Shown here: in pieces, positions 1 through 35,118 of the stretch
Position numbering within the stretch: position 1 is the first letter of the stretch
Layout of the letters: the number at the start of each line of letters is the position of its first letter
Assembly: GCA_964534105.1 (NCBI GenBank)
Contig: CAZHOF010000001.1
Location: forward strand, 13,126 to 48,243
Reading direction: 5' to 3'
From: an uncultured Candidatus Saccharibacteria bacterium
GTDB taxonomy: Bacteria; Patescibacteriota; Minisyncoccia; UBA6257; GWB1-50-10
Length of the DNA stretch: 35,118 nucleotides
The notes under the pieces: model-generated
Database searches by the model: none
Told to the model about the DNA's origin: nothing
Seen by the model: the letters and a program-made list of their open reading frames with translations, nothing else
Program-made: the position numbers and the translations under genes

Positions 1-50
1 TCCCGCTACATGCACCCCATGCATGCGTACTACCACTATACGACACTCCG
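1..50 (-). tRNA. tRNA-Pro(GGG), 3' part cut off by the window edge
   Basis: The reverse complement of 1-50 reads CGGAGTG..GTAGTGGTAG.. The anticodon stem is CATGC/GCATG and the loop is ATGGGGT (anticodon GGG, G37). The T-arm lies outside the window. Confidence 0.7.
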
Positions 51-111
51 ATTTTAGTGCGGTACCGGCATACTACAAACCCGCAACAATATCTTACCCG
101 TCTTTTTAAGG

Positions 112-140
112 TAATACAAAACTCCGACTTTGGTCGGAGT
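112..140 (-). terminator. Rho-independent terminator downstream of rpmB
   Basis: 8-bp hairpin ACTCCGAC-tttg-GTCGGAGT (121-140), followed on the minus strand by TTTTGTATT. Confidence 0.6.
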
Positions 141-143
141 AAT

Positions 144-335
144 CTATTTCTTTCCCTTTGTGAGCGTTTTAAGACACTGCGTGCAAACCAAAGATCGGTG
201 CTCGGGATGAAGAAGATTCGTCCATTGCAGATTGGCCTTCCGCTTCCCGGTCATCGTTGGGTTGTACTTACCTCGCAGCTTCTTGCGCGTAGTTGCTTTG
301 ATATAGCTTTTTTCACATCGTGCACACTGTCTCAT
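144..335 (-). CDS. rpmB: 50S ribosomal protein L28 (Cys-rich variant)
   Basis: 63-aa basic ORF MRQCARCEK..LRGKYNPT..RKANLQW..CTQCLKT. It shows the L28-like NLQ motif plus two CxxC pairs. Confidence 0.7.
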   Translation of the reverse strand: MRQCARCEKSYIKATTRKKLRGKYNPTMTGKRKANLQWTNLLHPEHRSLVCTQCLKTLTKGKK

Positions 336-388
336 GATAAAAAATAATATAGCAGGTGTAGCTTAGGATATTTCCTGACTGTCTGTCA

Positions 389-449
389 ACCCCGTTAGAA
401 ATCGCTCTCGCGCCGGGGGATTGGAAGATAAACGTTTTTCTAACGGGGT
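389..449. other. Long-range stem-loop between the 478..1089 gene and rpmB
   Basis: A 13-bp perfect inverted repeat ACCCCGTTAGAAA (389-401) / TTTCTAACGGGGT (437-449) encloses a 35-nt GC-rich loop. No T-run follows on the transcribed (minus) strand. Confidence 0.4.
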
Positions 450-477
450 CAACCTTACATCCATCGAGAGACGCTTT

Positions 478-1089
478 TTAACCGAGGACCACCTCTTTAT
501 AGGTTCGGTCTGAAAAATTAAATTCGTAGTGTTTCAAAATATTGTCGGCAGAAATTTGAAGAATGATAGTATTTTTTTGAGAATCCTCCTGGAAAAGCAC
601 GACGCCGCTTACCGCGCTTTTTGACGGCATAGAACCAAACTGACCGATAACATCGGCAACGCGGCGCACGCCTCCGGCAAGGTCTATAATTTCAAGAAAG
701 CTTCGAGGATCGAAAGCGGTGTACCCCGAAGCGTCGCTAGTAAACACCTTGATGCCAACAGCGATTGTACCGTCCGGCTTCTTTTGTACGTTTTCCAGGG
801 TGACGGTAAGGCGACTTTGGGGCTGTAGTGCGGGGCTGGATTGCGTCTCGAGAATAATGGCGCTCGGTATGGTTATCGTCCCCGGAGTGCTGGAACTGAT
901 CGCGGAAACGCCGGTTGAAGAAGCTGACTGTTCCGTTGTGGGACGCGTAGCGAATTCAAGGGAAATTTCAAGATTATCAATGCGAGTGTTTAAGGCGCCT
1001 ATCTGATCAAGGGTGTAATAAAATCCGAACAGTGCGCCGACAAGTAATGCGCCGACAAGAATGGAGAGTGCGACGTTTCCGTTTTGCAT
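478..1089 (-). CDS. Hypothetical membrane-anchored protein
   Basis: The ORF spans 478..1146. The Met at 1089 directly precedes a single TM helix (VALSILVGALLVGALFGFYY). A Ser/Thr-rich linker and a beta-rich C-terminal domain follow. A TATAAT lies 7 nt upstream of this ATG. Confidence 0.55.
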   Translation of the reverse strand: MQNGNVALSILVGALLVGALFGFYYTLDQIGALNTRIDNLEISLEFATRPTTEQSASSTGVSAISSSTPGTITIPSAIILETQSSPALQPQSRLTVTLENVQKKPDGTIAVGIKVFTSDASGYTAFDPRSFLEIIDLAGGVRRVADVIGQFGSMPSKSAVSGVVLFQEDSQKNTIILQISADNILKHYEFNFSDRTYKEVVLG

Positions 1090-1132
1090 GCGACTTATTA
1101 TATCACGTTTTCCTGGTATAATAAGACGGCCT

Positions 1133-1741
1133 GTGGAATTTATCATATTTCAAATCATCATACTTCTCTTTTCCGTAGTGATACACGAAGTGTCTCATGG
1201 GTTCATTGCGGAAAAATTAGGGGATCCGACTGCGCGCCAGCTTGGCCGATTGACGTTGAATCCGTTGAAACACCTTGATCCTTTCGGCTCGGTGATTTTA
1301 CCGTTGCTTCTCGCCCTCTTGCCGACCGGAATCGTGTTCGGATGGGCGAAACCGGTTCCTTACAACCCGCTAAACCTTAAAAACCCCGACCGCGACGGGG
1401 CGATAATCGCGGCCGCCGGGCCTACAAGCAATATCGGAATCGCGGTAGTGTTTGCGATCATTTTCAGGATCGTCCATGCATTCGGCGGACAGGGAACGGA
1501 ATTGCTGCTCGCTTTGCTTTCCTATGTGATTTTAATTAATATTCTTCTCGCGATATTCAATCTTGTTCCAATTCCTCCTCTCGACGGTTCAAAAGTGCTC
1601 TTCGCTTTTCTTTCGGTGCGGGCGGCGAGAACCAGAGCATTCTTGGAACAGTATGGATTTCTCGTTCTTGTTGCATTCATTTTTTTCGGCTTCCAGTTCA
1701 TCATTCCCATTATTTATTGGATTTATAACATCCTGATCTAA
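1133..1741 (+). CDS. Site-2 protease family (peptidase M50) zinc metalloprotease
   Basis: Contains the HEVSHG (HExxH) motif, LTLNPLKHLDPFG, and multiple TM helices. The longest ORF starts at 1061, but that start overlaps the divergent gene. An in-frame GTG at 1133 follows TGGTATAAT (1113-1121). Confidence 0.8.
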   Translation: MEFIIFQIIILLFSVVIHEVSHGFIAEKLGDPTARQLGRLTLNPLKHLDPFGSVILPLLLALLPTGIVFGWAKPVPYNPLNLKNPDRDGAIIAAAGPTSNIGIAVVFAIIFRIVHAFGGQGTELLLALLSYVILINILLAIFNLVPIPPLDGSKVLFAFLSVRAARTRAFLEQYGFLVLVAFIFFGFQFIIPIIYWIYNILI

Positions 1742-1746
1742 TTGTC

Positions 1747-2613
1747 ATGAAACACATTATAGTTATCTACCACGGAAGATGTCTCGACGGTTTCACCGCT
1801 GCATGGACGGCATGGAAAAAGATGGGAAATCGGGCCGACTATCTCCCCGTTGATCCGGAGGTGTTACCGGAAAAAGAACTGAAAAACAAGGAAATTTATA
1901 TCGTGGATAACAGTTATCCCGGTAGCGTTTTAAGGAAGATGAAACGGGAGAATAAAAGCGTAGTCGTGATTGATCACCATATTAGCGCTAAACCGCATGT
2001 GGTATATGCGACCCAGGCAGTGTTTGACACCGCTCATTCCGGATGCGTGCTTGCGTGGAATTTTTTTCATCCCCAAAAACCACTTCCTCAATTATGCCGG
2101 TTTGTTGAAGACGTTGATTTGTGGCGCTTCCAGATAAAGAACTCGAAAGCGATTACGGCAGCCCTGGAGATAGGAGGACAATCTTTTAAGAGGTGGAGTA
2201 ATATTGCCAGAGACCTTGAATCTTCGGATCGCGTGAGGAAATATGTGGGGAGAGGAAGTATTGTTTTGGAGCATCAACAGGAAATAGTAAAAAACTTGGC
2301 GGATCAGGCCGATCTCGTCTCATTCGAAGGGGAAAAGACGCTGGCGGTGAATTCTCCCATTTTTTCCTCTGAAATCGGTGCCGAGCTGGTAAACCGACTC
2401 CCTCCTATCGGTTTAGTGTGGAGAGAGCAAAATGGAAGGATGTGCGTTTCGCTCCGCTCGAATGGAAAAGTTGATGTAGCGCAGATTGCAGCCAAGTTCG
2501 GAGGAGGAGGGCATCGGGCTGCGTCCGGATTTTGCCTTCCGCGAAATACAAAAACTCCATGGAAGTATATCGGTCCTGCCCGGAAAAAAATATGGAGAAA
2601 AAACAAAAAGTAA
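1747..2613 (+). CDS. DHH/DHHA1 family phosphoesterase
   Basis: 288-aa ORF with HGRCLDGFTAAW, DHH (VIDHHIS) and a C-terminal GGGHRAASGF motif. Confidence 0.8.
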   Translation: MKHIIVIYHGRCLDGFTAAWTAWKKMGNRADYLPVDPEVLPEKELKNKEIYIVDNSYPGSVLRKMKRENKSVVVIDHHISAKPHVVYATQAVFDTAHSGCVLAWNFFHPQKPLPQLCRFVEDVDLWRFQIKNSKAITAALEIGGQSFKRWSNIARDLESSDRVRKYVGRGSIVLEHQQEIVKNLADQADLVSFEGEKTLAVNSPIFSSEIGAELVNRLPPIGLVWREQNGRMCVSLRSNGKVDVAQIAAKFGGGGHRAASGFCLPRNTKTPWKYIGPARKKIWRKNKK

Positions 2614-3026
2614 TTATTTATACTGACGGAGGCGCGCGCGGCAATCCGGGACCTGCAGCGATTGGCGTTGTGATAGGCGATAAGCGTTATGCCGAGCGGA
2701 TCGGTAAAACCACAAATAATGTTGCGGAATATCAGGCAATCGTCTTCGCTTTGAAAAAAGCAAAGCAACTGCTTAGCAAAAAGGAAGCAGCGCAATCTCT
2801 TATAGAGGTGAGATCCGACAGTGAATTAGTAGTCCGTCAAATGAACGGTATCTATAAAATAAAAGAGAGTTCACTGACCCCGTTTTTTATTGAAGCGTGG
2901 AATAGGAAACAGGACTTTGCCAGCGTATCCTTTGTGGAAATTCCTCGAGAGGAAAATAGCGTTGCGGATCGTTTAGTAAACGAAGCCTTGGATGGTAAGG
3001 GGGAGAACCAGGATCTTTTCCGGTAA
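2592..3026 (+). CDS. rnhA: Ribonuclease HI
   Basis: Motifs: KVIIYTDGGARGNPGPAAIG, NNVAEYQAIVFALK, SDSELVVRQMNG, NSVADRLVNEAL. The ATG at 2592 is the likely start and overlaps the end of the DHH gene. Confidence 0.85.
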   Translation: MEKKQKVIIYTDGGARGNPGPAAIGVVIGDKRYAERIGKTTNNVAEYQAIVFALKKAKQLLSKKEAAQSLIEVRSDSELVVRQMNGIYKIKESSLTPFFIEAWNRKQDFASVSFVEIPREENSVADRLVNEALDGKGENQDLFR

Positions 3027-3042
3027 AAAAAATAGTAAACTA

Positions 3043-3072
3043 AAGAAACGCCCCCTTAAGGGGGCGTTTCTT
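3043..3072. terminator. Bidirectional intrinsic terminator (rnhA on plus, RNase P RNA on minus)
   Basis: 13-bp GC-rich hairpin AAGAAACGCCCCC-ttaa-GGGGGCGTTTCTT, with T-rich tracts on both strands. Confidence 0.8.
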
Positions 3073-3075
3073 ATT

Positions 3076-3569
3076 GGCACATTGTAAGCCGGATTCTGTG
3101 GTCCGATAAAAAATCGGACTAGCGACAATTTATCTGGGTCGTTGATTGCTCGCGGACTCAAGCGACTCACTCCGACACAAGGTCGGAGTACGGTCTTGCA
3201 CCCGACAAGGATTTAGCCGTTTCACCCCCGCTCTTGTTATCCCTATAAGCGGGGCTGGACCTTCTACGCTGGGATAGGGTCCCTCTGACACTTTCGTGCC
3301 AGAGCGTCTCTGTTCGCACCTCTCGCATTACTGCGGCGGGCTTTTCACCCGTGCCTTGATCCGACGATGAGGTCGGATCGGGAGTCCGGACTTTCCTCTG
3401 CCAAAATTGTTCGAGCGAAACGAGAATGCAATTTTGAGCGTCTCGCCACAGTTCCGACCTCGTCGGAACGACGGCGGGCCCGCCTTCGCATAAAGCTTTG
3501 GCGGGTTCTCAATTTTGTAATCACTCGCGATGCTCGCGAACGAAATTGGAAGCTGTCGCTTAATGTACC
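3076..3569 (-). ncRNA. rnpB: RNase P RNA, bacterial type A, unusually long (about 494 nt)
   Basis: The minus strand carries the conserved type A blocks: AGAGGAAAGTCCGGACTCC (CR-I/P4), GGGTGAAAAGCCCGCCGCAGTAATGCG, GCGAACAGAGA, GCTTGAGTCCGCGAGCAATC..CCAGATAAATTGTC and ACAGAATCCGGCTTAC (CR-V). The 5' GGTACATTAAGC can pair with the 3' GCTTACAATGTGCC (P1/P2). A promoter lies just upstream. Confidence 0.85.
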
Positions 3570-3575
3570 ATTTTA

Positions 3576-3604
3576 ATAATACGAGTATTTGTAAAAATGG
3601 TCAA
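3576..3604 (-). promoter_or_regulatory. Sigma70-like promoter for rnpB
   Basis: The minus strand reads TTGACC, a 17-nt spacer, then TATTAT. The putative start, about 7 nt downstream, coincides with GGTACATT. Confidence 0.5.
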
Positions 3605-3616
3605 ATATCGTATACT
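3589..3616 (+). promoter_or_regulatory. Possible promoter reading into the tRNA-like fragment / tRNA-Thr region
   Basis: TTGTAA, a 16-nt spacer, then TATACT. It ends about 13 nt before the tRNA-like 5' half. Confidence 0.3.
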
Positions 3617-3629
3617 AGAGCTTGACGAA

Positions 3630-3662
3630 TCCGCCTTAGCTCAGCTGGTAGATCCACCTGTG
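3630..3662 (+). pseudogene. Degenerate tRNA 5' half (tRNA-Ala-like), interrupted in the anticodon region
   Basis: TCCGCCT-TA-GCTC-AGCTGGTA-GA(T)C-CACC-TGTG has the layout of a tRNA 5' half. It resembles the 5' halves at 27127 and 27225. No matching T-arm or acceptor 3' strand follows directly. Confidence 0.45.
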
Positions 3663-3730
3663 TCCCAAATCGGGTTCCGGACGAAAAGTAGCGGGATTGT
3701 GTCCTTTTACCTCAAACTTTGTTTTCGGGA
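3663..3730 (+). mobile_element. 68-nt insertion-like or intron-like element with TCCC...GGGA termini
   Basis: Starts TCCCAAAT and ends TTTTCGGGA; the termini are complementary. It is followed by TGTGG-GCGGTGAC, which resembles the TCGGGA-CAA-TGTGG-AGGTCACC junction at 27428. Confidence 0.35.
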
Positions 3731-3752
3731 TGTGGGCGGTGACTTTCGCCAA

Positions 3753-3894
3753 GCCCCTCACCTTTTCTTAATTTTCCGGCTATAATTTATATTAATTGCC
3801 GATGTAGCTCAGTTGGTAGAGCAACGCTTTCGTAAAGCGTGGGTCGTCGGTTCGAATCCGACCATCGGCTCATGATCGAGAAAAGGTGAGGGGC
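3753..3894. repeat. 15-nt perfect inverted repeat bracketing tRNA-Thr
   Basis: GCCCCTCACCTTTTC (3753-3767) and GAAAAGGTGAGGGGC (3880-3894) are exact reverse complements. They lie 30 nt upstream and 9 nt downstream of the tRNA. Confidence 0.85.
3798..3870 (+). tRNA. tRNA-Thr(CGT)
   Basis: Full cloverleaf: GCCGATG-TA-GCTC-AGTTGGTA-GAGC-A-ACGCT-TTCGTAA-AGCGT-GGGTC-GTCGG-TTCGAAT-CCGAC-CATCGGC-T. CCA is not encoded. A TATAAT lies at 3781-3786. Confidence 0.95.
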
Positions 3895-3972
3895 AAGCAA
3901 AGATTTCTCGGCCTGCCACGCTGATTTTGGAAAAATTGTGCGGGATTCGAATCTGGGAGGTAGCTCAAAGAA

Positions 3973-4677
3973 ATGACAAACATCGACTCGAATACAATTT
4001 CAATTTCTGTCCTGGCGGGTGCGGGCGGAGACGATGCGAAAGATTGGGCTCGTATGCTTATACGCATGTATGAGCGGTATTCCGTGCAAAAGGGATGGAA
4101 AGCAAGATTATTGAATGACACCACGTTGGAGGTGAAGGGCGAGGGCGTGTACGGGAAATTGAACAGAGAGTCCGGAGTGCATCGCTTAGTTCGCATCTCG
4201 CCCTTCGATGCGAAAAAACTGCGGCACACTTCCTTTGCGTTAGTTGAAGTTCTCCCGGAACTTCCCAATATAGAGGCAAGCCAAATCGCAATTCCAGAGA
4301 GAGACCTGAAAGTCGACTTCTCGCGTTCCGGAGGACCTGGAGGACAAAACGTAAATAAAGTTGAAACAGCGGTTCGTATCATGCATCTCCCAACGGGTCT
4401 CGTCGCGGCATCCCAAGCAGAACGATCGCAGGCAGGGAACAGGGAAATTGCCTTACGTCTTTTGAAGGCGAAACTCTTCCTCCTTATGGAAAAGAAGCAG
4501 GAGCGTGAACTTGCAAACCTGAAGACGAAAGTGCAGCCGGAGTGGGGTCATGAGATCAGGTCCTACGTTCTCCATCCCTACAAACAAATCAAAGATCACG
4601 AAACGGGAAAGAAAATGTCCCAAGCTGAAGAAGTACTCGAAGGCAATCTTGATTTATTATTTAAAAAACTGGGTTAA
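3973..4677 (+). CDS. prfB: Peptide chain release factor 2, short form lacking the N-terminal domain 1
   Basis: Contains AGAGGDDAKDWARML, the SPF motif (RISPFDAKK), the GGQ motif (SGGPGGQNVNKVETAVRI), and WGHEIRSYVLHPY. It is only 234 aa, and an in-frame TAG at 3961 prevents extension upstream. Confidence 0.85.
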   Translation: MTNIDSNTISISVLAGAGGDDAKDWARMLIRMYERYSVQKGWKARLLNDTTLEVKGEGVYGKLNRESGVHRLVRISPFDAKKLRHTSFALVEVLPELPNIEASQIAIPERDLKVDFSRSGGPGGQNVNKVETAVRIMHLPTGLVAASQAERSQAGNREIALRLLKAKLFLLMEKKQERELANLKTKVQPEWGHEIRSYVLHPYKQIKDHETGKKMSQAEEVLEGNLDLLFKKLG

Positions 4678-4731
4678 CGATGCTATACACTGCACGCTTA
4701 TTATGCTTTCTGCTATGATATAACTGCTTAT

Positions 4732-5427
4732 ATGATCATATTCCAAAACGTTGCGAAGGTGTATAACCATAATTCCGTTGCGCTTGATAAAGTAAGTTTT
4801 AAAATTCAACCCGGAGAATTCGTTTCCATTGTAGGAAGATCAGGTGCGGGCAAGTCTACGGTAGTAAAACTATTAATTGGAGAAGACAAACCCACAAAGG
4901 GCCAGGTCTTTTTTGATTCTTACGAGATAGGCAAATTGAAACCGGCACAACTCCCTGAATTGCGTAGGAGAATCGGCGTTATCTTTCAGGACTTTCGCCT
5001 CTTATCCCGAAAGACGGCTTTTGAAAACGTGTCCTTCGCGCTTGAAGTTGCCGGAAGGCCACAAAGAGAGATTTCCGAATACGTCCCGCAGGTTCTTGAT
5101 ATGGTGGGAATTAAAGGAAAGGCGCATAACTTTCCCGCGGAATTATCCGGAGGAGAAAAGCAGAGGGTTGCAATAGCGCGAGCAATGATTCATCGCCCTG
5201 ACGTTATCATCGCCGACGAACCGACGGGGAATCTTGACCCCTTCAATACGTGGGAGGTAATCAAGTTATTGAGTAAGATTAATGAATTGGGAAGCACGGT
5301 GATTTTAGCAACGCATGATAAGGAAATCGTAAACGCCTTGGGGCAGAGGGTGATTACCATGGACAACGGACGCATCGTGCGCGATGAAGCAAATGGTCGT
5401 TTTCTCATTGATCAAAATATTTCATGA
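4732..5427 (+). CDS. ftsE: Cell division ATP-binding protein FtsE
   Basis: ABC ATPase with Walker A (GRSGAGKST), signature LSGGEKQR and Walker B (IIADEPT). Its end overlaps the ftsX start (ATGA). Confidence 0.9.
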   Translation: MIIFQNVAKVYNHNSVALDKVSFKIQPGEFVSIVGRSGAGKSTVVKLLIGEDKPTKGQVFFDSYEIGKLKPAQLPELRRRIGVIFQDFRLLSRKTAFENVSFALEVAGRPQREISEYVPQVLDMVGIKGKAHNFPAELSGGEKQRVAIARAMIHRPDVIIADEPTGNLDPFNTWEVIKLLSKINELGSTVILATHDKEIVNALGQRVITMDNGRIVRDEANGRFLIDQNIS

Positions 5428-6332
5428 TTGTTTCTTTTCTCCGCATTATTCGATACGGCATGCAGGGTTTTCTGCGAAATGGATGGCTCTCGTTCTCAAC
5501 GGTGAGTATTATGATTCTTGCGGCGTTGGTATTCGAAGGGTTAATCCTTTTTAACGTTGTCGGCAAAACGGCGATCGATTCCATTCAGGACAAAATAGAT
5601 ATTAGTGTTTATTTCAAATCCAGCGTCTCCGAGGATTCAATATTGAATATAAAAAAATCGCTGGAGGGATTAAGCGAAGTAAAGGCGGTGCAATATGTTT
5701 CACGCGATCAGGCATTGGAAGATTTTAAGGCGCGACACGCAGGTGAAAGCGTGGTTACCCAAACACTTGAAGAACTAGACGAAAACCCATTACTAGCATC
5801 GTTAAACGTGAAAGCGCAGGATCCTCGGGAGTACGAAACTATAGCGAAGCATCTCTCCAATCAAAATCTTCAGGAATTTATTGAAAAGATAACTTACGCC
5901 CAGAACCAAATTGTCATCAACCGTTTGGTGGCGCTTGTTGACGCGCTGCGCCAGGGGGGATTTTTACTAACGCTGTTCTTCGCTTTTCTTGCCGCAGTAG
6001 TCACGTTCAATACCATTCGTCTTGCTATTTTCTCAAACAGTGAACAGATCGGCATTATGCGTCTCGTAGGGGCATCAAACGGTTTTATCAGAGGTCCGTA
6101 TATCGTGGAGGGAGTTCTCTATGGAATTATTGCCGGCCTCGTCGGGTTTCTTGTCTTCATCCCGCTTATCGGAATCGGGAGTCCCTATGTGGTAAAACTT
6201 ATTCCCGAGATGAATCTCCAAAACTACTTCAATGACAGTATGTTTTCTTTCTTGTTTTATCAACTCTTGTTTGGGGTTGGCCTGGGAATCCTCTCAAGTA
6301 TATTTGCGGTAAGGCGATATCTGCGCGTATAG
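5424..6332 (+). CDS. ftsX: Cell division permease-like protein FtsX
   Basis: 302 aa with an N-terminal TM helix, a periplasmic alpha/beta domain (ISVYFK..ALEDFK) and three C-terminal TM helices. It is coupled to ftsE. Confidence 0.85.
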   Translation: MIVSFLRIIRYGMQGFLRNGWLSFSTVSIMILAALVFEGLILFNVVGKTAIDSIQDKIDISVYFKSSVSEDSILNIKKSLEGLSEVKAVQYVSRDQALEDFKARHAGESVVTQTLEELDENPLLASLNVKAQDPREYETIAKHLSNQNLQEFIEKITYAQNQIVINRLVALVDALRQGGFLLTLFFAFLAAVVTFNTIRLAIFSNSEQIGIMRLVGASNGFIRGPYIVEGVLYGIIAGLVGFLVFIPLIGIGSPYVVKLIPEMNLQNYFNDSMFSFLFYQLLFGVGLGILSSIFAVRRYLRV

Positions 6333-6369
6333 CGCAGAAACGCTCTCCTACCGATTAAACCAGAAATAT

Positions 6370-6398
6370 TTGACAAAGACGGGCTCTTTTCCTATCTT
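6370..6398 (+). promoter_or_regulatory. Promoter of the str operon
   Basis: TTGACA, a 17-nt spacer, then TATCTT, about 35 nt upstream of rpsL. Confidence 0.5.
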
Positions 6399-6433
6399 TA
6401 CAAGGACGCTTGAAAAAAGCGGGATAACTTTTT

Positions 6434-6844
6434 ATGCCAACAGTTAGACAGCTGATTAAAAAAGGAAGGAAACGCACCGAAGAAAAGGATAAAACTCCGG
6501 CTCTCAGCCGTTATTTCAATTATCTCCGAAACAGGCCGGTTAACTCTCCGTCACCTTTTAAGCGCGGGGTGTGTCTTAAGGTTTTCACCACCACGCCGAA
6601 GAAACCGAACTCCGCCCTTCGGAAAGTGGCTCGCGTACGTCTTACGAACGGCATGGAAGTTACGGCATACATTCCGGGAGAGGGACACAATCTACAGGAG
6701 CATTCCGTGGTGATGATTCGGGGAGGCCGCGTAAAAGATCTCCCGGGAGTTCGCTATCATGTTGTGCGAGGGGTATTAGACACGGGAGGAGTGGAAAATA
6801 GGAAGCAGCAGAGATCGAAGTACGGATCAAAACGAGCGAAGTAG
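6434..6844 (+). CDS. rpsL: 30S ribosomal protein S12
   Basis: [49 protein letters not shown]. Confidence 0.97.
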
Positions 6845-6846
6845 CT

Positions 6847-7320
6847 ATGAGAAAAAGATCTTCCTATAAAAAGCAAGAATTGAAAGGGGATTCGGTGTAT
6901 GGGCGCGTTGATGTTCAACGCTTTATAAACTACCTGATGACGCACGGGAGAAAAATTGCCGCAGAAAAGAATTTCTACGGAGCCCTTGACCACGTAAAAG
7001 GAAAGGAAAAAGGAGATCCTGTTCAAATCTTCGAAAAGGCCATTGAAAACACAACCCCTCTTGTCGAGATAGTTTCGAAACGTATCGGAGGGGCGAATTA
7101 CCAAATTCCCCGGGAAGTACGTCCCGAGCGCCAATTTTTCCTCGCAGCCCACTGGATTATTAATGCCGCCCGCTCTGGAAAAGGGAAAGCAATGAAGGAA
7201 AAACTTGCCGAAGAGTTACTTGCAGCGGCGAAGAACGAAGGATCGGCTATTAAAAAGAAATTAGATACGCACCGCATGGCGGAGGCAAACCGGGCGTTTG
7301 CTTCCTTGATGCGCCGTTAA
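6847..7320 (+). CDS. rpsG: 30S ribosomal protein S7
   Basis: S7 motifs (GGANYQIPREVRPERQ, KKLDTHRMAEANRAF) and its position after rpsL. Confidence 0.95.
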   Translation: MRKRSSYKKQELKGDSVYGRVDVQRFINYLMTHGRKIAAEKNFYGALDHVKGKEKGDPVQIFEKAIENTTPLVEIVSKRIGGANYQIPREVRPERQFFLAAHWIINAARSGKGKAMKEKLAEELLAAAKNEGSAIKKKLDTHRMAEANRAFASLMRR

Positions 7321-7329
7321 GATAGATTT

Positions 7330-9474
7330 ATGCCCAGAATTTACCCCATTGATCGCGTGAGGGATATAGGTATTATCGCCCACATTGATGCCGGAAAGAC
7401 GACAGTGTCTGAGCGTGTTTTATTTTATACCGGCATTTCACATCGCATCGGAGAGGTGCATGAAGGGCAAGCGATTATGGATTGGATGGAGCAGGAGCGC
7501 GAACGTGGTATTACCATCACCTCTGCTGCAACAACCTGTTTCTGGATTCCTTCTTATGAAAGAGTCAAGGCGGGCGACGATCAGGAAAAGCTTGCAGAGA
7601 TAAAAAAAGAAGTTGAACATCGCATCAACATCATCGACACGCCGGGACACATTGACTTCACTGTCGAGGTAAAGCGCTCATTGCGCGTTTTGGATGGTGC
7701 GGTCGTGGTGTTTGACGGGGTCTCCGGGGTTGAGCCGCAGTCCGAAACAAACTGGAGGTATGCCGACGAATTCAAAGTTCCGCGCATCTGCTTCATTAAT
7801 AAATTAGACAGAACGGGAGCAAGCTTCGATGGCAGTTTGAAATCGATTCATGACCGGTTGACGCCAAACGCCGTCGCGCTCCAAATACCCATTGGTCTCG
7901 AGAGCGACTTCTCCGGTGTCGTCGATCTTTTGGAAGAGAAAGCCCTCTTCTTCGAAGGGGAGAAGGGAGAAAAAATCGTCACGAAAGAAATCCCTGAAGC
8001 GTTACAGGAAGAAGTAAAAAAGCGTCGGAGCGAATTAGTGGAAAAGATAGCCGAGACCGACGATAAACTCATCGCCGATTTCCTTGAAGGGAAAGAAATT
8101 CCGGTTGATCTGCTGAAAAAAGCGCTCCGCAAAGCAACTCTTGAGGTAAAGCTCATCCCGGTGTTATGTGGTTCCGCCTTGAAAAACAAGGGTGTGCAGC
8201 TGCTTCTTGATGCTGTCGTGGATTATCTTCCTTCCCCGGCCGATCTGCCTCCTGTTAAGGGAATAAATCCTAAGAAACACGAAGAAGAAGAACGAAGCTC
8301 GAAAGATGACGCCCCGCTTTCTGCGTTGGCGTTCAAGATCGCTTCGGACCCGTTTGTGGGAACATTAACGTACATCCGTATCTACTCCGGGACGCTCAAA
8401 CGAAGTAGTTATATATTGAATACCACAAAGAACGAGCAGGAACGCATCGGGAGGATTCTTCGCATGCATGCAAACCATCGCGAAGAAGTCGAAGAAATGT
8501 ACGCCGGAGACCTTGGTGCCCTTGTGGGTATGAAAAATACGACAACGGGAGACACACTAACTGTTCCGGAGCAGCCGATTATCCTTGAGAAAATTACTTT
8601 CCCTGAACCAGTCATCGACATTCGTATCGAACCGAGAACAAAAGCCGATCAGGAGAAAATGGGCGTTGCACTTCACAAGCTTGCTGATGAAGATCCGACA
8701 TTTCGGGTGAGCGGCGATCCCGACTCGGGAGAAACACTCATTGCCGGCATGGGAGAGCTGCACCTGGAAATCATCGTTGAGCGTATGAAGCGCGAGTTCG
8801 GCGTAGAGGCGGACGTGGGACGCCCACAGGTCGCGTATAAGGAAACGATAAAAGGAGAAGCGGAAGCAGAAGGAAAATATATCAGGCAATCCGGTGGGAG
8901 AGGTCAGTACGGTCACGTAAAACTCCGCGTTGAGCCGCTTGAACGCGGCAAGGGATTTGAATTTGTTAATGAGATTAGGGGAGGAGTCATTCCGCAAGAG
9001 TTCATTCCGGCTGTTGAAAAAGGTGTCCGTGAAGCGATGGAGAAGGGCGTCCTTGCAGGATATCCGCTCGTGGATACCCAGGCCGCGCTGTTTGACGGTT
9101 CGTTCCACGAAGTAGATTCCTCGGAGATCGCCTTTAAGATCGCTGCAGGCATGGCGTTTCAGGAAGCAATTCGCAGGGCAAAACCCGTGCTCCTTGAGCC
9201 GATCATGAAGGTGCAGGTCATTATACCCTCGGAATTTCTTGGAGATGTTACCGGCGATTTAAGCTCTCGCAGAGCGAAAATTAACGCAATGGACGAGCGT
9301 AGTAATGTGCGTGTCGTTGATGCGGAAGTTCCTCTTGCGAGCATGTTCGGATACGTTACCAACCTTCGTTCAATGACCCAGGGAAGAGGAAGCTTCTCTA
9401 TGGAATTTTTCGCTTACGAGGAGGTTCCTGTAAATGTTACGCAAACCATTGTCGAGGGTCGGAAAAAGGAGTAA
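7330..9474 (+). CDS. fusA: Elongation factor G
   Basis: [22 protein letters not shown] and full EF-G domains II-V. 714 aa. Confidence 0.97.
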
Positions 9475-9479
9475 ATACC

Positions 9480-9508
9480 TTGACAGAACCAGTGTGATGC
9501 GCAAAAAT
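9480..9508 (+). promoter_or_regulatory. Possible internal promoter upstream of tuf
   Basis: TTGACA, a 17-nt spacer, then AAAAAT, in the 99-nt fusA-tuf spacer. Confidence 0.4.
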
Positions 9509-9573
9509 GAAAAGGTTAGAGCAATTTTTGTAAAGCAAACAAAATAGGTCGAAAATAAAAAATAAACATAAAA

Positions 9574-10770
9574 ATGGCAAAGGATCAATTTAAACGGGAA
9601 AAACCCCACGTAAACGTAGGAACTATTGGTCACGTTGACCACGGTAAGACTACGCTTACGGCAGCGATTACGCACGTTCTGCACCTTAAAGGATTTGCGG
9701 GAAAGGAAGAGTCCGTCGACCAGATTGATAATGCTCCTGAAGAAAAAGCACGCGGCATTACTATTGCGCTTCACCATTCCGAATACGAATCGGAAAAGAG
9801 ACACTATGCGCATATTGATGCCCCCGGTCATGCTGACTACATTAAAAACATGATCACGGGAGCAGCTCAGATGGACGGCGCTATTCTTGTTGTTTCTGCT
9901 GCTGACGGCCCCATGCCTCAGACGCGAGAACATATTCTGCTCGCCCGACAGGTTGGCGTTCCTGCAATTATTGTCTTCCTGAATAAGGTTGACATGGTTG
10001 ACGACAAGGAATTGGTTGATTTGGTTGAGTCCGAGGTTCGAGAGCTTCTAAAGAAATACGGTTTTCCGGGGGATGAAACTCCGATAATCCGGGGTTCAGC
10101 ATTGAAAGCGCTCGAAGCGGTTTCTGCTGACGACGAAACTGCGAAGCCGATCGGGGAACTTATTGACGCCCTTGACTCCTTCATTCCGGATCCGGTTCGT
10201 GATATCGACAAACCGTTTTTGATGCCCATTGAGGATATTTTCTCAATCGAAGGACGTGGCACTGTGGTAACTGGTCGCATCGAGCGGGGTATCGTAAAAG
10301 TAAACGAGGAGGCCGAAATCATCGGTCTTCGCCCCACGCAAAAGACGGTAGTAACCGGAGTTGAGATGTTCCAAAAAACGCTTGATGAAGGTCAGGCGGG
10401 GGACAATGTCGGTATCCTCTTGCGGGGCCTCAAAAAAGAGGACGTGGAACGCGGTCAAGTTATCGCGAAACCGGGTTCTGTGACGCCTCATACGGAATTT
10501 GAAGCCGAGGTCCTTATCTTAAGCAAAGAAGAGGGCGGACGTCACACCCCTTTCTTTAAAGGATATAAACCTCAATTCTACCTTCGCACAACCGACGTAA
10601 CCGGAGAGGTATTCCTCCCGGAGGGTACGGAAATGGTTATGCCGGGAGACACAGTAAGCATAAACGTGAAGCTTATGGCTCCCGTTGCGCTTGAAGAAAA
10701 ACAACGTTTTGCTATCCGAGAAGGAGGTAAAACAGTTGGCGCCGGGACCATCACGAAGATTACAAATTAG
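9574..10770 (+). CDS. tuf: Elongation factor Tu
   Basis: [26 protein letters not shown], and full length of 398 aa. Confidence 0.98.
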
Positions 10771-10795
10771 GAAACGGATGTCTTCTGAGCACGAG

Positions 10796-10842
10796 GTCCG
10801 AAACAAATGACGAAAATTTTGTTCGTTTCGGACTTCTGCTTT
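10796..10842 (+). terminator. Hairpin plus T-rich tail after tuf (terminator or S10-leader structure)
   Basis: GTCCGAAAC (10796-10804) pairs with GTTTCGGAC (10825-10833), followed by TTCTGCTTT. Confidence 0.4.
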
Positions 10843-10871
10843 GAAGAGATTCGAGATAGAAGAAAAAACAC

Positions 10872-11204
10872 ATGCCAAAGAAAAAGGAACAGGCGTTAAG
10901 TGAACGGTTACGACTCCGCATCAAATCATACGATGCGAAGTTGATTGATAACTCCGTGCGCCAAATTGTCGAAGCCATTCGCGGACAAGGAGGGGAAATC
11001 GTGGGACCGGTCCCGCTTCCCACAGAGTTCCGGAGATATACCGTAAACCGATCAACATTCGTCCACAAAAAATCTCGTGAACAGTTCGAACTTAGGGTAC
11101 ATAAGCGCCTTATTGATATTATGAATCCGCAACAAAAGATTGTAGAATCGCTCTCCGATTTGAATCTCCCTGCGGGCGTGGATGTGGAAATAAAGATGAA
11201 TTAA
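10872..11204 (+). CDS. rpsJ: 30S ribosomal protein S10
   Basis: LRIKSYDAKLIDNSV..GPVPLPT..FTVNRSTFVHKKSREQFE..HKRLIDI. Confidence 0.96.
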   Translation: MPKKKEQALSERLRLRIKSYDAKLIDNSVRQIVEAIRGQGGEIVGPVPLPTEFRRYTVNRSTFVHKKSREQFELRVHKRLIDIMNPQQKIVESLSDLNLPAGVDVEIKMN

Positions 11205-11219
11205 AGAGGAAAAAGAGCA

Positions 11220-11248
11220 TTGACAGAGGCCCGAAAATGGGATAACAT
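11220..11248 (+). promoter_or_regulatory. Promoter between rpsJ and rplC
   Basis: TTGACA, a 17-nt spacer, then TAACAT. Confidence 0.5.
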
Positions 11249-11283
11249 CAAAAAAAGAGACTGCTCGCAATAAAGAAAAGAAA

Positions 11284-11311
11284 AACCGAGCTTGGTCTCG
11301 GTTATTTTTTT
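11284..11311 (+). terminator. Intrinsic terminator/attenuator immediately upstream of rplC
   Basis: AACCGAG-cttggt-CTCGGTT, followed by A plus seven T. It ends 8 nt before the rplC ATG. Confidence 0.65.
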
Positions 11312-11318
11312 GAGAGCT

Positions 11319-11768
11319 ATGATGAAATTACAAGGAGAAAAAATAAGGATGTCGCAGGTGTGGAAAGATGACCGTGTCGTTCCCGGAACGCGTGTTAAGA
11401 TTGCGGTTAAAAACGAACAAGATGAAGAAGCGTGGAAAACGCTTGAAGAAGGATCCCGCGTGATAGTAAGCGGGAAGAGTAGGGGAAAGGGATTTCAGGG
11501 AGTGGTAAAAAGACACGGGTTTAAAGGAGGACCAAAAACTCACGGGCAGAAAGATCGGCTTCGTGCCCCGGGATCCATTGGTGTCACAGCCACCCAACGC
11601 GTGATTAAGGGGAAGAAAATGGCGGGACACATGGGAAATGTGAGAGTAACCACAAAAGGATTGCTTGTCGTTGAGCGTGATGACAAAACCAGAGAAGTTT
11701 TTATAAAAGGAGCAGTGCCCGGGGTCCCCGGCGGAACCATTGAAATTCGTTTTGAGAAAAAAACATGA
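11319..11768 (+). CDS. rplC: 50S ribosomal protein L3 (short, internally deleted form)
   Basis: KSRGKGFQGVVKRHGF, PGSIG, KGKKMAGHMG, KGAVPG. An ATG at 11319 follows the attenuator. The TTG-started ORF from 11292 would include the terminator T-run. Confidence 0.9.
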   Translation: MMKLQGEKIRMSQVWKDDRVVPGTRVKIAVKNEQDEEAWKTLEEGSRVIVSGKSRGKGFQGVVKRHGFKGGPKTHGQKDRLRAPGSIGVTATQRVIKGKKMAGHMGNVRVTTKGLLVVERDDKTREVFIKGAVPGVPGGTIEIRFEKKT

Positions 11769-12391
11769 CTGTTGACGTAGTGAATAGTAACAATGAAAAA
11801 GTGGGGACGGTAGAACTTCCGAAGGAAGTTTTTGGAGTTGCGTGGAAACCGGAATTGGTGCACCAGATTTTAGTAGCGCAACGCGCAAATCAGAGAAAAC
11901 CGATTGCACACGCAAAAGACCGAAGCGAAGTCGTGGGAAGCGGGAGGAAACCGTGGAAACAGAAACATACGGGTCGTGCGCGAGCGGGCGCGGTGACGTC
12001 TCCGATTTGGCGAGGGGGAGGAATAACATTCGGTCCGACAAAGGAGAAAAATTTTACGAAAACAATCACAAAGAAGATGAAGCGAGCGGCTCTCGCATCC
12101 ATTCTTTCGAAAAAAGCAGAATCCGGAGAAATTATTATTGTGGATTCCTTTTCCCTTCCCGAGATAAAAACGAAACACATGGCACGCATGATTAGTGCGA
12201 TAACAGGGGGAAGAAAAAAAGTTGTCTGCGTGCCGGGTAAAGGCAAGAGTGATATTGTGCGGAGCGGGAGGAACATTTCCGGAGCTAAGATAATGTACCC
12301 TGCGTTACTGAACGTGCAAGATTGTCTTTCGCACAAATATATCTTAATTGAGAAGGAGGCCGTCTCTGACATTCTTAAAGGAGCTGAATAA
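11765..12391 (+). CDS. rplD: 50S ribosomal protein L4
   Basis: VAQRANQRKPIAHAKDRSEV.GSGRKPWKQKHTGRAR.G...SPIWRGGG. Overlaps the rplC stop. Confidence 0.95.
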   Translation: MTVDVVNSNNEKVGTVELPKEVFGVAWKPELVHQILVAQRANQRKPIAHAKDRSEVVGSGRKPWKQKHTGRARAGAVTSPIWRGGGITFGPTKEKNFTKTITKKMKRAALASILSKKAESGEIIIVDSFSLPEIKTKHMARMISAITGGRKKVVCVPGKGKSDIVRSGRNISGAKIMYPALLNVQDCLSHKYILIEKEAVSDILKGAE

Positions 12392-12399
12392 AAACATTT

Positions 12400-12804
12400 A
12401 TGGGTATTTTCAAGGCATTCAAAAAAAAGGACGGAGAAAAGCAAAAAACCGCTCCCAAGGAGGGTGTAGTTGCATTGCCTAAAAAAGACGCTGCCCCCGG
12501 AGCAAAAGCTTCCGGAGTAACGTCACGGATTGGGTTTGTTCTCAAAAAACCTCATATCAGCGAGAAAGCAAACGATATAAGTGCCACCGCGGGTCAATAT
12601 ATTTTTATCGTCGATGCGCGGGCGACAAAACCCATGGTTCGGCAGGCTGTCCAGGAGCGTTATGGAGTGAACGTAGAGGGCGTGAATATAATAAGAAAGA
12701 TTGGAAAAACAAAGCGTCTCGGCGGTCGCTTTTTAGGGAGGAGATCAGAGGTGAAAAAAGCTATTGTTTCTCTGAAGAAAGGGGAAAAAATAGATATCAC
12801 GTAA
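12400..12804 (+). CDS. rplW: 50S ribosomal protein L23 (with an N-terminal extension of about 45 aa)
   Basis: The C-terminal two thirds match L23 (KPHISEKA..YIFIVDARATKPMVRQAVQERYGV.V..VN). Position between rplD and rplB. Confidence 0.9.
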   Translation: MGIFKAFKKKDGEKQKTAPKEGVVALPKKDAAPGAKASGVTSRIGFVLKKPHISEKANDISATAGQYIFIVDARATKPMVRQAVQERYGVNVEGVNIIRKIGKTKRLGGRFLGRRSEVKKAIVSLKKGEKIDIT

Positions 12805-12813
12805 TACGAAAAC

Positions 12814-13644
12814 ATGAAAACAAACCGTCCCACAACTCCATCACGAAGGCATATGACTGTTGTCGATTACAACAGGAATACTTCGGGCAAGCCGAAAAAG
12901 AACGGGAAAGCGCTGAAAACACGGATAAAAAAACACGCGGGGAGAAACAATCAGGGGAGGATTACAGTACGGCATCAAGGGGGAGGGAATAAGAAACTTT
13001 ACCGAAAAATTGATTTTAAGCAAAACAAAATAGGTATCCAGGGCAAAATAGAATCGATTGAATATGATCCTTACCGCACCTCTTTCATCGCCTGCGTTCT
13101 CTATAAAGACGGGGAGCGACGATATATCCTTGCGGCGAACGGAATGAAGGTTGGTGGCAAAGTGCTCACGGGCGATAACGTTGATCTCGAAGTGGGGAAT
13201 CGTACGCATTTGAATCGTATCCCAGTGGGGACTTTTGTATACAACGTTGAGATAGCTCCGGAGAAAGGAGGACAACTTGCGCGTTCAGCGGGATCTTCGC
13301 TCCAGATTCTTGCAAATGAAGACGGCTACACGCATTTGAAAATGCCCTCAAAAGAAGTCCGTAAAGTATTATGGAACTGTTTCGCTTCAATCGGCCAGGC
13401 AGCAAACGTGGAGCACAATTTAGTGACCATTGGCAAGGCTGGCCGCTCACGCTGGCTTGGTATTCGTCCAACCGTAAGGGGCTCGGCAATGAATCCGAAA
13501 GATCACCCTTATGGGGGTGGCGAGGGGAGAACGCAGCGTGGAACTCGACGCCCGAAGACGAAATGGGGTAAGATAACCGGTGGTCATAGAACAAGGCGGA
13601 AAAAGAAGTGGTCGAACACACTTATTGTTAAACGAAGAAAATAA
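12814..13644 (+). CDS. rplB: 50S ribosomal protein L2
   Basis: GRNNQGRITVRHQGGG.K..YR.IDF, ARSAGS, MNPKDHPYGGGEGR. Confidence 0.97.
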   Translation: MKTNRPTTPSRRHMTVVDYNRNTSGKPKKNGKALKTRIKKHAGRNNQGRITVRHQGGGNKKLYRKIDFKQNKIGIQGKIESIEYDPYRTSFIACVLYKDGERRYILAANGMKVGGKVLTGDNVDLEVGNRTHLNRIPVGTFVYNVEIAPEKGGQLARSAGSSLQILANEDGYTHLKMPSKEVRKVLWNCFASIGQAANVEHNLVTIGKAGRSRWLGIRPTVRGSAMNPKDHPYGGGEGRTQRGTRRPKTKWGKITGGHRTRRKKKWSNTLIVKRRK

Positions 13645-13650
13645 ACATTT

Positions 13651-13974
13651 ATGTCACGTTCACTAAGAAAAGGTCCGTGGGTTTACCCTAAGCTGTTGAA
13701 AAAAATAGCCGGTTTAAAATCCGGGGATCGAACTGCAATAAAAACATGGGCACGAGGTTCGGAGATAGCCCCGGAGATGGTTGGTTTCACTTTTGCCGTT
13801 CATAACGGCAAGGATTTTGTAGAAGTGACTATCGCTGAAGAGATGGTTGGTCATCGGCTTGGAGAATTTTCACCAACCAAAAAATTTGTTCGACACGGAG
13901 GAAAAATACAAAAGGAACTAGAGCAGCAGAAAACGGCAGGAAATTTCACTCCTTCGAAGAACACTAAAACATAA
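13651..13974 (+). CDS. rpsS: 30S ribosomal protein S19
   Basis: [41 protein letters not shown]. Confidence 0.96.
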
Positions 13975-13976
13975 TC

Positions 13977-14519
13977 ATGGAAAATCGAAATACAGTAACA
14001 GCAACGTTAAAGCATTTACATATTGCTCCGCGGAAAACACGACTCATTGTGGATGTCATCAGGGGTCTTTCAGTGAATGAGGCAGAAGCGCGTCTTCTGC
14101 TCTCTCCGCGCAGACCGAGCGAACCGCTCTTGAAGCTGTTACGAAGCGCTGCCGCTAATGCGCGGAACAATTTTAAAATGAGCGAAGAGAACTTGTTCAT
14201 ACAAGAGGCAAGAGTTGATGCGGGACCAACTATGAAACGATGGATACCGCGTGCCCGGGGAGCGACGAGTCCTATTGCAAAACGCACGAGCCATGTTACG
14301 TTAGTGCTGGGCGTAAACGAAAAAACAACGGGAACACCTTTCACTATTATTCGCCCCGAGAAGAAAAAGGAGACAAATAAAAAAACAAAGAAAGCTCAAG
14401 AAGAACAAGTTGGAGACCGCGAGGCTCATAAGCATGAGGAACATGAGTATGGAGACAAATCTGTAGGCAAGAAACGAAAAGGGTTTATGCAAAAAGTATT
14501 CAGAAGGAAATCCGTTTAG
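13977..14519 (+). CDS. rplV: 50S ribosomal protein L22 (with a K/E-rich C-terminal extension)
   Basis: ATLKHLHIAPRKTRLIVDVIRG..V.EA...L, AGPTMKRW.PRARG...PI.KRTSH. About 60 extra C-terminal residues. Confidence 0.93.
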   Translation: MENRNTVTATLKHLHIAPRKTRLIVDVIRGLSVNEAEARLLLSPRRPSEPLLKLLRSAAANARNNFKMSEENLFIQEARVDAGPTMKRWIPRARGATSPIAKRTSHVTLVLGVNEKTTGTPFTIIRPEKKKETNKKTKKAQEEQVGDREAHKHEEHEYGDKSVGKKRKGFMQKVFRRKSV

Positions 14520-14524
14520 TTATT

Positions 14525-15217
14525 ATGGCACAGAAAGTAAAACCAAATGCATTTCGGTTAGGTATCACGATACCGTGGTCAAGTCGGTGGTTTTTTAAGC
14601 CATCCTTAAGGTTTTTCATTCAGGAGGATCACCTCATTAGAAAAATCATAAAGAAAAAACTGATTCACGCCGGCATTGTAAGTATCGAAATCGAACGAAC
14701 GGGGGATCGTGTGCGGGTAAATATATCCTCAAGCCGTCCGGGCCTTGTGATCGGCCGCGGAGGTGAGGGTGTAGAAACTTTGCGAAAAGAGATAATGCAG
14801 GCAATGCAAAAATTACGAAGAGAAAATAAGATGCCGACGAAGTTCACATTTTCCGTAAACGTCGACGAATTAAAGCGAACTGAAGCTTCGGCAGCGGTTG
14901 CAGCACAGCAGATTACCGAAGATATCGAGAAGCGGCAATCGTATCGGCGGATTTTGAAAAGACATCTCGATTCCTTGATGCAAAACAGGGAGGTAAAGGG
15001 AGCAAAAATCAGACTCGCGGGACGCCTGAATGGGGCGGAGATTTCCCGAAGGGACTGGCTTGCAAAAGGGAGAATGCCCCTGCAAACGCTTCGCGCAAAC
15101 ATTGATTATGCGGAAAGCACCGCTTTCTGCTCTTACGGCGTTATCGGAATAAAAGTATGGATTTACAAAGGAGAGATATTCCAGGAAAAAAAGGAAGAAC
15201 GGTATAAACAGCAATAA
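14525..15217 (+). CDS. rpsC: 30S ribosomal protein S3
   Basis: MAQKVKPNAFRLGI, KH domain GLVIGRGGEGVETLR, GRLNGAEISR. Confidence 0.96.
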   Translation: MAQKVKPNAFRLGITIPWSSRWFFKPSLRFFIQEDHLIRKIIKKKLIHAGIVSIEIERTGDRVRVNISSSRPGLVIGRGGEGVETLRKEIMQAMQKLRRENKMPTKFTFSVNVDELKRTEASAAVAAQQITEDIEKRQSYRRILKRHLDSLMQNREVKGAKIRLAGRLNGAEISRRDWLAKGRMPLQTLRANIDYAESTAFCSYGVIGIKVWIYKGEIFQEKKEERYKQQ

Positions 15218-15220
15218 CAT

Positions 15221-15646
15221 ATGCCAATGCAACCGAAAAAACAAAAATATCGAAAGCAGCAAAAAGGACGTTCCAGGAAACGTCTCACGGAAACACGCGG
15301 TACGAAAATAAGTTTCGGCAGCTTTGGTTTACAGGCACTTTCACCGGCGTGGGTCACAGAAAACCAAATCGAGGCGGCACGTAAAACAATCAGTCATGCG
15401 ATGAAGCGGGAGGGACGTATTTGGATCCGTATTTTTCCCGATAAGCCGGTCACTAAACTTCCTCCAGAAGTGACCTTGGGGGGAGGAAAAGGCGACGTTG
15501 ATCATTTCGTGTTTCCGGTAAAACCAGGGAGAATATTGTTTGAGATAGACGGGATAAATCACAATATTGCAAAAGAGGCCTTCCGAAAAGCCGGGCATAA
15601 ACTTCCCGTGAAGACAAAATTCATAGTAAAGGAGGAAGTAATATAA
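15221..15646 (+). CDS. rplP: 50S ribosomal protein L16
   Basis: MQPKKQKYRKQQKGR, FGSFGLQAL...V...QIEAAR. Confidence 0.96.
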   Translation: MPMQPKKQKYRKQQKGRSRKRLTETRGTKISFGSFGLQALSPAWVTENQIEAARKTISHAMKREGRIWIRIFPDKPVTKLPPEVTLGGGKGDVDHFVFPVKPGRILFEIDGINHNIAKEAFRKAGHKLPVKTKFIVKEEVI

Positions 15647-15649
15647 CGT

Positions 15650-15856
15650 ATGAAAAAGAAGGAATTGCAAAGCAAGAAGGAAAAAACATTACGCGAGGTT
15701 GAAGAGGAGGCAAAAGAAGCTCGGAAAAAGTTGATCAATTTTCGATACGAGCTTGCGTCAGGAAAAGGAAAAAATCCAACTGATCTTAAGAAGTTGAAAA
15801 CAACATTGGCACAGCTTTTGACCATTGCGAAAGAAAAGAAAGAAGAAGGAAAATAA
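15650..15856 (+). CDS. rpmC: 50S ribosomal protein L29
   Basis: 68-aa helical K/E-rich protein (L.E.....KL.NFRYELASGK) in the conserved position. Confidence 0.9.
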   Translation: MKKKELQSKKEKTLREVEEEAKEARKKLINFRYELASGKGKNPTDLKKLKTTLAQLLTIAKEKKEEGK

Positions 15857-15871
15857 CGACCATTATTAACC

Positions 15872-16114
15872 ATGAGAAAACTTGAAGGAATCGTAGTTTC
15901 GGATAAGATGCACAAAACGTGCGTTGTTGCCGTCGAGCACTTAAGGAAACATAAGCGTTATGTGAAATATTATAAAGTAACAAAGCGTCTGCAGGCGCAC
16001 GACGAAGATAATACATATCATGTAGGTGACCGGGTAATCGTGGAAGAAACCAGACCGATTTCTCGGACAAAACGGTGGAAAGTCGTTGGTTTAGTGAAGT
16101 CGGAATCGAAATGA
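15872..16114 (+). CDS. rpsQ: 30S ribosomal protein S17
   Basis: G.VVSDKM.KT.VV.VE....H..Y.K.....K..AHD......GD.V.I.E.RPIS..K.W. Confidence 0.94.
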
Positions 16115-16115
16115 T

Positions 16116-16481
16116 ATGATCCAAGAACGTTCAGTGGTAAAAGTTGCGGATAACAGCGGTGCAAAAATAGTGCGCTGTTTCCGGGTGCTTGGCGGCAGCA
16201 AAAGACGATATGCGCGCATAGGCGATGTTATTGTTGCGTCCGTACAAAGTGCGGAGCCGAGAAAGCAGGTAAAAAAGAAAGAAAAAGTACGGGCTGTTGT
16301 AGTGCGTCAACGCGCTCCTTTAAGAAGGCGGGATGGAACGCGCCTCCGTTTTGATGAAAACGCCGTCGTTATCGTTGATAAAATGCAGCCCCGTGGAACG
16401 CGTATTTTTGGCCCCATTCCACGGGAACTGAAAGAAAAGGGTTACGATGCAATAACCTCGCTTGCAAAAGAGCTGGTCTGA
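16116..16481 (+). CDS. rplN: 50S ribosomal protein L14
   Basis: [17 protein letters not shown]...CFRVLGG, GD.IVASV, FDENAVV, RIFGP.PREL. Confidence 0.97.
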
Positions 16482-16485
16482 TCAT

Positions 16486-16791
16486 ATGACAATCAAAAAA
16501 GGGGATTCAATACAAATCATTGCAGGAAAAGACCGCGGCAAGACGGGGAAAGTGTTACGCGTGATGCGAAGCGAGGGAAGAGTTATCGTTGAAGGTTTAA
16601 ACATTGTGAAAAAACACGTACGCCCGCGGAAGCAGGGAGAGAAAGGAGAAATCGTTGAAGTTCCTCGCCCGCTCGACATTTCCAACGTACAGGTTCTGTG
16701 CGGCCGTTGCGAAAGACCCGTGCGAACGAAAGTTAATTTCGATAATAATACGAAAACACGTGTCTGCGCGCGGTGCGGCCATGGAATATAA
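16486..16791 (+). CDS. rplX: 50S ribosomal protein L24 (with a C-terminal CxxC...CxxC ribbon)
   Basis: IKKGDSIQIIAGKDRGKTGKVLRV (KOW). The ATG at 16486 is just after the rplN stop. The C-terminus carries CGRC...CARC. Confidence 0.93.
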   Translation: MTIKKGDSIQIIAGKDRGKTGKVLRVMRSEGRVIVEGLNIVKKHVRPRKQGEKGEIVEVPRPLDISNVQVLCGRCERPVRTKVNFDNNTKTRVCARCGHGI

Positions 16792-17347
16792 CCGTAAGAA
16801 CACTATGGAACGAAAATTAAAGCAAAAAAAAGAAAAAAGGAACAAGAAAGATAATCCCAATGCGGCGCTTCGGCTTGAGAAAGTTGTCGTAAACGCAGGA
16901 ATCGGGCGTCTTTGTACACAGCAGCAATTCAAAGAGAAAACCCTTCCGGCTATAAAAGAAGAATTGGGGTTAATCACGGGTCAGGCACCCGCACCGCGTC
17001 AGGCAAAACAGTCAATAGCATCGTTTAAAATTCGTTCCGGGGATATCGTCGGATTGCAAATTACCTTGCGTGGAAAAAGAATGGAAGATTTCTTTACAAA
17101 AGTTGTTCGTATTGTGTTACCTCGCGTGAAAGACTTTCGCGGATTACCAATGAGTGTGGTAGATGGACGGGGAAATTTAAATCTGGGGTTTAAGGAACAA
17201 TACGTGTTTCCCGAAGTAAACACTGATAAATCCAAGATTCCTTTCGGTCTTCAGGTGACAGCCGTACCAACGCTTAAGAATAGAGAACAGGCAATTGATT
17301 TCTACCGCAATCTTGGGGTACCATTGAGAACCGAAACAAAAGAATAA
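16781..17347 (+). CDS. rplE: 50S ribosomal protein L5
   Basis: [15 protein letters not shown]....AK.SIA.FK.R.G, LPRV.DFRG. The start is either ATG 16781 or ATG 16805. The longer 16655 ORF merely overlaps rplX. Confidence 0.92.
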
Positions 17348-17349
17348 CT

Positions 17350-17535
17350 ATGGCAAAAAAGTCCGTTATCGCACGATCAAAGAAAAAACCGAAGTTCTCT
17401 ACGCGGATTGTCCGTAGATGTTTTCGTTGCGGGAGAAAGCGGAGCTATATGCGTGACTTCGACCTTTGTCGCATTTGTTTCCGAGAACTGGCAAGTAAAG
17501 GAGAAATACCGGGGATAAAAAAAGCATCGTGGTAA
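17350..17535 (+). CDS. rpsN: 30S ribosomal protein S14, type Z (zinc-binding)
   Basis: 61 aa with CFRCGR...CRICFRE. Confidence 0.95.
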
Positions 17536-17546
17536 ATTAAACGCTT

Positions 17547-17918
17547 ATGTATATTAATACGGTTATCCGCATAAAAAACGCAGAGGCAGCGCAAAAAACA
17601 GCATTAAAAATCCCGTTCTCGAAGATGGATGCGGATGTTTTGGAAACATTAAAGGAATACGGCTTTTTAAAGAGCATTGAGGTAAAAGGACGGTCTTATA
17701 AGAAAGTAATAGAAATTTTTGTGAACCCTGACAGATTGATTCAAGGAGTTAAATGGTTGAGTAAACCTTCCGTACGCCGGTACGGAACCTATAAAGATTT
17801 CTATCGAGTTAAGAACGGTTATGGCATCCTCGTAGTTTCAACCCCAAAGGGTGTGATGTCGGGGGTGAAAGCAAGGCGGGAAAAAGTGGGAGGACAGCTT
17901 CTTTTTGAGATTTGGTAA
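17547..17918 (+). CDS. rpsH: 30S ribosomal protein S8
   Basis: IRIKNA, L..L...GF...IEV, G..VVST..G.M....AR...VGG..L..IW. Confidence 0.94.
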   Translation: MYINTVIRIKNAEAAQKTALKIPFSKMDADVLETLKEYGFLKSIEVKGRSYKKVIEIFVNPDRLIQGVKWLSKPSVRRYGTYKDFYRVKNGYGILVVSTPKGVMSGVKARREKVGGQLLFEIW

Positions 17919-18141
17919 GGGCTTTGTCTTCGATGTTCCATCGAAGTAACAAAACCTTACCCCGCCCTCTTATGCATCAATCCATGAAAACAAAAATTAA
18001 AATGAAGACAAAGTCGAATCGCTCCACGCTGCGTGGCCTGCAGCCTGCCCTATCACAGCAAGAGGGCGGGGTGCTCAATATTACGGGTTCTTCAGATTGC
18101 GCTCGTAATAATACGAGCTTATCATCAGAAATAATATTGGC
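17919..18141 (+). other. 223-nt structured spacer (or small basic ORF) between rpsH and rplF
   Basis: Nested and crossing inverted repeats. GGTAAGG/CCTTACC at 17914-17920/17955-17961. CTTCGAT/ATCGAAG hairpin at 17929-17947. CCCCGCCCTCTT (17960-17971) with AAGAGGGCGGGG (18060-18071). CTTTGTCTTC (17922-17931) with GAAGACAAAG (18004-18013). GCTCGTA-ataa-TACGAGC at 18101-18118. An open frame 17912..18145 fills the gap exactly. Confidence 0.5.
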
Positions 18142-18702
18142 ATGAGCAAAATTGGAAAAAAACCGATAACTATTCCCGAAAACGTTTCCGTAACAATGGG
18201 TGATGACGGAATACTCGTAAAAGGAGAGAAGGGACAGCTTCTTGTCCCGGGTCTCCGTGATATTACGGTAGACATAAAAGACGGGGAAATTACTTTCTCG
18301 CCGAAGCGTAATACAAAGCAGGCGCGCAGTAATTGGGGGACAATGCGAGCACTTGTCCAAAACGCGATACAAGGAATCACGGAGGGATTTTCGAAAACGT
18401 TGCTTTTGGAAGGTGTCGGGTATCGTATAACGAAAGAGGGAGAAGATTTAAACATGAATCTTGGTTTTTCTCATTCTGTTCGATACAACACGCCGAAAGG
18501 TATAACATTCGAAGTCGAAAAGAACACAACGCTGATCATCAGGGGAATCGATAAAACGCTTGTTGGTCAGGTTGCCGCGAAAATTCGCGCGTTTCGAAAA
18601 CCCGAACCTTATAAAGGAACGGGCTTCCGGTATGCCGATGAGATAGTGCGGAGAAAAGCCGGAAAGAAAGCAGCGACAGCCGGAGAAGCTGGAGCAAAAT
18701 AA
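18142..18702 (+). CDS. rplF: 50S ribosomal protein L6
   Basis: [35 protein letters not shown]. Confidence 0.96.
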
Positions 18703-18710
18703 AAACCTTT

Positions 18711-19064
18711 ATGAAAGTGATAACAAGACAGAACCAAATACGGGAACGAAGAAAAAGGAGAGTTCGCAACCGTGTTCACGGGACAAAAGATCGTCCGCGT
18801 CTTTGCGTGTTTCGAAGTTTGCACGCAACCTCGGTCCAGATAATTGATGACATAAAAGGAAAAACGTTGGTTTCGGCGTCATCTCGGGAAGTAAAACAAA
18901 AAGGGACAAAAACCGAGCTGGCAAAAGCAACGGGAAAACTACTGGCCGAGCGTGCGGAAAAAGCAGGAGTGCATGCAGTAGTGGTTGATCGCGGATCTTA
19001 TCGATATCACGGGAGGGTAAAAGCCCTAGTCGACGCAACACGCGAGTCCGGTTTATCGCTATAA
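18711..19064 (+). CDS. rplR: 50S ribosomal protein L18
   Basis: R.RR..R.R..G...RPRL.VFRS..H...[26 protein letters not shown]. Confidence 0.95.
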
Positions 19065-19074
19065 ATTTATTACT

Positions 19075-19608
19075 ATGCCAAGACCGAGAGGAAGAAGAAT
19101 TTCAGAAGCAGCGAAGCGGAGCGAATTTCAAGATCGCGTTCTTGAGGTACGCCGGGTAACGCGAGTGACCGCAGGGGGAAAACGGTTTAGTTTTCGAGCT
19201 ACGGTTGTAGTAGGGGATCTGCGTGGCCGTGTAGGCGTTGGGACCGGAAAAGGACTTGATGTCGCCGAAGCCATTCGTAAAGGGAAACGACAAGGAGAGA
19301 AAAACATAATACATGTCCCTTTGGTTGAAAAGAGGACGATTCCGTTCGATGTCGAAGCAAAATTTTCCGCGGCAAGAATACGATTAAAACCTGCGCGTCT
19401 AAACCACGGTTTAATCGCCGGAGGAGCGTCGCGTGCGGTATTGGAGCTTGCCGGAGTGAAAGATATCTCCGGGAAAACCTTGGGAAGAACAAAGAATGCG
19501 CTGGCGAACGCGCGGGCAACGATAGTGGCACTGCAAAAATTCTCGGGAATTCCGCTGCGGGGAGACGATGTTAAAAAAGAACCCGAAATAAAGAAAGAAG
19601 CAGAGTAA
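19075..19608 (+). CDS. rpsE: 30S ribosomal protein S5
   Basis: RV.RVT.GGKRF.FRA.VVVGD..G.VG.G.GK, AGGA.RAVLE.AG..D. Confidence 0.96.
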   Translation: MPRPRGRRISEAAKRSEFQDRVLEVRRVTRVTAGGKRFSFRATVVVGDLRGRVGVGTGKGLDVAEAIRKGKRQGEKNIIHVPLVEKRTIPFDVEAKFSAARIRLKPARLNHGLIAGGASRAVLELAGVKDISGKTLGRTKNALANARATIVALQKFSGIPLRGDDVKKEPEIKKEAE

Positions 19609-19609
19609 C

Positions 19610-20041
19610 ATGCAGATACACGAACTAAGACCTAAAAAAAGCGCGCTTACCCGAAAAAAGAAACGAGTGGGACGAGGTGGGAAGCGCGGAGCATATTCAG
19701 GAAAGGGACAAAAGGGTCAGCGCTCCCGGGCAGGACATCGAATTCGGCCTGCGGAACGCGATCTTATTATGCTATTCCCGAAATTGCGGGGAGTTAAGAA
19801 TCGGAGGAAATCTCCGCGCGCTATCGTGATTAACGTTGGTGACTTGGATCGAATTTTTCCAAAGAAGGAAACAATTACGCCGAAAGAGTTAGTTGAAGCC
19901 AAAGTTATAAAAACAGAAAGGATCTCGGTAAAGATTTTAGGAGAGGGCGATGTGAAGCGGGCATTTACCGTTCAAGGAATTGTTCTCTCGGCGATTGCCC
20001 GGGAGAAAATCGAAAAAGCGGGCGGCTCCGTAAAGGAATAG
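19610..20041 (+). CDS. rplO: 50S ribosomal protein L15
   Basis: L.P......KK.RVGRG...G..SG.G.KGQ..R.G. Starts 1 nt after the rpsE stop. Confidence 0.95.
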   Translation: MQIHELRPKKSALTRKKKRVGRGGKRGAYSGKGQKGQRSRAGHRIRPAERDLIMLFPKLRGVKNRRKSPRAIVINVGDLDRIFPKKETITPKELVEAKVIKTERISVKILGEGDVKRAFTVQGIVLSAIAREKIEKAGGSVKE

Positions 20042-20052
20042 CGGAAAATATC

Positions 20053-21324
20053 ATGGTACAAAAAATCCTTCAAGTATTTAAAATTCCTGATTTACGGAAG
20101 AAGGTACTGATGGTATTGTTTCTCCTGCTTGTGTTTCGGGTTTTTGCGGCGATTCCCATTCCGGGGATTGATACGTTGCGGCTTCAGGAATTCTTTTCCT
20201 CAAATAATTTACTGGGCTTTTTAAACATCTTTTCAGGAGGAGGCCTCTCGAACCTGTCATTGGTGATGCTTGGCGTGGCGCCCTACATTACGGCGACCAT
20301 CATCATGCAGCTTCTGACTATCATCTTCCCAAAGCTAAAGCAGTATTATTACGAAGAAGGTGCTGAAGGCCGCGCAAAATTTAACCGTATTTCACGCTAC
20401 CTTACCATTCCTCTTGCAGTGCTACAGGCCTACGGTTTTTTGAATCTCCTCATCTCTCAGCAGGTCCTCGACCCGCTACCGCTTGCTAACATGATAGGCA
20501 ATGTCGTTATCATAACGGCAGGAAGCGTGTTTCTGATGTGGATCGGCGAACTTATCTCGGAATATAAAATCGGAAACGGCATATCGCTTATTATCTTTGC
20601 TGGAATCGTAAGCGGTTTGCCGCGGATCATTTCAGCAAGCGTGCTTAATTATAATCCGAGCATGTTACCCACTTATTTTGTATTTATTGCAGTGAGTATT
20701 GTTGTCATTGCCGGGGTCGTCTTTGTAAATGAAGGAGAGCGGAAAATTCCCGTCGCATACGCGAAACAGGTGAGGGGTAATAAACTGTACGGAGGCGTTT
20801 CTACATATCTTCCGCTGCGCGTGAACCAGGCCGGAGTTATCCCGATCATCTTCGCCATTTCATTACTGCTTTTCCCGCAGTTCATTGCGCAGGCCTCATC
20901 AGTTTTTTCCCGTGATTTGGCATTGCGCCTAAATGAGCTTGTCTCCGGGTTTTTGAGTAATATTTTCATCTACAGCGCACTCTATTTTCTTCTCGTGGTT
21001 GTCTTTACGTATTTTTACACTGCAGTGACATTTGACCCACAGGAAATTTCGAAAAACCTGCAAAGAAGCGGAGGTTTCATTCCGGGGATACGGCCAGGAC
21101 AGACCACCACCGATTACATCGGAAAGATCGTTCACCGCATCACGTTCTTCGGCGCATTATTTCTCGGTGTAGTCGCAATATTACCGAACATCACGCAGAT
21201 TATTACCGGGATTCAGGCGCTCGCTATCGGCGGCACAGCGCTTCTTATCGTAGTTGCCGTGGCACTTGAGGTGATGAAGCAGATCGATTCCCAACTCTCG
21301 ATTCGCGAGTATGAGGGTATCTGA
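20053..21324 (+). CDS. secY: Preprotein translocase subunit SecY
   Basis: 423 aa, 10 TM helices. GI.PYITA.II.QLL, GE.GR.K....TRY.T, NQAGVIP.IFA. Confidence 0.97.
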   Translation: MVQKILQVFKIPDLRKKVLMVLFLLLVFRVFAAIPIPGIDTLRLQEFFSSNNLLGFLNIFSGGGLSNLSLVMLGVAPYITATIIMQLLTIIFPKLKQYYYEEGAEGRAKFNRISRYLTIPLAVLQAYGFLNLLISQQVLDPLPLANMIGNVVIITAGSVFLMWIGELISEYKIGNGISLIIFAGIVSGLPRIISASVLNYNPSMLPTYFVFIAVSIVVIAGVVFVNEGERKIPVAYAKQVRGNKLYGGVSTYLPLRVNQAGVIPIIFAISLLLFPQFIAQASSVFSRDLALRLNELVSGFLSNIFIYSALYFLLVVVFTYFYTAVTFDPQEISKNLQRSGGFIPGIRPGQTTTDYIGKIVHRITFFGALFLGVVAILPNITQIITGIQALAIGGTALLIVVAVALEVMKQIDSQLSIREYEGI

Positions 21325-21347
21325 CCTATAATAGAAGGAATAACGCA

Positions 21348-22022
21348 ATGAATAGAGCAGTCGTAATTTATGGGCCTCCGGGATCGGGGAAAGGAACGCA
21401 GGCAGAGCTTCTTGCTCGAACGCTCGGCCTCATTCATTTTGACACGGGGCGTTTCATGGAAAACGCCGTCCATTCACCGCAAGCGGATAAGGACCCGATT
21501 TTAAAGCGCGAGCGGAAACTTTTTGATTCGGGAAAATTATGTACTCCCACGTGGGCACTCCGCATTACGCGGGAAGCGGTCCGCAATATCGCGCGATCTG
21601 GATCCGGTGTTGTTTTCAGCGGTTCTCCTCGTACGGAATTCGAGGCCTTCGGATCGAAAAGTCAGAAGGGGCTGATACATTTACTGGAAGATTTATACGG
21701 AAAAGAAAATATTACAGTCATTCGATTAAAGGTAAGCGAACGATCCTCGCTGAAAAGAAATAGCAGCCGCCTCATCTGTTCAATCTGCGGATTGCCGATA
21801 TTGGCCCAGTCGAAGCAGAAACAATGCGCATTTTGCGCGGGGCCGATGCAAAAGCGGATATTCGACAACTTAGAACTCATAAAAGTTAGACTAAAGGAAT
21901 ACGAGGATCGGACGTTTCCCATCCTGCGGGGCGTGAAGAAGATGAAAATCCGCATACTGGAGATAAACGGTGAACCACTCCCGTACAAAGTTTTTAGAGA
22001 AATACAAAAGAAATTACGGTAG
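21348..22022 (+). CDS. adk: Adenylate kinase (lid with Cys pairs)
   Basis: GPPGSGKGTQAELL, GKL.P, and a lid CSICG...CAFCAG. Conserved position after secY. Confidence 0.88.
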   Translation: MNRAVVIYGPPGSGKGTQAELLARTLGLIHFDTGRFMENAVHSPQADKDPILKRERKLFDSGKLCTPTWALRITREAVRNIARSGSGVVFSGSPRTEFEAFGSKSQKGLIHLLEDLYGKENITVIRLKVSERSSLKRNSSRLICSICGLPILAQSKQKQCAFCAGPMQKRIFDNLELIKVRLKEYEDRTFPILRGVKKMKIRILEINGEPLPYKVFREIQKKLR

Positions 22023-22033
22023 GGAAGGGAAAA

Positions 22034-22795
22034 ATGATACGTCTAAAGACGAAGGATGATATAGAGCGGTTACGGAAATCGGGAGCCCTGCTTGCGGGCG
22101 TTCTTGAGGAAATAAAACAAAACGCCCTTCCCGGAGTTTCTCTTGCTGATCTGGACCGCATTGCGGAGGAGTATATCAAAAAGGCGGGGGCGAAACCCGC
22201 TTTTCTCGGGTATGTTCCGGAAGGAGCCCAGGAACCGTATCCGGCCTCGTTATGCGCCTCATTGAACGATGTGGTAGTTCACGGTATCCCTTCGGCATAT
22301 ACGCTTCGTGAAGGCGATGTGTTATCCATTGATCTGGGAGTTGATCTTGAAGGGTTTATTACGGATGCTGCAATAACAATAGGCGTTGGAAAGATAGCAA
22401 GGGAACATCAGGAGTTGATAACGACAGCAGAGCGTGCTCTTGAAGCAGCAATTACTGTATGTGTGCCGGGAAATCATCTCGGAGATATCGGTTTTGCAAT
22501 CGAAAATAAAGTAAGGACAGCGGGATTTTCCGTTGTGCGAGGTCTTACGGGTCATGGAGTCGGCTTTAATCTCCATGAGGACCCGGTGGTGTATAACTAC
22601 GGAACGCAGAAAACCGGATTGGAGTTACGGCCCGGACTCGTTTTAGCACTTGAGCCGATGATTAGTACGGGGTCAGGATCAGTCGAGGAGATGAAGGATG
22701 GAAGCTTCAAAACAAAAGACGGGAGTATAACCGCTCATGTTGAACACACGGTTGCGGTTACAAATGAAGGTCCGGTTGTGTTAACGAAGAACTAG
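22034..22795 (+). CDS. map: Methionine aminopeptidase, type I
   Basis: KT..DIE.LR.SG, VVHGIP, D.G.......D.A.T..VG, GHG.G...HE.P, EPM....G, HVEHTV.VT. Confidence 0.95.
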   Translation: MIRLKTKDDIERLRKSGALLAGVLEEIKQNALPGVSLADLDRIAEEYIKKAGAKPAFLGYVPEGAQEPYPASLCASLNDVVVHGIPSAYTLREGDVLSIDLGVDLEGFITDAAITIGVGKIAREHQELITTAERALEAAITVCVPGNHLGDIGFAIENKVRTAGFSVVRGLTGHGVGFNLHEDPVVYNYGTQKTGLELRPGLVLALEPMISTGSGSVEEMKDGSFKTKDGSITAHVEHTVAVTNEGPVVLTKN

Positions 22796-24798
22796 TCCTC
22801 TTGATCCTGAGAAGCTGCTTCTTCGCCAATTTCTTTGGGCTTGCTCCAAGACGCATAGTCGCAATCAGGGTATCTGTTGCAACCATAAAACATGCGGCGC
22901 TTTTTCGTTCTCTTTTTTACAACCTCTCCCTTCTTGCACTTTGGACAGGGACCAAGAGGTTCCTGGGGATTTCCAAGTGATTTCGTACTTTTACATTCAG
23001 GAAAACCGGTACAGGCAAGAAATCTGCCGAAGCGCCCGGTTTTTACAACCATCGGCTTTCCGCATTTCTCGCATACCTCATCGGTTTTCTCTTCCGGAGG
23101 AAGAATGTCATCCTTTGAAACCTCTTCGTATTTCTTTTCCAGATGCTTTGCGAAAGGTTCGTAAAACTTGCGGATTGCCTTGCGCCATTCCAAATTCCCT
23201 TCGGCAATCGCATCCAACTCTTCTTCAAGCCGGGCGGTAAATCCAACATCAACGATTTCAGGAAAGTGTTCTTTGAGAAGGCGATTTACAAGCGTGCCGA
23301 TTTCAGTCGGTTCAAAGCGCCGAGATTCGTTTTTCTGAACATAATTGCGAAGTTGGATAACTGAAATGATTGGGGCATATGTGGAAGGACGCCCGATACC
23401 GAAGGTCTCGAGAGCTTTAATAATACTCGCTTCGTTGTAGCGGGGAGGAGGTTCCGTAAAATGCTGCTCCGGATTTACCGCAATGACCGAAAGGACATCT
23501 CTGCGAGTTATGTTTGGAAGAGTACGCTCCTCGAATTTTTGAGGCCAAACTTTGAGAAAGCCGTCAAACACAAGAGTTGTTCCGTTAGCCCTTAAAAGAT
23601 ATTCGTTTTTCTTGTGTTCCACGGAAACAGAAATGGTGGTTGCACTGAACTGGGCCTGCGGGAGCTGCGAGGCAATAAATCGGCGCCAAATAAGTTCATA
23701 CACCTTGCGTTCGGCGGCTTGGGAAAATTCCTTTCCGAGCGATTCCGGCGTACGCGCAGGATCCGTAGGACGTATGGCCTCATGGGCTTCTTGTGCGAGG
23801 CGGGATTTTACTTTGAAAACCCTCGGTTTTTCGATAAGGTAATCCTTGCCCCATTCGTGTTGAATAAAGCGACGCGCAGCGCTTAAAGATTCCTGCGAAA
23901 GATTGAAGGAATCGGTACGCATATAGGTGATATGACCGTTTTCATACAAGCTTTGGGCCGCGCGCATGGTTTGACGTGCACTCAGGCGAAGCTTTCGGTT
24001 CGCCTCCTGTTGCAGGGTGCTGGTGATAAATGGAGGGAGTGGATTCCGTTTCACTGTTTTTTGCGTTATATCATTTATGGAAACAGAACCGTTCTGGATG
24101 TCGTCAGCGATAATGTTTACCTCTTTTTCGGTCGCAATACCGGGCTTCGGGAGCGATTCCTTATTTATGCTGTGAAGTGCTGCGGTAAAGGATTCCTGCC
24201 CCCCTTCTTTCTGAAAATCGGCGGTAAGCGTCCAATATTCTTCGGGCTTGAAACGTTGTATCTCTTCCTCGCGATCGGCAATAAGGCGGAGCGCAACAGA
24301 TTGTACGCGTCCTGCCGAAAGTCCGCGTACAACTTTTTTCCAAAGGAATGGAGAAAGAAGATAGCCTACCAAACGGTCGAGAATACGGCGGGCTTGTTGG
24401 GCATTTACAAGGCTTATGTTCAGCTGTCGGGGGTGTTCCAAGGCGCTCTGAAGAGCATCCTTCGTAATCTCATGAAAGACGATGCGTTCTGTCTTGTCGG
24501 TTGCAAGATCAAGCGCCTGGGTAAGGTGCCAGGCAATAGCTTCCCCTTCGCGATCTTCGTCAGTAGCGAGGACAACCTCGTCCGCAGAAGCCGCCTTTTT
24601 CTTTAAGGCGGTGACCGTTTTCCGAACTTTTGTGGGAATAACGTATTGGGGAGAAAAATCTTCGTCTACGTCAATGCCGAGCTTGCTCTTTGGAAGGTCG
24701 CGAATATGGCCGTAGGAAGAAGTTACCTCGTAATCACTGCCAAGGAACTTACTGATGGTCTTTGCTTTAGTAGGTGATTCTACAATGACTAGTTTCAT
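22792..24798 (-). CDS. topA: DNA topoisomerase I
   Basis: MKLVIVESPTKAKTISKFLG (TOPRIM), ATDEDREGEAIAWH, HITYMRTDS (active-site Tyr region), and two C-terminal zinc ribbons (CEKCGKPM..C, CPKCKKG..C). Its stop overlaps the map stop by 4 nt (convergent). Confidence 0.97.
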   Translation of the reverse strand: MKLVIVESPTKAKTISKFLGSDYEVTSSYGHIRDLPKSKLGIDVDEDFSPQYVIPTKVRKTVTALKKKAASADEVVLATDEDREGEAIAWHLTQALDLATDKTERIVFHEITKDALQSALEHPRQLNISLVNAQQARRILDRLVGYLLSPFLWKKVVRGLSAGRVQSVALRLIADREEEIQRFKPEEYWTLTADFQKEGGQESFTAALHSINKESLPKPGIATEKEVNIIADDIQNGSVSINDITQKTVKRNPLPPFITSTLQQEANRKLRLSARQTMRAAQSLYENGHITYMRTDSFNLSQESLSAARRFIQHEWGKDYLIEKPRVFKVKSRLAQEAHEAIRPTDPARTPESLGKEFSQAAERKVYELIWRRFIASQLPQAQFSATTISVSVEHKKNEYLLRANGTTLVFDGFLKVWPQKFEERTLPNITRRDVLSVIAVNPEQHFTEPPPRYNEASIIKALETFGIGRPSTYAPIISVIQLRNYVQKNESRRFEPTEIGTLVNRLLKEHFPEIVDVGFTARLEEELDAIAEGNLEWRKAIRKFYEPFAKHLEKKYEEVSKDDILPPEEKTDEVCEKCGKPMVVKTGRFGRFLACTGFPECKSTKSLGNPQEPLGPCPKCKKGEVVKKRTKKRRMFYGCNRYPDCDYASWSKPKEIGEEAASQDQED

Positions 24799-24998
24799 GA
24801 TGATGGCGATGGTTTTTGTCCCGCCACTTTACGAGCGGAGCGAGTATAAAGTGGGCGAGGATCCCGCTTATATCCCGATGCAAATCTTGCAATAGTGTCT
24901 TGACAGAAAGTGGCGGGATCACGTCCATTAACCTCCCGCATGGCGGATTGGGATATGGGCGGGACTTTAGTAGGTGATTCTACAATGACTAGTTTCAT
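24765..24998 (-). repeat. 34-nt perfect direct repeat of the topA start (period exactly 200 nt)
   Basis: 24765-24798 and 24965-24998 are identical (CTTTAGTAGGTGATTCTACAATGACTAGTTTCAT). On the minus strand this is ATG plus the first 11 codons of topA. Confidence 0.95.
24819..24964 (-). mobile_element. 146-nt insertion-like or intron-like element interrupting an upstream duplicate of the topA 5' end
   Basis: In topA sense it starts TCCCGCC and ends GGCGGGA (7-bp complementary termini). The flanks are ..ACTAAAG^ and ^CAAAAACCATC. The native gene reads ..ACTAAAG-CAAAGACCATC. Confidence 0.45.
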
Positions 24999-25019
24999 AT
25001 CAAGTGGATATAACGAAGA

Positions 25020-25922
25020 TTATAATTGACTTTGGATAGAGAAAACACCCCCCGGCTTTTCCTCGACGACTCCCTTCATAATCAATGGGGTGAGTTTTTG
25101 ATTTATAATCCATGGTTCCTTTCCCGTCAATGCGACGAGCTGATCAAGGGTATGTCCGGAACCCGATTCTTGAAGAAGAGAACACAACTCACGCTCTTCC
25201 TGGGAAAGAGACGGAAGGGGAACACGGGAAGGAGATTGGGCATCCGCCATAAAAGAAAACTCTCCCTGCAAATCCTCCATGATATCAGCAAGTGAAGAAA
25301 CAAGACGCGCTCCGGTTCTGATGAGATGGTGTGAGCCGGTGTAATGAGCATGCCCGGCGGGACCCGGAAAAACGAAAACATCACGGCCGTGCTCTGCGGC
25401 AAGACGCGCGGTTACAAGAGCCCCGGAGTGAACAGGAGCTTCAATAACAATGGTAGCGAGAGCGAGTCCGGCAACAATCCGGTTCCGTTCAAGGAAATGA
25501 TGGGGAAGCGCGGGAGTGCTCACGGGATATTCCGAGAGAAGCCCGCCGTTTCGCTCCAGGATCTTTAAAGCAAGACGTTCGTGATAAACCGGATAGATGC
25601 TATCAAGACCGTTTGCAAGCACGGCAAAGGTTGTGCCGCCGCCCTCAAGCGTTCCTTCATGTGCTGCGGCGTCAATACCGAAGGCGAGCCCGCTTACGGA
25701 GCCGAATCCGCGTTCTGCGAGTTCTCGGGCAATGCGCCGTGCGAGTGAAATTCCATCCCGGGTCGCTTTACGCGTGCCGACGATTGCAAAAAGAGCAGGC
25801 GTCGGATCAGGAAGAGATCCTCGATAATAAAGAATCTGCGGGGGAGCTGCAATTTCCTGGAGTGGCGGCGGATAACCGGGAGAATTGATGTGGATTTCGT
25901 TGATAGTCGGCTGAAAATCCAT
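25020..25922 (-). CDS. dprA: DNA processing/protecting protein DprA (Smf)
   Basis: ILYYRGSLP, AIVGTRKAT..G...A, SGLA.GIDAAAHEG.L, T.AVLA.GLD.IYP. Common dprA-topA synteny. Confidence 0.92.
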   Translation of the reverse strand: MDFQPTINEIHINSPGYPPPLQEIAAPPQILYYRGSLPDPTPALFAIVGTRKATRDGISLARRIARELAERGFGSVSGLAFGIDAAAHEGTLEGGGTTFAVLANGLDSIYPVYHERLALKILERNGGLLSEYPVSTPALPHHFLERNRIVAGLALATIVIEAPVHSGALVTARLAAEHGRDVFVFPGPAGHAHYTGSHHLIRTGARLVSSLADIMEDLQGEFSFMADAQSPSRVPLPSLSQEERELCSLLQESGSGHTLDQLVALTGKEPWIINQKLTPLIMKGVVEEKPGGVFSIQSQL

Positions 25923-25953
25923 ATGGTACTATACTATTAGTATATACTAAGGA

Positions 25954-26475
25954 ATGCATTATACACTCACGCGCTTTCAAAAAAAACTCATACTTCATCT
26001 CTCGATAACACTGGGAATTATCGGGGTATTGATGTGGGTTATTATCGCTTCCGGATCGAGTATCGGTAAGGCGAGTACTTCAATAAGAACGTTACAGGGA
26101 GAATTTTCCCGCCGACTCGGCGTTATCCGGGCGCTTGCAGATGCGCGGGCGGGGCATCGAAAGGCGGAACCGGCCCAAAAAACGCTCCAAAATATTATTC
26201 CCCAGAAAGAAAAATTAATCGATCTTTCCCAAAATTTCCGCCGAGTTGCACAAAGGGTTGGACTCGGTTATACCTATTCTTTTATCGAAGAGGTAGCAAC
26301 GGCCCCCGCGGCCCCGGGATTTATCCGGTTTCGCCTTTCTCTCACCGAAGGCGAATTTGAGAAATTTTCCACTTTTTTGAAGGAATTGAAAAATTTTCAA
26401 TACGTAACACGCATCGAGGAAGTTTTGGTAAATTACGATAAGATGGAAGTCGTAGGATCGGTATTTTTCCGATAA
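25954..26475 (+). CDS. Hypothetical membrane-anchored protein (PilO-like architecture; weak call)
   Basis: 173 aa with an N-terminal TM helix (ITLGIIGVLMWVIIA), a helical segment and a C-terminal alpha/beta region. No motif I can name. Confidence 0.5.
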   Translation: MHYTLTRFQKKLILHLSITLGIIGVLMWVIIASGSSIGKASTSIRTLQGEFSRRLGVIRALADARAGHRKAEPAQKTLQNIIPQKEKLIDLSQNFRRVAQRVGLGYTYSFIEEVATAPAAPGFIRFRLSLTEGEFEKFSTFLKELKNFQYVTRIEEVLVNYDKMEVVGSVFFR

Positions 26476-26480
26476 CCATC

Positions 26481-26711
26481 ATGCAAAAAGCACTGGAGAA
26501 AATAAAAGCATTTTTTAAAGAGGACTCCCGGCAGCTCGTTTTTTATGGAATGGCTCTCGTTTTCGCGATTACTACCCTTTGGTTTGTAATCTATGCCGCC
26601 TCTTTTCTCGCTGATAGCTTGGAAACAGTTTTTAACACAGTTCCTGTCACGAGCCAAAACACAACCGCGTTTGACATGGCTGGATTTGAGCAGCTAAACT
26701 TGAACCGATAA
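26481..26711 (+). CDS. Small hypothetical single-pass membrane protein
   Basis: 76 aa with TM helix LVFYGMALVFAITTLWFVIYAASF. Lies 5 nt after the previous gene. Confidence 0.45.
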   Translation: MQKALEKIKAFFKEDSRQLVFYGMALVFAITTLWFVIYAASFLADSLETVFNTVPVTSQNTTAFDMAGFEQLNLNR

Positions 26712-26715
26712 ATTC

Positions 26716-26787
26716 GGGCGTGTAGTTCAGTGGTAGAACGCTGTCCTGATAAGACAGAGGTCGATGGTCCGATTCCATCCACGCCCA
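26716..26787 (+). tRNA. tRNA-Ile(GAT)
   Basis: GGGCGTG-TA-GTTC-AGTGGTA-GAAC-G-CTGTC-CTGATAA-GACAG-AGGTC-GATGG-TCCGATT-CCATC-CACGCCC-A. CCA is not encoded. The T-loop reads TCC where TTC is usual. Confidence 0.9.
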
Positions 26788-26850
26788 CACGAATTTTCTC
26801 CGAGCGGAGCGAGGCAAGGAAATTCAGTGCCCGCCTGAGGCGGGCAACAT

Positions 26851-27093
26851 ATGCACTTTGTTTATGTGTTGAAAAGTACACGGGATGGCCATCGCTATGT
26901 TGGAAGCGCGAATGACGTGGAACGCCGTTTTCGAGAACACCAGCGCGGCAAAGTAAGCTCGACAGAACAGCGGCGACCCCTTATGCTTCTATACAGCGAG
27001 TGCTATACCACTCAAAAAGAAGCACTACAGCGGGAACAGTTTCTGAAGTCCGGAAAGGGGAGACAGTGGCTTGATGCAAGAGGGATACGGTAG
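26851..27093 (+). CDS. Small GIY-YIG nuclease family protein (YhbQ/UPF0213-like)
   Basis: 80 aa: FVYVLKS..DGHRYVGSANDVERRFREHQRGK...T...RP..LLYSE.Y....EAL.RE..LKS. Confidence 0.8.
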   Translation: MHFVYVLKSTRDGHRYVGSANDVERRFREHQRGKVSSTEQRRPLMLLYSECYTTQKEALQREQFLKSGKGRQWLDARGIR

Positions 27094-27126
27094 CTCGCCA
27101 AAGAGCAATAACAGAAAGTTGTAATA

Positions 27127-27161
27127 GGCCCCGTAGCTCAGTTGGTAGAGCACTACATTTG
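27127..27161 (+). pseudogene. tRNA-Ala-like 5' half, ending inside the anticodon
   Basis: GGCCCCG-TA-GCTC-AGTTGGTA-GAGC-A-CTACA-TTTG, then non-tRNA sequence TCCCGAT. Confidence 0.7.
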
Positions 27162-27211
27162 TCCCGATATTGTTCAAATTTTTCAAATTTGATTACAATA
27201 TCGAGGATCCT

Positions 27212-27320
27212 CGATAACTTTGGTGGGCCCGTAGCTTAGTTGGTAGAGCGCCACATTTGCAATGTGGAGGTCACCGGTTCGAATCCGGTCGGGTCCACCA
27301 TGGGCCCACCAAAGTTATCG
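27212..27320. repeat. 19-nt perfect inverted repeat bracketing tRNA-Ala
   Basis: CGATAACTTTGGTGGGCCC (27212-27230, including the first 6 nt of the tRNA) and GGGCCCACCAAAGTTATCG (27302-27320). Confidence 0.9.
27225..27300 (+). tRNA. tRNA-Ala(TGC), CCA encoded
   Basis: GGGCCCG-TA-GCTT-AGTTGGTA-GAGC-G-CCACA-TTTGCAA-TGTGG-AGGTC-ACCGG-TTCGAAT-CCGGT-CGGGTCC-A-CCA. G3:U70 is present. Confidence 0.95.
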
Positions 27321-27323
27321 GGA

Positions 27324-27361
27324 CAATGTAGGGGTCGCGGGTTCGAATCCCGCTCGGTCCA
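27324..27361 (+). pseudogene. tRNA-Ala-like 3' half (partner of 27127-27161)
   Basis: CAA-TGTAG-GGGTC-GCGGG-TTCGAAT-CCCGC-TCGGTCC-A. TGTAG complements CTACA of the 5' half. The acceptor complementarity is degraded. Confidence 0.7.
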
Positions 27362-27427
27362 CAAACGAGGATACTGCGTTCATTATCTCGGGATCGCGGA
27401 TAACATAATCGCATTACTCCTTGTTCT

Positions 27428-27472
27428 TCGGGACAATGTGGAGGTCACCGGTTCGAATCCGGTCGGGTCCAC
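27428..27472 (+). pseudogene. Orphan tRNA-Ala 3' half preceded by a TCGGGA junction
   Basis: 27434-27472 is identical to 27260-27298 of the intact gene (39 nt). It is preceded by TCGGGA, as at 27318. Confidence 0.8.
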
Positions 27473-27509
27473 ACGAATCACTTTAAACTACGCGTATCTG
27501 GAGCAGTCT

Positions 27510-27920
27510 ATGAAACTCTATATAACAGCAAGTTTTAAAAACGGAGAAAACGAGAAAGAAATTGAACGCCTTTGCGCGCTTGTGAAAGAAGCTGGATTTG
27601 AAGATTTTTGTTTTATCCGTGACGTTGAAAATTATCAAAAACTTTTTGATAACCCGCAGGAATTGATGCAACGTGCGAAGGAGGAGATTGAAAAGTCAGA
27701 CGGATTGCTTATTGATGTGACTGAGAAACCGACGGGGAGGGCAATAGAAGCAGGAATTGCATTTGCGCTAGGAAAGAAGATTGTTGTCATAGCAAAAAGT
27801 GGGACGAAGATTAAAGATACTACGAGGGGAATCACTGACATTGTGGTTGAATACAATGTCATTGACGATATTGTCCAGCCATTACAAGAATGGCTTTCAG
27901 GGATAGAAACATCTCAATAA
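27510..27920 (+). CDS. Nucleoside 2-deoxyribosyltransferase-like protein
   Basis: 136 aa. MKLYITASF.., LLIDVTEKPTGRAIEAGIAFALGKKIVVI matches the PF05014-type acidic-residue/Gly-rich core. GGAG lies 6 nt upstream of the ATG. The annotated 27240 start only reads through tRNA sequence. Confidence 0.7.
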   Translation: MKLYITASFKNGENEKEIERLCALVKEAGFEDFCFIRDVENYQKLFDNPQELMQRAKEEIEKSDGLLIDVTEKPTGRAIEAGIAFALGKKIVVIAKSGTKIKDTTRGITDIVVEYNVIDDIVQPLQEWLSGIETSQ

Positions 27921-28012
27921 TTTGGTTCTAATTAACACACATGAAGTCAAAAAAGTATCTTAATAAAAATCGGATTCAAATAGGAGCGGGGGCGGAAGAA
28001 CATCCGAGGTAA

Positions 28013-28021
28013 TGGTATAAT
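28013..28021 (+). promoter_or_regulatory. Extended -10 element upstream of the zinc-ribbon operon
   Basis: TGGTATAAT, 32 nt upstream of the 28054 ATG. Confidence 0.4.
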
Positions 28022-28053
28022 GTATATTACACACACTAATACACGACAAAACT

Positions 28054-28533
28054 ATGTTTTGCTCAAATTGCGGTACGAAAGTTAAAGGAAAGGCGAGTTT
28101 TTGTCAAAGTTGCGGCAAATCAATCGACAAGGGAAAAGCAACTACTTTAGCGGAAAGAACGGTGTCCGAATTTATGATCGCAAATCTTTTCAAGGGAAGA
28201 ATTGGGAGAAAGGAATGGGTATTGGGAATTATTCTTTTGATTGGAATGTTGTTTGCAACCGCCTTTCTTATTGCAAGTATTTCTGAATATCTTATTTTAT
28301 TAATTCCATTGTACATTGTTTATGCAGTTTTTCTTTTTTCACTTCATATTCGCCGCCTTCACGATTTGAACTATTCTGGGTGGGTTGCGTTAGTTTTTAG
28401 CATTCCAATAGCTAACTTGATATTACTTCTTATTTTAACCCTCTCTAGTGGAAAAGAGATAGAGAATAGATATGGGAAGAAGCTAGACCCGAACGCGAAA
28501 TTATTAGACGTTTTATTAGGCAAAGTGAATTAG
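28054..28533 (+). CDS. Zinc-ribbon / DUF805-like inner membrane protein
   Basis: N-terminal MFCSNCG..FCQSCG. GRIGRKEW, RRLHDLNYSGW and 3-4 TM helices are typical of DUF805 (YhaH-like). Confidence 0.7.
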   Translation: MFCSNCGTKVKGKASFCQSCGKSIDKGKATTLAERTVSEFMIANLFKGRIGRKEWVLGIILLIGMLFATAFLIASISEYLILLIPLYIVYAVFLFSLHIRRLHDLNYSGWVALVFSIPIANLILLLILTLSSGKEIENRYGKKLDPNAKLLDVLLGKVN

Positions 28534-28546
28534 TTAGATAGGCACC

Positions 28547-29233
28547 ATGTTCTGTACTAATTGTGGAGATAAGGTTAACGATGGAATTAAATTCTGCGGG
28601 AAATGTGGCAAAATTATTATCAATAAAAGCACAAACTTAAATTCTAGACGGACATCACCGCCCACCTATGAAAGAATAGAAAATTCAATATCTTACCTCC
28701 CCCAAATAATTCACGAGAAATCGAATCGGAGGTTATATTTTGGATATTTGCTGCTTACTGTGGCAGTTATTTTTTTCATTTATCAGATTAATTATGTTGC
28801 AATCGGACTCACTTGTTGGGGCGGATTTCTTGTTTTTAGACGGATAACTGATCGTGAAGACAAAAAGCATTATGCTTATCAGATTACCTCCTTAGCTGGA
28901 TATCAAAATATAAATGATTTATCGAAAGATTTTATTAGGACTGAAAAAGTTGGAATTGTAAAAATCGGTAGTTATAAGTTAAATAGCGATTTTCTTTCAA
29001 GGGAAAAGTTTTTCTCATATGAAATATATCCGATGTCGCAAATGTTCTGGGCCTATAAGAAGATCATTAGGAAAAGTATTAATTTTATACCAGTAGGCAA
29101 GGACTATGAGATAGTTATGCATTTCAAGCCAGATAAGGTAGTGTCCATTAAAGAACCGGAGAAAAGCACTGATCGGCATCTCATGCTTTTAATCCATCTT
29201 TGTCCAGAGGCAGAATTTGGATACGCGAAATAA
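28547..29233 (+). CDS. Zinc-ribbon membrane protein with an unknown C-terminal domain
   Basis: N-terminal MFCTNCG..FCGKCG, two hydrophobic helices, and a C-terminal domain of about 130 aa with no motif I recognise. Confidence 0.6.
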   Translation: MFCTNCGDKVNDGIKFCGKCGKIIINKSTNLNSRRTSPPTYERIENSISYLPQIIHEKSNRRLYFGYLLLTVAVIFFIYQINYVAIGLTCWGGFLVFRRITDREDKKHYAYQITSLAGYQNINDLSKDFIRTEKVGIVKIGSYKLNSDFLSREKFFSYEIYPMSQMFWAYKKIIRKSINFIPVGKDYEIVMHFKPDKVVSIKEPEKSTDRHLMLLIHLCPEAEFGYAK

Positions 29234-29249
29234 TCTTTTATAATCAGAC

Positions 29250-30305
29250 ATGTTTTGTAAACATTGTGGAGAAAAAATAAAAAAAAGTAATAAGTTTTGT
29301 AATTTCTGCGGTCAGGCTCTATTGCCAACAACACTAACAGAACAAAAGAGAGATTGGAATGGTTATCTTTGGAAAGCTCTACTTGTATCAGCAATTGTAA
29401 TAGCGATTGGCTTATATGCATTTATTTACTTTAGCGATCACGCTTCTGAAGATGATCACGCTTCTTCTCTTTTAAATGAGCTTGATCCTAATATTCAACC
29501 AGTCGGTTATTTCGATGATCCTAATGTTTTTGAATCAGAAAGTATCAGCGACGAGGAATGGTTTTCGCACCTTCAATATTATGAAATTGAAGATATTGCT
29601 CCCATATATGACAAATCTAGATTTCAATTCCCAAACCAGAGGGAAATACTTAGCTCAGTAGTAAAAATAGTTTGTGAAGATTCGAATTATTTTTATTATG
29701 GTTCAGGAACTAATTTTGATAGCGGTGGCTACGTTCTTACAAACTTACACGTTTTAGAAAACATAAACGGGAGATGTGTTATAGGATTTCCCGATCCCGA
29801 ATCCGGTTTAATAAAAGAAGCGTATTGGGCAGCTCCAATTATTGATAAAGACAACATCACTGGCCATGACTTAGCTTACTTATCCGTGGAGGACCCAGTA
29901 TTTGATGAGAGTTATAATATTTATGGGTATTATGACAAAATATTCGACGGTTCATTTTCTTATTTTGAAATAACAGAAGATTGTTCTAGTACCCCTACCC
30001 AACTTGGAGATAGATTATTCGTGGTTGGTTACCCACCTCTCAGTGGGGGAGCACTCACAATTACTGACGGTCTGGTGAGTAGTTTGTATTCTCGAGATGG
30101 TTACATCATTACTTCAGCGAAAATTGTTAGTGGTAATTCTGGCGGATTAGCTGTAGATGGACAAGGTTGTTATGTGGGGGTGCCAACAGCTGTATATTAT
30201 GAAGAGGGAGATGAGTATCTTGGCGAAATTATTGATGCAGAATTTGTTGACGAATTTGATGAGGCTGTTACAGATGATATCGACGAGTATTTTAATTCTC
30301 TGTAG
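29250..30305 (+). CDS. Zinc-ribbon-anchored trypsin-like serine protease
   Basis: N-terminal MFCKHCG..FCNFCG and one TM helix. The protease core has GSGTNFDSGGYVLTNLHV (His), GHDLAYL (Asp) and GNSGGLAVD (Ser). The C-terminal tail is acidic. Confidence 0.75.
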   Translation: MFCKHCGEKIKKSNKFCNFCGQALLPTTLTEQKRDWNGYLWKALLVSAIVIAIGLYAFIYFSDHASEDDHASSLLNELDPNIQPVGYFDDPNVFESESISDEEWFSHLQYYEIEDIAPIYDKSRFQFPNQREILSSVVKIVCEDSNYFYYGSGTNFDSGGYVLTNLHVLENINGRCVIGFPDPESGLIKEAYWAAPIIDKDNITGHDLAYLSVEDPVFDESYNIYGYYDKIFDGSFSYFEITEDCSSTPTQLGDRLFVVGYPPLSGGALTITDGLVSSLYSRDGYIITSAKIVSGNSGGLAVDGQGCYVGVPTAVYYEEGDEYLGEIIDAEFVDEFDEAVTDDIDEYFNSL

Positions 30306-30330
30306 GCCTATCTGCCCCTAAACCTAAGGG

Positions 30331-30367
30331 AATAAATGACTCAACCGGTTGAGTCATTTATTTTTCT
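30331..30367. terminator. Strong bidirectional intrinsic terminator
   Basis: 32-nt perfect palindrome AATAAATGACTCAACC/GGTTGAGTCATTTATT, followed by TTTTT. Confidence 0.8.
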
Positions 30368-30523
30368 GTCGCATTTCCTCATCACGGGCGGCGAGGCAAT
30401 CTTAGTTTTTGCTCAATCGCGGCAGAATTCCTACCCCCGATCTTCTCGTCGCGCCCGGCGGGTGTCCGGCCAAGCCACGAAGCAGTAAGGCATACTACTT
30501 ATGCATAGTAATCACTTTCTACG

Positions 30524-30532
30524 TGTTATAAT
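30524..30532 (+). promoter_or_regulatory. Extended -10 element upstream of the four-gene operon
   Basis: TGTTATAAT, 73 nt upstream of the 30606 ATG. Confidence 0.4.
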
Positions 30533-30605
30533 GTCCATAATAAGAAAAAACTGAGCAGTTTCGGCAAGAAAAGGGGCTCTTGCAAGACAAATTCTCCAAA
30601 AAGCT

Positions 30606-31604
30606 ATGTCTATATCTGAAAAATTACAAACTAGTGCGCTCGCTACAATCACGGCTCTCACTGTGCCGGTAATACTGCTGAATTTACTCGGCGGGATTGT
30701 GTCGGGTACCTGGTTAGCTATTTTAGGCGAATGGGGCGAAATAATCAGGGGCATAATCTTTTTTGTAGCGTCTGGTTTCGCTGTTTCTTTTGCCCTTATG
30801 CCCAGCTTGCTTTTTGCCGGACCTGCGGCAATAGCAATGGAGCGCGGTAAAAAGATTCTCGGAGCATTGTTTGGCTCGCTTAGCATACTTTATACCGTCG
30901 CCCTGATTACAGTGTGGTGTATTTGGGTCATGTGGCTTTTTGTGAGTTCTGCGGCTGAAAGCTCACTTATCCCACTATTGTTTTGGTCGTATGGCGTTGC
31001 CCTCGGGCCTTGGATGTGGCTTGCACAAAAAGATCAACAGGGCGGTGGAAATGAATTTTCGATACTCACGACATTTTTTGCACAAGCGGCATATATTTTG
31101 GGAATGATAATGTTTTTCTTTAATGCAACACTTGGAACTATTGCCGTAATATTTGGAATAATTATGCTTTCTGGTGCAATCTTCCAAATGATAATAGTGT
31201 TTGGCGGAGAAATGAAAAAATCGTTTGCTTCAAAAGATATTAAGGAAGCATTGGTAATTTTAGATGAAATAGGACGAACCATCGGCGGATCAGGTTTTGA
31301 TCTAGTACGGGAGCCAGTTGAAAAGTATCTTGTTTCTCATGGCAAGGAATACAAAGAAACCGTAAGTGAAACCTCCGCCCGCCAATGGGTTTATTCCGCC
31401 GTTGCCAATACTGCCGGAGATTTTATGGAAAGCGGACACTATCATATTTATCGTGGTGTGCTCAACCCAATGGGGCCGGGCGGAGACTTATTAAAACTCT
31501 TCGATAGTACGATTGATGAGCTTGTCAAAATGGGAGCATTGGAAGCGGAAAATGCGAAGAAAGAAAAAGCACGGCTCCGAAAGAATATGGACCAAATGGG
31601 ATAA
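30606..31604 (+). CDS. Polytopic membrane protein with a soluble C-terminal domain (unknown family)
   Basis: 332 aa with about 6 hydrophobic helices in the first 200 aa. The C-terminal region is soluble (GHYHIYRGVLNPMGPGGDLL). Confidence 0.65.
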   Translation: MSISEKLQTSALATITALTVPVILLNLLGGIVSGTWLAILGEWGEIIRGIIFFVASGFAVSFALMPSLLFAGPAAIAMERGKKILGALFGSLSILYTVALITVWCIWVMWLFVSSAAESSLIPLLFWSYGVALGPWMWLAQKDQQGGGNEFSILTTFFAQAAYILGMIMFFFNATLGTIAVIFGIIMLSGAIFQMIIVFGGEMKKSFASKDIKEALVILDEIGRTIGGSGFDLVREPVEKYLVSHGKEYKETVSETSARQWVYSAVANTAGDFMESGHYHIYRGVLNPMGPGGDLLKLFDSTIDELVKMGALEAENAKKEKARLRKNMDQMG

Positions 31605-31607
31605 AAC

Positions 31608-32585
31608 ATGCCGAAATCAAATCGAGAAAAACTAAAAGAATTACAAACAACCCTCGAACAAATTAAACAGAGAGCTAATGAGATTGAACAAAAAATCAAC
31701 AACAGCCAAGTTTCTCTCGATCAAATTTCCCAACATAAAACGAGCGCGGAGCAGTGGCGCGGGGAAATTGAAACAATAAAGAACCAGTCGACAGAAGCCC
31801 GTGGCGAGATAGAAGCGCTAAAAGAAGAAATCGAGGAAACGAAAGATGAACTCACTGAAAAACTGAATGCGGTTGAAGTAAAGAAAGAAGACATTGATAA
31901 ATTCTTCATCAAAATTTTTGGCGAGGAAGATGAACAAGGAAAACAATCAGGCGGACTTAGTACGAGATTAAATCAGAAAGAAAAAGAGGCAGATACTTTC
32001 CTTAACGCTCAAGAGAAAAAATACAAGGAGCTGTTTGAAAAGATAGAATCCCTATTACCGGGAGCAGCAAGTACGGGGCTAGCTAAGGCATATTATGACC
32101 AGAAAATTAGCTACAAATGGCCGATTAGGGCTTGGGCTATTGTTTTCGTTCTAGCGTTAGTAGGCGTATTTATAACTGGCCTATTAAGTTACGAAAATGG
32201 TATCAAACTTAGCTTCGAGGAACTTCTTAATGTTGAACAAGCCACATCAAAACTGATTGCTAGAATTCCATTTTTCTTTGCGCTTATTTGGTTGGCGGCA
32301 TTTAGCTCTAAGCAGTACAGACAGAATAAGAGATTAGAGCAGGAGTATGCTCATAAGGAAGTACTGGCGAAATCGTATCAGGGGTATAAGCGAGAACTTG
32401 AATCACAAGGGAAAACAGCGGCTGACAAAGAGATTATTGCTGCTTTACATAAAGTCCTAGTTGCCACAATAGCAAAAAATCCGAGCGAAATAATGGACGA
32501 TGGACGCAAAGACGATACGCCGTCAATTTGGACCAAACCGTTCAATTTAACAATATTTGGGAAAGATAAGAATGGACAAAAATAA
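31608..32585 (+). CDS. Coiled-coil protein with a 2-TM hairpin (unknown family)
   Basis: 325 aa. The first 150 aa or so are E/K/Q-rich. Then LPGAASTGLAKAYY and two helices (WAIVFVLALVGVFITGLL, IPFFFALIWLAAF), followed by a charged tail. Confidence 0.65.
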   Translation: MPKSNREKLKELQTTLEQIKQRANEIEQKINNSQVSLDQISQHKTSAEQWRGEIETIKNQSTEARGEIEALKEEIEETKDELTEKLNAVEVKKEDIDKFFIKIFGEEDEQGKQSGGLSTRLNQKEKEADTFLNAQEKKYKELFEKIESLLPGAASTGLAKAYYDQKISYKWPIRAWAIVFVLALVGVFITGLLSYENGIKLSFEELLNVEQATSKLIARIPFFFALIWLAAFSSKQYRQNKRLEQEYAHKEVLAKSYQGYKRELESQGKTAADKEIIAALHKVLVATIAKNPSEIMDDGRKDDTPSIWTKPFNLTIFGKDKNGQK

Positions 32586-32597
32586 CATACAAACCCC

Positions 32598-33521
32598 ATG
32601 ATTGTGCCTAAAAGGATAACCAAAAGGAAAATTACTATACCTATATCTAGTACCAATGGAGGAAATAGCGTTGCTCGGACAGACATTCAGTTTGGAAGTA
32701 AGAGTATTACTTTATTAATAGGGCTGGATTTACTGATTAGGATTCAGTACAAAGAACAACGCGAGAAAAAAGTTCTTAAAACACTTAAAGGTAAAATTCT
32801 TAGAGACAGAAGACTCTTCACGGCAAAAAACCGAAAGTCTACCCAAAAGTTTTTAGTTGCTGACCGAGAAATAAGAGAGTTGTTAAATAAGGACAAAAAG
32901 GAGTTAAATAAAAGAAATAAGTCAGAGTTCGAAGACTTTTCTAGTAATCTTAAGCGAAGACAGGATTTACTATTAAAAATAGCGAAGGATTTAAACTTCG
33001 ATGTTGTCCGATCGCATAAGGAATACATTTGTAAAAATTGCAACGGGTTTCGAGCAGGGCCTAGTCTTGCAGCAACAAGCAAACCAACATGCGCATTATG
33101 TAAAAACCTACTCAAAGGATTTAATATTCAGCAAATAGATACAGATGTGGCGGCTTATTTAACTGGTTATTGGTTAGAAGATTATGTTGCTAATATTCTA
33201 AGTAAAAATAATTGGGAAGCATGGTCATCTCCCACTCTATTGGTCTATGGTGTATCCGGAGCTTCTCATCAAGTTGATGTGCTAGCAATCAAAGACGGGC
33301 GAATTCTTATTATTGAGTGTAAAACAGGAGAATTCGCGCCAACTCAAGTTATGAATTTTTTAGGAAAGTACCATGATATCCGTTGCCATCAAGCGCTAGC
33401 TGTTTCAATTGGAAAGATTCACCCGGATGCCAGAAAAATAATAGAAAAGAATGTGGCGATAGATTATTATGATAATATAAATGACTATAAAAAATTAATT
33501 GAGAAAATTAAAAAATTATGA
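32598..33521 (+). CDS. Zn-ribbon plus PD-(D/E)xK (NERD/restriction-endonuclease-like) nuclease
   Basis: 307 aa with a K/R-rich N-terminus and CKNCNG...CALCKN. The core HQVDVLAIKDGRILIIECKTGE shows a D...ExK pattern. Confidence 0.65.
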   Translation: MIVPKRITKRKITIPISSTNGGNSVARTDIQFGSKSITLLIGLDLLIRIQYKEQREKKVLKTLKGKILRDRRLFTAKNRKSTQKFLVADREIRELLNKDKKELNKRNKSEFEDFSSNLKRRQDLLLKIAKDLNFDVVRSHKEYICKNCNGFRAGPSLAATSKPTCALCKNLLKGFNIQQIDTDVAAYLTGYWLEDYVANILSKNNWEAWSSPTLLVYGVSGASHQVDVLAIKDGRILIIECKTGEFAPTQVMNFLGKYHDIRCHQALAVSIGKIHPDARKIIEKNVAIDYYDNINDYKKLIEKIKKL

Positions 33522-33814
33522 CAAGAGTAACTAAGCAATCCGGCGTCTTGCCGTGGCAAGCAACAAATATTTCTACTGCACCATCTAAACCTGGAGTTTA
33601 TGCACTAAGGACTTCGACCGAAATAAGCAGTGTTGTTTACATAGGAAGTTCTGACAACATTGAAAGAAGGCTGAATGAGCATTTTTTGTTAGGCGATATT
33701 CCTGGGATTTCGTTCTTTGACTGGTATGAGGCCGACTCTATGGAAGCCGCACGAGAGCTTGAAAAAGAGTGGATAGTTAAACATTCTCCAAAATACAATA
33801 CTCGGGTTGGGTAA
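33518..33814 (+). CDS. GIY-YIG domain nuclease
   Basis: 98 aa: PGVYALR...VVYIGSSDNIERRLNEH, ..ARELEKEWI. Start overlaps the upstream stop (ATGA). Confidence 0.75.
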   Translation: MTRVTKQSGVLPWQATNISTAPSKPGVYALRTSTEISSVVYIGSSDNIERRLNEHFLLGDIPGISFFDWYEADSMEAARELEKEWIVKHSPKYNTRVG

Positions 33815-33853
33815 TGGTGATTTGATGATTTTGTGATGATATGATGTAGATAT

Positions 33854-34396
33854 ATGGGTATCCTGGTTCGCAGCTATACGGAAGACGGTTATCAGTCCAT
33901 TCCCTCAGTGCGTCTTTCGGACGAGGAGTATGGAAGAGGATTGCAATGTTTCGTGCCGGTGTGTACGGACATTGCTATTATCGACCGGAAGACGCAAACG
34001 ATCTATCTGGCTAAACGAAAAACGAAACCGATGCCCGATTGGTGGTGGATCGGCGGCCGCATGGAACCGCACGAGACGAAAGAGGAAGCCGCGGTAAGAA
34101 GCTTCGAACGCGAAACCGGCTTAAAACTCCCTCAAAACCGTTTTCAGCTGGCCACAATTTTCGATTATCGTTACAAAGATCGGGCTCAAACGCCGCAGGA
34201 GATCGGATGTCACACTCTCGGCTACACGTTTGTTGTTGAGCTGGAACCGGCGGAACTAGCTTTCGCGTCTTCTCATCTTGAAAGACATGAATATGAACCA
34301 AGCGCCGGTCTTCCTCCTTTTAATCGGGAACAATTAATCGAAAAGAATGTATTCCCAGCAATCCTCGATCTTTTTAACCATGTTTTTCCGATTTGA
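33854..34396 (+). CDS. NUDIX hydrolase
   Basis: Nudix box GGRMEPHETKEEAAVRSFERETGL. Confidence 0.85.
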   Translation: MGILVRSYTEDGYQSIPSVRLSDEEYGRGLQCFVPVCTDIAIIDRKTQTIYLAKRKTKPMPDWWWIGGRMEPHETKEEAAVRSFERETGLKLPQNRFQLATIFDYRYKDRAQTPQEIGCHTLGYTFVVELEPAELAFASSHLERHEYEPSAGLPPFNREQLIEKNVFPAILDLFNHVFPI

Positions 34397-34439
34397 TACA
34401 TGCCTAGAGAACGAAAAAATCAACAAGAACAAGAGTTAT

Positions 34440-34457
34440 TACGTAATTAATTACGTA
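34440..34457. repeat. 18-bp perfect palindrome
   Basis: TACGTAATTAATTACGTA, followed by a third TACGTA at 34464-34469. It lies between convergent genes. Confidence 0.9.
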
Positions 34458-34582
34458 CCGCCCTACGTACCTCCTAAAAGATAACGTCGGCACATCCCTA
34501 ATTCGTGCGAGTTAGGAATGTAGGGGAGGCAATATATAAGAAGGATTAAGAGGATTGTTCTATTACTGTAGTCTTACGGACA

Positions 34583-34618
34583 GAAAACCGCCCCGAAGAT
34601 ATGTGTCGGGACGGTTTC
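34583..34618 (-). terminator. Intrinsic terminator of the 34624..35088 gene
   Basis: AAACCGCCCCGA / TCGGGACGGTTT stem with one mismatch. On the minus strand it is followed by TTTTCT. Confidence 0.6.
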
Positions 34619-34623
34619 GTGAT

Positions 34624-35088
34624 CTAGACGGGGATGAGAATAGCTCCGTCGGGAGCGGTTTCAATGGGGCGGACAAATAATCCGAAATCCATGCAGAGCC
34701 GATGCGTATTTCTTGCGAAATCTTCTCCGATCCACGCAACGTACCTTTCCCGAGGATCCGCGTCTTGTTTCCGCGCTATGGCGCCGAGCGGAAGGAATCG
34801 GGCATCGTCTGGAACGCTTTCCGGGGTAACGCTGCTCGTCGAAGAATACCGCCCTCCGAGAGGATCGGGGTCGAGATAGAATATTTTATGATACCCATCT
34901 CTGCAACCCGCACGGAGAAAGAGCATCTCTTCAGGGTTTTGAGTTGGATTTCGATTGCCGTCGATCGGCTCGCGATCCGCATTGACGAGGACAACCGGCA
35001 TTCCGACGAGCACTCGAGCGGAATCGAGAAGCGGAGCAATGCGCTGAGCTTCCCGAACGAGCCTTGACACCTCTTCCGTTGCTTGCAT
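34624..35088 (-). CDS. Hypothetical protein
   Basis: 154-aa ORF with a strong AGGAGG 6 nt upstream. No recognisable motif. It looks more G+C-rich than its neighbours by eye. Confidence 0.6.
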   Translation of the reverse strand: MQATEEVSRLVREAQRIAPLLDSARVLVGMPVVLVNADREPIDGNRNPTQNPEEMLFLRAGCRDGYHKIFYLDPDPLGGRYSSTSSVTPESVPDDARFLPLGAIARKQDADPRERYVAWIGEDFARNTHRLCMDFGLFVRPIETAPDGAILIPV

Positions 35089-35118
35089 GGCAAACCTCCT
35101 TGAAATGAATTGGTAACG

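Follow-up and report, generated by a model that had tools for sequence, protein, structure and literature searches.

The window, i.e. the whole 35,118-nt stretch of DNA analysed here, contains at positions 3630-3967 a nested tRNA locus in which one complete, dead gene of tRNA-Thr(CGT) type is laid out in collinear pieces, separated by three inserts located in the D arm (I1, 3653-3735), in the 3' strand of the anticodon stem (I2, 3753-3894) and at the border between T stem and T loop (I3, 3912-3945). The limits of I2 are exactly those of a perfect 16-bp inverted repeat, and its cargo is the sole tRNA-Thr(CGT) gene of the genome (3798-3871). We propose, with a probability of about 0.7, that what survives at the locus is a fossilised resident tRNA-Thr(CGT) gene, overwritten from the inside by a DNA-level hairpin cassette bearing its replacement. 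Bacterial tRNA genes are usually seen as compact, with rare group I introns as their only interruption, and integrative elements often target tRNA genes and leave partial tRNA copies behind. The Thr-CGT locus would be a decayed member of another, apparently unpublished family of elements, which in Parcubacteria-type (CPR) bacteria cut a tRNA gene and bring a replacement.

The live tRNA-Thr(CGT), on the plus strand, was found by ARAGORN and by the Rfam model RF00005 with 73.6 bits, in agreement with the initial annotation, which had called a functional tRNA-Thr here; its CCA is not encoded. It is carried by I2, a 142-nt cassette on the plus strand whose two ends fall exactly where the outer anticodon stem is interrupted and which contains a spacer, the tRNA and a second spacer of 7 nt. 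The upstream spacer is 29 nt long, A+T-rich and includes a TATAAT (3781-3786). The left terminal repeat (3753-3768, GCCCCTCACCTTTTCT) is unchanged in strain L029 and is found nowhere else in the genome; it is complementary at 16 of 16 positions to the right one (3879-3894, AGAAAAGGTGAGGGGC), the longest pairing of the same geometry at 2000 random genome positions being 12 nt. This repeat had been noticed before as perfectly complementary, which it is, and as 15 nt long, which falls short of its actual length. The repeat pair occurs once in the genome and in none of 185,579 species genomes. I2 is flanked on both sides by AA (or by AAGC, overlapping the repeat), in a decayed A-rich target. It departs from the canonical cassettes, represented in this genome by the Ala insert at 27162-27323 and on contig C7, in that its arms stand 29 and 7 nt off the tRNA and are not extensions continuing the inner acceptor helix, its ends are GCCCC...GGGGC rather than TCCCGA...TCGGGA at anticodon position 35/36, and it sits after position ~39-41, in a stem, whereas canonical inserts lie at the apex of the loop.

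The outer gene is recognised by its homology to tRNA-Thr. Once re-joined, its pieces (77 nt) share 64 of 76 positions, with two 1-nt indels, with the tRNA-Thr(CGT) of L066, an un-nested gene in the closest metagenomic relative. Spliced alignment with the live tRNA masked gave a score of 68, to be compared with 15.3±4.2 for shuffled sequences (maximum 28) and at most 27 for 30 genomic controls, and the pieces proved more collinear with tRNA-Thr than with other tRNAs. All four pieces are on the plus strand. The first, E1 (3630-3652), covers tRNA positions 1-23, that is the 5' acceptor strand, TA, the 5' strand of the D stem, the D loop and two bases at the start of the D stem 3' strand. It is identical to a relative's tRNA-Thr at 20 of 22 positions (Smith-Waterman score 34 vs 11.0±2.2 for shuffles, 0/2000), of 165 tRNAs the tRNA-Thr(CGT) of L066 matches it best, and an nhmmer search with a 5'-half profile returned it with E=0.6 genome-wide and 0.036 in 40 kb. 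A tRNA 5' half had previously been read from 3630 to 3662; this stands up to 3652, where homology ends at GGTAGA^ in the D arm, and not for 3653-3662, whose CCACC-TGTG had been taken as an anticodon stem. E2 (3736-3754) covers positions 24-41 with the remaining D stem, the 5' strand of the anticodon stem, a loop that now reads TTCGCCA and the start of the 3' strand, plus an extra A at 3742. Spliced alignment found it as two blocks, 3736-3741 and 3743-3754, with 15 of 18 positions identical to the L066 tRNA; taken alone, its 12-mer match is not significant (142/2000 shuffles).

Downstream of I2, E3a (3895-3911) resumes at position 38 and extends to 53, covering the rest of the anticodon stem, the variable region and the 5' strand of the T stem. 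Its AAGCAAAG (3895-3902) matches positions 38-45 of the L066 tRNA exactly, and 3743-3754 on the other side of the cassette matches positions 30-41. As read from the sequence, the T stem strand CTCGG (3907-3911) would form three Watson-Crick and two G-T pairs with CTGGG (3953-3957), which belongs to the last piece. This piece, E3b (3946-3967), covers positions 54-76, with the T loop TTCGAAT, the 3' strand of the T stem, the 3' acceptor strand AGGTAGC, a discriminator T and CA; it is a longer version of a weak T-loop-like stretch already pointed out in the initial annotation, and is identical at 19 of 22 positions to the tRNA-Thr 3' ends of relatives (0/2000 shuffles against three tRNA-Thr 3' ends). 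Its top four matches among the 165 tRNAs are all tRNA-Thr. With both ends of the relic best matched by tRNA-Thr in this set, the earlier likening of the disrupted gene to tRNA-Ala is not sustained, nor is a break at anticodon position 35/36, the actual breaks being in the D arm, the anticodon stem and the T arm. The unbiased spliced alignment recovered E1, E2 and the 3' end and did not return E3a as a block of its own, the boundaries of E2, E3a and I3 having been set with the L066 sequence as a guide. E3b also overlaps a GGGAGG located 13 nt upstream of the start codon of the release-factor gene.

The outer gene is dead and drifting. The covariance model RF00005 gave no match outside 3798-3870, even at E<=10. 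When the three inserts were cut in silico, ARAGORN reported a tRNA at default thresholds in strain L029 and only at relaxed thresholds in the window; cutting at the previously suggested boundaries (3662/3731 and variants) never produced a tRNA. No cloverleaf above the RF00005 threshold, no usable anticodon loop and no fully paired acceptor is present: the window has the anticodon CGC and L029 has TGC, on a Thr body and with C at position 37, and the acceptor strands, read from the sequences, pair at five of seven positions in the window and six of seven in L029. The locus was compared in ten population contigs, all of which are collinear and share one structure, with no empty site and no sign of mobility; only L029 differs, by substitutions. 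Over E1 and E2 the two strains differ at 6 of 42 bases (14%).

This drift begins just downstream of a conserved segment. A consensus scan located a divergent promoter-like region at 3576-3616, on both strands, with a plus-strand TTGTAA (3589-3594) and TATACT (3611-3616) separated by 16 nt and reading into the dead outer tRNA, and a minus-strand TTGACC (3604-3599) and TATTAT (3581-3576) separated by 17 nt and reading towards rnpB; its function as a promoter is a prediction. L029 has no difference from the window in 3588-3622, and the next 61 nt differ at 17 positions (28%). That the outer gene drifts between the two strains with the promoter kept argues for replacement at the DNA level and against RNA splicing. 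Transcription of the live tRNA probably relies on the putative promoter of the old gene at 3589-3616, and perhaps on the tRNA's own TATAAT as well. With read-through, the 16-bp arms of the transcript would pair into a stem, possibly cut by RNase III, whose gene is on C7, before RNase P and 3' trimming act.

The other two inserts carry no tRNA. I1 (83 nt, plus strand, ends CCAC...GTGG) appears from its sequence to be a decayed member of the GGYAGA^TTTACCCGCC...GGCGGG^ hairpin inserts of relatives. Its left junction is better preserved in L029 (TGGTAGACCTACCCG), where it agrees with that of G020 (TGGTAGATTTACCCG) at 13 of 15 positions (2/2000 shuffles), than in the window, where it is decayed (TCCACCTG). 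At the right end, where the exon resumes at GCGG/GCAG, the similarity with L069 is not significant. The D-arm junction GGYAGA^YYTACCCG recurs at tRNA-Thr and tRNA-Leu genes of G003, G020, G147/L069, G057, G331, G114, G406 and G049. Within I1, the plus-strand TCCC...GGGA stretch (3663-3730) possibly corresponds to one or two decayed hairpin units, TCCCAAATCGGGT followed by TCCGGACGAAAAG...CTTTGTTTTCGGGA. A predicted stem (3671-3686/3718-3734) is still paired in L029 despite changes at 3675, 3676, 3679, 3683 and 3730 (112/500, two sequences giving the comparison no statistical power). I3 (34 nt, plus strand, CCTGCCAC...GTGCGGGA), the limits of which come from the flanking tRNA homology, may be a decayed G+C-ended hairpin insert of the CCTGCC type, as found in the outer-tRNA loops of relatives; CCTGCCTGCCGGCAGGCAGG inserts are present in L046, L057 and L070.

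The initial annotation equated the left break of the TCCC...GGGA stretch, TG^TCCC, with that of the Ala locus at 27161. The stretch does not enclose the live tRNA; it lies in I1, upstream of and separate from the cassette that holds the tRNA, and the TG^TCCC junction is no closer to the Ala junction than shuffled sequence (237/2000). Of the likeness to the Ala element, the interior of 3663-3730 shows none (835/2000) and only the right end resembles the 27.4-kb junction (29/2000); in a direct alignment to the 27-kb fragments, scores exceeded those of shuffles only for a generic D-arm box and, weakly, for this right junction. The second strain has TTCGTGG where the window has TTCGGGA. Two further candidates in this part of the locus were set aside. 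A compensatory change at 3738/3747, in a GGCGG/TCGCC hairpin, concerns positions 26 and 34 of the outer tRNA and is probably a coincidence, a covariation test with two sequences being powerless. A 62-aa ORF (3597-3785) is open in both strains, and was read as spurious because of its 13 non-synonymous vs 8 synonymous codon differences and the absence of a family match.

What did hold is that a disrupted tRNA gene surrounds, and does not simply adjoin, an intact tRNA with long arms, and that the motif recurs in the window and in the genome. At the Thr-CGT locus the collinear outer pieces lead to a single tRNA, and the inner one, which is intact and shares their amino-acid identity, has long complementary arms on either side. 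Comparable arms flank three of the 37 tRNAs of the genome (Thr-CGT, Ala-TGC and Val-CAC, plus a borderline fourth, Met, with 10 nt); Ala-TGC and Val-CAC are nested loci, as Thr-CGT is by spliced alignment. In intact form the design is present at the nested loci Ala (27127-27473, with a second orphan 3' half from 27434), Val (C5), Thr-TGT (C7) and Gly (C19) of the genome, and across the order; the Ala and C7 Thr-TGT loci have no variants in same-species contigs. A pattern scan of 201 genomes of the order returned 48 matches against 21 for reversed-pattern controls; in about 17 of the 48, a tRNA anticodon stem is followed by the anticodon-loop junction ...G^YYCCGA. Counting TCCCGA...TCGGGA pairs over the whole genome was of no use, these hexamers being too common. 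The full design, as seen in relatives, consists of an outer exon, a hairpin unit, an arm-flanked tRNA with the same anticodon and an outer exon, the hairpin unit carrying a GIY-YIG ORF in L049, L053 and L055. A metagenome scan with the release factor, which reached distant relatives only (<=73% identity), was the source of the decisive comparisons L066 and L069; in the latter, the release-factor gene is immediately preceded by a nested tRNA-Thr(CGT) that shows the same D-arm junction. Relics also lie upstream of the tRNA-Thr(CGT) of G020 and G003.

These observations are consistent with a model in which the inserts belong to a family of small DNA elements with hairpin ends that is common among Parcubacteria-type (CPR) bacteria. 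Such elements would land in tRNA genes, mostly in or beside loops. Some would carry a replacement tRNA of the same identity and some an 80-85-aa GIY-YIG nuclease gene. The cassette would be retained because the host cannot lose its only working tRNA, the interrupted gene would decay, and repeated rounds would leave nested genes and orphan halves. Wherever both can be read, the inner tRNA shares the anticodon or amino-acid identity of the outer one, which makes the latter redundant.

A second explanation, to which we give a little over one chance in ten in our own estimate, dispenses with a mobile element: tRNA-Thr would have been duplicated locally and then have undergone template switching or hairpin-mediated rearrangement and decay, the repeats being side effects, for instance split terminator hairpins. 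When placed head to tail, the arms read AGAAAAGGTGAGGGGC followed directly by GCCCCTCACCTTTTCT, a perfect palindrome resembling a bidirectional terminator, and a degenerate third copy of the arm lies at 3683-3695. The region does rearrange, since rnpB is inverted between relatives, and there is no transposase or integrase near the locus. Against this, the live tRNA is 97% identical to the tRNA-Thr(CGT) of G017, and the outer gene is 84% identical to that of L066 and matches the inner tRNA at only 51 of 76 positions. Judged from these sequences, inner and outer tRNA-Thr are different alleles, which speaks against a recent local duplicate. Duplication also fits poorly with identical junction sequences at different tRNA genes in many families and with a nuclease gene within some inserts. 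Under the cassette reading, an incoming tRNA of a different allele from the destroyed one would imply horizontal replacement of a core translation gene.

That the inserts are true intervening sequences removed from RNA, with the outer exons ligated by an undescribed bacterial route and the inner gene an intron-encoded tRNA, we regard as improbable. Many outer tRNAs of relatives are perfect cloverleaves after in-silico removal of the inserts, even of two or three, and the inserts are mostly in loops; in G034 the nested outer tRNA-Ala reads as intact once its two inserts are taken out by hand, the second of which prevents scoring by ARAGORN. Insert ends are conserved across an order-level group, and the pairing of the I1 stem in both strains could be read in the same way. 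The outer gene of the Thr-CGT locus is nevertheless unusable, given its CGC/TGC anticodon on a Thr body, its C37, one or two acceptor mismatches and the 14% divergence between strains, and redundant besides. The splicing endonuclease EndA (PF01974) is present in 0 of 41 related genomes, in a search that found the archaeal positive controls, and RtcB in 8 of 41, being absent here and in G034, which makes RNA-level excision unlikely. No group I or group II signal was seen. The insert junctions oppose each other at the base of a continuous helix, so that removal would need a blunt cut across it, of neither bulge-helix-bulge (BHB) nor RNase III geometry, and relatives show imprecise junctions and truncated outer halves (GGGACA^CAATG in L048, and L052). 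We hold it equally doubtful that the flush-ended CPR hairpin inserts are a new class of bacterial intervening sequences, processed by a protein pathway without EndA and RtcB, with nested loci as precursors of two or three tRNAs and an outer Thr-CGT product that was dispensable and decayed.

Two other explanations seem to us very remote. Scars of attL/attR type, left by integrase elements that duplicate part of their tRNA target, would suit the usual choice of tRNA genes by such elements and the partial copies they leave, with an archaeal example (PMC3293823), but the pieces are collinear, non-overlapping parts of one gene rather than a 3' segment repeated in direct orientation, the inserts measure only 34-142 bp, and the neighbours are core housekeeping genes in conserved synteny with no recombinase gene. 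The perfect repeat around a 110-bp segment holding a TATAAT and a tRNA could likewise bound an invertible segment, a phase-variable switch of promoter and tRNA, but was not retained as such because all ten independent metagenome contigs are in the orientation of the window; there is no invertase gene nearby, and flipping the only tRNA-Thr(CGT) of the genome would be costly.

Several known systems share features with the replacement cassette that we favour. Group I introns of bacterial anticodon loops, such as that of tRNA-Leu(UAA), also interrupt tRNA genes, may bear a gene for a homing nuclease and invade cognate genes that lack the intron, and the genome has a tRNA-Leu(TAA) with a 1144-nt intron (C23). 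The inserts described here differ as hairpins of 34-160 nt with flush complementary ends, found in the D arm, the anticodon stem or loop and the T arm and able to hold a whole replacement tRNA, and the interrupted gene of the Thr-CGT locus is dead rather than spliced. Rfam gave no group I core match in 3300-4100 at E<=10 or in the whole window at the gathering score, and the inserts are too short for one. In archaea, a mobile-element model of tRNA gene disruption was put forward for Caldiarchaeum (PMC3293823). Archaeal BHB, multi-intron and split tRNAs have in common with the present loci several non-canonical inserts per gene, fragments beside intact genes and a proposed link with mobile DNA; here, however, the host is bacterial and lacks EndA, there are no trans-splicing leader helices, and a whole tRNA is carried inside.

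Miniature palindromic elements (MITEs, Rickettsia palindromic elements, Correia/NEMIS, REP/RAYT and IS200/IS605-derived PATEs) are likewise short, non-autonomous and hairpin-forming, occur in reduced genomes and in some cases within genes, and I2 resembles them in its perfect terminal inverted repeats and possibly in a 2-4-bp flanking repeat. They differ in that the cargo here is a functional tRNA of the same identity as its target, the targets are tRNA genes and most members lack a target duplication; for I2, terminal repeats are present in a single genome copy, with no cognate transposase identified. The SegB protein of phage T4 is a free-standing GIY-YIG homing endonuclease whose gene adjoins tRNA genes (PMC2330249). 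Small GIY-YIG genes similarly lie beside or inside tRNA loci, in the inserts of the three relatives mentioned above and in this genome, where three of the four are next to tRNAs (window 26851-27093, C24 and C59). By analogy with SegB, this suggests that the elements may spread by double-strand-break repair. SegB, for its part, splits no tRNA gene and supplies no nested replacement, and no GIY-YIG gene stands next to the Thr-CGT locus or the nested loci on C5, C7 and C19.

The process would be one in which, in ultra-small Patescibacteria, small hairpin elements disrupt a tRNA gene, provide a substitute for it and so become indispensable to the host. To this the Thr-CGT locus would add the long-term fate of the target, a whole gene fossil still readable in four pieces, with three types of insert in three arms of the cloverleaf, and the horizontal replacement of a core translation gene by a different allele. 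It lies among core housekeeping genes whose synteny is conserved (rnpB, tRNA-Thr, release factor, ftsE and ftsX). Nested tRNA loci also have practical consequences, in that they break assemblies, give spurious ORF calls and make tRNA finders miscount. Four of the ten metagenome contigs end within the Thr-CGT locus.

The nested locus lies between rnpB, the RNase P RNA gene (bacterial class A; 3069-3458, minus strand), and a release-factor gene (3973-4677, plus strand, 234 aa), in a 633-kb genome of 68 contigs and 48% G+C in which the window corresponds to C1:13126-48243. As rnpB scores 69 bits, below the Rfam gathering score of 100, a standard search misses it. The order rnpB, tRNA-Thr(CGT), release factor, ftsE, ftsX is kept across related genera, among which the orientation of rnpB relative to tRNA-Thr varies. 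ARAGORN and Rfam both report one tRNA at the locus, tRNA-Thr(CGT) at 3798-3871, the sole Thr-CGT gene of the genome. We find that the tRNA locus is genuinely nested, and we re-interpret it as a dead tRNA-Thr gene, interrupted three times, which encloses its own replacement within an inverted repeat.

The outer gene is preserved as four pieces, E1 (3630-3652, tRNA positions 1-23), E2 (3736-3754, positions 24-41), E3a (3895-3911, positions 38-53) and E3b (3946-3967, positions 54-76). They are separated by a D-arm insert that includes a TCCC...GGGA element at 3663-3730 (I1, 3653-3735), a cassette bounded by the inverted repeat and holding the live tRNA (I2, 3753-3894), and an insert at the T-stem/T-loop border (I3, 3912-3945). 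Piece boundaries were placed using as guide L066, the closest relative by release factor (73% identity), whose tRNA-Thr(CGT) is ordinary and has a GCCACCT acceptor. The re-joined pieces are called a tRNA by ARAGORN at relaxed thresholds and are identical to the L066 tRNA at 64 of 76 positions and to the inner tRNA at 51 of 76; the inner and outer alleles are of distinct ancestry. Because the boundaries had been chosen with L066 in view, an unbiased spliced alignment was performed with the live tRNA masked. It recovered 3630-3652, 3736-3741, 3743-3754 and the 3' end with a score of 68; shuffled sequences gave 15.3±4.2 (maximum 28), and none of 30 other stretches of the genome exceeded 27. The 3' piece alone, compared with three tRNA-Thr 3' ends, did better than all 2000 shuffles. 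It follows that what had been taken for a weak T-loop is the true 3' end of the outer gene and that the live tRNA is situated inside this disrupted gene. Among 165 tRNAs, the L066 tRNA ranks first for the 5' relic and second for the 3' relic; the four best-ranking sequences for the latter are all tRNA-Thr.

The initial annotation had likened the 5' relic to the tRNA-Ala halves at 27.1 kb. The segment 3630-3652 is clearly tRNA 5' sequence, and its likeness to those halves stems from the universal D-arm box. Neither the TG^TCCC junction alone (237 of 2000 shuffles) nor the element interior (835 of 2000) resembles its Ala counterpart significantly; only the right junction, TTGTT-TTCGGG---ATGTGG, keeps a weak similarity to that at 27.4 kb (29 of 2000). 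Better parallels came from searching metagenomes with the release factor as query, which yielded L066 and L069. In L069, a nested tRNA-Thr(CGT) lies immediately upstream of the release-factor gene and its outer gene breaks in the D-arm at GGCAGA^TTTACCCGCC, resuming after GGCGGG^. Just upstream of tRNA-Thr(CGT), the related genome G020 has GGTAGA^TTTACCCGCCCAC and G003 the same D-arm junction. The GGYAGA^-type junction recurs in several families, at tRNA-Leu and tRNA-Gln genes among others. The break reads GGTAGA^TCCACCTGTG in the window, where it is decayed, and GGTAGA^CCTACCCGTA in a second strain, L029 (a contig of ERZ27248885); what was proposed as an anticodon stem is thus most probably where a D-arm insert begins on its left side.

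The inverted repeat around tRNA-Thr proved to be real, perfect and 16 nt long (3753-3768 / 3879-3894); repeats of up to 12 nt were found at 2000 random genome positions with matching geometry. Such arms are confined to three of the 37 tRNA genes, Thr-CGT (16 nt), Ala-TGC (13 nt, or 19 counting the acceptor) and Val-CAC (13 nt); a Met tRNA, with 10 nt, is a borderline case. The two arms coincide exactly with the ends of I2: on the left the outer anticodon arm continues to ...CTTTCGCCAA(GC), and on the right it restarts with AAGCAAAG, identical to L066 positions 38-45. I2 therefore measures 142 bp, ends in perfect inverted repeats of 16 bp and has AA (or AAGC) repeated at both flanks. It contains a 29-nt A+T-rich spacer with TATAAT, plus the tRNA. 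The arm sequence has no second occurrence in the genome, and the arm pair was found in none of 185,579 species genomes. The right arm recurs in degenerate form inside I1 (3683-3695; GAAAAGTAGCGGG vs GAAAAGGTGAGGG) as a third arm copy, and the two perfect arms, if joined head to tail, would give a terminator-like palindrome.

The outer gene is dead. Its anticodon loop reads TTCGCCA in the window (anticodon CGC, C37) and TTTGCCA in L029, and its acceptor strands pair at 5 of 7 and 6 of 7 positions, respectively. All 29 differences between the strains fall in 3564-3792, six of them in the 42 nt of E1 and E2, and none in the 908 nt of 3793-4700. So abrupt a change, right where the live tRNA starts at its 5' edge, points to a recombination breakpoint between diverged lineages. 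Both promoter-like sites (3588-3622) are unchanged whereas the next 61 nt carry 17 changes, which suggests that the old outer-gene promoter is still used. A 62-aa ORF (3597-3785, plus strand), which several metagenome annotations list as a gene, is contained wholly in the dead tRNA and I1; it is open in both strains, but with 13 non-synonymous and 8 synonymous codon differences it shows no sign of purifying selection and is probably spurious. Assemblies break inside the locus, contigs from other samples terminating at 3562, 3662 and 3817.

Nested loci also occur elsewhere in the genome. Besides tRNA-Ala (window 27127-27473, insert 27162-27323), outer halves surround an arm-flanked inner tRNA for Val-CAC (C5 5428-5660, minus), Thr-TGT (C7 2675-2910, minus) and Gly-CCC (C19 7291-7591, plus); in silico removal of the 166-nt insert from the outer Thr-TGT gene gives a perfect cloverleaf. 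A pattern search in 201 of the order's genomes returned 48 matches versus 21 controls, about 17 of the 48 being clear ...TTTG^YYCCGA anticodon-loop junctions from many families. In the fetched loci the canonical design is outer exon, TCCCGA-hairpin-TCGAGGA|TCCTCGA-arm-(tRNA, same anticodon)-arm-TCGGGA, outer exon; other hairpin insert families there carry CCCCGTTAGA...TCTAACGGGG and CCTGCCTGCCGGCAGGCAGG. A triple-nested tRNA-Ala (L048, G025:C54) and an outer tRNA-Thr that surrounds tRNA-Thr(GGT) and has inserts in its D-arm, anticodon loop and T loop (L167, G020:C25) illustrate how far insert stacking can go. The Thr-CGT locus is a decayed member of this apparently unpublished element family; our literature search found no paper on such nested tRNA elements. 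In L049, L053 and L055, the insert that splits the tRNA has an 82-85-aa GIY-YIG ORF in its first hairpin; there is no nuclease gene at the Thr-CGT locus. Four paralogous 80-87-aa GIY-YIG genes are present in the genome (window 26851-27093; C24 6377-6637; C59 530-766; C54 2114-2344), three of which directly adjoin tRNA genes.

Excision of the inserts at the RNA level would be an alternative explanation. Against it, among 41 genomes the splicing enzyme EndA is encoded in none and RtcB in eight, the present genome not being one of them, and an Rfam search gave no group I signal. In addition, the outer halves are imprecise or truncated in relatives, and the outer gene at the Thr-CGT locus is itself decayed. 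We instead propose that hairpin-ended cassettes were inserted at the DNA level and would be kept because the sole working tRNA copy is on them. The live tRNA would be transcribed from the outer-gene promoter, and the 16-bp stem may take part in its processing; the genome encodes RNase III.

A few neighbouring features deserve mention. The release-factor protein matches positions 97-194 of the PCRF profile plus the RF-1 domain, and so lacks N-terminal domain 1; homologues of the same family begin at the same point, and the distant relatives L067, L068 and L070 encode the N-terminal part. A perfect 30-nt palindrome (3043-3072), with the RNase H gene on one side and the rnpB 3' end on the other, is probably a bidirectional terminator. 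On C23 (988-2222, plus strand), ARAGORN predicts a tRNA-Leu(TAA) with a 1144-nt anticodon-loop intron, probably an ORF-containing group I intron of the classical type. Shortly before the window begins (C1, about 12985-13085), a run of N has an identical 50-nt tRNA-Pro 5' sequence on either side; this has the look of an artefact of scaffolding and not of a nested locus.

Follow-up and report, generated by a model that had tools for sequence, protein, structure and literature searches.

Four inserts in the 35,118-nt stretch of DNA analysed here (the window), designated E1, E2, E3 and Z, are probably degenerate or ORF-less copies of hairpin-bounded mobile cassettes acting at the level of DNA. In its complete form, a cassette has two neighbouring long hairpins with feet that are variants of TCCCGA/TCGGGA. 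Hairpin 1 holds a minimal Slx1-like GIY-YIG nuclease gene (81-102 aa), and hairpin 2 an entire tRNA-Ala(UGC) gene, with the stem coaxial with the acceptor stem of the tRNA. Insertion is precise and follows the rule TTNG^C without duplication of the target, most often between positions 35 and 36 of tRNA-Ala genes, where the anticodon loop is palindromic (TTG^CAA). The element therefore appears to supply a substitute for the gene broken by its own insertion. An earlier description of hairpin cassettes splitting tRNA-Ala was not found in the literature.

Cassettes in metagenomes

The cassette architecture, its recurrence and its association with GIY-YIG genes were demonstrated by a metagenome scan for a junction pattern that cannot occur in an intact tRNA. 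The scan identified 63 metagenome stretches, with 16 distinct loci of identical plan; as the pattern was limited to ..GGGA/CAA plus a tRNA 3' half, other targets are under-sampled. On the hairpin a side, the outer tRNA-Ala 5' half (..TTTG) is followed by TCCCGA, a stem enclosing either a loop or a GIY-YIG ORF, and TCGAGGA. On the hairpin b side, TCCTCGA precedes a leader, a complete tRNA-Ala, a trailer and TCGGGA, which abuts the outer 3' half (CAA..). Both junctions were present in 14 of the 16 loci; 5 loci have a GIY-YIG ORF inside hairpin a and 9 are ORF-less. The genes flanking the loci are unrelated housekeeping genes. The putative host range is CPR (ultra-small) bacteria, in which the family would be widespread.

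The same 16-nt central palindrome and two-hairpin order occur in all 16 independent loci, whose stems are unrelated in sequence, and covariation of the stems was demonstrated using RNAalifold, which gave compensatory changes in 23 of 49 pairs with the UCCCGA/UCGGGA helix invariant. The cognate partner ranked first in 9/14 loci for stem b and 8/14 for stem a, with energies of -17.4 and -20.5 kcal/mol, respectively, as compared with about -10 kcal/mol for non-cognate pairs. Folding asymmetry between sense and antisense was absent.

Deletion of the insert in silico restored an ARAGORN-positive outer tRNA-Ala in 8-9 loci. About half of the outer tRNAs are still perfectly matched, in part as judged by eye, which is expected of recent insertion but equally of spliced genes. 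Identity between inner and outer tRNAs is the same within loci (0.82/0.77) as between loci (0.80/0.76), and hence the inner tRNA cargo is foreign. Since the inner tRNA bears the target sequence of the outer tRNA in several loci, it is unprotected, a point against the cassette reading. Loci L122 and L132 include several levels of nesting, and in L131 two different tRNA genes each carry, at TTAG^CTCAG, 32-nt units that are nearly identical.

Copies in the window

Locus 3 includes E3 and Z, together with complete and partial tRNA-Ala genes:

27127..27161, + strand, 5' half of the outer tRNA-Ala, up to G35, in which C3 replaces G3; direct repeat D2
27162..27207, + strand, E3 hairpin a (TCCCGATATTGT..ACAATATCGAGGA), ORF-less
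27208..27224, + strand, E3 hairpin b 5' arm and leader (TCCTCGATAACTTTGGT); inverted repeat, covariation across loci
27225..27300, + strand, inner intact tRNA-Ala(TGC) with G3:U70 and encoded CCA; ARAGORN, Rfam tRNA 75 bits
27301..27323, + strand, E3 hairpin b 3' arm and trailer (TGGGCCCACCAAAGTTATCGGGA), right foot at its end; inverted repeat
27324..27363, + strand, outer tRNA-Ala 3' half (from C36); direct repeat D1
27364..27433, + strand, Z, right side of an additional layer of element, with CTCCTTGTTCTTCGGGA at its end; L101 and L124 have homologues
27434..27473, + strand, orphan tRNA-Ala 3' half; D1, 39/39 identical to the 3' half of the inner tRNA

The 162-nt insert described here by the earlier note is a real element, but the complete tRNA-Ala(TGC) inside it had been overlooked. 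A perfect 19-bp inverted repeat (27212-27230 / 27302-27320) encloses this gene, which is the likely cargo or replacement gene, and TGGT in the leader is complementary to ACCA. E3 hairpin a corresponds to the hairpin in which other loci carry the GIY-YIG ORF. In the outer tRNA-Ala, C3:T70 abolishes the G3:U70 pair whichever of the two candidate 3' halves is used. The half at 27324-27363 pairs with the 5' half in the anticodon stem (CTACA/TGTAG) and leaves two acceptor-stem mismatches, and fusion of 27127-27161 to 27434-27473 also yields an ARAGORN tRNA-Ala. Three tRNA-Ala 3' halves are thus present in the window. A tRNA-Thr gene in the window is likewise enclosed, by a perfect 16-bp inverted repeat.

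Locus 2 lies at the 5' end of topA:

24765..24798, - strand, 5' end of the intact topA (34 nt, codons 1-11 plus G); 34/34 match in direct repeat D11
24799..24818, - strand, diverged copy of topA codons 12-18 (CAAAAACCATCGCCATCATC), right flank of E2; 13/20 identical to CAAAGACCATCAGTAAGTTC
24819..24861, + strand, E2 hairpin a (TCCCGCCACTTT-loop-AAAGTGGGCGAGGA), ORF-less
24862..24964, + strand, E2 hairpin b (TCCCGCTTATATCCC..GGGATATGGGCGGGA) with a 73-nt interior, not tRNA-like
24965..24998, - strand, displaced copy of the topA 5' end, upstream; exact 34-nt copy of codons 1-11

The topA gene (22792-24798, minus strand) is intact, with its Pfam domains recovered, and is not interrupted as had been claimed; the insert lies between the 34-nt upstream copy and the 20-nt diverged copy. 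The displaced copy holds the native position directly after dprA, and 24765-24798 would represent a 'replacement' 5' end, within which the target TCTTTG^CTTTAG (+ strand) is intact. A 67-aa read-through ORF (24795-24998) begins in the displaced copy, and the stop of this uORF overlaps the topA start as ATGA. In strain L081, the displaced and downstream copies differ at 6/34 positions, mostly third codon positions. The length of E2, 146 nt, is not divisible by 3. The element probably lies antisense to topA, and its insertion is compensated by the duplicated topA start. The coordinates given earlier for a minus-strand E2 hold, but the + strand reading (TTTTTG/TCCCGCCAC..) matches the family plan better, the left junction TTTG/TCCCGCCAC being the same as in L114. 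The loop of hairpin a, CGAGCGGAGCGAG, recurs upstream of the GIY-YIG gene, though a 13-mer is weak evidence. The interior of E2 had no significant match to tRNA-type elements, and E2 is assigned putatively to the family by its feet, centre and plan.

Locus 1 contains E1, a fossil element:

3631..3662, + strand, 5' half of a decayed tRNA-Ala-like gene, left flank of E1; CCTTAGCTCAGCTGGTAGA 19/19 match
3663..3730, + strand, E1 (TCCCAAA..TTTCGGGA), degenerate; 29-nt block common with E2

None of 300 shuffles scored as high as CCTTAGCTCAGCTGGTAGA against tRNA-Ala 5' halves. The 3' flank is unrecognisable, and E1 folds no better than its shuffles (z=0.14). E1 is fixed in the population; in strain L167 it is 6.6% diverged, with the right terminus worn to CGTGG.

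The three elements and the orphan junction lie exactly where the earlier note placed them and have the termini that it gave, and the unambiguous junctions bear out its statement that no target base is duplicated. Its insertion site G^CAA gives way to TTNG^C across the family, and E1 is not at G^CAA. Nor are the interiors unrelated, since E1 and E2 share the 29-nt block (p<=0.003), while E2 and E3 have GGATCCTCG in common and follow one two-hairpin plan.

Chance occurrence and empty sites

Chance occurrence of TCCC/GGGA ends, which the earlier note named as a possible refutation, is not borne out: GTCCCG-N130-160-CGGGAC matches the window twice (E2 and E3) against 0.01 expected, and 0/100 shuffles reach two matches. 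GGATCCYCG occurs 5 times against 0.6 expected. Further copies were found at the 16 metagenome loci and empty-site alleles in relatives; absence of both would have refuted the proposal of the earlier note. The topA site is empty in L089 (a 98.8%-identical strain, DprA 99%), and E2 is absent from the empty topA sites of L091-L094 (82%) and L095 (65%). The tRNA-Ala gene is uninterrupted in L095 and L001. Presence/absence polymorphism at the topA site is therefore demonstrated inside a 99% population.

The GIY-YIG nuclease

One nuclease gene lies beside locus 3:

26851..27093, + strand, GIY-YIG nuclease gene, 80 aa; Pfam PF01541, E 3e-16

Its product is 37-44% identical to the element-encoded ORFs (E 1e-16 to 1e-22), and the closest PDB structures are 1zg2 and 1ywl, which are classed as minimal bacterial Slx1-family domains (PMC1564403). 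It is of the minimal bacterial Slx1-like/UPF0213 type. The two GIY-YIG genes had been mentioned earlier as a side remark, but this one is not incidental and is the key to the element, its family being encoded inside full-length copies. It is a candidate trans-acting enzyme. None of the window elements holds a nuclease gene, and this one is outside E3 with no hairpin feet recognisable around it, which weighs against the cassette reading. It is missing between tRNA-Ile and tRNA-Ala in L095. L117 has an ORF-less element with a GIY-YIG gene 0.9 kb away. A protein-first search retrieved only one other homologue, P0123 (46%), which adjoins a tRNA-Ala followed by tandem 3' tRNA parts linked by hairpins. 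Recognition of TTNG^C by an 80-100 aa GIY-YIG protein without a DNA-binding domain is hard to see, which counts against the nuclease reading.

Alternative explanations

The inserts could instead belong to a new class of RNA intron, in which the terminal UCCCGA/UCGGGA helix joins the exon ends, an endonuclease and a ligase (e.g. RtcB) excise the insert and the GIY-YIG protein is a homing endonuclease. The site in the anticodon loop, as for bacterial group I and archaeal introns, the architecture resembling an intron with a homing endonuclease gene, the invariant closing helix lengthened by the flanking G35:C36, the outer tRNAs recovered by ARAGORN and the perfect acceptor stems of several of these, including G3:U70, are all in keeping with splicing. 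However, no Rfam intron or ribozyme model matched at E<=1, the last base is G in the 5' exon and A in the insert, contrary to the group I rule (U...G), group II splice-site rules are also broken, and a bulge-helix-bulge (BHB) cannot be drawn. The cut sites would be directly opposite in the helix, an arrangement that no RNA-splicing endonuclease (EndA, RNase III) is known to use. A complete inner tRNA-Ala, superfluous for a spliced intron, is present in every nested locus, and in the window an intact replacement copy is found beside each interrupted gene. In the window (C3:T70) and in L098, L107, L111, L131 and L132, the outer halves show truncation, chimeric composition or mutation. The length and orientation of E2, offset by the duplicated gene start, and the lack of folding asymmetry also disagree with splicing. 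An intron is hence unlikely, and the small intron class suggested by the earlier note found no positive support. It is likewise improbable that the inserts are scars rather than self-contained units, left where a free-standing GIY-YIG endonuclease breaks tRNA-Ala (occasionally other) DNA time and again, and error-prone, recombination-dependent repair adds palindromic filler, partial duplications and segmental amplifications. Such scars would account for the tandem and nested partial duplications in L112, L159 and the window's 3' halves, for E1, which resembles a mosaic of 13-15-mers copied from other parts of the genome, and for L095, where an intact tRNA-Ile comes after an interrupted partial copy with quite different insert termini; segmental amplification driven by SegB offers a precedent (PMC13096335). 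Random repair would not, however, give constant TCCCGA/TCGGGA termini across 16 independent loci, and neither the central palindrome, the hairpin order and the compensatory changes in unrelated stems nor the 32-nt units at the matching position of two tRNA genes are expected from it.

Very little probability is given to host structures for tRNA processing, termination or regulation of tRNA-Ala or topA, with tRNA halves as incidental duplications. The tRNA-Thr inverted repeat, the coaxial stem b and the ATGA overlap, which resembles translational coupling, agree with a host role, but the elements are polymorphic within the 99% population, missing from the relatives at 82% and 65%, linked to a nuclease ORF of selfish type, nested in other tRNA genes and inserted in coding sequence. 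Non-autonomous derivatives of IS200/IS605, REP/RAYT or IS110 type, or remnants of tRNA-targeting integrase islands, are just as doubtful. The unduplicated short specific target and hairpin ends would suit transposons, and direct repeats of tRNA 3' halves resemble att-site footprints. Yet no transposase, integrase, HUH or DEDD enzyme was found in any of the ~16 loci, no TnpA, TnpB, RAYT, DEDD or integrase gene lies inside or next to them, and GIY-YIG is the only ORF inside full-length copies. The feet form the actual termini instead of lying subterminally with offset cleavage sites, and 5' and 3' halves are both duplicated and nested, unlike attL/attR. Thus, the earlier note's site-specific mobile element with precise, duplication-free insertion and non-autonomous window copies is supported, but not its IS200/IS605 or IS110 style.

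Proposed mechanism and known systems

For a mobile DNA cassette, the GIY-YIG nuclease would cut the empty target and/or the hairpin feet, and the cassette would spread via recombinational repair, i.e. homing; the gene at 26851-27093 may move or maintain the window copies in trans. Simple double-strand-break-repair homing does not predict such exact ends at unrelated targets (topA, D stem), which call for an end-defined insertion step and count against the cassette reading. Replacement copies are demonstrated, and the broken host gene would be functionally replaced by the copy or gene end arriving with the cassette. Locus 3 would have gained an entire tRNA-Ala in this way, and locus 2 another 5' end for topA. 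As the carried tRNA has the same target, it could be re-invaded, giving nested and tandem arrays of tRNA halves.

In supplying a substitute for the displaced gene, the cassette resembles mitochondrial mobile endonuclease ORFs, which bring a foreign gene end and oust the native one (PMC3630166). As a putatively nuclease-driven element, it is also comparable to phage SegB. This GIY-YIG endonuclease, encoded by a free-standing gene within a tRNA cluster, cleaves tRNA DNA and brings about tandem amplification that depends on recombination (PMC2330249, PMC13096335).

Termini and content of the elements in the window

The three short inserts, E1, E2 and E3, and an orphan right junction were confirmed in the coordinates and ends that an earlier note had drawn from the sequence alone. 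Comparison of empty and occupied sites likewise bore out its claim that no target base is duplicated, and the junctions are unambiguous. The elements and the associated tRNA-Ala segments are as follows.

3663-3730: E1, short insert
24819-24964 (minus strand): E2, short insert
27127-27161: outer tRNA-Ala of the E3 locus, 5' half
27162-27323: E3, short insert
27225-27300: complete tRNA-Ala(TGC) inside E3
27324-27363: outer tRNA-Ala of the E3 locus, 3' half
27364-27433: Z, spacer with a further element layer
27434-27473: third tRNA-Ala 3' half, identical to the inner tRNA of E3 at 39/39 positions

The termini are conserved beyond chance. The pattern GTCCCG-N130-160-CGGGAC occurs twice in the window (E2 and E3) against an expectation of 0.01, and two occurrences were reached in 0/100 dinucleotide shuffles of the window. 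The motif GGATCCYCG, which forms the centre of E2 and E3, is present five times in the window (0.6 expected). The interiors had been described as unrelated, but a 29-nt block is common to E1 and E2, and both GGATCCTCG and a layout of two successive hairpins recur in E2 and E3. A shorter pattern, TCCCG-N8-38-CGGGA, gave 8 matches in the window (1.2 expected), five of them within coding genes; the matches listed are 1917-1949, 6160-6180, 6741-6787, 10616-10647 and 11454-11475. This excess may reflect codon usage or tiny hairpin inserts.

The complete tRNA-Ala(TGC) gene inside E3 (ARAGORN; 75 bits with Rfam), which was overlooked in the earlier note, is located at the tip of a perfect 19-bp helix formed by 27212-27230 and 27302-27320. 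Hence, one tRNA-Ala gene is nested in the anticodon loop of another. The fold of the whole E3 locus has z = -8.3. The outer 5' half at E3 carries C3, and the G3:U70 alanine identity pair is thus lost with either candidate 3' half, which predicts that the outer tRNA-Ala gene of the window genome is a pseudogene.

E1 is a fossil element. A decayed tRNA-Ala 5' half (19/19 match) flanks it on the 5' side, its fold is not superior to that of shuffled sequence, and the copy in strain L167 has diverged by 6.6% and has a right end that has decayed. Three segments of E1 (3668-3682, 3691-3703 and 3701-3715) recur elsewhere in the window as exact matches: 15-mers in dprA (25154-25168, minus strand) and around rpsH (17677-17691, minus strand), and a 13-mer at 30691-30703. 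Such a content of short matches was equalled by 3 of 1500 random 68-nt segments. The dprA-like 15-mer, in which five positions differ in strain L167, looks as if it were a short copied-in patch.

Two further observations were made downstream of E1. The tRNA-Thr gene (3798-3871), together with a TATAAT-like sequence, lies within a perfect 16-bp inverted repeat (3753-3768, GCCCCTCACCTTTTCT, and 3879-3894, AGAAAAGGTGAGGGGC), and no TCCCGA feet, the ends typical of the elements, were found at this repeat (window 3753-3894). The release-factor gene at 3973-4677 matches the C-terminal part of the PCRF domain only and is probably prfB with a programmed +1 frameshift, the N-terminal part being located upstream in another frame.

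E2 and the topA locus

E2 had been taken to interrupt topA, but the working gene is intact and the insert lies upstream of it. On the minus strand, the order is upstream topA copy, E2, diverged copy and working gene.

24965-24998: exact 34-nt copy of topA codons 1-11, at the native position directly after dprA
24819-24964 (minus strand): E2
24799-24818: diverged copy of topA codons 12-18
22792-24798 (minus strand): working topA

An ORF of 67 aa starts in the upstream topA copy and crosses E2, the 146 nt of which are not divisible by 3. The stop codon of this ORF and the start codon of topA overlap in the sequence ATGA; protein searches with this read-through ORF gave matches in its own species only. 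On the plus strand, the site reads TTTTTG^CTTTAG when occupied and TTTTCG^CTTTAG when empty. The 73-nt interior of hairpin b, the second hairpin of E2, was considered as a decayed tRNA-Ala and rejected, showing no significant similarity (p 0.1-1.0). E2 may be placed in the family by its ends, centre and plan rather than by similarity of its interior.

Empty and occupied sites in related genomes

Based on DprA, the organism belongs to the Patescibacteria/CPR, the best species representatives being ~50% identical. Closer relatives by DprA were present in a large protein collection (99%, 82% and 65%) and their contigs were compared; the exact DprA product of the window had no record, and the 99% cluster was used in its place. 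Empty sites, for which the earlier note had proposed to look in relatives, were found for both topA and tRNA-Ala. In the 82% (L091-L094) and 65% (L095) relatives, topA directly follows dprA with neither an element nor a duplicated 5' end. Within the 99% population, the topA site is occupied in the window and in contigs L081-L088 versus empty (..ACTAAAG^CGAAAAC..) in L089, which is 98.8% identical over dprA, the range of identity being 98.8-99.8%. Divergence is locally raised near E2, where L089 has 89.9% identity versus about 99% elsewhere, and the upstream and downstream topA copies of L081 differ at 6/34 positions, mostly third codon positions. The raised divergence around E2 is a pattern that would be expected of recombination tracts or co-conversion.

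The tRNA-Ala gene is uninterrupted beside tRNA-Ile in L095 and in contig L001, and there is no GIY-YIG gene between the two tRNA genes in L095. At the DprA loci of GTDB representatives, no similar elements were found in CPR relatives at 40-50% identity, and the matches obtained were chance matches in high-GC genomes. Short exact duplications in contigs L001 and L014 were assessed as further cases and dismissed as assembly or masking artefacts because they flank runs of N.

In the 65% relative, L095, tRNA-Ile and its leader are also partly duplicated upstream (7780-7960, minus strand), and the D loop of this partial copy is split by a hairpin-rich insert of ~78 nt with termini that differ from those of the family; an intact tRNA-Ile then follows. 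Contigs of four sister strains (L082, L084, L086 and L088) end in or beside the tRNA-Ile/GIY-YIG/E3 region (window about 26760-27220), that of L084 beginning at the E3 central palindrome. These repeated contig ends suggest that repeats or strain heterogeneity break the assemblies.

Recurrence of the architecture in metagenomes

Further copies, which the earlier note had suggested searching for, were found in many different metagenomes: 63 stretches (52 non-redundant) match a 22-base pattern, GGGACAA N6 GGTC N3 GGTTCRANTCC, that combines the right junction with the anticodon stem, variable loop and T arm. An intact tRNA is unable to match this pattern, as U33 would need to be G. The pattern is biased to ^CAA and to tRNA 3' halves.

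One architecture is present in 16 distinct loci, including the window, and both junctions are present in 14. The outer 5' half (..TTTG) is followed by TCCCGA, stem a, either a short loop or an ORF of 81-102 aa, stem a' and TCG(A)GGA. The second hairpin then consists of TCC(T)CGA, a leader, a complete tRNA-Ala(TGC), a trailer and TCGGGA, after which the outer 3' half begins with CAA. Because TGGT, with which the leader terminates, is complementary to ACCA, stem b and the acceptor stem of the inner tRNA are coaxial. Inserts with the ORF (L098, L107, L110, L127 and L131) are 369-400 nt long, and the nine without it, E3 among them, are 130-162 nt. A 16-nt central palindrome, ATCGAGGATCCTCGAT, is exact in many loci, and the central motif is found almost exclusively at tRNA-Ala loci; a CGGGATCCCG site in contig L004 lies within a coding gene and was rejected as a chance match. 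After removal of the insert in silico, ARAGORN calls a tRNA-Ala in 8 loci; acceptor-stem pairing was judged from ARAGORN calls and by reading of the stems. Elsewhere, truncation, chimerism or additional inserts affect the outer halves, and outer halves are decayed in six loci. Identity of inner and outer tRNAs within a locus (0.82/0.77) is no higher than between loci (0.80/0.76), so the cargo usually looks foreign to the host gene; an origin of the inner tRNA as a fresh local duplicate of the outer was therefore rejected, except in L107. No transposase, integrase or reverse transcriptase was found among the nearest flanking ORFs of ten loci, which are unrelated housekeeping genes.

Variants of the arrangement are also present. 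The window spacer Z has homologues in L101 and L124, several levels of nesting are seen in L122 and L132, and L114 has TCCCGCC-type feet as in E2. In L131, the D stem of the outer tRNA-Ala carries TCCCGA..TCGGGA hairpins of 24-33 nt at TTAG^CTCAG. A partial tRNA-Ile copy, after which an intact tRNA-Ile is found, has a near-identical 32-nt unit in the same position. The G^CAA target proposed in the earlier note is not a general rule, since curated junctions (TTTG^CAA, TTAG^CTC and TTCG^C, with E2 also read on the plus strand) give TTNG^C. Curated junctions were used for this rule because a generic TCCCG..CGGGA hairpin finder was too noisy for a target logo.

Three observations concern the matched contigs. 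In L100 (about 12400-12700; also in L148), hairpins (..GCGGGATCCTC..) lie after tRNA-Val(TAC) together with a second copy of its 3' half, which starts at C36 and has the junction TTA^CAA. It follows that the family is not limited to tRNA-Ala. The GIY-YIG/tRNA-Ala element of L127 (3845-4244) lies ~1.9 kb upstream of a 23S rRNA gene (6128-9122), at the tRNA-Ala of the rRNA operon spacer. Six pattern matches (L096, L102, L106, L119, L097 and L153) have TGATGA, which is C-box-like, just upstream of GGGA^CAA, and by eye are probably archaeal intron-containing tRNAs outside the family.

Covariation of the stems

The stem sequences are wholly different between loci, and complementary within each. When stem halves were paired across loci, the cognate partner ranked first in 9/14 loci for stem b and 8/14 for stem a, with pairing energies of -17.4 and -20.5 kcal/mol, respectively, versus about -10 kcal/mol for non-cognate pairs. 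RNAalifold found compensatory changes in 23/49 pairs; the closing helix, UCCCGA/UCGGGA, does not vary and is lengthened by the G35:C36 pair beside it. No strand asymmetry (G·U versus A·C), a marker of RNA-only structure, was found; sense and antisense strands fold equally, and covariation is thus no specific pointer to RNA.

The GIY-YIG proteins

The ORF in hairpin a of the five full-length elements encodes a GIY-YIG protein, with the start codon in stem a. One of the two nearby GIY-YIG genes remarked on in the earlier note (26851-27093) belongs to the same family. It is located 34 nt upstream of the outer tRNA, outside the window's own element copies, and its product is 37-44% identical to the element ORFs (E 1e-16 to 1e-22). 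The 80-aa product matches Pfam PF01541 over residues 1-69 and thus consists of a GIY-YIG domain with no auxiliary domain, and a group I intron endonuclease model gave a weak, sub-threshold match. The closest PDB entries are the 'hypothetical UPF0213 proteins' 1zg2 (E 9e-7) and 1ywl (E 3e-6), which have been assigned to the bacterial Slx1 family (PMC1564403). Eukaryotic Slx1 is described as a structure-selective nuclease acting on branched DNA. By analogy, such selectivity would fit an element built of hairpins. A literature search for UPF0213/YhbQ returned nothing.

A word-index search with the window protein identified at least two clusters. The other homologue retrieved, P0123 (46% identity), is from another metagenome (L159, 1684-2110), and its gene abuts tRNA-Ala(CGC). 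This tRNA is followed by at least two tandem 74-nt units, each consisting of a spacer, a TCCGCC..GGCGGA hairpin and the 3' part of the tRNA from AGGTC. In L117, a GIY-YIG gene of the family (434-1021) lies 0.9 kb from an ORF-less element, its GIY-YIG domain being fused in frame to a truncated inorganic pyrophosphatase (residues ~30-111); the fusion looks like an endonuclease ORF inserted in the 5' end of ppa.

The second GIY-YIG gene of the window (33518-33814) is of a different, UvrC-like kind. It lies in a region (28000-34000) with a G+C content of 0.35-0.40 versus about 0.47, where genes of zinc-ribbon/DUF805 and trypsin-like type are also located. The region may be a foreign island.

Nature of the elements

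An RNA intron would suit the position of the insert, the presence of a closing helix and the perfect matching of several outer tRNAs. This explanation is nevertheless unlikely. Rfam searches (E<=1) of the window elements and four full-length elements gave no intron or ribozyme, only the inner tRNAs scoring. The boundary bases break the group I rule, which requires U at the end of the 5' exon and G at the end of the intron, as all junctions read ..G^TCCCG....CGGGA^C... No bulge-helix-bulge (BHB, 3-4-3) could be drawn by inspection of predicted and consensus structures, both cut sites being directly opposite each other at one helix end. Ubiquity of the inner tRNA and decay of outer halves also argue against splicing, and E2 is frame-breaking, probably antisense and accompanied by a compensating duplication. 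If the loci were repair scars of a free-standing endonuclease, the duplications and the patchwork of 13-15-mers in E1 would be accounted for, but conservation of ends, centre and order across 16 loci would be left unexplained, and we regard this origin as improbable.

Hairpins for processing or regulation by the host have very little probability, since the polymorphism and gene content of the loci speak against them. The same evidence makes HUH-, IS110- or integrase-type elements highly improbable. The short, specific target TTNG^C without a duplicated base is as in IS200/IS605, a style suggested in the earlier note, but the full-length copies (n=5) encode GIY-YIG rather than Y1 HUH TnpA/TnpB, the flanking ORFs are housekeeping genes, and the TCCCGA/TCGGGA feet form the outermost bases of the element rather than part of subterminal hairpins with offset cleavage sites. 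The IS110 style named alongside it is not supported either, as no locus has an ORF for a DEDD recombinase. Empty and occupied sites differ by no target-site duplication of the kind that defines MITEs. An integrase island would have a tyrosine or serine recombinase gene, which is absent, and direct repeats limited to the 3' part of the tRNA. Here, the duplication extends to 5' halves, and one tRNA gene is nested in another. Features of homing cassettes are present, namely a GIY-YIG ORF inside the inserts (five loci, not the window's copies) and both occupied and empty alleles in close genomes.

We therefore favour hairpin-bounded DNA cassettes associated with a GIY-YIG nuclease and a spare tRNA-Ala. 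The loci display a recurrent architecture, covarying stems, an associated nuclease, duplication-free junctions, presence/absence polymorphism and nesting, and in the window an intact replacement lies beside each interrupted gene. In the mechanism that we infer, the nuclease would cut the empty target and/or the hairpin feet, and the cassette would be copied into the broken alleles by recombinational repair, that is, by homing. The host would survive because the cassette supplies its own tRNA-Ala or a new topA start. As the carried tRNA includes the same target, it would be re-invaded, giving rise to Russian-doll and tandem arrays. The ends are precise even at unrelated targets (topA and the D stem), which suggests that insertion involves more than plain homing, namely a step in which the ends are defined. 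A bolder and doubtful possibility is a new class of prokaryotic DNA transposon that has hairpin feet as its ends, is recognised and cut there by a minimal, structure-selective Slx1-like GIY-YIG nuclease instead of a transposase or recombinase, inserts in the centre of another hairpin or palindrome such as the tRNA anticodon arm and compensates the damage by carrying a spare essential gene; a variant of it would be a new class of protein-dependent bacterial tRNA intron defined by these hairpins. In the transposon case, the stand-alone bacterial GIY-YIG proteins (UPF0213), a large family, would gain a role in selfish elements.

No prior description of the nested tRNA-Ala arrangement was found in the CPR literature searched, where introns of group I/II that carry homing endonucleases are described solely from rRNA genes (PMC11270868, PMC10714607). 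If the cassette reading is correct, this would be the first selfish nuclease cassette of a bacterial chromosome that breaks an essential tRNA gene and brings a replacement, a strategy already documented for mitochondrial mobile ORFs and, loosely, phage SegB. It would also account for the abundance of small GIY-YIG genes in CPR/Patescibacteria and for their puzzling halves of tRNA genes and tRNA genes nested in one another. Annotation of tRNAs and assembly in these genomes would be misled, because contigs break here and interrupted genes are missed. The tRNA-Ala anticodon arm (CCACATTTGCAATGTGG) and the hairpin-foot junctions would provide a testable substrate for bacterial Slx1-like GIY-YIG proteins, and the cassettes a natural system of horizontal tRNA gene replacement. 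Transposase-free insertion at TTNG^C with defined hairpin ends could reveal new insertion chemistry.

Comparison with known systems

Group I introns with homing endonuclease genes occur in bacterial tRNA anticodon loops, with an optional ORF, sporadic distribution and ORF-less derivatives. All of these features recur here, but the ribozyme core is absent, the boundary nucleotides are wrong, and a spare gene, not self-splicing, apparently offsets the cost of insertion. Palindromic elements derived from IS200/IS605 and REP/RAYT are hairpin-based, have a short specific target without target duplication, are mostly ORF-less and are mobilised in trans. The present elements resemble them in hairpins, short target, lack of duplication and a predominance of ORF-less copies, and differ in having GIY-YIG in place of Y1 HUH, feet at the very ends, and a location inside genes with cargo. 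Double-hairpin elements and GC-rich palindromic clusters of fungal mitochondrial DNA are reportedly small mobile units of two hairpins (Paquin et al. 2000, cited in PMC3787672). Their host genomes have many endonuclease ORFs of the GIY-YIG and LAGLIDADG types, and they are not known to carry cargo. The two-hairpin plan may be a likeness to the present elements, but there is no sequence relationship.

Archaeal BHB tRNA introns are short, protein-free and mobile between tRNA genes, and split tRNA halves are held to each other by complementary leaders (PMC10714607 and established background). Short inserts in tRNA genes and complementary leaders are likewise found here, but no BHB can form, insertion is at 35/36 instead of 37/38 and in a bacterial host, and the insert contains a complete tRNA and a nuclease gene.

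SegB of phages T4/T6 is a free-standing endonuclease that cleaves tRNA-containing DNA, is co-inherited with the tRNA genes on either side and causes segments of tRNA genes to be amplified in tandem by a recombination-dependent process (PMC2330249, PMC13096335). As here, a GIY-YIG gene lies beside tRNA genes (PMC2330249, PMC13096335). However, SegB is larger and I-TevI-like with a DNA-binding part, its gene is intergenic rather than within a tRNA gene, and there are no hairpin-bounded modules, nested tRNA or defined element ends.

Mitochondrial mobile endonuclease ORFs (mORFs) are the closest known system, with SegB next. They create 'hybrid genes' in Allomyces (atp6) and Glomus (atp6, atp9, cox2 and nad3) (PMC3630166). 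In mORFs, an endonuclease cassette (GIY-YIG in the case of atp9) in an essential gene brings a foreign copy of the displaced portion, and a remnant of the native portion stays adjacent; most differences between the duplicated portions are synonymous, and presence or absence varies among close isolates (PMC3630166). The present elements resemble mORFs in this plan, and the copy that they bring may likewise be foreign. The replaced part is the 5' end in topA, whereas it is the 3' end in mORFs. Unlike mORFs, the present elements belong to a bacterial chromosome, usually target a tRNA gene, carry a whole gene as cargo and form nested copies, and their modules are hairpin-bounded with defined feet and a nuclease of ~80 aa. 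The new features are the bacterial chromosomal tRNA target, the whole tRNA within a tRNA, the hairpin-bounded modules with defined feet and the minimal Slx1-like enzyme.

Follow-up and report, generated by a model that had tools for sequence, protein, structure and literature searches.

The window, the whole stretch of 35,118 nucleotides analyzed here, carries on its minus strand an intact topA gene (22792..24798) encoding a type IA DNA topoisomerase I of 668 amino acids, as seen in the open reading frame list and by Pfam, which recognizes the Toprim, Topoisom_bac, and Zn_ribbon_Top1 domains; a homologue search returned thousands of matches, the nearest 73% identical. Its conserved upstream neighbor is dprA (25020..25922, minus strand; PF02481), whose position marks the ancestral topA start. 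At that ancestral position, 21 nt past the dprA stop codon, lies a copy of the topA start (24965..24998, minus strand) that extends from the ATG through codon 11 and one base into codon 12, and the functional gene start follows at 24765..24798 (minus strand). A sequence-only reading had proposed that 34 nt of the topA start are present twice, 200 nt apart, and reading the minus strand confirms this: the two copies of the 34-mer ATGAAACTAGTCATTGTAGAATCACCTACTAAAG, at 24798-24765 and 24998-24965, are identical at 34/34 positions. The upstream copy is followed, as also proposed, by a 146-nt block, TCCCGCC...GGCGGGA (24819..24964, minus strand), a structured element recognized by its fold, covariation, and covariance model, which sits between the first and second bases of codon 12 in the old topA start. 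Beyond it the interrupted copy resumes as CAAAAACCATC (24808..24818, minus strand), an 11-nt remnant that reads as topA codons 12 to 15 (AKTI) with the element taken out and matches the native CAAAGACCATC (24754-24764) at 10/11 nt, which bears out the AKTI continuation described earlier. The true duplicated segment is 45 nt (34 before the insertion point and 11 after), and a 9-nt filler, GCCATCATC (24799..24807, minus strand), separates the interrupted copy from the real ATG.

The upstream ATG opens a 67-codon frame (uORF; 24795..24998, minus strand), present in the open reading frame list and called as a gene in public assemblies, that runs through the upstream start copy, the element, the remnant, and the filler and ends, just as had been read from the DNA, on a TGA overlapping the real topA ATG (ATGA). 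A TATAAT hexamer read from the sequence lies across the dprA stop codon, 20 nt before the upstream ATG (25019..25024, minus strand), and is the sole -10-like sequence near either topA start. A consensus scan covering 24600-25200 detected no complete promoter in either orientation, no promoter-like site within the element, and no terminator-like site. An obvious GGAGG is absent before both starts.

Because the copies in the window strain are 34/34 identical and exactly 200 nt apart, there was concern that the 34-nt repeat had generated an assembly artefact. However, the arrangement is fixed in 9/9 independent assemblies of the species, whose samples differ and which were produced by two pipelines. 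Six other assemblies, each from its own ENA/JGI sample, match the region at every base (over 401 nt in L001-L004 and 291 nt in L031 and L033), and a seventh (L032), whose sequence was not lined up, includes the 67-codon ORF as a called gene. The layout is also present in the variant strain L005, where the two copies are only 29/34 identical (five mismatches), and four other lineages share the architecture in quite different nucleotide sequences, with 6 to 10 differences between the copies in the 27-nt part encoding LVIVESPTK. These observations exclude an artefact, the probability of which we regard as practically nil, and the arrangement also goes beyond chance.

A comparison with sister genomes, proposed alongside the earlier claims, identified two relatives lacking the element as well as these four further lineages that carry it. 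In the relatives lacking it, L006 (TopA 73% identical) and L007 (67%), dprA is directly before topA, either overlapping it, with the dprA stop codon on the topA ATG as in L006, or ending 17 nt before it. The adjoining of dprA and topA without the block, together with a topA kept intact by a second 5' end, upholds the earlier suggestion of an insertion rescued by a 5' duplication. In the four further lineages (TopA 52-62% identical to that of the window) the element is at the same topA nucleotide, and the arrangement is thus old and common to distant lineages. Element identity is 74-84% between lineages whose TopA proteins are 52-62% identical, and the element lengths (146, 146, 149, 152, and 149 nt) are all 2 mod 3 despite single-base indels between them. 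The uORF, which varies from 66 to 76 codons, occupies the only one of the six frames with zero stops in all five lineages, loop included, and its stop codon overlaps the topA ATG (ATGA) in 4/5 lineages; in L013 the stop is 10 nt beyond that ATG. Variable sites in the element-encoded peptide are distributed 7/6/4 by codon position; the peptide is not conserved as protein, and it is the open frame, not the product, that is conserved. The filler varies between lineages in both length (3-11 nt) and sequence.

The upstream start copy encodes M-x-LVIVESPTK in all five lineages, and its 27 nt include 10 variable sites, all synonymous (nine third positions and one first), across lineages in which neutral sites are saturated. 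The remnant is CAAAAACYATY or CCAAAACCATC in 5/5 lineages and varies solely at third positions of the frame that reads without the element. Precise removal of the block had been predicted to restore the reading frame: in the window it does, giving MKLVIVESPTKAKTIAII-MKLVIVESPTKAKTISK, and the upstream copy plus remnant (54, 54, 48, and 57 nt) is 0 mod 3 in 4/5 lineages, but the prediction fails in L013, where the two are out of frame. The sisters L012 and L013 (TopA 74% identical) both carry the element; their upstream copies differ at seven sites, all within the synonymous-only set, and their element loops and fillers are unrelated. Among 124 related TopA proteins there is no tandem N-terminal duplication without the element, which indicates that the duplication goes with the element and led us to reject a duplication that came first with the insertion later. 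Distances among the 10 copies of the 27-nt coding stretch are saturated (~6-7 of 10 possible), and they therefore cannot tell whether the downstream copy travelled with the element. The shared insertion point, orientation, and 11-nt remnant could reflect either a single ancient event followed by numerous losses or spreading that is site-specific. We also considered a selective sweep or mobile cassette at topA, as strain SNPs cluster at 24923-25269 and 22791-22843, but similar patches at other places in other strains (secY, 25952-26029) point to ordinary mosaic recombination.

The element is GC-rich and folds as three hairpins, with energies of -50.3 kcal/mol (z -2.6) for the topA-sense strand and -60.7 kcal/mol (z -4.2) for the plus strand. 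The stem of hairpin H1 (24922..24961, minus strand; alignment helix 1) is CGCCC/GGACG, and within it lie a small inner hairpin, CCGC-CAT-GCGG, and the conserved loops ATATCCCRA and GAGGTTAA; seven sequences have CG at pair 8/73 and three have AU, and the inner CCGC/GCGG becomes CTGC/GCAG in L014 and L015. H2 (24860..24920, minus strand; alignment helix 2) has the stem GATCCCGCC/AAGCGGGAT and a loop of ~45 nt that is unrelated between lineages, its identity being at the level of shuffled sequence. H3 (24820..24859, minus strand; alignment helices 3 and 4) is formed by CCTCGCCCACTTT...AAAGTGGCGGG with the conserved loop motif CTCGCTYCGCTCG, and has compensatory changes at pairs 156/176, 160/174, and 164/170. 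In an 11-sequence alignment, 96.6% of cells are paired in the three-hairpin structure, versus 91% in shuffles and ~40% when the structure is slid; covariation exceeds that of 500/500 shuffles, and there are 20 cells with compensatory changes versus 6.8 expected. The termini form a perfect 7-nt inverted repeat (TCCCGCC/GGCGGGA, 7-bp pairing), and the free central loop lies between two imperfect inverted arms (~50 nt), both of which are based on TCCCGCC...GATCCCGCC; the covariance model matches both strands because the element is a large imperfect palindrome. Several unpaired motifs are invariant (ATCCC, GAGGTT, and CTC.CTTCG.TCG), and the GGCGGG(A) motif has three alternative partners, with a T>C / A>G change in all three together. 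The 11 sequences contain 15 sense-strand G-U cells, 11 of them from one invariant pair, versus nine A-C cells. A kinship of H1 with the CCGAAC...GAAGUUAAG region of 5S rRNA was discarded, as the Rfam 5S model gave no match at E up to 10 in any copy tested.

This element belongs to a Patescibacteria family of ~140-180-nt, three-hairpin, GC-rich elements. The 11 aligned members, from at least eight genomes, are located in topA, in intergenic regions, and beside tRNA or RNase P RNA genes, and covariance model R1 recovers them at 97-165 bits (146 bits for the topA element of the window). A second, degenerate copy precedes tRNA-Thr by 57 nt (3608..3741, minus strand; nhmmer E 0.003; covariance model 22.8 bits, local E 8e-7), with H1 and the 5' side of H2 recognizable and H3 truncated, and the model also finds a degenerate extra copy at 7405-7597 of L014. 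The 35-kb window and L014 accordingly contain two copies each, with one exact-pattern match per species genome, and a pattern search with the element yielded five real matches among 185,579 species genomes. The pattern drawn from the element and the degenerate copy (GTRGCGGGATNNNGTCCWTTWACC) matches the window and L001-L004, and had no match in genome or metagenome contig collections, which lack this species. Rfam has no family matching the element (cmscan, gathering threshold and E up to 10), and our literature search found no description of it or of its topA arrangement; a structured family outside Rfam is now defined, with a usable covariance model. Two other leads were dropped: the 20 loci picked up in viral contigs by a 16-mer scan all fail to match the covariance model, and TTGTCCCG at 18242 and CGGGACAA at 18779, considered as another element, are inside ribosomal protein genes and represent chance. 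No transposase or integrase was found among the 20 ORFs of the window. Target-site duplications are absent at the five topA copies and in L016, L028, and L030; the L020 copy is flanked by TTTGCATTTT on both sides and the L015 copy by TGCGAATG on both sides, with a 2-nt offset (7-10 nt).

The element can be compared with several known systems. Bacterial MITEs and small repeats such as Correia/NEMIS, RUP, BOX, and ERIC have been reviewed (PMC2229807, PMC3184786, PMC10969869). Like MITEs, the element is within the ~100-200 nt size range, has perfect terminal inverted repeats and imperfect arms, forms hairpins, and has no coding capacity of its own; it lies between genes and sometimes inside them, where such elements can be co-transcribed and can alter expression of a neighbor. 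Unlike MITEs, it has no consistent target-site duplication, apparently occurs once or twice per genome, not in tens of copies, and is found as the same copy at one nucleotide of an essential gene in distant lineages, under strong sequence constraint. We know of no parent insertion sequence for it. REP/BIME elements are high-copy palindromes of 20-40 nt with a GTAG or CGTC tag and a RAYT transposase, whereas the element is 146 nt, composite, and has neither GTAG nor CGTC at its ends. PATEs derived from IS200/IS605 lack target duplications and have subterminal hairpins, a fixed tetra- or pentanucleotide 5' of the insertion, and a Y1 transposase; the topA copies have hairpins near both ends and no target duplication, and the plus-strand left flanks of the copies are TTTG, CACG, AACG, and AATG, the shared part being only G^...^C. 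Palindromic elements of Rickettsia (RPEs) inside protein-coding genes were reportedly described by Ogata et al. in 2000. Like these, the element is a palindromic selfish sequence of ~100-150 nt residing in an ORF that is essential or conserved, in a reduced genome, and it is probably translated. RPEs are mentioned in PMC1779305 and PMC10969869. In contrast to RPEs, which are in frame and join the protein, the element is 2 mod 3 in 5/5 lineages and breaks the ORF, and it would be tolerated in topA because the gene start is duplicated and translation re-started.

No established intron type fits the element. Group I introns have a P3-P9 core, are usually >200 nt, and have a 5' exon ending in U and an intron ending in G; the element is 146-152 nt, has no Intron_gpI match, and in 5/5 lineages follows an exon ending in G (AAAG or AAGG) and itself ends in A (GGCGGGA). 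Group II introns have 5' GUGYG, 3' AY, and a domain V; the element starts UC(A)CCGCC, ends GGGA, and has no Rfam match. By inspection, the flanks ACUAAAG and CAAAAAC cannot pair, and the 3-nt staggered bulges of endonuclease-spliced introns are absent, and there is no covariance-model match to self-cleaving ribozymes (hammerhead, twister, pistol, hatchet, and HDV-like). The programmed bypass of T4 gene 60 has matched take-off and landing codons, a stop right after take-off, and a ~50-nt gap; here GUC is the next codon, no stop occurs for 55 codons, and the gap, at 146-152 nt, is three times longer than any known to be bypassed. As with homing introns and inteins, the element is at the most conserved stretch of the gene (between ESPTK and AKTI), is patchy among relatives, and has exon-like flanks, and, as in programmed bypass, the Lys codons on both sides could serve for take-off and landing; unlike any of these, it has no ribozyme core or endonuclease ORF, is followed by a complete second start of the gene, and in L013 breaks the in-frame rule. 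Integrative elements duplicate a tRNA 3' end or gene 5' end at attL/attR and leave CIME-type remnants. A direct repeat of a gene end flanking the insert, with the gene intact, is similar, and a split tRNA-Ala is also present in the window, but the insert at topA is only 166-175 nt and no integrase was found in the window. The longest run common to both copies in L008 is ATGAA, and with no shared run >5 nt there is no crossover core; att recombination would also leave the 11-nt remnant after the element unexplained.

Our preferred reading, to which we give roughly even confidence, is that a MITE- or REP-like element inserted and that topA is made from the second start by coupling to the uORF. 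A non-autonomous, hairpin-rich copy would have entered the old topA start, and topA survives since its first 45 nt are present again, 3-11 nt further on, heading a complete gene. Transcription and translation would begin at the ancestral site just behind dprA, and ribosomes reading the 66-76 codon uORF (11 TopA codons, element, and remnant) would unfold the three hairpins and keep the RNA occupied. Termination on the TGA at the topA ATG (in one lineage, 10 nt beyond) could then lead to re-initiation at the real ATG, such that topA would be expressed by termination-reinitiation coupling. Stop-start overlaps (ATGA or TGATG) are common between coupled operon genes. The layout here has the ATGA overlap in 4/5 lineages and an open frame in 5/5, and the dprA stop of L006 overlaps the topA ATG in precisely this way; unlike in operons, the upstream cistron is a topA relic plus element, seemingly kept only for its openness and end position. 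As to origin, the duplication may have arisen either when a lethal insertion was repaired against an intact copy or from a mobile unit bringing its own replacement start. The MITE label is weak, because the topA copies lack a visible target duplication, a transposase with matching ends was not found, and most genomes show just one or two copies. Under the preferred reading, a minimal genome would tolerate a selfish or structural element in an indispensable gene by duplicating the start and turning the old one into a leader ORF, a naturally occurring rescue through translational coupling that has persisted across very large evolutionary distances. Nonetheless, further observations count against the coupling model: the upstream copy keeps its identity to the TopA N-terminus, with only synonymous changes, though the model has no need of this; the remnant, too, changes only at third positions of the element-free frame; and coupling alone does not call for the in-frame upstream copy and remnant seen in 4/5 lineages. 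If the element is not removed, why keep a copy of 11 residues of the TopA N-terminus?

Two alternatives assign the element itself a function. It may have been domesticated as a topA cis-regulator, an explanation compatible with the preferred one and in our view unlikely, acting either as an attenuator-like switch read by the uORF ribosome or, purely as conjecture, as cruciform DNA that might sense negative supercoiling and adjust the expression of topoisomerase I, the enzyme removing it. The conservation of the element between lineages with randomized neutral sites, the invariant unpaired motifs, the linked change in the GGCGGG(A) partners, and the fixation in the species all suggest such a role, and, one invariant U-G aside, no strand preference between G-U and A-C is evident, consistent with a structure formed at the DNA level or on two strands. 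However, the same family also occurs in unrelated intergenic places, and its conservation therefore need not serve topA; the lack of a terminator-like site in the scan likewise speaks against a regulatory role. That the element is instead a small RNA gene antisense to topA, lying by chance in the duplicated start, is very unlikely. The plus strand does fold better, in the window copy several stem positions set C against A on the topA-sense strand, which is G-U on the other, and some copies have -10-like hexamers 5-8 nt before the plus-strand start of the element, but the wobbles are mixed across the alignment, the scan found no promoter, the palindromic element is matched by the model on both strands, and five real matches in 185,579 species genomes are sporadic, unlike a housekeeping RNA.

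The remaining alternative is that the element is removed from RNA by novel splicing, skipped by ribosomes, or excised precisely from DNA in some cells, such that the upstream copy would really encode the N-terminus of a TopA form. The sequence-only reading had offered a spliced element as one of two options, and as put there it does not stand: no intron or self-cleaving ribozyme family matches, the junctions are unlike those of group I, group II, or bulge-helix-bulge introns, and the conserved length class and open frame, which removal would make irrelevant, point to ribosome read-through. Removal is further at odds with L013, out of frame without the element, with the redundant duplicate of the first beta strand that the product would hold, with the absence of the exact element-free fusion proteins of three lineages from ~15 billion proteins, and with the presence of the element in 9/9 species assemblies; for bypass, 146 nt is about three times the T4 gene 60 gap and no stop follows the take-off codon. 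We thus consider removal rather unlikely, but it is kept alive by an upstream fragment that evolves like an exon: LVIVESPTK changes almost only synonymously while the adjoining element varies evenly over codon positions and its loop is randomized, a pattern repeated between L012 and L013; the remnant reads AKTI in the element-free frame in 5/5 lineages, in frame with the upstream copy in four; and the paired ends of the element would bring the flanking Lys codons (AAR G^CA AAA) together. An orphaned start evolving like a working exon raises the question as to whether a bacterium removes a non-ribozyme element from mRNA. It is distinctly improbable, although conceivable, that the element is a new type of removable intervening sequence of ~150 nt without a known ribozyme core, removed or bypassed frequently enough to hold the 15 split codons under full purifying selection, with the second start as a fail-safe and the split tRNA-Ala as a second substrate of the same machinery.

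We note that the split tRNA-Ala in the window, with the ends TCCCGAT...ATCGGGA, has an intact tRNA-Ala within its insert. At topA, the junction 30-mer is CCTACTAAAGTCCCGCCCATATCC with the element and TCACCTACTAAAGCAAAAACCATCGCCATC without it, the native junction differing from the latter by A versus G and by the filler; a product from which the element was removed would carry TCACCTACTAAAG joined to CAAAAACCATCGCC.

The topA gene of the window (22792-24798, minus strand, 668 aa) is preceded by a second copy of its own start. Read in gene sense on the minus strand, the dprA stop codon (25022-25020) is followed by a 21-nt spacer, the upstream copy of the topA start (ATGAAACTAGTCATTGTAGAATCACCTACTAAAG; 24998-24965), a 146-nt element, E (TCCCGCC...GGCGGGA; 24964-24819), a remnant continuing the interrupted copy (B', CAAAAACCATC; 24818-24808), a filler (GCCATCATC; 24807-24799), and the downstream copy, which repeats the same 34 nt (24798-24765) and continues CAAAGACCATCAGT... 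into full-length TopA. The two copies are identical at 34 of 34 positions with a spacing of 200 nt, and the upstream ATG opens a 67-codon reading frame (uORF) whose TGA overlaps the real topA ATG. The sequence-only reading had described the 34-nt repeat, its spacing, the 146-nt block, the 67-codon frame, and the TGA/ATG overlap, all of them correctly.

Its concern that the repeat might be an assembly artefact can be set aside. Several ENA and JGI samples yielded contigs that encode the window's TopA, and the region recurs identically in six other contigs, over 401 nt around the topA start in four of them and over 291 nt in L031 and L033; in L032 the same 67-codon uORF is called, a comparison made at the level of called ORFs rather than aligned sequence. 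The variant strain L005 keeps the architecture with five mismatches between its two 34-nt copies and three differences in E, a result that k-mer collapse could not generate. SNPs between strains are patchy around the topA start, as elsewhere in the region; the population is recombining, and the topA arrangement is fixed in it. Where topA and map converge (22791-22843), 12 nt (ATAAGCCCTGAT) present in all other strains are missing from the window strain, which also differs from them by three nearby SNPs.

E matches no Rfam family at any threshold, and its predicted fold is strong on each strand (-50 and -61 kcal/mol; z scores of -2.6 and -4.2). Using the 67-aa uORF product as a handle against 1.8 billion representative proteins, together with a profile search, we identified uORFs homologous to it in two further lineages, P0128 (L008) and P0130 (L009 to L011). 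A repeat protein of 886 aa (P0129) has seven stretches weakly similar (E value 6e-6) to the E-encoded peptide (DPxxxRSGTIALFASGMG...DPNxxPLHV), a resemblance that probably reflects chance or low complexity. A search of species genomes and metagenomes with a pattern built on the invariant 3' hairpin (CTCGCCCACTT N15-25 AAGTGGCGGGA) gave further copies at the equivalent topA position in L012 (from the lineage of L010), L013 (Paceibacterota), and L014 (Liptonbacteria); matches in L017, L018, and L022 lie inside coding sequence and are due to chance. Copies also occur between two genes (L015, L023, and L029), between tRNA genes near the RNase P RNA (L016), upstream of an actin-like ATPase gene (L020 and L021), between convergent genes (L028), and near a tRNA (L030); none was found in viral contigs. 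The L028 (2894-3010) and L030 (reverse strand, 339-450) copies share just 83% identity; their left flanks differ, but their right flanks agree at all 110 nt compared, a sequence without an Rfam match or a long ORF.

Alignment of 11 members shows three hairpins sharing CCCGCC/GGCGGG stems: H1, with invariant loop motifs ATCCC-A and GAGGTT; H2, whose stem closes a free ~45-nt loop; and H3, with the loop CTC.CTTCG.TCG. Standard pairs fill 96.6% of pair cells, versus 91% when shuffled and about 40% when slid, and compensatory changes are seen in six pairs and 20 cells. E is also a large imperfect palindrome, which is why the covariance model of the family (R1) matches the other strand at 25 to 40 bits; wobble counts single out neither strand.

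The arrangement at topA recurs with small variations. E, the upstream copy, and B' plus filler measure 146, 34, and 20 nt in both the window and L014; 149, 34, and 14 nt in L008; 152, 37, and 20 nt in L010; and 149, 49, and 22 nt in L013. The length of E is 2 mod 3 in all five lineages despite separate one-base indels between copies, and the uORF is open through E in each, its frame being the only one of six that is stop-free throughout. In four lineages the uORF stop and the topA ATG overlap; L013 is the exception, its stop being located 10 nt beyond the ATG. B' reads CAAAAACYATY in four lineages and CCAAAACCATC in L013, and the filler is unrelated between lineages.

Variable sites inside E fall 7/6/4 across the three uORF codon positions, so E is constrained as nucleic acid and not as protein. 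The nine codons LVIVESPTK of the upstream copy differ in this respect: their variable sites fall 1/0/9, and every change is synonymous except K11E in strain L005. Between upstream and downstream copies, 10, 7, 6, and 8 of the 27 positions differ in L008, L010, L013, and L014, respectively, all synonymously except for one V/I. The upstream copies of sister lineages L012 and L013 (TopA 74% identical, E in both) differ at seven sites, none of which is a replacement site when the five lineages are compared. Either the amino acid sequence of the orphaned start is under purifying selection, or all of the insertions are recent and independent. The latter fits poorly with the saturated loops of E: similarity between lineages in the free loop is no higher than for shuffled sequence, indicating that the copies have been apart long enough to randomize unconstrained positions.

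The closest TopA homologs belong to Patescibacteria (Jorgensenbacteria, Wolfebacteria, and Brennerbacteria; best, 73% identical). In the two closest relatives compared, topA directly follows dprA, with an ATGA overlap of dprA stop and topA start in L006 and a 17-nt gap in L007; the upstream copy therefore sits at the ancestral start, E and the second start being derived. TopA identity among E-bearing lineages is 52 to 62% (74% for L012 and L013), the window's closer relatives (TopA 73% and 67% identical) lack E, and the search of 185,579 species genomes gave only three E-bearing topA genes. The patchy spread reflects either a single, very old insertion that was lost many times or a few site-specific gains. 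Losses would come easily, since recombining the two copies would cleanly remove the whole arrangement. The 27-nt coding repeats, being saturated, do not discriminate between the two histories. Among 124 related TopA proteins, none has the N-terminal duplication without E.

The most likely mechanism of TopA synthesis is coupling via the uORF. Transcripts and ribosomes would begin at the old site behind dprA, where a TATAAT overlaps the dprA stop, although a scan of 24600-25200 gave no full promoter. A ribosome would translate 11 TopA codons, then E and the remnant, and stop on the ATGA; in doing so it would unwind the three stable hairpins, avoiding an untranslated structured leader, and arrive at a topA start without a visible Shine-Dalgarno sequence. 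Coupling predicts the conserved length class of E, the open frame, and the stop position. The 45-nt duplication may have arisen when a lethal insertion was repaired from an intact copy, or E may have been a mobile unit with its own replacement start.

Coupling does not require the exon-like evolution of the upstream copy and B', nor that the upstream fragment and remnant be in frame with topA without E in four of five lineages. Both would be expected if E were removed, bypassed, or excised, as in the spliced-element option of the sequence-only reading, but we consider this unlikely. E has no known intron or ribozyme features, and the restored topA frame, found in the window and three other lineages, fails in L013, where removal of E leaves the frame broken. 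Moreover, the length class and open frame of E are conserved, the product would carry a redundant duplicated first strand, and E-less fusion proteins are not found in public collections.

Of known systems, the closest are bacterial MITEs, stop-start coupling, homing elements at conserved sites, integrative elements that duplicate a gene end, and Rickettsia palindromic elements (RPE) inside ORFs. E failed when tested as an RPE or as a product of att-site recombination, and likewise as a group I, group II, or bulge-helix-bulge intron, as a REP, and as a case of gene-60 bypass; it shares the inverted repeats and hairpins of MITEs, without a clear fit in target duplication or copy number. The topA arrangement is real, conserved, and undescribed, built of parts of known kinds, with one signal unexplained.

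A degenerate family member (3608-3741, minus strand; R1, 22.8 bits), with tRNA-like D-arm sequence in its loop, lies in the 3400-3797 region, within a 770-nt noncoding stretch upstream of tRNA-Thr, as does a weaker fragment (3458-3550); L014 has a degenerate extra copy at 7405-7597 (R1). Also in L014 (reverse strand, ~2260-2375), an inverted repeat of ~100 nt (CCCGTTAGAAGC...GCTTCTAACGGG) touches the upstream topA ATG.

In a second tRNA-Ala(TGC) of the window (27127-27472), a 162-nt insert (27162-27323) with TCCCGAT...ATCGGGA ends interrupts the anticodon loop (TTTG^CAA), and an intact tRNA-Ala (27225-27300) lies inside this insert; 27127-27161 joined to 27324-27363 is called as tRNA-Ala by ARAGORN, and a further exact copy of the intact gene's 3' half (27434-27472) directly follows ...TTCGGGA. 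The locus follows the same logic as topA, an essential gene interrupted with an intact copy beside it. A 39-nt hairpin in L008 (~1993-2031; TCCCGATTTT...AAAATCGGGA), 12 nt before the upstream topA ATG, has ends matching those of this insert. Two small free-standing GIY-YIG nuclease ORFs are present at 26851-27093 (80 aa), with tRNA-Ile on one side and the split tRNA-Ala on the other, and at 33518-33814 (98 aa); just upstream of the former, 13 nt are identical to E (CGAGCGGAGCGAG; 26801-26813). In L016 (5305-5975 and 6330-6720 region), the RNase P RNA probably carries insertions, since its match to a model of 367 positions extends over 671 nt, and in nearby minus-strand tRNA-like sequences the anticodon stem appears to be followed by TCCCGAT-type inserts.

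Follow-up and report, generated by a model that had tools for sequence, protein, structure and literature searches.

The locus analysed here lies in a 35,118-nt stretch of DNA from an uncultured Candidatus Saccharibacteria bacterium (the window), and holds an intact tRNA-Ala gene nested between the two halves of another, with a further 3' half downstream and a small nuclease gene upstream. Its features are listed below; L numbers denote the loci with which the window was compared.

26851–27093, plus strand: gene for an 80-aa GIY-YIG nuclease, Slx1/UPF0213-like (Pfam PF01541, E = 3e-16).
27127–27161, plus strand: relic 5' half (nucleotides 1–35) of a putative older cargo tRNA-Ala that is interrupted behind G35; without the insert, it is collinear with the intact tRNA-Ala of L025.
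27162–27323, plus strand: ORF-less twin-hairpin cassette of 162 nt with the ends TCCCGAT...ATCGGGA, the putative youngest insertion; near-identical cassettes occur in L030, L024 and L089.
27165–27203, plus strand: module 1 hairpin, seen by repeat analysis at the site that the GIY-YIG ORF occupies in autonomous copies; the ORF-bearing copies have a 12–21-nt perfect inverted repeat around the ORF there.
27199–27216, plus strand: palindrome at the junction of modules 1 and 2, formed by TATCGAGGA followed directly by TCCTCGATA; most copies share the motif (ATCGAGGATCCTCGAT, or GTCGGGATCCCGAC).
27212–27320, plus strand: module 2, a perfect 19-nt inverted repeat (27212–27230 and 27302–27320) around the cargo tRNA; leader/trailer inverted repeats are found in nearly all copies.
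27225–27300, plus strand: intact cargo tRNA-Ala(UGC) with G3:U70 and an encoded CCA (ARAGORN; Rfam tRNA model, 75 bits).
27324–27362, plus strand: relic 3' half (nucleotides 36–73) of the putative older cargo tRNA-Ala; its first 30 nt match L025's intact tRNA exactly, and both have the trailer CAAAC.
27363–27433, plus strand: 3' arm of a putative older ('long-flavour') element with the terminal TCGGGA (27428–27433); homologous to the element 3' arms in L019, L036 and L044 (0/500 shuffles reach the score).
27434–27472, plus strand: outermost relic 3' half of the tRNA-Ala that was presumably invaded originally, its 5' partner missing; an exact copy of 27260–27298, and 38/38 against the outer 3' half in L025.

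An earlier, sequence-only reading of this DNA had described the locus, and all its coordinates and sequence statements agreed with our re-examination. Its central claim, that an intact tRNA-Ala lies inside a split tRNA-Ala gene, was confirmed by ARAGORN, the Rfam tRNA model and repeat analysis, and the intact gene at 27225–27300 is presumably the functional gene of the locus. Compared with the corresponding parts of the intact gene, identity is 89% for the 5' half (GGCCCCGTAGCTCAGTTGGTAGAGCACTACATTTG) and 79% for the first 3' half, which opens with CAA. The second 3' half, a 100% copy, had been called an orphan; it stems from an earlier insertion by the same element family, of which it is the outermost relic, and is followed by the trailer CACGAAT, which also follows the resident tRNA-Ile. 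TCGGGA stands directly 5' of both 3' halves, and its reverse complement TCCCGA directly 3' of the 5' half. As had been supposed, these hexamers are not tRNA sequence; they are element ends conserved across loci. The pattern TCCCG...CGGGA gave 7 matches vs. 1.07 expected, and both the 19-nt inverted repeat and the exact 39-mer repeat far exceed what chance would give. A further copy of the element lies in the window at 24799–24961, and no other tRNA-Ala fragments were found further downstream in the window. A candidate copy at 34751 (CGAGGATCCGCG) was dropped, as it resembles ordinary coding DNA.

The segments starting at 27127 and 27324 had been suggested to be parts of what was once one gene. 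This is upheld: the window minus the 162 nt aligns end to end with L025, where an uninterrupted tRNA-Ala, collinear with the window halves, is followed by the trailer, TCGGGA and an outer 3' half identical to that of the window. The proposed decay of the split gene is also borne out: its acceptor pairing is 5/7, with C3·U70 and C6·C67 mismatched and no G3:U70, which is consistent with a relic freed from selection. The anticodon stems of the split gene (CTACA/TGTAG) and the intact gene (CCACA/TGTGG) do differ, but what had been taken for a compensatory pair is ordinary tRNA covariation inherited from an L025-type gene.

Two DNA-pattern scans turned up the same design in many CPR/Patescibacteria lineages, at about 60 further loci. 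The genome scan for the 3' junction gave 13 loci, in Parcubacteria, Saccharibacteria, Kaiserbacteria, Brennerbacteria and Nealsonbacteria, and the metagenome scan for the 5' junction gave 55. The shared order is a tRNA 5' half to G35, TCCCGA(T), a hairpin or a GIY-YIG gene, an intact tRNA of the kind that is split, then (A)TCGGGA and the 3' half that corresponds to the 5' half. Among about 50 non-redundant cases, made up from the 55 metagenome loci, the window and three genome-scan loci, 47 have an intact tRNA of the same amino acid 40–345 nt downstream, and its anticodon equals that of the outer gene in all 47 except L024 (outer GGC, cargo UGC). The tRNA kinds hit are Ala UGC, Ala CGC and Thr UGU. 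tRNA finders see the inner gene alone, and the relics are overlooked. The window, L019 and L089 share a gene order (homologues of a 173-aa and a 76-aa protein, tRNA-Ile and the tRNA-Ala nest). Relatives reached through the neighbouring 173-aa protein are 82% and 62% identical in it; the orthologous tRNA-Ala allele was not recovered from them, as their contigs end at or just after tRNA-Ile. The junction pattern had no match in viral contigs, where four matches to the 16-nt palindrome turned out to be unrelated coding sequence. The T-loop variant GTCCGA was set aside, since two intact tRNAs have it as well as some relics. No earlier description of the architecture was found in the literature searched, the coverage of which is incomplete. 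Judged from these sequence comparisons, the tRNA-in-tRNA arrangement is probably the scar of a small mobile cassette that is common in CPR bacteria.

The element is 115–430 bp in size and is built of two back-to-back hairpin modules with shared short terminal repeats, TCCCGAT...ATCGRGGA in module 1 and TCCYCGAT...ATCGGGA in module 2. The loop of module 1 holds an 80–90-aa Slx1/UPF0213-like GIY-YIG gene, or is reduced to a bare hairpin in ORF-less copies, and a complete tRNA gene sits in the loop of module 2. With only GG(G/A)A required, the right-end consensus still came out as (A)TCGGGA. The junction falls between positions 35 and 36 of the anticodon loop, between TTG and CAA; the exon ends in G35 in 50/50 copies and the element in A in 38/38. 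Both junctions are flush (G35 before the element, C36 after it), with no target-site duplication, and the non-tRNA flanks of the halves, TCCCGA(TA) and (TA)TCGGGA, are complementary. Mismatches in the element stems are strand-symmetric (12 G·T vs. 17 A·C), and G·U pairs show none of the enrichment typical of RNA. The element has terminal inverted repeats and occurs in multiple copies, as do terminal-inverted-repeat transposons and MITEs, but neither a transposase-encoding parent nor a target-site duplication was found, and the only ORF is that of the GIY-YIG nuclease.

This ORF lies inside the insert in nine of the ~50 cases, each time enclosed by a perfect inverted repeat of 12–21 nt. The element ORFs match PF01541 with E values of 1e-12 to 3e-16, and Y5, Y16, R26 and E62, corresponding to the catalytic Tyr, Tyr, Arg and Glu, are invariant or nearly so. 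The AlphaFold model of the 80-aa protein of the window has a pLDDT of 95.9. In phmmer searches the matches were EF2693 (E = 1.4e-4), BH0048 (4.5e-4) and SLX1 (0.016), and the best Foldseek matches were UPF0213 BH0048 (E = 4.5e-4) and Slx1 (query TM-scores mostly 0.62–0.70), with I-TevI at about 0.5. The 80–90-aa proteins consist of the catalytic domain alone, with no separate DNA-binding domain. As a single query the window protein gave almost no matches, and a profile of the cassette ORFs was needed; this profile finds 1286 protein clusters, every named one of which comes from CPR. When five profile members were picked regardless of their context, four of the five lay in exactly this tRNA-Ala nest, and the fifth in the same element without tRNA, inserted between ATTG and CAAAA in a protein gene. 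Homologous ORFs occupy the same place, from the element 5' end to the cargo tRNA, in L021, L086, L088, L089 and L090. In the window, the ORF at 26851–27093 probably belongs to an older, outer element, an assignment based on its position and on a weak 12-nt match of the region 26789–26850 to the long-flavour 5' arm that is reached by 6–24/500 shuffles. The 5' end of this element is decayed, and the outermost 5' half is absent from the window.

Comparisons of filled and empty sites were in agreement with insertion of the complete unit. L049 minus its 145-nt insert equals L039 at about 96% identity, and further pairs are formed by the window minus 162 nt and L025, and by the topA site of the window and L012. 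The cargo tRNA is 57–100% identical to the outer halves, indicating that it was imported and is not a duplicated target; as a rule, the inner tRNA is foreign to the halves around it. The outer halves pair 7/7 in 14/19 automatically paired cases, which is consistent with recent insertion and also with continued function, and some young copies (L030, L024) retain an intact outer cloverleaf. Relics elsewhere are often disrupted: secondary inserts occur in those of L035, L036, L045, L073, L078, L019 and L088, the relic of L086 is truncated, and the halves are mismatched in the window, L021 and L039. Nesting is three levels deep in L089 and L049, and L056 has three relic 3' halves in tandem. The sole hint of co-conversion comes from L039 and L049, which have a near-identical outer 3' half and differing outer 5' halves. 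Outside tRNA genes, the same element is found in topA, where a duplicated 5' end rescues the gene, and in a zinc-ribbon gene, which it simply truncates.

Given the architecture, recurrence, filled and empty sites, foreign cargo and relic decay demonstrated above, we consider it likely that a tRNA gene is split by a selfish twin-hairpin cassette whose cargo tRNA makes up for the loss, and that the window holds the layered scar of such events. The cassette is probably moved by the Slx1/UPF0213-like nuclease. Its insertion, between TTG and CAA (35/36), would hit a resident tRNA of the cargo's kind, duplicate no target sequence and leave the resident gene as two dead halves, and the cargo tRNA would replace the resident function, so that insertion would be cheap for the host. 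Since the cargo tRNA retains the target, it could itself be invaded, and such re-invasion would keep the intact gene always innermost while relic halves accumulate outwards. In the window, an older nuclease-bearing element would have entered a resident tRNA-Ala, leaving the remnants 26851–27093, 27363–27433 and 27434–27472; its cargo tRNA (27127–27161 plus 27324–27362) would then have been split by the ORF-less cassette 27162–27323, whose own cargo, the tRNA-Ala at 27225–27300, would be the present working gene. We infer that the GIY-YIG protein cuts first, in a homing-like manner in which the tRNA halves serve as homology arms, that copies without an ORF are mobilised in trans, and that the upstream promoter drives expression of the inner tRNA, which normal tRNA processing then frees.

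Other explanations of the locus have to be set against this one. The probability of an assembly chimera of several tRNA-Ala alleles is vanishingly small: such repeats can mislead assemblers, and the L008 contig ends inside the locus and the L012–L015 contigs just upstream, but the 417 bases at 27094–27510 are 100% identical across contigs of nine different samples and two assembly pipelines, which rules out the misassembly considered earlier, and long contigs, reaching about 700 kb, show the architecture too. A local accident made up of tandem duplication, decay and a template switch at the palindromic anticodon arm, and involving neither a mobile element nor any function, could draw on the palindromic TTGCAA and on flanks that form a long near-perfect inverted repeat, possible by fold-back synthesis. 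Such an accident is extremely improbable when the same ends, modules and junction appear in dozens of unrelated genomes and three tRNA species, when the cargo is often just 60–85% identical to the surrounding halves, and when filled and empty pairs differ by exactly the element. tRNA genes are classic integration sites, and the 3' halves could be att-site duplications of since-deleted, integrase-driven phages or integrative elements in the tRNA-Ala anticodon loop; the exact 39-nt direct repeat of the tRNA 3' part, which starts from the anticodon loop, and the lower-GC region downstream (28–34 kb) would fit that. We regard this origin as highly unlikely, however. It accounts neither for the 5' half and the inverted end sequence nor for the whole tRNA between the halves, and no integrase was found between or near the repeats or downstream of the locus within the window. 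Moreover, the intervals are just 25–135 nt, the same tiny units occur in about 60 loci, viral contigs are without a match, and L060, the sole pattern match resembling an integrase junction, lacks the architecture.

The halves might instead be exons of an RNA-level intron, in which TCCCGA/TCGGGA and the anticodon stem bring the exons together, the inner tRNA and the ORF are looped out, and a hypothetical bacterial nuclease and ligase excise the intervening RNA, to yield two tRNAs per transcript. The position in the anticodon loop, the complementary ends at both junctions, and the enclosure of ORF and tRNA each by a stem, as in ORF-bearing introns, would all suit this. Many outer tRNAs are perfectly paired, including G3:U70 (L030, L024, L058, L059 and L061), and in L024 (GGC outside, UGC inside) the outer gene would widen decoding. 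However, no group I, group II or other ribozyme model matches the window (E up to 10) or five element-bearing loci (E up to 0.1), and Rfam finds tRNA alone in the locus and these five; weak matches to tmRNA and plastid UTR models reflected mere tRNA-like sequence. With an exon ending in G and an intron ending in A, the group I rules (5' exon U, intron G) fail. By inspection, a bulge-helix-bulge cannot be drawn, as the two junctions directly face one another at the base of an unbroken helix and no register gives a 3-nt bulge, 4 bp and a 3-nt bulge there. The stems show no G·U excess (12 G·T vs. 17 A·C), the outer halves are often mismatched, truncated or carrying further inserts, and functional splicing would make the cargo, nearly always the same isoacceptor, redundant. 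Finally, the same element sits in protein-coding DNA (topA and the zinc-ribbon gene) without splicing rescue. The evidence thus argues against the joining of 27161 to 27324 at the RNA level, and we consider an intron unlikely.

The interpretation as a selfish cassette has points against it as well. An 80-aa protein without a DNA-binding domain is an odd site-specific endonuclease, the target sequence kept in the cargo tRNA would expose the element to a risk of self-cutting, and the strictly conserved complementary ends at both junctions would also suit an RNA-level role. Moreover, 27434–27472 is identical to the 3' half of the youngest cargo, which a simple age ordering does not predict; this identity needs gene conversion or a locally derived cargo. 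Tentatively, and with some doubt, we suggest that the Slx1-like protein might be a mobility enzyme of the element that recognises DNA structure and not a long sequence, namely the stem-loops of tRNA genes (cutting between TTG and CAA in the anticodon loop and between TTC and GAA in the T loop) and the twin hairpins. The latter share arms and could form a branch-migrating four-way junction.

Among known systems, SegB of phage T4 is a free-standing GIY-YIG homing endonuclease gene adjoining tRNA genes (PMC2330249). The likeness lies in a GIY-YIG gene amid tRNA genes, a selfish cassette spreading with flanking tRNA sequence, and presence/absence polymorphism at a conserved target. SegB, however, is larger, lies between intact tRNA genes and splits none, whereas here the insert is inside a tRNA gene and has a replacement tRNA, terminal inverted repeats, twin hairpins, ORF-less derivatives and an 80-aa Slx1/UPF0213-type domain. 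With I-TevI/Seg-type homing cassettes the element shares the catalytic domain and the occupied and unoccupied alleles, but not a DNA-binding domain; with stand-alone GIY-YIG nucleases of the Slx1/UPF0213 type it shares sequence and fold. Group I introns are found in anticodon loops of bacterial tRNAs (cyanobacterial tRNA-Leu, tRNA-fMet), some with homing endonuclease ORFs. They resemble the element in the anticodon-loop site, in an ORF looped from a stem and in horizontal mobility into a highly conserved target, but the element has no ribozyme core, does not follow the U·G and omega-G splice rules and is too short for such an intron; a spare gene, and not splicing, appears to make good the damage. 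Integrative elements rebuild the 3' end of the tRNA gene that they invade (attL/attR duplications). They also target tRNA genes, use tRNA sequence to keep the gene working and leave orphan 3' fragments, in arrays after repeated events, but they have a tyrosine integrase, measure kilobases and supply the 3' part only, whereas here a whole tRNA is brought, 5' and 3' relics are left, the size is 115–430 bp and there is no integrase. MITEs are non-autonomous derivatives of transposons with terminal inverted repeats. Both have short terminal inverted repeats, hairpin bodies, more ORF-less than ORF-bearing copies, and several copies in a genome, but here there is no target-site duplication and no recognisable transposase, the sole protein is a hydrolytic nuclease domain, and a tRNA is carried as cargo. 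Archaea have split, tri-split and intron-containing tRNA genes (Nanoarchaeum; Caldivirga), as reviewed in PMC10714607 (citing PMC2650326). The split genes likewise have non-tRNA flanks that are mutually complementary, and archaeal tRNA introns are also seen as mobile, but the archaeal halves are functional, with a dedicated endonuclease and ligase that act at a bulge-helix-bulge to join them. Here, that motif is absent, the halves decay, an intact copy lies between them, and the hosts are bacteria.

Selfish nuclease genes in essential genes usually hide in self-splicing introns or inteins. If true, a cassette that makes up for the gene lost to its insertion by supplying a spare copy would be a third solution to this problem. 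It would account for the half genes that litter CPR tRNA loci, for the abundance of small GIY-YIG genes (1286 clusters in one profile search) and for assembly breaks at these places. It would also imply horizontal replacement of tRNA genes in CPR, which affects tRNA-based phylogeny, tRNA annotation and estimates of genome completeness. The locus would offer a compact nuclease-and-target pair, and a natural experiment on the origin of split tRNA genes that is relevant to the debate on split and intron-containing tRNAs. If, in addition, the nuclease were a mobility enzyme acting on structure, the cassettes would represent an unrecognised class of nuclease-driven mobile DNA, self-neutralising via its cargo tRNA and a major shaper of the tRNA gene content of CPR bacteria.

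Re-examination of the sequence bore out what a sequence-only reading had described at the tRNA-Ala locus, namely a 5' half, an intact tRNA-Ala, two 3' halves and TCGGGA hexamers. The locus and its upstream neighbours comprise the following features:

26716-26788: tRNA-Ile, upstream of the locus
26851-27093: 80-aa GIY-YIG ORF, upstream of the locus
27127-27161: tRNA-Ala 5' half, first 35 nt, terminating in TTTG
27165-27203 and 27199-27216: two more hairpins
27212-27230 / 27302-27320: perfect 19-nt inverted repeat around the intact tRNA
27225-27300: intact tRNA-Ala(UGC), G3:U70, CCA encoded (ARAGORN; Rfam tRNA model, 75 bits)
27324-27362: first 3' half, beginning with CAA, 79% identical to the 3' half of the intact gene
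27434-27472: second 3' half, 39 nt, an exact copy of 27260-27298

TCGGGA lies directly 5' of both 3' halves, and its reverse complement TCCCGA directly 3' of the 5' half; with TTG/CAA, these hexamers form an 11-nt perfect inverted repeat flanking the 162-nt insert. The 417 bases of 27094-27510 were identical in contigs of nine different samples and from two assembly pipelines, so an assembly chimera, which would have undermined the earlier description, is excluded. The gene content of the window is CPR-like (DprA, TopA, adenylate kinase and numerous small hypothetical proteins). A promoter-like site precedes tRNA-Ile, and no terminator was found between it and the tRNA-Ala locus. Directly downstream of the locus, GC drops from about 0.47 to 0.35-0.40 (28000-34000). 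This low-GC region contains zinc-ribbon membrane proteins and a restriction-endonuclease-like ORF, and no integrase was found in it; an ORF at 33518-33814 is weakly similar to the window GIY-YIG protein (E 0.003, 29 aa).

Below, element or cassette denotes the proposed small selfish insert, cargo the intact tRNA within it, relic or outer halves the split resident tRNA, and L-numbers other loci or contigs compared with the window. A 3' junction scan of one genome per species, with TCGGGACAA ahead of a generic variable loop and T arm, gave 13 loci, all in CPR lineages except for one MAG labelled Nanoarchaeota. In L030 and L024, the outer tRNA-Ala gene is split: its 5' half precedes an insert near-identical to that of the window (TCCCGATATTGTTCAAAT...ATCGAGGATCCTCGATAACTTTGGT) and an intact inner tRNA-Ala, and its 3' half comes after CCAAAGTTATCGGGA; in L021, an 84-aa GIY-YIG ORF replaces the first hairpin. 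A 5' junction scan of metagenomes, in which a tRNA D arm had to precede ...T-N-N-G-TCCCGA, gave 55 loci. These, the window and three genome-scan loci made about 50 non-redundant cases, of which 47 have an intact downstream tRNA, at a distance of 40-105 nt if ORF-less and of 280-345 nt with an ORF or a further nested relic (L032); three cases lacking one run into a contig edge. The amino acid was that of the split gene in every one of the 47 cases, and the cargo anticodon was that of the outer gene (Ala UGC, Ala CGC, Thr UGU), with the sole exception of L024, where a GGC outer gene contains a UGC inner gene. One candidate, L060, was rejected, as its junction is of an unrelated integrase type. 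Independent assemblies tended to stop at or just upstream of nested tRNA loci (L008 ends at about 27220, and L012-L015 end 60-280 nt past the gene for a 76-aa protein), and therefore the elements are probably under-represented in MAGs.

All copies fit a plan of two hairpin modules with common arms, [TCCCGAT - hairpin or ORF - ATCGRGGA][TCCYCGAT - leader - tRNA - trailer - ATCGGGA], and in L037 and L080 the module-module junction is a perfect palindrome, GTCGGGA/TCCCGAC. The right-end consensus (A)TCGGGA was recovered even when the search asked for no more than GG[GA]A ahead of the 3' half (T in 37/38, C in 35/38). The element is inserted flush, with G35 on one side and position 36 on the other, and target duplication is absent. 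In L045 and L073, tRNA-less copies occupy the T loop (TTC/GAA) of relic 3' halves. In a long-flavour element (L019, L036, L044, L052, L042) and a third flavour (L039, L049, L020, L025), the 5' and 3' arms contain three or four segments complementary to one another, three pairs in the long-flavour element, arranged in parallel instead of nested order. Simultaneous pairing of all of them in a simple fold is impossible, which suggests that the elements adopt alternative conformations or pseudoknots, or that their modules have been shuffled over time.

Nine inserts contain an ORF of 80-90 aa with a Pfam GIY-YIG match (E 1e-12 to 1e-16), in each case enclosed by a perfect 12-21-nt inverted repeat covering the start codon and the last codons. 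A profile built from the cassette ORFs found 1286 protein clusters, all of about 80-130 aa, and all of the named ones were CPR. Five profile members were looked up irrespective of their surroundings. In four (L086, L088, L089, L090), the ORF is preceded by a tRNA-Ala 5' half with TCCCGAT and followed by an intact inner tRNA-Ala, TCGGGA and a 3' half; the fifth (L087) belongs to the same two-module element, here lacking a tRNA and inserted at ATTG/CAAAA close to the start of a gene for a zinc-ribbon protein. The modelled structure of the GIY-YIG protein (pLDDT 95.9) is nearest to UPF0213 proteins and the Slx1 nuclease domain, the I-TevI catalytic domain being more distant.

Comparison of filled and empty alleles points to mobility. 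Without its 145-nt insert, L049 is about 96% identical to L039 over about 190 nt. Likewise, the window without its 162-nt insert is collinear with L025, which has an intact tRNA-Ala, confirming the proposal that the halves at 27127 and 27324 were formerly one gene. The L025 tRNA is identical at positions 8-65 except for one D-loop base, its trailer is also identical, and beyond it follow TCGGGA and an outer 3' half that matches that of the window at 38/38 positions. L025 (contig JAUYPG010000057.1) is the closest unoccupied counterpart of the window locus, and the Nanoarchaeota label of its MAG reflects either a binning error or cross-domain transfer of the element. Cargo tRNAs are 57-100% identical to the surrounding halves, and were therefore imported rather than duplicated from the target. 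The outer 3' halves of L039 and L049 are nearly identical whereas their outer 5' halves differ, which suggests that the 3' flank may move together with the element, comparable to co-conversion in homing. Among the few differences between these near-identical relics is GTCCGA in place of GTTCGA in the T loop, a replacement seen in relic 3' halves of L039, L055, L056, L068, L082, L089 and L090, and also in two intact tRNAs.

Gene order is common to the window, L089 (a Jorgensenbacteria MAG) and L019: the 173-aa protein or its homologue, the 76-aa protein or its homologue, tRNA-Ile and the tRNA-Ala nest. L089 is a complete three-level nest: behind its outer 5' half lies an element that includes a GIY-YIG ORF, the cargo of this element is split by an ORF-less cassette, the same as in the window, and two relic 3' halves come after. 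By analogy, 27162-27323 would be the youngest cassette in the window and 27225-27300 the working tRNA-Ala, while 27127-27161 and 27324-27362 would represent the cargo tRNA of an older element, since split. The GIY-YIG ORF (26851-27093) is at the position expected for this older element. The putative 3' arm of this element, 27363-27433, is homologous to arms in L019, L036 and L044 (a score reached by 0/500 shuffles), and 27434-27472, exactly identical to the 3' half of the youngest cargo, would be the outermost relic 3' half. In the window, both the 5' arm of this element and the outermost 5' half have been lost, and a weak 12-nt match remains. Direct repeats between halves could cause deletion of nest parts, and loci that keep only a 3' relic (L020, L025, tRNA-Trp of L027) or only a 5' relic (L033, L034, L076) would be accounted for in this way.

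Five observations speak for insertion at the DNA level without splicing. An intron spliced at the RNA level, which we consider improbable, would fit the complementary ends of the element, and the outer halves do pair 7/7 in 14/19 automatically paired cases. However, intron and ribozyme models gave no match, the junction nucleotides violate group I rules, and a bulge-helix-bulge cannot be drawn at the junctions. Stem mismatches are strand-symmetric (12 G·T and 17 A·C in about 1,325 Watson-Crick pairs), whereas selected RNA helices would have an excess of G·U. The outer halves also look like relics: they carry secondary hairpin inserts (L035, L036, L078), D-arm inserts (L019, L088) or T-loop inserts (L045, L073), are truncated (L086), or do not match each other (window, L021, L039). 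Moreover, the cargo tRNA is of the same isoacceptor type as the split gene, and would be redundant if that gene were still usable. Finally, a further copy lies in protein-coding DNA, where the insertion is not bypassed by splicing:

24799-24961, minus strand: element copy G/TCCCGCC...GGATCC...GGCGGGA/CAA, interrupting topA codon 12

This site is uninterrupted in the relative L012. In the window, topA is rescued by a duplicated 5' end (its first 34 nt at 24765-24798 and 24965-24998), and the relic ORF (67 aa) stops at a TGA overlapping the new ATG (ATGA), an overlap that suggests that the relic and the restored gene may be translationally coupled.

Other tRNA loci showed related arrangements. 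In L013 (2453-2668) and L016 (1495-1714), from relatives with 82% and 62% protein identity, the tRNA-Ile locus has a 5' tRNA fragment with an insert and, after it, a fresh tRNA-Ile that is intact but differs in sequence; replacement of tRNAs therefore extends beyond Ala, Thr, Tyr and Trp and beyond the TCCCGA family. L027 (Saccharibacteria; 240-1500, minus-strand orientation) has three nests within 1.3 kb: tRNA-Thr(GGU) flanked by Thr fragments; a GIY-YIG ORF and an intact tRNA-Tyr flanked by parts of tRNA-Tyr, where the overlap is 43 nt and TCCCGA ends are lacking; and tRNA-Trp with TCGGGA and a 3' half of tRNA-Trp behind it. Evidently, related cassettes with different junctions exist. Besides that of the tRNA-Ala locus, the window has a single long, spaced and perfect inverted repeat, of 16 nt (3753-3768 / 3879-3894); it encloses tRNA-Thr(CGU) (3798-3871) with a TATAAT-like upstream region, and resembles the tRNA-carrying module of the element; about 70 nt downstream, on the strand opposite to this module, is a T-arm-like fragment, GATTCGAATCC (3943-3953, minus strand). 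Palindromic inserts of 20-30 nt recur in relic halves of L035, L036, L078 and L013 (CCTGCCTGC...GGCAGGCAGG) and of L027 (CCACCCTACGGGTGGTCACCCGCAGGGTGA), where they occupy the D loop, the anticodon stem or the anticodon loop, and seem to be a distinct family of mini-hairpin elements.

The closest known systems are free-standing GIY-YIG homing endonuclease genes in tRNA clusters (T4 SegB, PMC2330249), endonuclease-bearing group I introns in tRNA anticodon loops, integrative elements that rebuild tRNA 3' ends, archaeal split tRNAs (PMC10714607) and MITEs. The element has one or two features in common with each of them but lacks a defining feature of each, and the literature searched for a cassette with a cargo tRNA that splits a tRNA gene yielded no description. 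We rate the element as a selfish nuclease cassette that neutralises its own damage in an unreported way and, depending on its mechanism, it may represent a new class.

Follow-up and report, generated by a model that had tools for sequence, protein, structure and literature searches.

Why should an intact tRNA gene sit at the center of a perfect palindrome? The window, by which we mean the whole 35,118-nt stretch of DNA analyzed, carries a tRNA-Ala(UGC) gene between inverted arms at 27212-27230 and 27302-27320. A repeat search found these arms to be 19 nt long, 100% complementary, and 71 nt apart, and a script confirmed that removal of 27231-27307 leaves 32 nt identical to their own reverse complement, both as claimed in the preliminary description of this DNA. 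For a perfect 19-nt inverted repeat within ~100 nt, the chance estimate is 35118 x 100 / 4^19, or ~1e-5, and the repeat is not due to chance. On balance, we believe that the palindrome is probably the second hairpin of a selfish DNA element that splits a resident tRNA-Ala(UGC) gene and holds an intact spare copy of it. The earlier intuition of a "cassette" was borne out to the extent that the tRNA sits as cargo in a hairpin of a mobile-looking element.

The assembly that holds the window (G000) comprises 633 kb in 68 contigs, with the window at C1:13126-48243. A domain search of the open reading frames (ORFs) showed that the window encodes EF-G, EF-Tu, SecY, topoisomerase I, and DprA, a set that marks the host as a bacterium. 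The host belongs among the Patescibacteria (CPR) and has named relatives with the same repeat family. Its DNA was present in lake-water metagenomes. Lake-water contigs from runs besides the two possible source runs had 0 differences over 26760-27254 and 27269-27463, with positions 27255-27268 bridged by no single record among the matches listed. Since contigs of these other runs reproduce both stretches without a difference, the arrangement of tRNA and palindrome is real and not an assembly artefact. Joints in lake DNA contigs had short sides of 20-31 nt at the 85% threshold and probably come from the tRNA genes of other organisms. At most 0.07 of the sampled words were present in any RNA run.

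ARAGORN and Rfam identified three tRNA genes in the window, namely, Thr-CGU, Ile-GAU, and Ala-UGC. The tRNA-Ile gene is preceded by a promoter-like TTGACA-18-TAAACT at 26671-26700. The body of the tRNA-Ala gene (27225-27297) is intact, and this gene, hereafter the inner copy, is the sole tRNA-Ala(UGC) gene found in the genome. The features of the locus are collected in Table 1.

Table 1. Features at and around the tRNA-Ala locus, in window coordinates
Feature	Position	Strand	Evidence
tRNA-Ile(GAU), intact, without CCA	26716..26788	+	ARAGORN, Rfam 72.7 bits
80-aa GIY-YIG nuclease ORF	26851..27093	+	Pfam PF01541, E 3.4e-16; alignment; tblastn
Outer 5' half A, tRNA-Ala-like positions 1-35, ends TTTG (U32 U33 U34 G35)	27127..27161	+	direct repeat, sequence
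Element A, 162 nt, ends TCCCGAT (27162-27168) and ATCGGGA (27317-27323)	27162..27323	+	repeats, family comparison
Hairpin 1 (CGATATTGT ... ACAATATCG), empty in the window	27165..27203	+	sequence, fold
Central 16-nt palindrome ATCGAGGATCCTCGAT, family signature	27200..27215	+	motif search of family genomes
Hairpin 2, 13-nt arms 27212-27224 and 27308-27320	27212..27320	+	repeats, covariation in 12 loci, folds
Inner tRNA-Ala(UGC), G3:U70, encoded CCA at 27298-27300	27225..27300	+	ARAGORN, Rfam 75 bits
T, then GGGCCCACCA, a second near-copy of the tRNA 3' end (GGGTCCACCA)	27301..27311	+	locus comparison
Outer 3' half A, positions 36-73, starts CAA	27324..27361	+	direct repeat
Remnant of the 3' module of an older sister-subfamily element, ends TTCGGGA	27373..27433	+	local alignment
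3' half B, positions 36-73, then CAC	27434..27471	+	direct repeat

We first consider the encoded CCA and the GGGCCC on both sides of the insert, which had been read as the marks of a reverse-transcribed mature tRNA, or of a tRNA-sized unit, placed into the center of a 32-nt palindrome with a 6-bp duplication. The 3' tails given in support of this reading are correct: the Thr gene is followed by CAT, the Ile gene by CAC, and the two 3' halves by CAA and CAC. The claim that tRNA-Ala alone encodes CCA holds within the window (one of three tRNA genes) but not genome-wide, where ARAGORN found CCA ends on 6 of 37 tRNA genes, i.e., Ala-UGC (C1), Leu-GAG (C3), Val-CAC (C5), two Met genes (C24), and Ala-GGC (C35). 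The preliminary description had itself named, beforehand, CCA in many other tRNA genes as an observation that would count against a retro-copy. The CCA-adding enzyme family PF01743 was not found in the genome, an absence that is uninformative at 90% completeness. A palindrome that never occurs empty was the second such observation named there, and a palindrome lacking the insert was indeed not encountered, with 0 matches at up to 3 mismatches in the genome and loci L001-L174, and empty members of the repeat family look unlike a loop-less palindrome.

Comparison of 12 homologous loci, the window included, pointed to a different origin for both features. In 12 of 12 loci the leader TGG(T), with GGT directly before G1, pairs with ACC(A) of a conserved arm. 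Two junction variants follow from there. In seven loci, which lack any duplication, the tRNA's own A73-C-C(-A) forms the start of the 3' arm. In the other five, the tRNA end is followed by 1-7 nt, a second copy of the acceptor strand (GGGYCC) plus ACCA, and then the arm. The second GGGCCC of the window is such a copy of the acceptor 3' strand; the same kind of 3'-end duplication recurs across those five loci, and of their tRNAs that of the window alone has its own CCA (the others end in CCC, CAG, CAT, and CAC). By pairing of G1-C6 with GGGCCC at 27302-27307, the arms of hairpin 2 grow from 13 to 19 nt. Locus L005 (in G018) has the window's arm minus the extra 11 nt, and a deletion between the two acceptor-strand copies would convert the duplicated form into the fused one. 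Because of the arm pairing and the variants over the 12 loci, the encoded CCA and the second GGGCCC appear to belong to the design of the arm and not to be a mark of reverse transcription. An ACC(A) after an acceptor-like strand in all 12 loci would also suit a copied mature tRNA. With CCA unexceptional in this genome, the acceptor strand duplicated in five loci and single in seven, and the empty site without a match, we set the retro-copy aside as highly improbable.

The same arms could instead be kept mainly for RNA processing rather than for mobility. Under this explanation, a long precursor would be cut by RNase III within a 19-20 bp helix, in the manner of rRNA processing stems or 23S intervening sequences, and RNase P and 3' trimming would finish the tRNA. 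To assess the arms, pairs were counted outward from the tRNA by a script, MAFFT alignment being unsuited to two junction variants that differ in length. Over the 12 loci, 152 of the 156 cells of the 13-bp arm were paired, and three to five types of pair occurred at positions 4-10; both junction variants give a continuous helix of ~19-20 bp. The predicted RNA fold forms this long helix (-64.1 kcal/mol, z -6.5). An RNase III gene is present in the genome, and no terminator-like site was found between tRNA-Ile and 27560, both of which would fit a long precursor processed in this way. The arm covariation is also what selection on RNA processing would be expected to produce. Two observations argue in the other direction. 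In the predicted fold, the acceptor 3' strand of the tRNA itself is pushed aside by the long helix, an effect that would impede and not aid tRNA folding, and empty members of the family retain the same hairpins with no tRNA to process. We consider processing unlikely as the main reason for the arms, and it can coexist with an element that splits and replaces a tRNA gene; a role for the stem in RNA would then be additional.

The reading that we favor, a selfish element within a split tRNA gene, rests in the first place on what surrounds the palindrome. Outer 5' half A and outer 3' half A share 89% and 79% identity with the corresponding halves of the inner tRNA. Element A lies exactly between their G35 and C36, and rejoining TTTG and CAA across it gives the exact anticodon loop, TTTGCAA, of tRNA-Ala(UGC). 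No target-site duplication is present, nor is there one in a Trp case, where the element is flanked by CTC and CAAA. The acceptor strand of outer 5' half A reads GGCCCCG, with C3 in place of the G3 that Ala identity requires, and pairing by hand gave C3.U70 and C6.C67 mismatches in the acceptor stem. The preliminary description had noted both 3' halves at this locus, separately from the palindrome.

Element A is one member of a dispersed repeat family. Terminal inverted repeats of the form TCCCGAY ... RTCGGGA are common to the window and its relatives. Of 96 family genomes, 61 contain the core motif when up to 2 mismatches are allowed, and 18 have any match to the reversed control (hand count). 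A stricter pattern recovered at least 127 stretches in public genomes, mostly labeled Patescibacteria with a few others. Genome G064 holds ~20 copies of ~85-100 nt that are built of the same ends, a pair of plain hairpins, and the core. A copy was present in every one of the 20 stretches retrieved there, three of them with diverged cores, and just one stretch had a tRNA gene nearby. In the genome of the window, the true copies seen were those in the window, on C7, and on C18; a regular-expression census of the element there yielded for the most part long pairs due to chance. A Y1 transposase (Y1_Tnp) was present in three of five genomes tested and in three of four high-copy genomes (G064, G100, and G101, but not G066), and was absent from G000; its genes were not flanked by the element. 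Given its presence in three of the five genomes, another enzyme, such as this transposase, may move the short copies.

To determine how common the nested design is, we searched 401 genomes of the order with a pattern describing an Ala-type 5' half cut at G35 by the element. There were 28 matches in 25 of the 401 genomes, many of which are chance matches because the reversed control gave 17 (hand count). We therefore used only those in a tRNA context, 13 matches representing 12 loci in several families. An intact tRNA-Ala(UGC) lay downstream on the same strand in 13 of these 13 matches and in 0 of the 15 others. Each of the 12 Ala(UGC) loci has its halves directly against the element ends at 35/36, and an Ala(CGC) locus is split at the corresponding position. 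Inner tRNAs scored 62.9-75.7 bits against the Rfam tRNA model in 14 of 14 cases; this set consists of the 12 pattern loci (L078 is the window and L091 is in G034), with L002, L049, and L019 counted with them.

The design is not confined to tRNA-Ala(UGC). Further nests in this genome comprise a Thr-UGU within a Thr gene (C7), a nest in a Gly gene (C19), and a Val-CAC within split halves (C5), and relatives have nests for Trp, Leu, Glu, Lys, and Ala-CGC. In the relatives, the spare tRNA occupies one or other of the two hairpins or lies immediately next to the element. Partial forms occur as well: a 5' half, the element, and a full tRNA in L080 and L013; a full tRNA, the arm, and a 3' half in L005; and an extra outer 5' half in G025. 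As judged from their sequences, these forms fit recombination among repeated halves. A pure cargo model also predicts hairpins that bear cargo at sites other than tRNA genes; a limited search found none.

Could the element instead be removed at the RNA level? As an intron, it would be taken out of the outer pre-tRNA so that both outer and inner tRNAs are made, which would constitute a new bacterial tRNA-encoding intron. The insertion sites are indeed precise and fall in the anticodon loop (35/36), the D loop, or the T loop, and the predicted fold of the element is highly structured. Some copies hold a nuclease ORF in a hairpin loop as mobile introns do, and when run in intron mode, ARAGORN reassembled cloverleaves from the outer halves on C5, C7, and C19. 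The intact copy beside every split Ala(UGC) match argues against this, as does the state of the outer copies, which have mismatches, anticodon changes, and more insertions. After removal of the element in silico, 4 of 11 were still called Ala(UGC); one other had a Val anticodon on an Ala acceptor, one had halves that no longer pair, and 5 of 11 carried further inserts in the D or T loops. When empty elements were excised in silico, 0 of 81 rebuilt a tRNA.

The junctions and the enzymes point the same way. No bulge-helix-bulge was found at the element junctions, both of which abut one continuous helix, with the anticodon loop folding as a 4 x 3 internal loop. Of 5 genomes tested, none yielded the splicing endonuclease (PF01974) and 1 yielded RtcB. 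Rfam searches of the window and of 14 loci gave no match to an intron or ribozyme family. Group I introns have a U before the 5' splice site and a terminal G; here, G35 is the last nucleotide of the exon and A that of the element. RNA-level removal is unlikely, and an intron of this kind is, in our judgment, very improbable. The same small probability attaches to a variant in which the helices would be cut by RNase III, RNase P, and 3' processing, the inner tRNA freed, and the outer halves joined or used as a two-piece tRNA. Such an intervening sequence would, at that same very low likelihood, be a non-self-splicing bacterial intron that encodes a second tRNA and is mobile as DNA by way of its nuclease gene.

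If a selfish element split the resident gene, as we prefer to think, the sequence downstream suggests that this was not the first such event. 3' half B is identical to the inner tRNA 3' half over a 39-nt repeat at 27434-27472 (39/39). Most likely, an earlier resident gene left this 3' half, whose 5' partner is missing. Directly before it lies the remnant of an older 3' module, which was identical in 54 of 69 columns to G019 (L081) and in 44 of 56 to G025 (L082); in both of these genomes, the matching 3' module stands directly before the outer 3' half.

An exact copy of the 3' part of a tRNA might also be left as an att-site duplication when an integrase inserts an island at a tRNA gene, and the G+C content falls to 0.35 at 28-30 kb, downstream of the tRNA-Ala locus. 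Nevertheless, the ORFs tested around the locus contained no recombinase domain, 5' halves are present as well as 3' halves, and the exact abutment of the halves on the element ends at 35/36, in 12 of 12 Ala(UGC) loci and equivalently in Ala(CGC), is against it. Relics of island integration are thus an extremely improbable explanation.

The identity of the inner tRNA with 3' half B, together with its identity to the plain tRNA-Ala of relative G007, bears on where the inner copy came from. Because the inner tRNA matches both, the cargo at this locus may be of either local or foreign origin. These identities would suit a purely local rescue, in which a MITE struck one of two duplicated tRNA genes, or repair made the duplicate, with no carriage between genomes; the near-identical inner and outer copies in G034 would suit it too. 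This explanation leaves unaccounted for the intact copy in a hairpin loop, the conserved TGG/ACC arm ends in 12 of 12 loci, and the recurrence of the same design for Thr, Gly, Val, Glu, and Ala-CGC.

Protein genes that are split likewise provide a further argument. In G054, the first 20 codons of an old fusA copy break off in the region of the GTP-binding motif; next come an 84-nt element and a further 19 nt, after which fusA starts afresh. Between the old and new starts, 44 of 61 nt agree, as do 19 of 20 residues. Copies that had evolved apart under selection, each in its own lineage, would be expected to differ in this way, as far as the two sequences can indicate, and the difference of 17 of 61 nt with a change in only 1 of 20 residues counts against local rescue, which we hold to be distinctly unlikely. 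In the genome of the window, an element at C18:599-668 stands after an old leuS start and before a fresh leuS start.

A nuclease is a candidate for moving the element. The GIY-YIG ORF of the window ends 33 nt upstream of the split tRNA gene and lies outside the element. It is homologous by alignment to intact ORFs of 83-84 aa that occupy the loop of hairpin 1 at L083, L086, and L088, in three other genomes. Hairpin 1 of L019 holds a GIY-YIG copy that is 72% identical to that of L088 and was read as carrying an in-frame stop. A GIY-YIG ORF was not seen in 8 of the 12 nested tRNA-Ala(UGC) loci. The genome of the window holds five GIY-YIG paralogues, three of which adjoin tRNA genes. The 80-aa protein consists of the domain only and may not be a site-specific endonuclease.

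Taken together, we propose that a two-hairpin element bounded by inverted repeats inserts between G35 and C36 of a tRNA-Ala(UGC) gene and would leave dead halves, while the intact tRNA-Ala(UGC) in its second hairpin would now supply the function. The locus would be a two-level nest. An older invasion would have left 3' half B and the remnant of its 3' module; the tRNA that it brought would be represented by halves A, which element A later split. Splitting and replacement would then have occurred at the locus at least twice. Spread would most likely take place at the DNA level, by break repair or recombination with the split halves as homology arms, and the inner copy, we infer, was brought in as cargo. 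A plausible candidate for the nuclease is the small GIY-YIG protein, which is encoded in hairpin 1 of full-length copies and beside the locus here. Short copies with neither ORF nor tRNA would behave like MITEs.

The last point calls for comparison with known systems. The short copies resemble bacterial MITEs and REP-type repeats, as these are generally described, in being short, dispersed, and structured, with conserved inverted ends and no ORF. They differ in that no target-site duplication was seen, the hairpin loops of some copies contain a tRNA gene or an ORF for a GIY-YIG protein, and the insertions in tRNA loops come with a spare gene.

A further likeness is to fungal mitochondrial mORFs, mobile endonuclease ORFs that displace the end of a gene and supply a copy of it from a foreign source, as in Glomus atp6, atp9, cox2, and nad3, with Allomyces atp6 cited there as another case (PMC3630166). 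According to the same source, inserted and native copies differ mostly at synonymous sites (PMC3630166). In the mORFs so described, as here, an insert associated with an endonuclease (GIY-YIG or LAGLIDADG) splits an essential gene, the native fragment is left as a remnant, and the displaced part is replaced; the fusA case in G054 has the same signature. Of the features that define a mORF, we found an endonuclease ORF within or beside the insert and a functional replacement copy together with a native remnant. The present element differs in being bacterial, in targeting mainly tRNA genes and supplying a whole tRNA rather than a gene end, and in having a two-hairpin palindromic backbone that also exists as short copies without an ORF. 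In addition, the protein-gene cases here replace 5' ends and not C termini.

Inserts in rRNA genes of the same bacterial group are also relevant. A study of CPR rRNA genes describes inserts that belong to neither the group I nor the group II introns and in some cases encode GIY-YIG proteins, as well as many short uncharacterized inserts of <200 bp at stem-loop tips (PMC11270868). The term tRNA has 0 occurrences there (PMC11270868). The likeness is that these are GIY-YIG-bearing non-intron inserts in the same bacterial group, and the present findings may link them to a defined structured element. In the literature searched, bacterial tRNA genes nested in this way were not described.

Split and intron-bearing tRNA genes are known from archaea such as Nanoarchaeum and Caldivirga. 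Like the loci studied here, they have tRNA halves with complementary flanks and carry insertions in several loop positions (summarized in PMC10714607). The differences are that the host here is a bacterium, that neither bulge-helix-bulge nor splicing endonuclease was found, and that an intact copy is always present. If the very improbable intervening-sequence reading were true, the locus would be a bacterial counterpart of the archaeal split and multi-intron tRNAs.

Under the reading that we prefer, a selfish element can inhabit an essential and very short gene without RNA splicing by bringing a spare. The pseudo-halves that it leaves are a source of confusion in tRNA annotation and a warning for phylogeny based on tRNA or marker genes in this group. 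If this reading is true, tiny-genome Patescibacteria harbor a family of elements by which tRNA genes, as well as the starts of fusA and leuS, are overwritten time and again. The overwriting copies may come from other lineages, which would provide a route for horizontal replacement within the most conserved genes.

Five of the six CCA-encoding tRNA genes in the Saccharibacteria assembly (G000) were found in an unusual setting, being nested, flanked by inverted repeats, or located beside a GIY-YIG gene. Two small GIY-YIG paralogues, on contigs C24 and C59, immediately adjoin tRNA genes. On contig C3, the inverted 18-nt copy that lies 3' of the hairpin corresponds to the T-arm and acceptor end of tRNA-Leu(GAG) itself.

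Within the window, tRNA-Thr(CGU) is a further tRNA inside a long stem. A 17-nt inverted repeat (GCCCCTCACCTTTTCTT / GAGAAAAGGTGAGGGGC) encloses this gene together with an AT-rich leader. This repeat falls outside the CCCGAT type, the dispersed palindromic family with TCCCGAY and RTCGGGA ends.

Features in the window, the remainder of G000, and a related genome
Feature	Location	Setting
Small GIY-YIG paralogue	G000 C24:6377-6601	Between two CCA-encoding tRNA-Met genes
Small GIY-YIG paralogue	G000 C59:539-742	Starts 16 nt after tRNA-Arg
tRNA-Leu(GAG) with CCA, then hairpin, then inverted 18-nt self-copy	G000 C3:21118-21290	
tRNA-Thr(CGU)	Window 3798-3871	Within inverted-repeat region 3753-3894
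70-nt element, CCCGAT-type family	G000 C18:599-668 (outside window)	After old leuS start
84-nt element	L024 (G054:C42) 1467-1550	Splits fusA after codon 20

Elements were also identified in protein genes. On contig C18, the old leuS start (..YDFGKIEAKW) precedes the 70-nt element, and a new start (MKYDYKKIERKWQRIW) is located 15 nt beyond it. At L024, a locus from a relative, a fresh fusA start is present downstream of the 84-nt element, and most of the differences between this start and the old one are synonymous.

We found one contig in the lake-water run X4 (depth, 5.9; match threshold, 85%) in which the end of tRNA-Ile (window 26789) is followed by five other letters and then by G1 of tRNA-Ala (27225). 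This joint would mean a tRNA-Ile/tRNA-Ala order that lacks both the GIY-YIG gene and the nest around tRNA-Ala, and its source may be a related organism of the same lake. Further along the window, the G+C content of positions 28000 to 34000 is 0.35 to 0.40, versus 0.44 to 0.51 elsewhere. The gene products of this stretch are membrane proteins with zinc ribbons, a coiled-coil protein, and an Mrr-like nuclease; no integrase was seen.

Inspecting the dead outer tRNA halves, we observed G+C-rich palindromes of about 20 nt (CCTGCCTGCC/GGCAGGCAGG type) inserted in D or T loops. Such insertions were found in several families (the outer halves at the relatives' loci L074, L089, and L090 and the D loop at L081), with one at L074 positioned directly 3' of the anticodon stem. 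These small palindromes appear to represent a second class of mini-element that seeks out loops.

Follow-up and report, generated by a model that had tools for sequence, protein, structure and literature searches.

A tightly packed four-gene cluster in a low-GC cargo island of a CPR bacterium: probably three independent modules, one of them a candidate restriction-like two-nuclease cassette

Four consecutive genes of the window (by which we mean the whole stretch of DNA analysed, 35,118 nucleotides) are packed like an operon, and the original prediction read them as one candidate defence or conflict system of two membrane proteins and two nucleases. The question raised by this locus is whether such packing reflects a single functional system and, if it does not, what the nuclease genes may do. 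The features of the locus are the following:

27300-33850, + strand: low-GC cargo island, from a scarred tRNA-Ala locus to the spacer that separates gene 4 from the NUDIX gene
30331-30367, + strand: intrinsic-terminator-like hairpin, closing the upstream Zn-ribbon/trypsin gene
30524-30532, + strand: TGTTATAAT, possible promoter of the extended -10 type ahead of genes 1-4 (consensus match only)
30606-31604, + strand: gene 1, ORF of 332 aa
31608-32585, + strand: gene 2, ORF of 325 aa
32598-33521, + strand: gene 3, ORF of 307 aa
33518-33814, + strand: gene 4, ORF of 98 aa

The layout described in the original prediction is confirmed. The four ORFs lie on the same strand with gaps of 3 nt (genes 1/2) and 12 nt (genes 2/3) and a 4-nt ATGA overlap (genes 3/4), and the NUDIX gene starts 39 nt downstream of gene 4. 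The predicted strong terminator is a perfect 16+16 palindrome (30331-30362) followed by a T run, with a folding energy of -17.4 kcal/mol (z = -3.9). The candidate promoter TGTTATAAT was not flagged by a sigma-70 promoter scan, because it is devoid of a -35 element. The scrambled tRNA locus consists of tRNA-Ala half-copies at 27127-27161, 27324-27362 and 27434-27472, and the GC content of the island is 0.34-0.40 as against 0.47-0.49 in its flanks. Since each of the four genes has many diverged homologues with conserved motifs, all of them are real genes and not chance ORFs. This established gene content recurs with identical layout in four further assemblies (five in all), which come from the same organism and hence are not independent.

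The analysis of gene 1 by a hydropathy scan and by the helices of its AF2 model supports the expected architecture, with ~6-7 transmembrane helices and a helical C-terminal domain. Four broad hydrophobic blocks (residues 7-41, 45-78, 83-118 and 151-203) lie in an all-helical polytopic membrane part (1-~205), which is followed by a helical soluble part (~205-332) carrying an SGHYHIYRG motif; both domains also exist as separate genes. The protein has 166 homologues and no match in Pfam, PADLOC or PDB folds. Its closest relatives are located in other operons, either HTH-M48-gene 1 or HTH...gene 1-DUF6804, the latter adjoining an integrase and a primase, and DUF6804 is a recurrent partner elsewhere, following gene 1 in loci L078/79, L007, L014 and L006. 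Gene 1 is best described as an independent mobile cargo gene, outside the nuclease cassette defined below.

Gene 2 likewise shows the anticipated coiled coil and two transmembrane segments, placed by hydropathy at residues 170-197 and 214-234; the order is N-terminal coiled coil, IESLLPGATSxGLA motif, transmembrane hairpin and RLEQEYAHKE motif. Its 236 homologues are spread over bacteria and archaea, with relatives in 18 IMG/VR loci and 34 plasmids, and PADLOC returned coiled-coil noise only. In prophages and mobile elements these relatives adjoin varied genes (AbiTii, GmrSD_N, RelA/SpoT, PIN, type III R-M, EEP nuclease), and the closest one (87%) lies in an HTH-205-95-123-gene 2-EEP array adjoining a serine recombinase. 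Elsewhere gene 2 stands alone or is part of a different operon, and it is best described as independent cargo, carried as a stand-alone gene by prophages (in defence hotspots), plasmids and integrative elements.

The comparison of foreign loci does not support the reading of the four genes as a single system. Among the 97 loci, taken from the contigs retrieved, many of which are short, 46 hold gene 1 only, 25 gene 2 only, 20 genes 3 and 4 together and four gene 3 only, and none joins gene 1 or gene 2 with gene 3 or gene 4. The four-gene order is therefore not conserved elsewhere, relatives of genes 1 and 2 are never near each other either, and the proposed logic of membrane sensors and nuclease effectors finds no comparative support. 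By contrast, gene 4 lies directly downstream of gene 3, at a spacing of 0-23 nt, in 20/20 loci, these being the loci of close gene 3 relatives with downstream DNA available; the four loci with gene 3 only correspond to one truncated contig and three distant relatives of 28-31% identity. Judged by these neighbourhoods, the conserved unit comprises genes 3 and 4 alone.

The assignment of gene 3 as a Zn ribbon joined to a PD-(D/E)xK nuclease is borne out by 24 homologues, in which the four cysteines and the D227...E240-C-K242 core are invariant:

33030-33101, + strand: Zn ribbon of gene 3, C145/C148/C165/C168 (from the alignment)
33276-33323, + strand: catalytic residues of gene 3, D227, E240 and K242 (from the alignment)

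The protein begins with a beta-meander, which is followed by an Rpr2-like helical hairpin (residues 76-132), the Zn ribbon and the PD-(D/E)xK domain (residues ~181-307). Pfam matches comprise Mrr_cat (4.8e-5), Card1_endonuc (1.5e-4) and NERD (1.9e-4), Mrr_cat being the sole model over its cut-off (23.9 vs 21 bits). Starting from an AF2 model with a pLDDT of 88.7, Foldseek gave Can2, VC1899, Cdn1 and Card1 as best matches (E 1e-6 to 1e-5), with a prob of 1.00 against the Can2/Card1 nuclease domains, and a profile search against the PDB returned Can2 (0.023) and Rpp21 (0.06). The PADLOC matches cover just the post-CARF part of Csx1/CARF-PDDEXK models, the Pfam matches are likewise confined to the region after CARF, and profile searches detected no SRA, PUA, Mrr_N or DUF3427 reader domain in gene 3. 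The catalytic motif, the Mrr_cat score and the fold similarity together establish that gene 3 belongs to the PD-(D/E)xK superfamily, being of Mrr_cat/Card1 type.

Gene 4 matches the Pfam GIY-YIG model at 2.1e-9 (37.9 bits against a cut-off of 22.6 bits), in agreement with its first assignment, and the UvrC N-terminal domain 1yd6 at 3e-4. Conservation across 16 sequences extends to G26-V-Y28, Y41-I-G, E82 and N94, while an Arg occupies one of three neighbouring alignment columns (R50/R51 here). With the GIY and YIG motifs, the Arg, the Glu and the Asn all present, gene 4 is a member of the GIY-YIG superfamily. Its GIY motif gives a domain-level match to PADLOC PDC-S14, and for the cluster as a whole PADLOC-DB v2 yields domain-level matches only (the nuclease part of Csx1/CARF_PDDEXK, PDC-S02 and PDC-S14), so that it corresponds to no system of that database; the original prediction could likewise match it to no named system.

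The limits of the conserved unit were established from loci with unrelated flanks. Homology between them (81-85% nucleotide identity) reaches no more than 35 nt ahead of gene 3 and no more than 60 nt past gene 4, which defines a 1.2-kb two-gene cassette. The two genes are co-inherited, their identities tracking each other from 77/75 down to 51/42%. The cassette is rare: a set of 5.8 billion proteins gave 25 clusters, another of 1.84 billion gave 16 representatives at E<=1e-30, and plasmid and IMG/VR collections gave no match. In several foreign loci a GC-rich hairpin element, with a 13-bp covarying stem and a G-rich loop, was observed 3' of gene 4, often as long inverted repeats adjoining large serine recombinases; no significant copy exists in the window, and of the hallmarks of integron cassettes neither consistent GTTRRRY cores of an attC site, judged by eye, nor IntI were seen.

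The cassette adjoins unrelated R-M genes in six of the 15 distinct contexts:

Upstream of the cassette, loci L104 and L048-50: MTase + DUF6996/6997
Upstream of the cassette, locus L053: HTH-MTase-MvaI/BcnI
Upstream of the cassette, locus L052: LexA-Dam fusion
Downstream of the cassette, locus L060: MTase + TaqI
Downstream of the cassette, loci L074-76: MTase + PDDEXK_11-like
Downstream of the cassette, locus L058: FokI-cleavage-domain + MmeI_N genes

A recognisable defence neighbour is absent from the other nine, some of which have housekeeping flanks (DnaJ/GNAT, PNPase, sigma-70), and there is no methyltransferase in the island of the window or in 9/15 contexts. Where methyltransferases adjoin the cassette they are N6/N4 types of unrelated specificity that already come with REases of their own (MvaI/BcnI, TaqI, DUF6996/7). 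They are mutually just 24-28% identical, against 42-68% for gene 3, and consequently are not cognate partners of the cassette. A type II R-M system was thus rejected, there being no cognate co-inherited methyltransferase. The original interpretation stands in part: supported are the anatomy, both nuclease assignments and, in general terms, the defence-island-like character (genes 3-4 adjoin R-M genes and relatives of gene 2 adjoin defence genes), while the union of the four genes in one system is not supported.

Altogether, we favour with moderate confidence the reading that three independent modules (gene 1; gene 2; genes 3-4) are adjacent here and that genes 3-4 encode a heteromeric, restriction-like defence nuclease. 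The region at 30.5-33.8 kb would form the far end of a low-GC cargo island gained by horizontal transfer; genes 1-4 may well be transcribed together there, though evolutionarily and functionally they would be three modules. We infer that the two nuclease proteins may form a complex, in which gene 3 would supply nucleic-acid binding, through the Rpr2-like helical hairpin and the Zn ribbon, together with a Can2/Mrr-type PD-(D/E)xK active site, and a second active site, of the GIY-YIG type, would come from gene 4, which is coupled to gene 3 in translation. Both strands of the substrate could be cut in this way, or one strand nicked and the other counter-nicked. Because the cassette is devoid of a methyltransferase and is found in R-M neighbourhoods, the role suggested is restriction-like, and an immune nuclease that is methyltransferase-independent and either type IV-like (modification-dependent) or structure-specific seems most likely.

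A selfish nuclease cassette, homing-endonuclease-like or addiction-like, which spreads by cutting and by copying or retention without benefit to the host, is unlikely. The moved unit is exactly two ORFs with nearly no flanks and no recombinase inside, it occupies unrelated intergenic positions, those with housekeeping flanks included, GIY-YIG is the classic homing-endonuclease fold (with weak PHROG and NCBIfam matches), and R-M systems, beside which it is often found, are selfish and mobile in their own right. However, homing requires a conserved target and there is no homology among the insertion sites; gene 4, with 98 aa, is a catalytic domain only, without the DNA-binding domains of GIY-YIG homing enzymes, relatives of the cassette were not found in IMG/VR viral contigs or plasmids, and the antidote gene of an addiction module is absent. 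We consider quite unlikely, in turn, the broader version of the defence reading, by which genes 3-4 would be a new methyltransferase-independent CPR/Patescibacteria immune nuclease (a PD-(D/E)xK + GIY-YIG heteromer with a CARF-less Can2-type core) and would belong, as would gene 1-DUF6804 and the module of gene 2, to a large set of cargo cassettes that an undescribed system, marked by the GC-rich hairpin, shuffles from genome to genome.

An accessory role in DNA repair or recombination, as a split dual-incision or junction-resolving nuclease that maybe mends R-M-linked damage, would explain why gene 4 is closest to the UvrC N-terminal incision domain, why gene 3 gives weak Hjc/Holliday-junction-resolvase matches (Pfam 0.0024, PHROG 3e-4) and why Bax1 is also among its Foldseek matches. 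The pair recalls SLX1-SLX4 with MUS81-EME1, a eukaryotic nick/counter-nick pair of different nuclease folds. Against such a role, which we find very unlikely, the family is extremely rare, patchy and not clade-wide, its contexts are variable and low in GC, no partner with a role in repair (UvrB-binding, helicase or other) accompanies it consistently, and the unrelated specificities of the adjacent N6/N4 methyltransferases do not fit.

A lineage-specific system made of all four genes, in which membrane proteins 1 and 2 would sense envelope or phage events and control both nucleases, is the reading favoured by the very close packing (3 nt, 12 nt, -4 nt), by the terminator and promoter-like site that precede gene 1, and by the identical layout in the five assemblies; spacing and a single upstream promoter-like site leave room for four-gene coupling in this lineage, and one other element has a nuclease-fold gene, Exo_endo_phos, 7 nt behind gene 2. 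This idea is largely refuted by the comparative data and highly improbable, since the foreign loci never join the modules, the partners of each module differ in other genomes, the cassette begins no more than 35 nt from where gene 3 starts and the agreeing assemblies represent a single organism. Finally, a toxin-antitoxin pair, in which one protein neutralises the other, would match a two-gene, translationally coupled, mobile cassette and is extremely improbable, complete catalytic motifs being kept in both proteins family-wide and profile searches revealing neither likeness to known antitoxins nor a DNA-binding autoregulator domain.

Genes 3 and 4 form a so far undescribed cassette of two nucleases, which is often found beside R-M genes in CPR bacteria. 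CPR/Patescibacteria have tiny genomes, for the most part without CRISPR-Cas, and their protection is believed to depend on simple innate systems (PMC12455944). If the favoured reading is true, a 1.2-kb cassette with two unrelated nuclease folds and no need for a methyltransferase would represent a new minimal defence architecture, and could give a new kind of DNA-cutting reagent. Comparative genomics split an apparent four-gene system into three independent modules; in general, genes of a cargo island that are packed like an operon need not make up a functional system. Furthermore, hairpin-bounded cassettes in related loci hint at a route of island assembly.

Regarding known systems, the best structural and sequence match of the gene 3 C-terminal PD-(D/E)xK domain is to Can2/Card1/VC1899 (DUF1887), the ancillary CARF-nucleases of type III CRISPR, in which a helical linker before the nuclease also aligns with gene 3. 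Gene 3 was rejected as a Can2/Card1 effector, since it has no Rossmann-like, cA4-binding CARF domain, its AF2 model showing the beta-meander, helical hairpin and Zn ribbon instead; no CRISPR-Cas, cas or cyclase genes occur in the window or in the 15 contexts, and Can2/Card1 act without the GIY-YIG partner which is obligate for gene 3. Gene 4 aligns over its full length with the N-terminal catalytic domain of UvrC, retaining both catalytic Tyr residues as well as the Arg, Glu and Asn. It was rejected as UvrC/Cho itself, since its 98 aa cover ~5-95 of 570-aa models and score far below the cut-offs, and it differs from them in having no UvrB-binding region, EndoV-like nuclease or HhH and in being mobile and rare instead of universal. 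With GIY-YIG homing endonucleases of the I-TevI type gene 4 shares the catalytic fold and the compact mobile unit; this identity was also discarded, as gene 4 has neither a linker nor DNA-binding domains and is associated with no intron and no conserved target, the insertion contexts are unrelated and the gene is not phage-borne (IMG/VR).

The likeness to Mrr-type and other type IV REases, including the two-gene GmrSD and McrBC, lies in the Mrr_cat match, the absence of an own methyltransferase and the type II/III R-M neighbours. In E. coli mrr adjoins hsd in the immigration control region, a parallel to the position of the cassette beside R-M genes. Genes 3-4 differ in having no recognised modification-reading domain or NTPase, and their second subunit is a second nuclease instead of a specificity or motor protein. 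Type IIT heterodimers (BbvCI, BsrDI/BtsI) have two catalytic subunits with PD-(D/E)xK-type sites and cognate methyltransferases, and we know of no two-subunit restriction enzyme that combines PD-(D/E)xK with GIY-YIG. The sequence relationship of genes 3-4 to type IIT enzymes and to SLX1-SLX4/MUS81-EME1 stops at the folds; what is shared with both is the concept of two active sites on two polypeptides, presumably one for each strand.

The four genes that the original prediction had joined in one operon lie on the same strand in close packing, as the ORF listing bears out:

30606-31604, + strand: gene 1, ORF of 332 aa
31608-32585, + strand: gene 2, ORF of 325 aa
32598-33521, + strand: gene 3, ORF of 307 aa
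33518-33814, + strand: gene 4, ORF of 98 aa

Genes 1 and 2 are separated by 3 nt and genes 2 and 3 by 12 nt, and the stop and start codons of genes 3 and 4 overlap in ATGA. The strong terminator expected upstream of gene 1 corresponds to a perfect palindrome (30331-30362, 16+16) with a T run behind it (-17.4 kcal/mol, z = -3.9), and the NUDIX gene named as bordering the cluster starts 39 nt past gene 4. The TGTTATAAT placed ahead of the cluster is present at 30524-30532, as a consensus match only, and the sigma-70 promoter scan gave no call there. The cluster forms the distal part of an island (~27.3-33.85 kb) with a GC content of 0.34-0.40 versus 0.47-0.49 in the flanks, which starts at a tRNA-Ala gene with its halves duplicated nearby, the scrambled tRNA locus already recognised. 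In an empty-site check with NUDIX variants one of two look-ups gave the same island and the other no match.

The tRNA-Ala locus (27107-27478) is scarred by partial tRNA copies: the 3' half (27260-27298) is repeated at 27324-27362 (79%) and 27434-27472 (100%), a copy of the 5' half, 89% identical, lies at 27127-27161, and a perfect 19-nt inverted repeat (27212-27230 / 27302-27320) is found on either side of the gene. Together these features look like att-site remnants of repeated integrations. Between tRNA-Ile and tRNA-Ala there is a small GIY-YIG gene (26851-27093, 80 aa, Pfam 3.4e-16) unrelated to gene 4; a similar gene of 88 aa adjoins a serine-recombinase element in L064 (L numbers denote loci from other genomes and metagenomes). 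In its proximal half (27300-30305) the island carries a gene for a nucleoside 2-deoxyribosyltransferase/SLOG-like protein and three membrane-protein genes in a row, whose products have N-terminal Zn ribbons (a DUF805 protein, one unknown protein and a Trypsin_2 protease), and a similar gene trio is found 2 kb from the relatives of genes 3 and 4 in L060. Elsewhere in the window (19075-20041) L15 starts 1 nt after ribosomal protein S5, the L30 gene being missing between them. This arrangement is a known trait of CPR/Patescibacteria and agrees with the taxonomy of the homologue carriers, which are mostly Patescibacteria; both lines make a CPR host likely.

All window proteins were compared by tblastn with 97 loci from other genomes and metagenomes, gathered for gene 1 from 43 GTDB species genomes and context look-ups, for gene 3 from 16 metagenome loci and look-ups, and for gene 2 from look-ups and 18 IMG/VR loci. 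Gene 1 occurs alone in 46 loci, gene 2 alone in 25, genes 3 and 4 together in 20 and gene 3 alone in four, the last being three distant relatives (28-31%) and one contig cut off behind gene 3. None of the 97 loci combines gene 1 or gene 2 with one another or with genes 3 and 4, and the closest relatives of genes 1 and 2 stand in operons different from the window cluster and from each other's. Judged by conservation of gene order, as the original prediction proposed, the claim of a single system is refuted, and we are highly confident that the four genes are a mosaic and the four-gene 'system' not a real unit. A lineage-specific four-gene system, in favour of which only the spacing speaks, is most improbable.

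Gene 1 has the anticipated architecture, with ~6-7 TM helices and a helical C-terminal domain, and its N- and C-domains are also found as separate genes. It gave no match in Pfam, NCBIfam, PHROGs, PADLOC or, by sequence, the PDB, and no PDB fold match by Foldseek. The nearest relative (84%) comes after genes for an HTH protein and an M48 peptidase of 607 aa; another (76%) is the last gene of an HTH-led operon within an integrase/primase element, with DUF6804 behind it, DUF6804-like genes being downstream of gene 1 relatives also in L006, L007 and L014. Gene 1 is mobile-element cargo.

In gene 2 the expected long coiled coil followed by a TM hairpin (170-197, 214-234) was recovered, and the motifs IESLLPGATSxGLA and RLEQEYAHKE are strongly conserved. 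Its profile matches (SMC/JetC/syntaxin; Pfam, NCBIfam, PHROGs, PADLOC and PDB by sequence) were rejected as compositional coiled-coil noise. The nearest relative (87%) lies in an operon HTH-205-95-123-gene 2-Exo_endo_phos adjoining a large serine recombinase, and a 55% relative is downstream of a type III Mod-Res pair. Members of the family occur on 34 plasmids, among them an E. coli IncA plasmid on which the gene is transposon cargo; isolate phages gave no match. In prophage contigs its members are stand-alone genes, often with integrases near, and the gene directly 3' differs from contig to contig:

L087 6896-7933: AbiTii
L098 6176-7342: GmrSD_N
L093 4269-5261: RelA/SpoT-like synthetase
L090 6894-7679: PIN-like protein

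These different defence-type genes indicate that the gene 2 family marks a variable defence hotspot, and gene 2 is probably a single-gene conflict or exclusion factor of its own, acting at the membrane.

Genes 3 and 4, on the other hand, travel together. Of the foreign loci, 20 contain a close relative of gene 3 together with the sequence downstream of it; in every one of them a relative of gene 4 comes 0-23 nt past gene 3, mostly with the same 4-nt overlap, and the identities of the two proteins fall in step, from 77/75% down to 51/42%. Between loci with 81-85% nucleotide identity and unrelated flanks, the blastn homology spans from no more than 35 nt ahead of the start codon of gene 3 to no more than 60 nt past the stop of gene 4. 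Since homology is confined to genes 3 and 4, the unit of transfer is a 1.2-kb two-gene cassette. The family is very small: 5.8 billion proteins yield 25 of its clusters at 90% identity, and 1.84 billion representatives give 198 matches at E<=1e-3, of which 16 reach E<=1e-30; viral, plasmid and phage collections (including IMG/VR) hold no gene 3 match.

Both proteins appear to be nucleases, as predicted. In gene 3 the four cysteines (C145, C148, C165, C168) and the D227...E240-C-K242 core are invariant in 24 homologues, the Pfam matches are Mrr_cat, Card1_endonuc and NERD, and the AF2 model (pLDDT 88.7) displays a beta-meander, a two-helix hairpin, a Zn ribbon and an alpha/beta nuclease domain whose best PDB matches by Foldseek are Can2, VC1899, Cdn1 and Card1; a weak profile match to archaeal RNase P Rpp21 (E 0.06) extends across the hairpin and Zn ribbon. 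Gene 4 is a GIY-YIG domain (Pfam 2.1e-9) that matches the N-terminal domain of UvrC along its full length and conserves the catalytic Tyr/Tyr/Arg/Glu/Asn. The distant gene 3 relatives of L061-L063 (354 aa, e.g. L062 6719-7783) keep the Zn ribbon and nuclease core and are followed by an unrelated 85-aa gene instead of GIY-YIG, so that other partners may take the place of GIY-YIG in the wider gene 3 family.

Restriction-modification genes directly adjoin the cassette in six of the 15 contexts distinguished:

L104, L048-50: N6_N4 MTase and DUF6996/6997 protein, then cassette
L053: HTH, MTase, MvaI/BcnI REase, then cassette
L060: cassette, then MTase convergent with TaqI REase
L074-76: cassette, then MTase and PDDEXK_11-like gene
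L058: cassette, then FokI-cleavage-domain protein and MmeI_N protein
L052: LexA-Dam fusion, divergent from cassette

The fusion in L052 (1235-2770, - strand, 511 aa) joins a LexA DNA-binding domain, an S24 peptidase and a Dam-type (D12) DNA methyltransferase, and would be an unusual SOS-cleavable methyltransferase. The adjacency is a classic defence-island signature, and to this extent the defence-island character suggested earlier holds for the cassette, but for the remaining nine contexts the surroundings are housekeeping or unknown. The adjoining methyltransferases share a pairwise identity of only 24-28% and most come with an REase of their own, which makes them neighbours of the cassette and not cognate partners. 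The reading of the cassette as a classical type II R-M nuclease was discarded, the methyltransferase being absent in most contexts and unrelated where present.

The translational coupling of genes 3 and 4 suggests that their products form a stoichiometric complex and, together with the defence-island signature and the kept catalytic residues, points to a restriction-like heteromeric nuclease. We propose that the cassette encodes a methyltransferase-independent enzyme of this kind, in which gene 3 would bind nucleic acid by its Rpr2-like hairpin and Zn ribbon and contribute one active site, gene 4 would provide the second, and the target might be modified DNA, as for type IV enzymes, or a structure. 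We regard a role in defence as somewhat favoured. Boundaries as minimal as these, with no recombinase between them, would agree with a selfish homing- or addiction-like cassette, but the insertion sites are unrelated, gene 4 carries no DNA-binding modules and the family is absent from viral contigs, which makes this explanation unlikely. The UvrC-like and Hjc-like similarities would fit a repair or junction nuclease; however, the family is rare and patchy and repair partners are missing, so that such a function is very unlikely. A toxin-antitoxin pair is hardly credible, both products being intact enzymes.

In loci with relatives of genes 3-4, gene 2 or gene 1, the cargo modules are bordered by a conserved, GC-rich hairpin element. 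Its 13-bp stem shows compensatory changes in 5/10 pairs, and it has in addition a G-rich loop of the form GGGGGTGTGGGGGG and a GGAATTC core. The element is absent from Rfam and may be the recombination site of a cassette system. It stands 3' of gene 4 in L049, L050, L053, L054 and L104, forms inverted repeats of at least 72-119 nt on either side of the gene 2 module in L064/L065, and as a variant adjoins gene 1 in L005/78-80 and L006; twice it lies beside large serine recombinases.

L049 2006-2108; L054 1658-1755; L104 2430-2497; L053 2-94 and 3197-3294: hairpin element, gene 3-4 loci
L065 9-119 and 3495-3605; L064 6234-6344 and 9720-9791: hairpin element, gene 2 loci
L006 1723-1874 and 3991-4142: hairpin element, gene 1 locus

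The copies are often long, perfect inverted repeats; those at contig ends (L053, L064 and L065) may be partly inflated by assembly. By nhmmer the window has no copy at E<=10. A GC-rich spacer of ~150 nt (30368-30520), from the terminator to the promoter-like site of gene 1 inside the otherwise AT-rich island, bears on its - strand (30395-30470) a weak, non-significant resemblance to the element (GGGGGTAGGAATTC) and has the 12-mer GTCCGGCCAAGC in common with L104; it folds no better than shuffles.

Among known systems, Can2/Card1 have a nuclease domain near that of gene 3, but a CARF domain, tested for, is absent from gene 3; Mrr-type type IV enzymes are also near, but their reader domain was not found in it. 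Gene 4 is near the N-terminal domain of UvrC, whereas the rest of UvrC is absent. PADLOC returned no system matching the cassette, in line with the earlier failure to name one, and we found in the literature no description of a two-gene PD-(D/E)xK and GIY-YIG defence system and nothing relevant on DUF6996/6997. The GIY-YIG type IV enzyme CMoRE (PMC12923530) consists of a single protein, and its architecture is unrelated to that of the cassette. We rate the cassette as belonging with the restriction-like defence nucleases, as a variant not described before.
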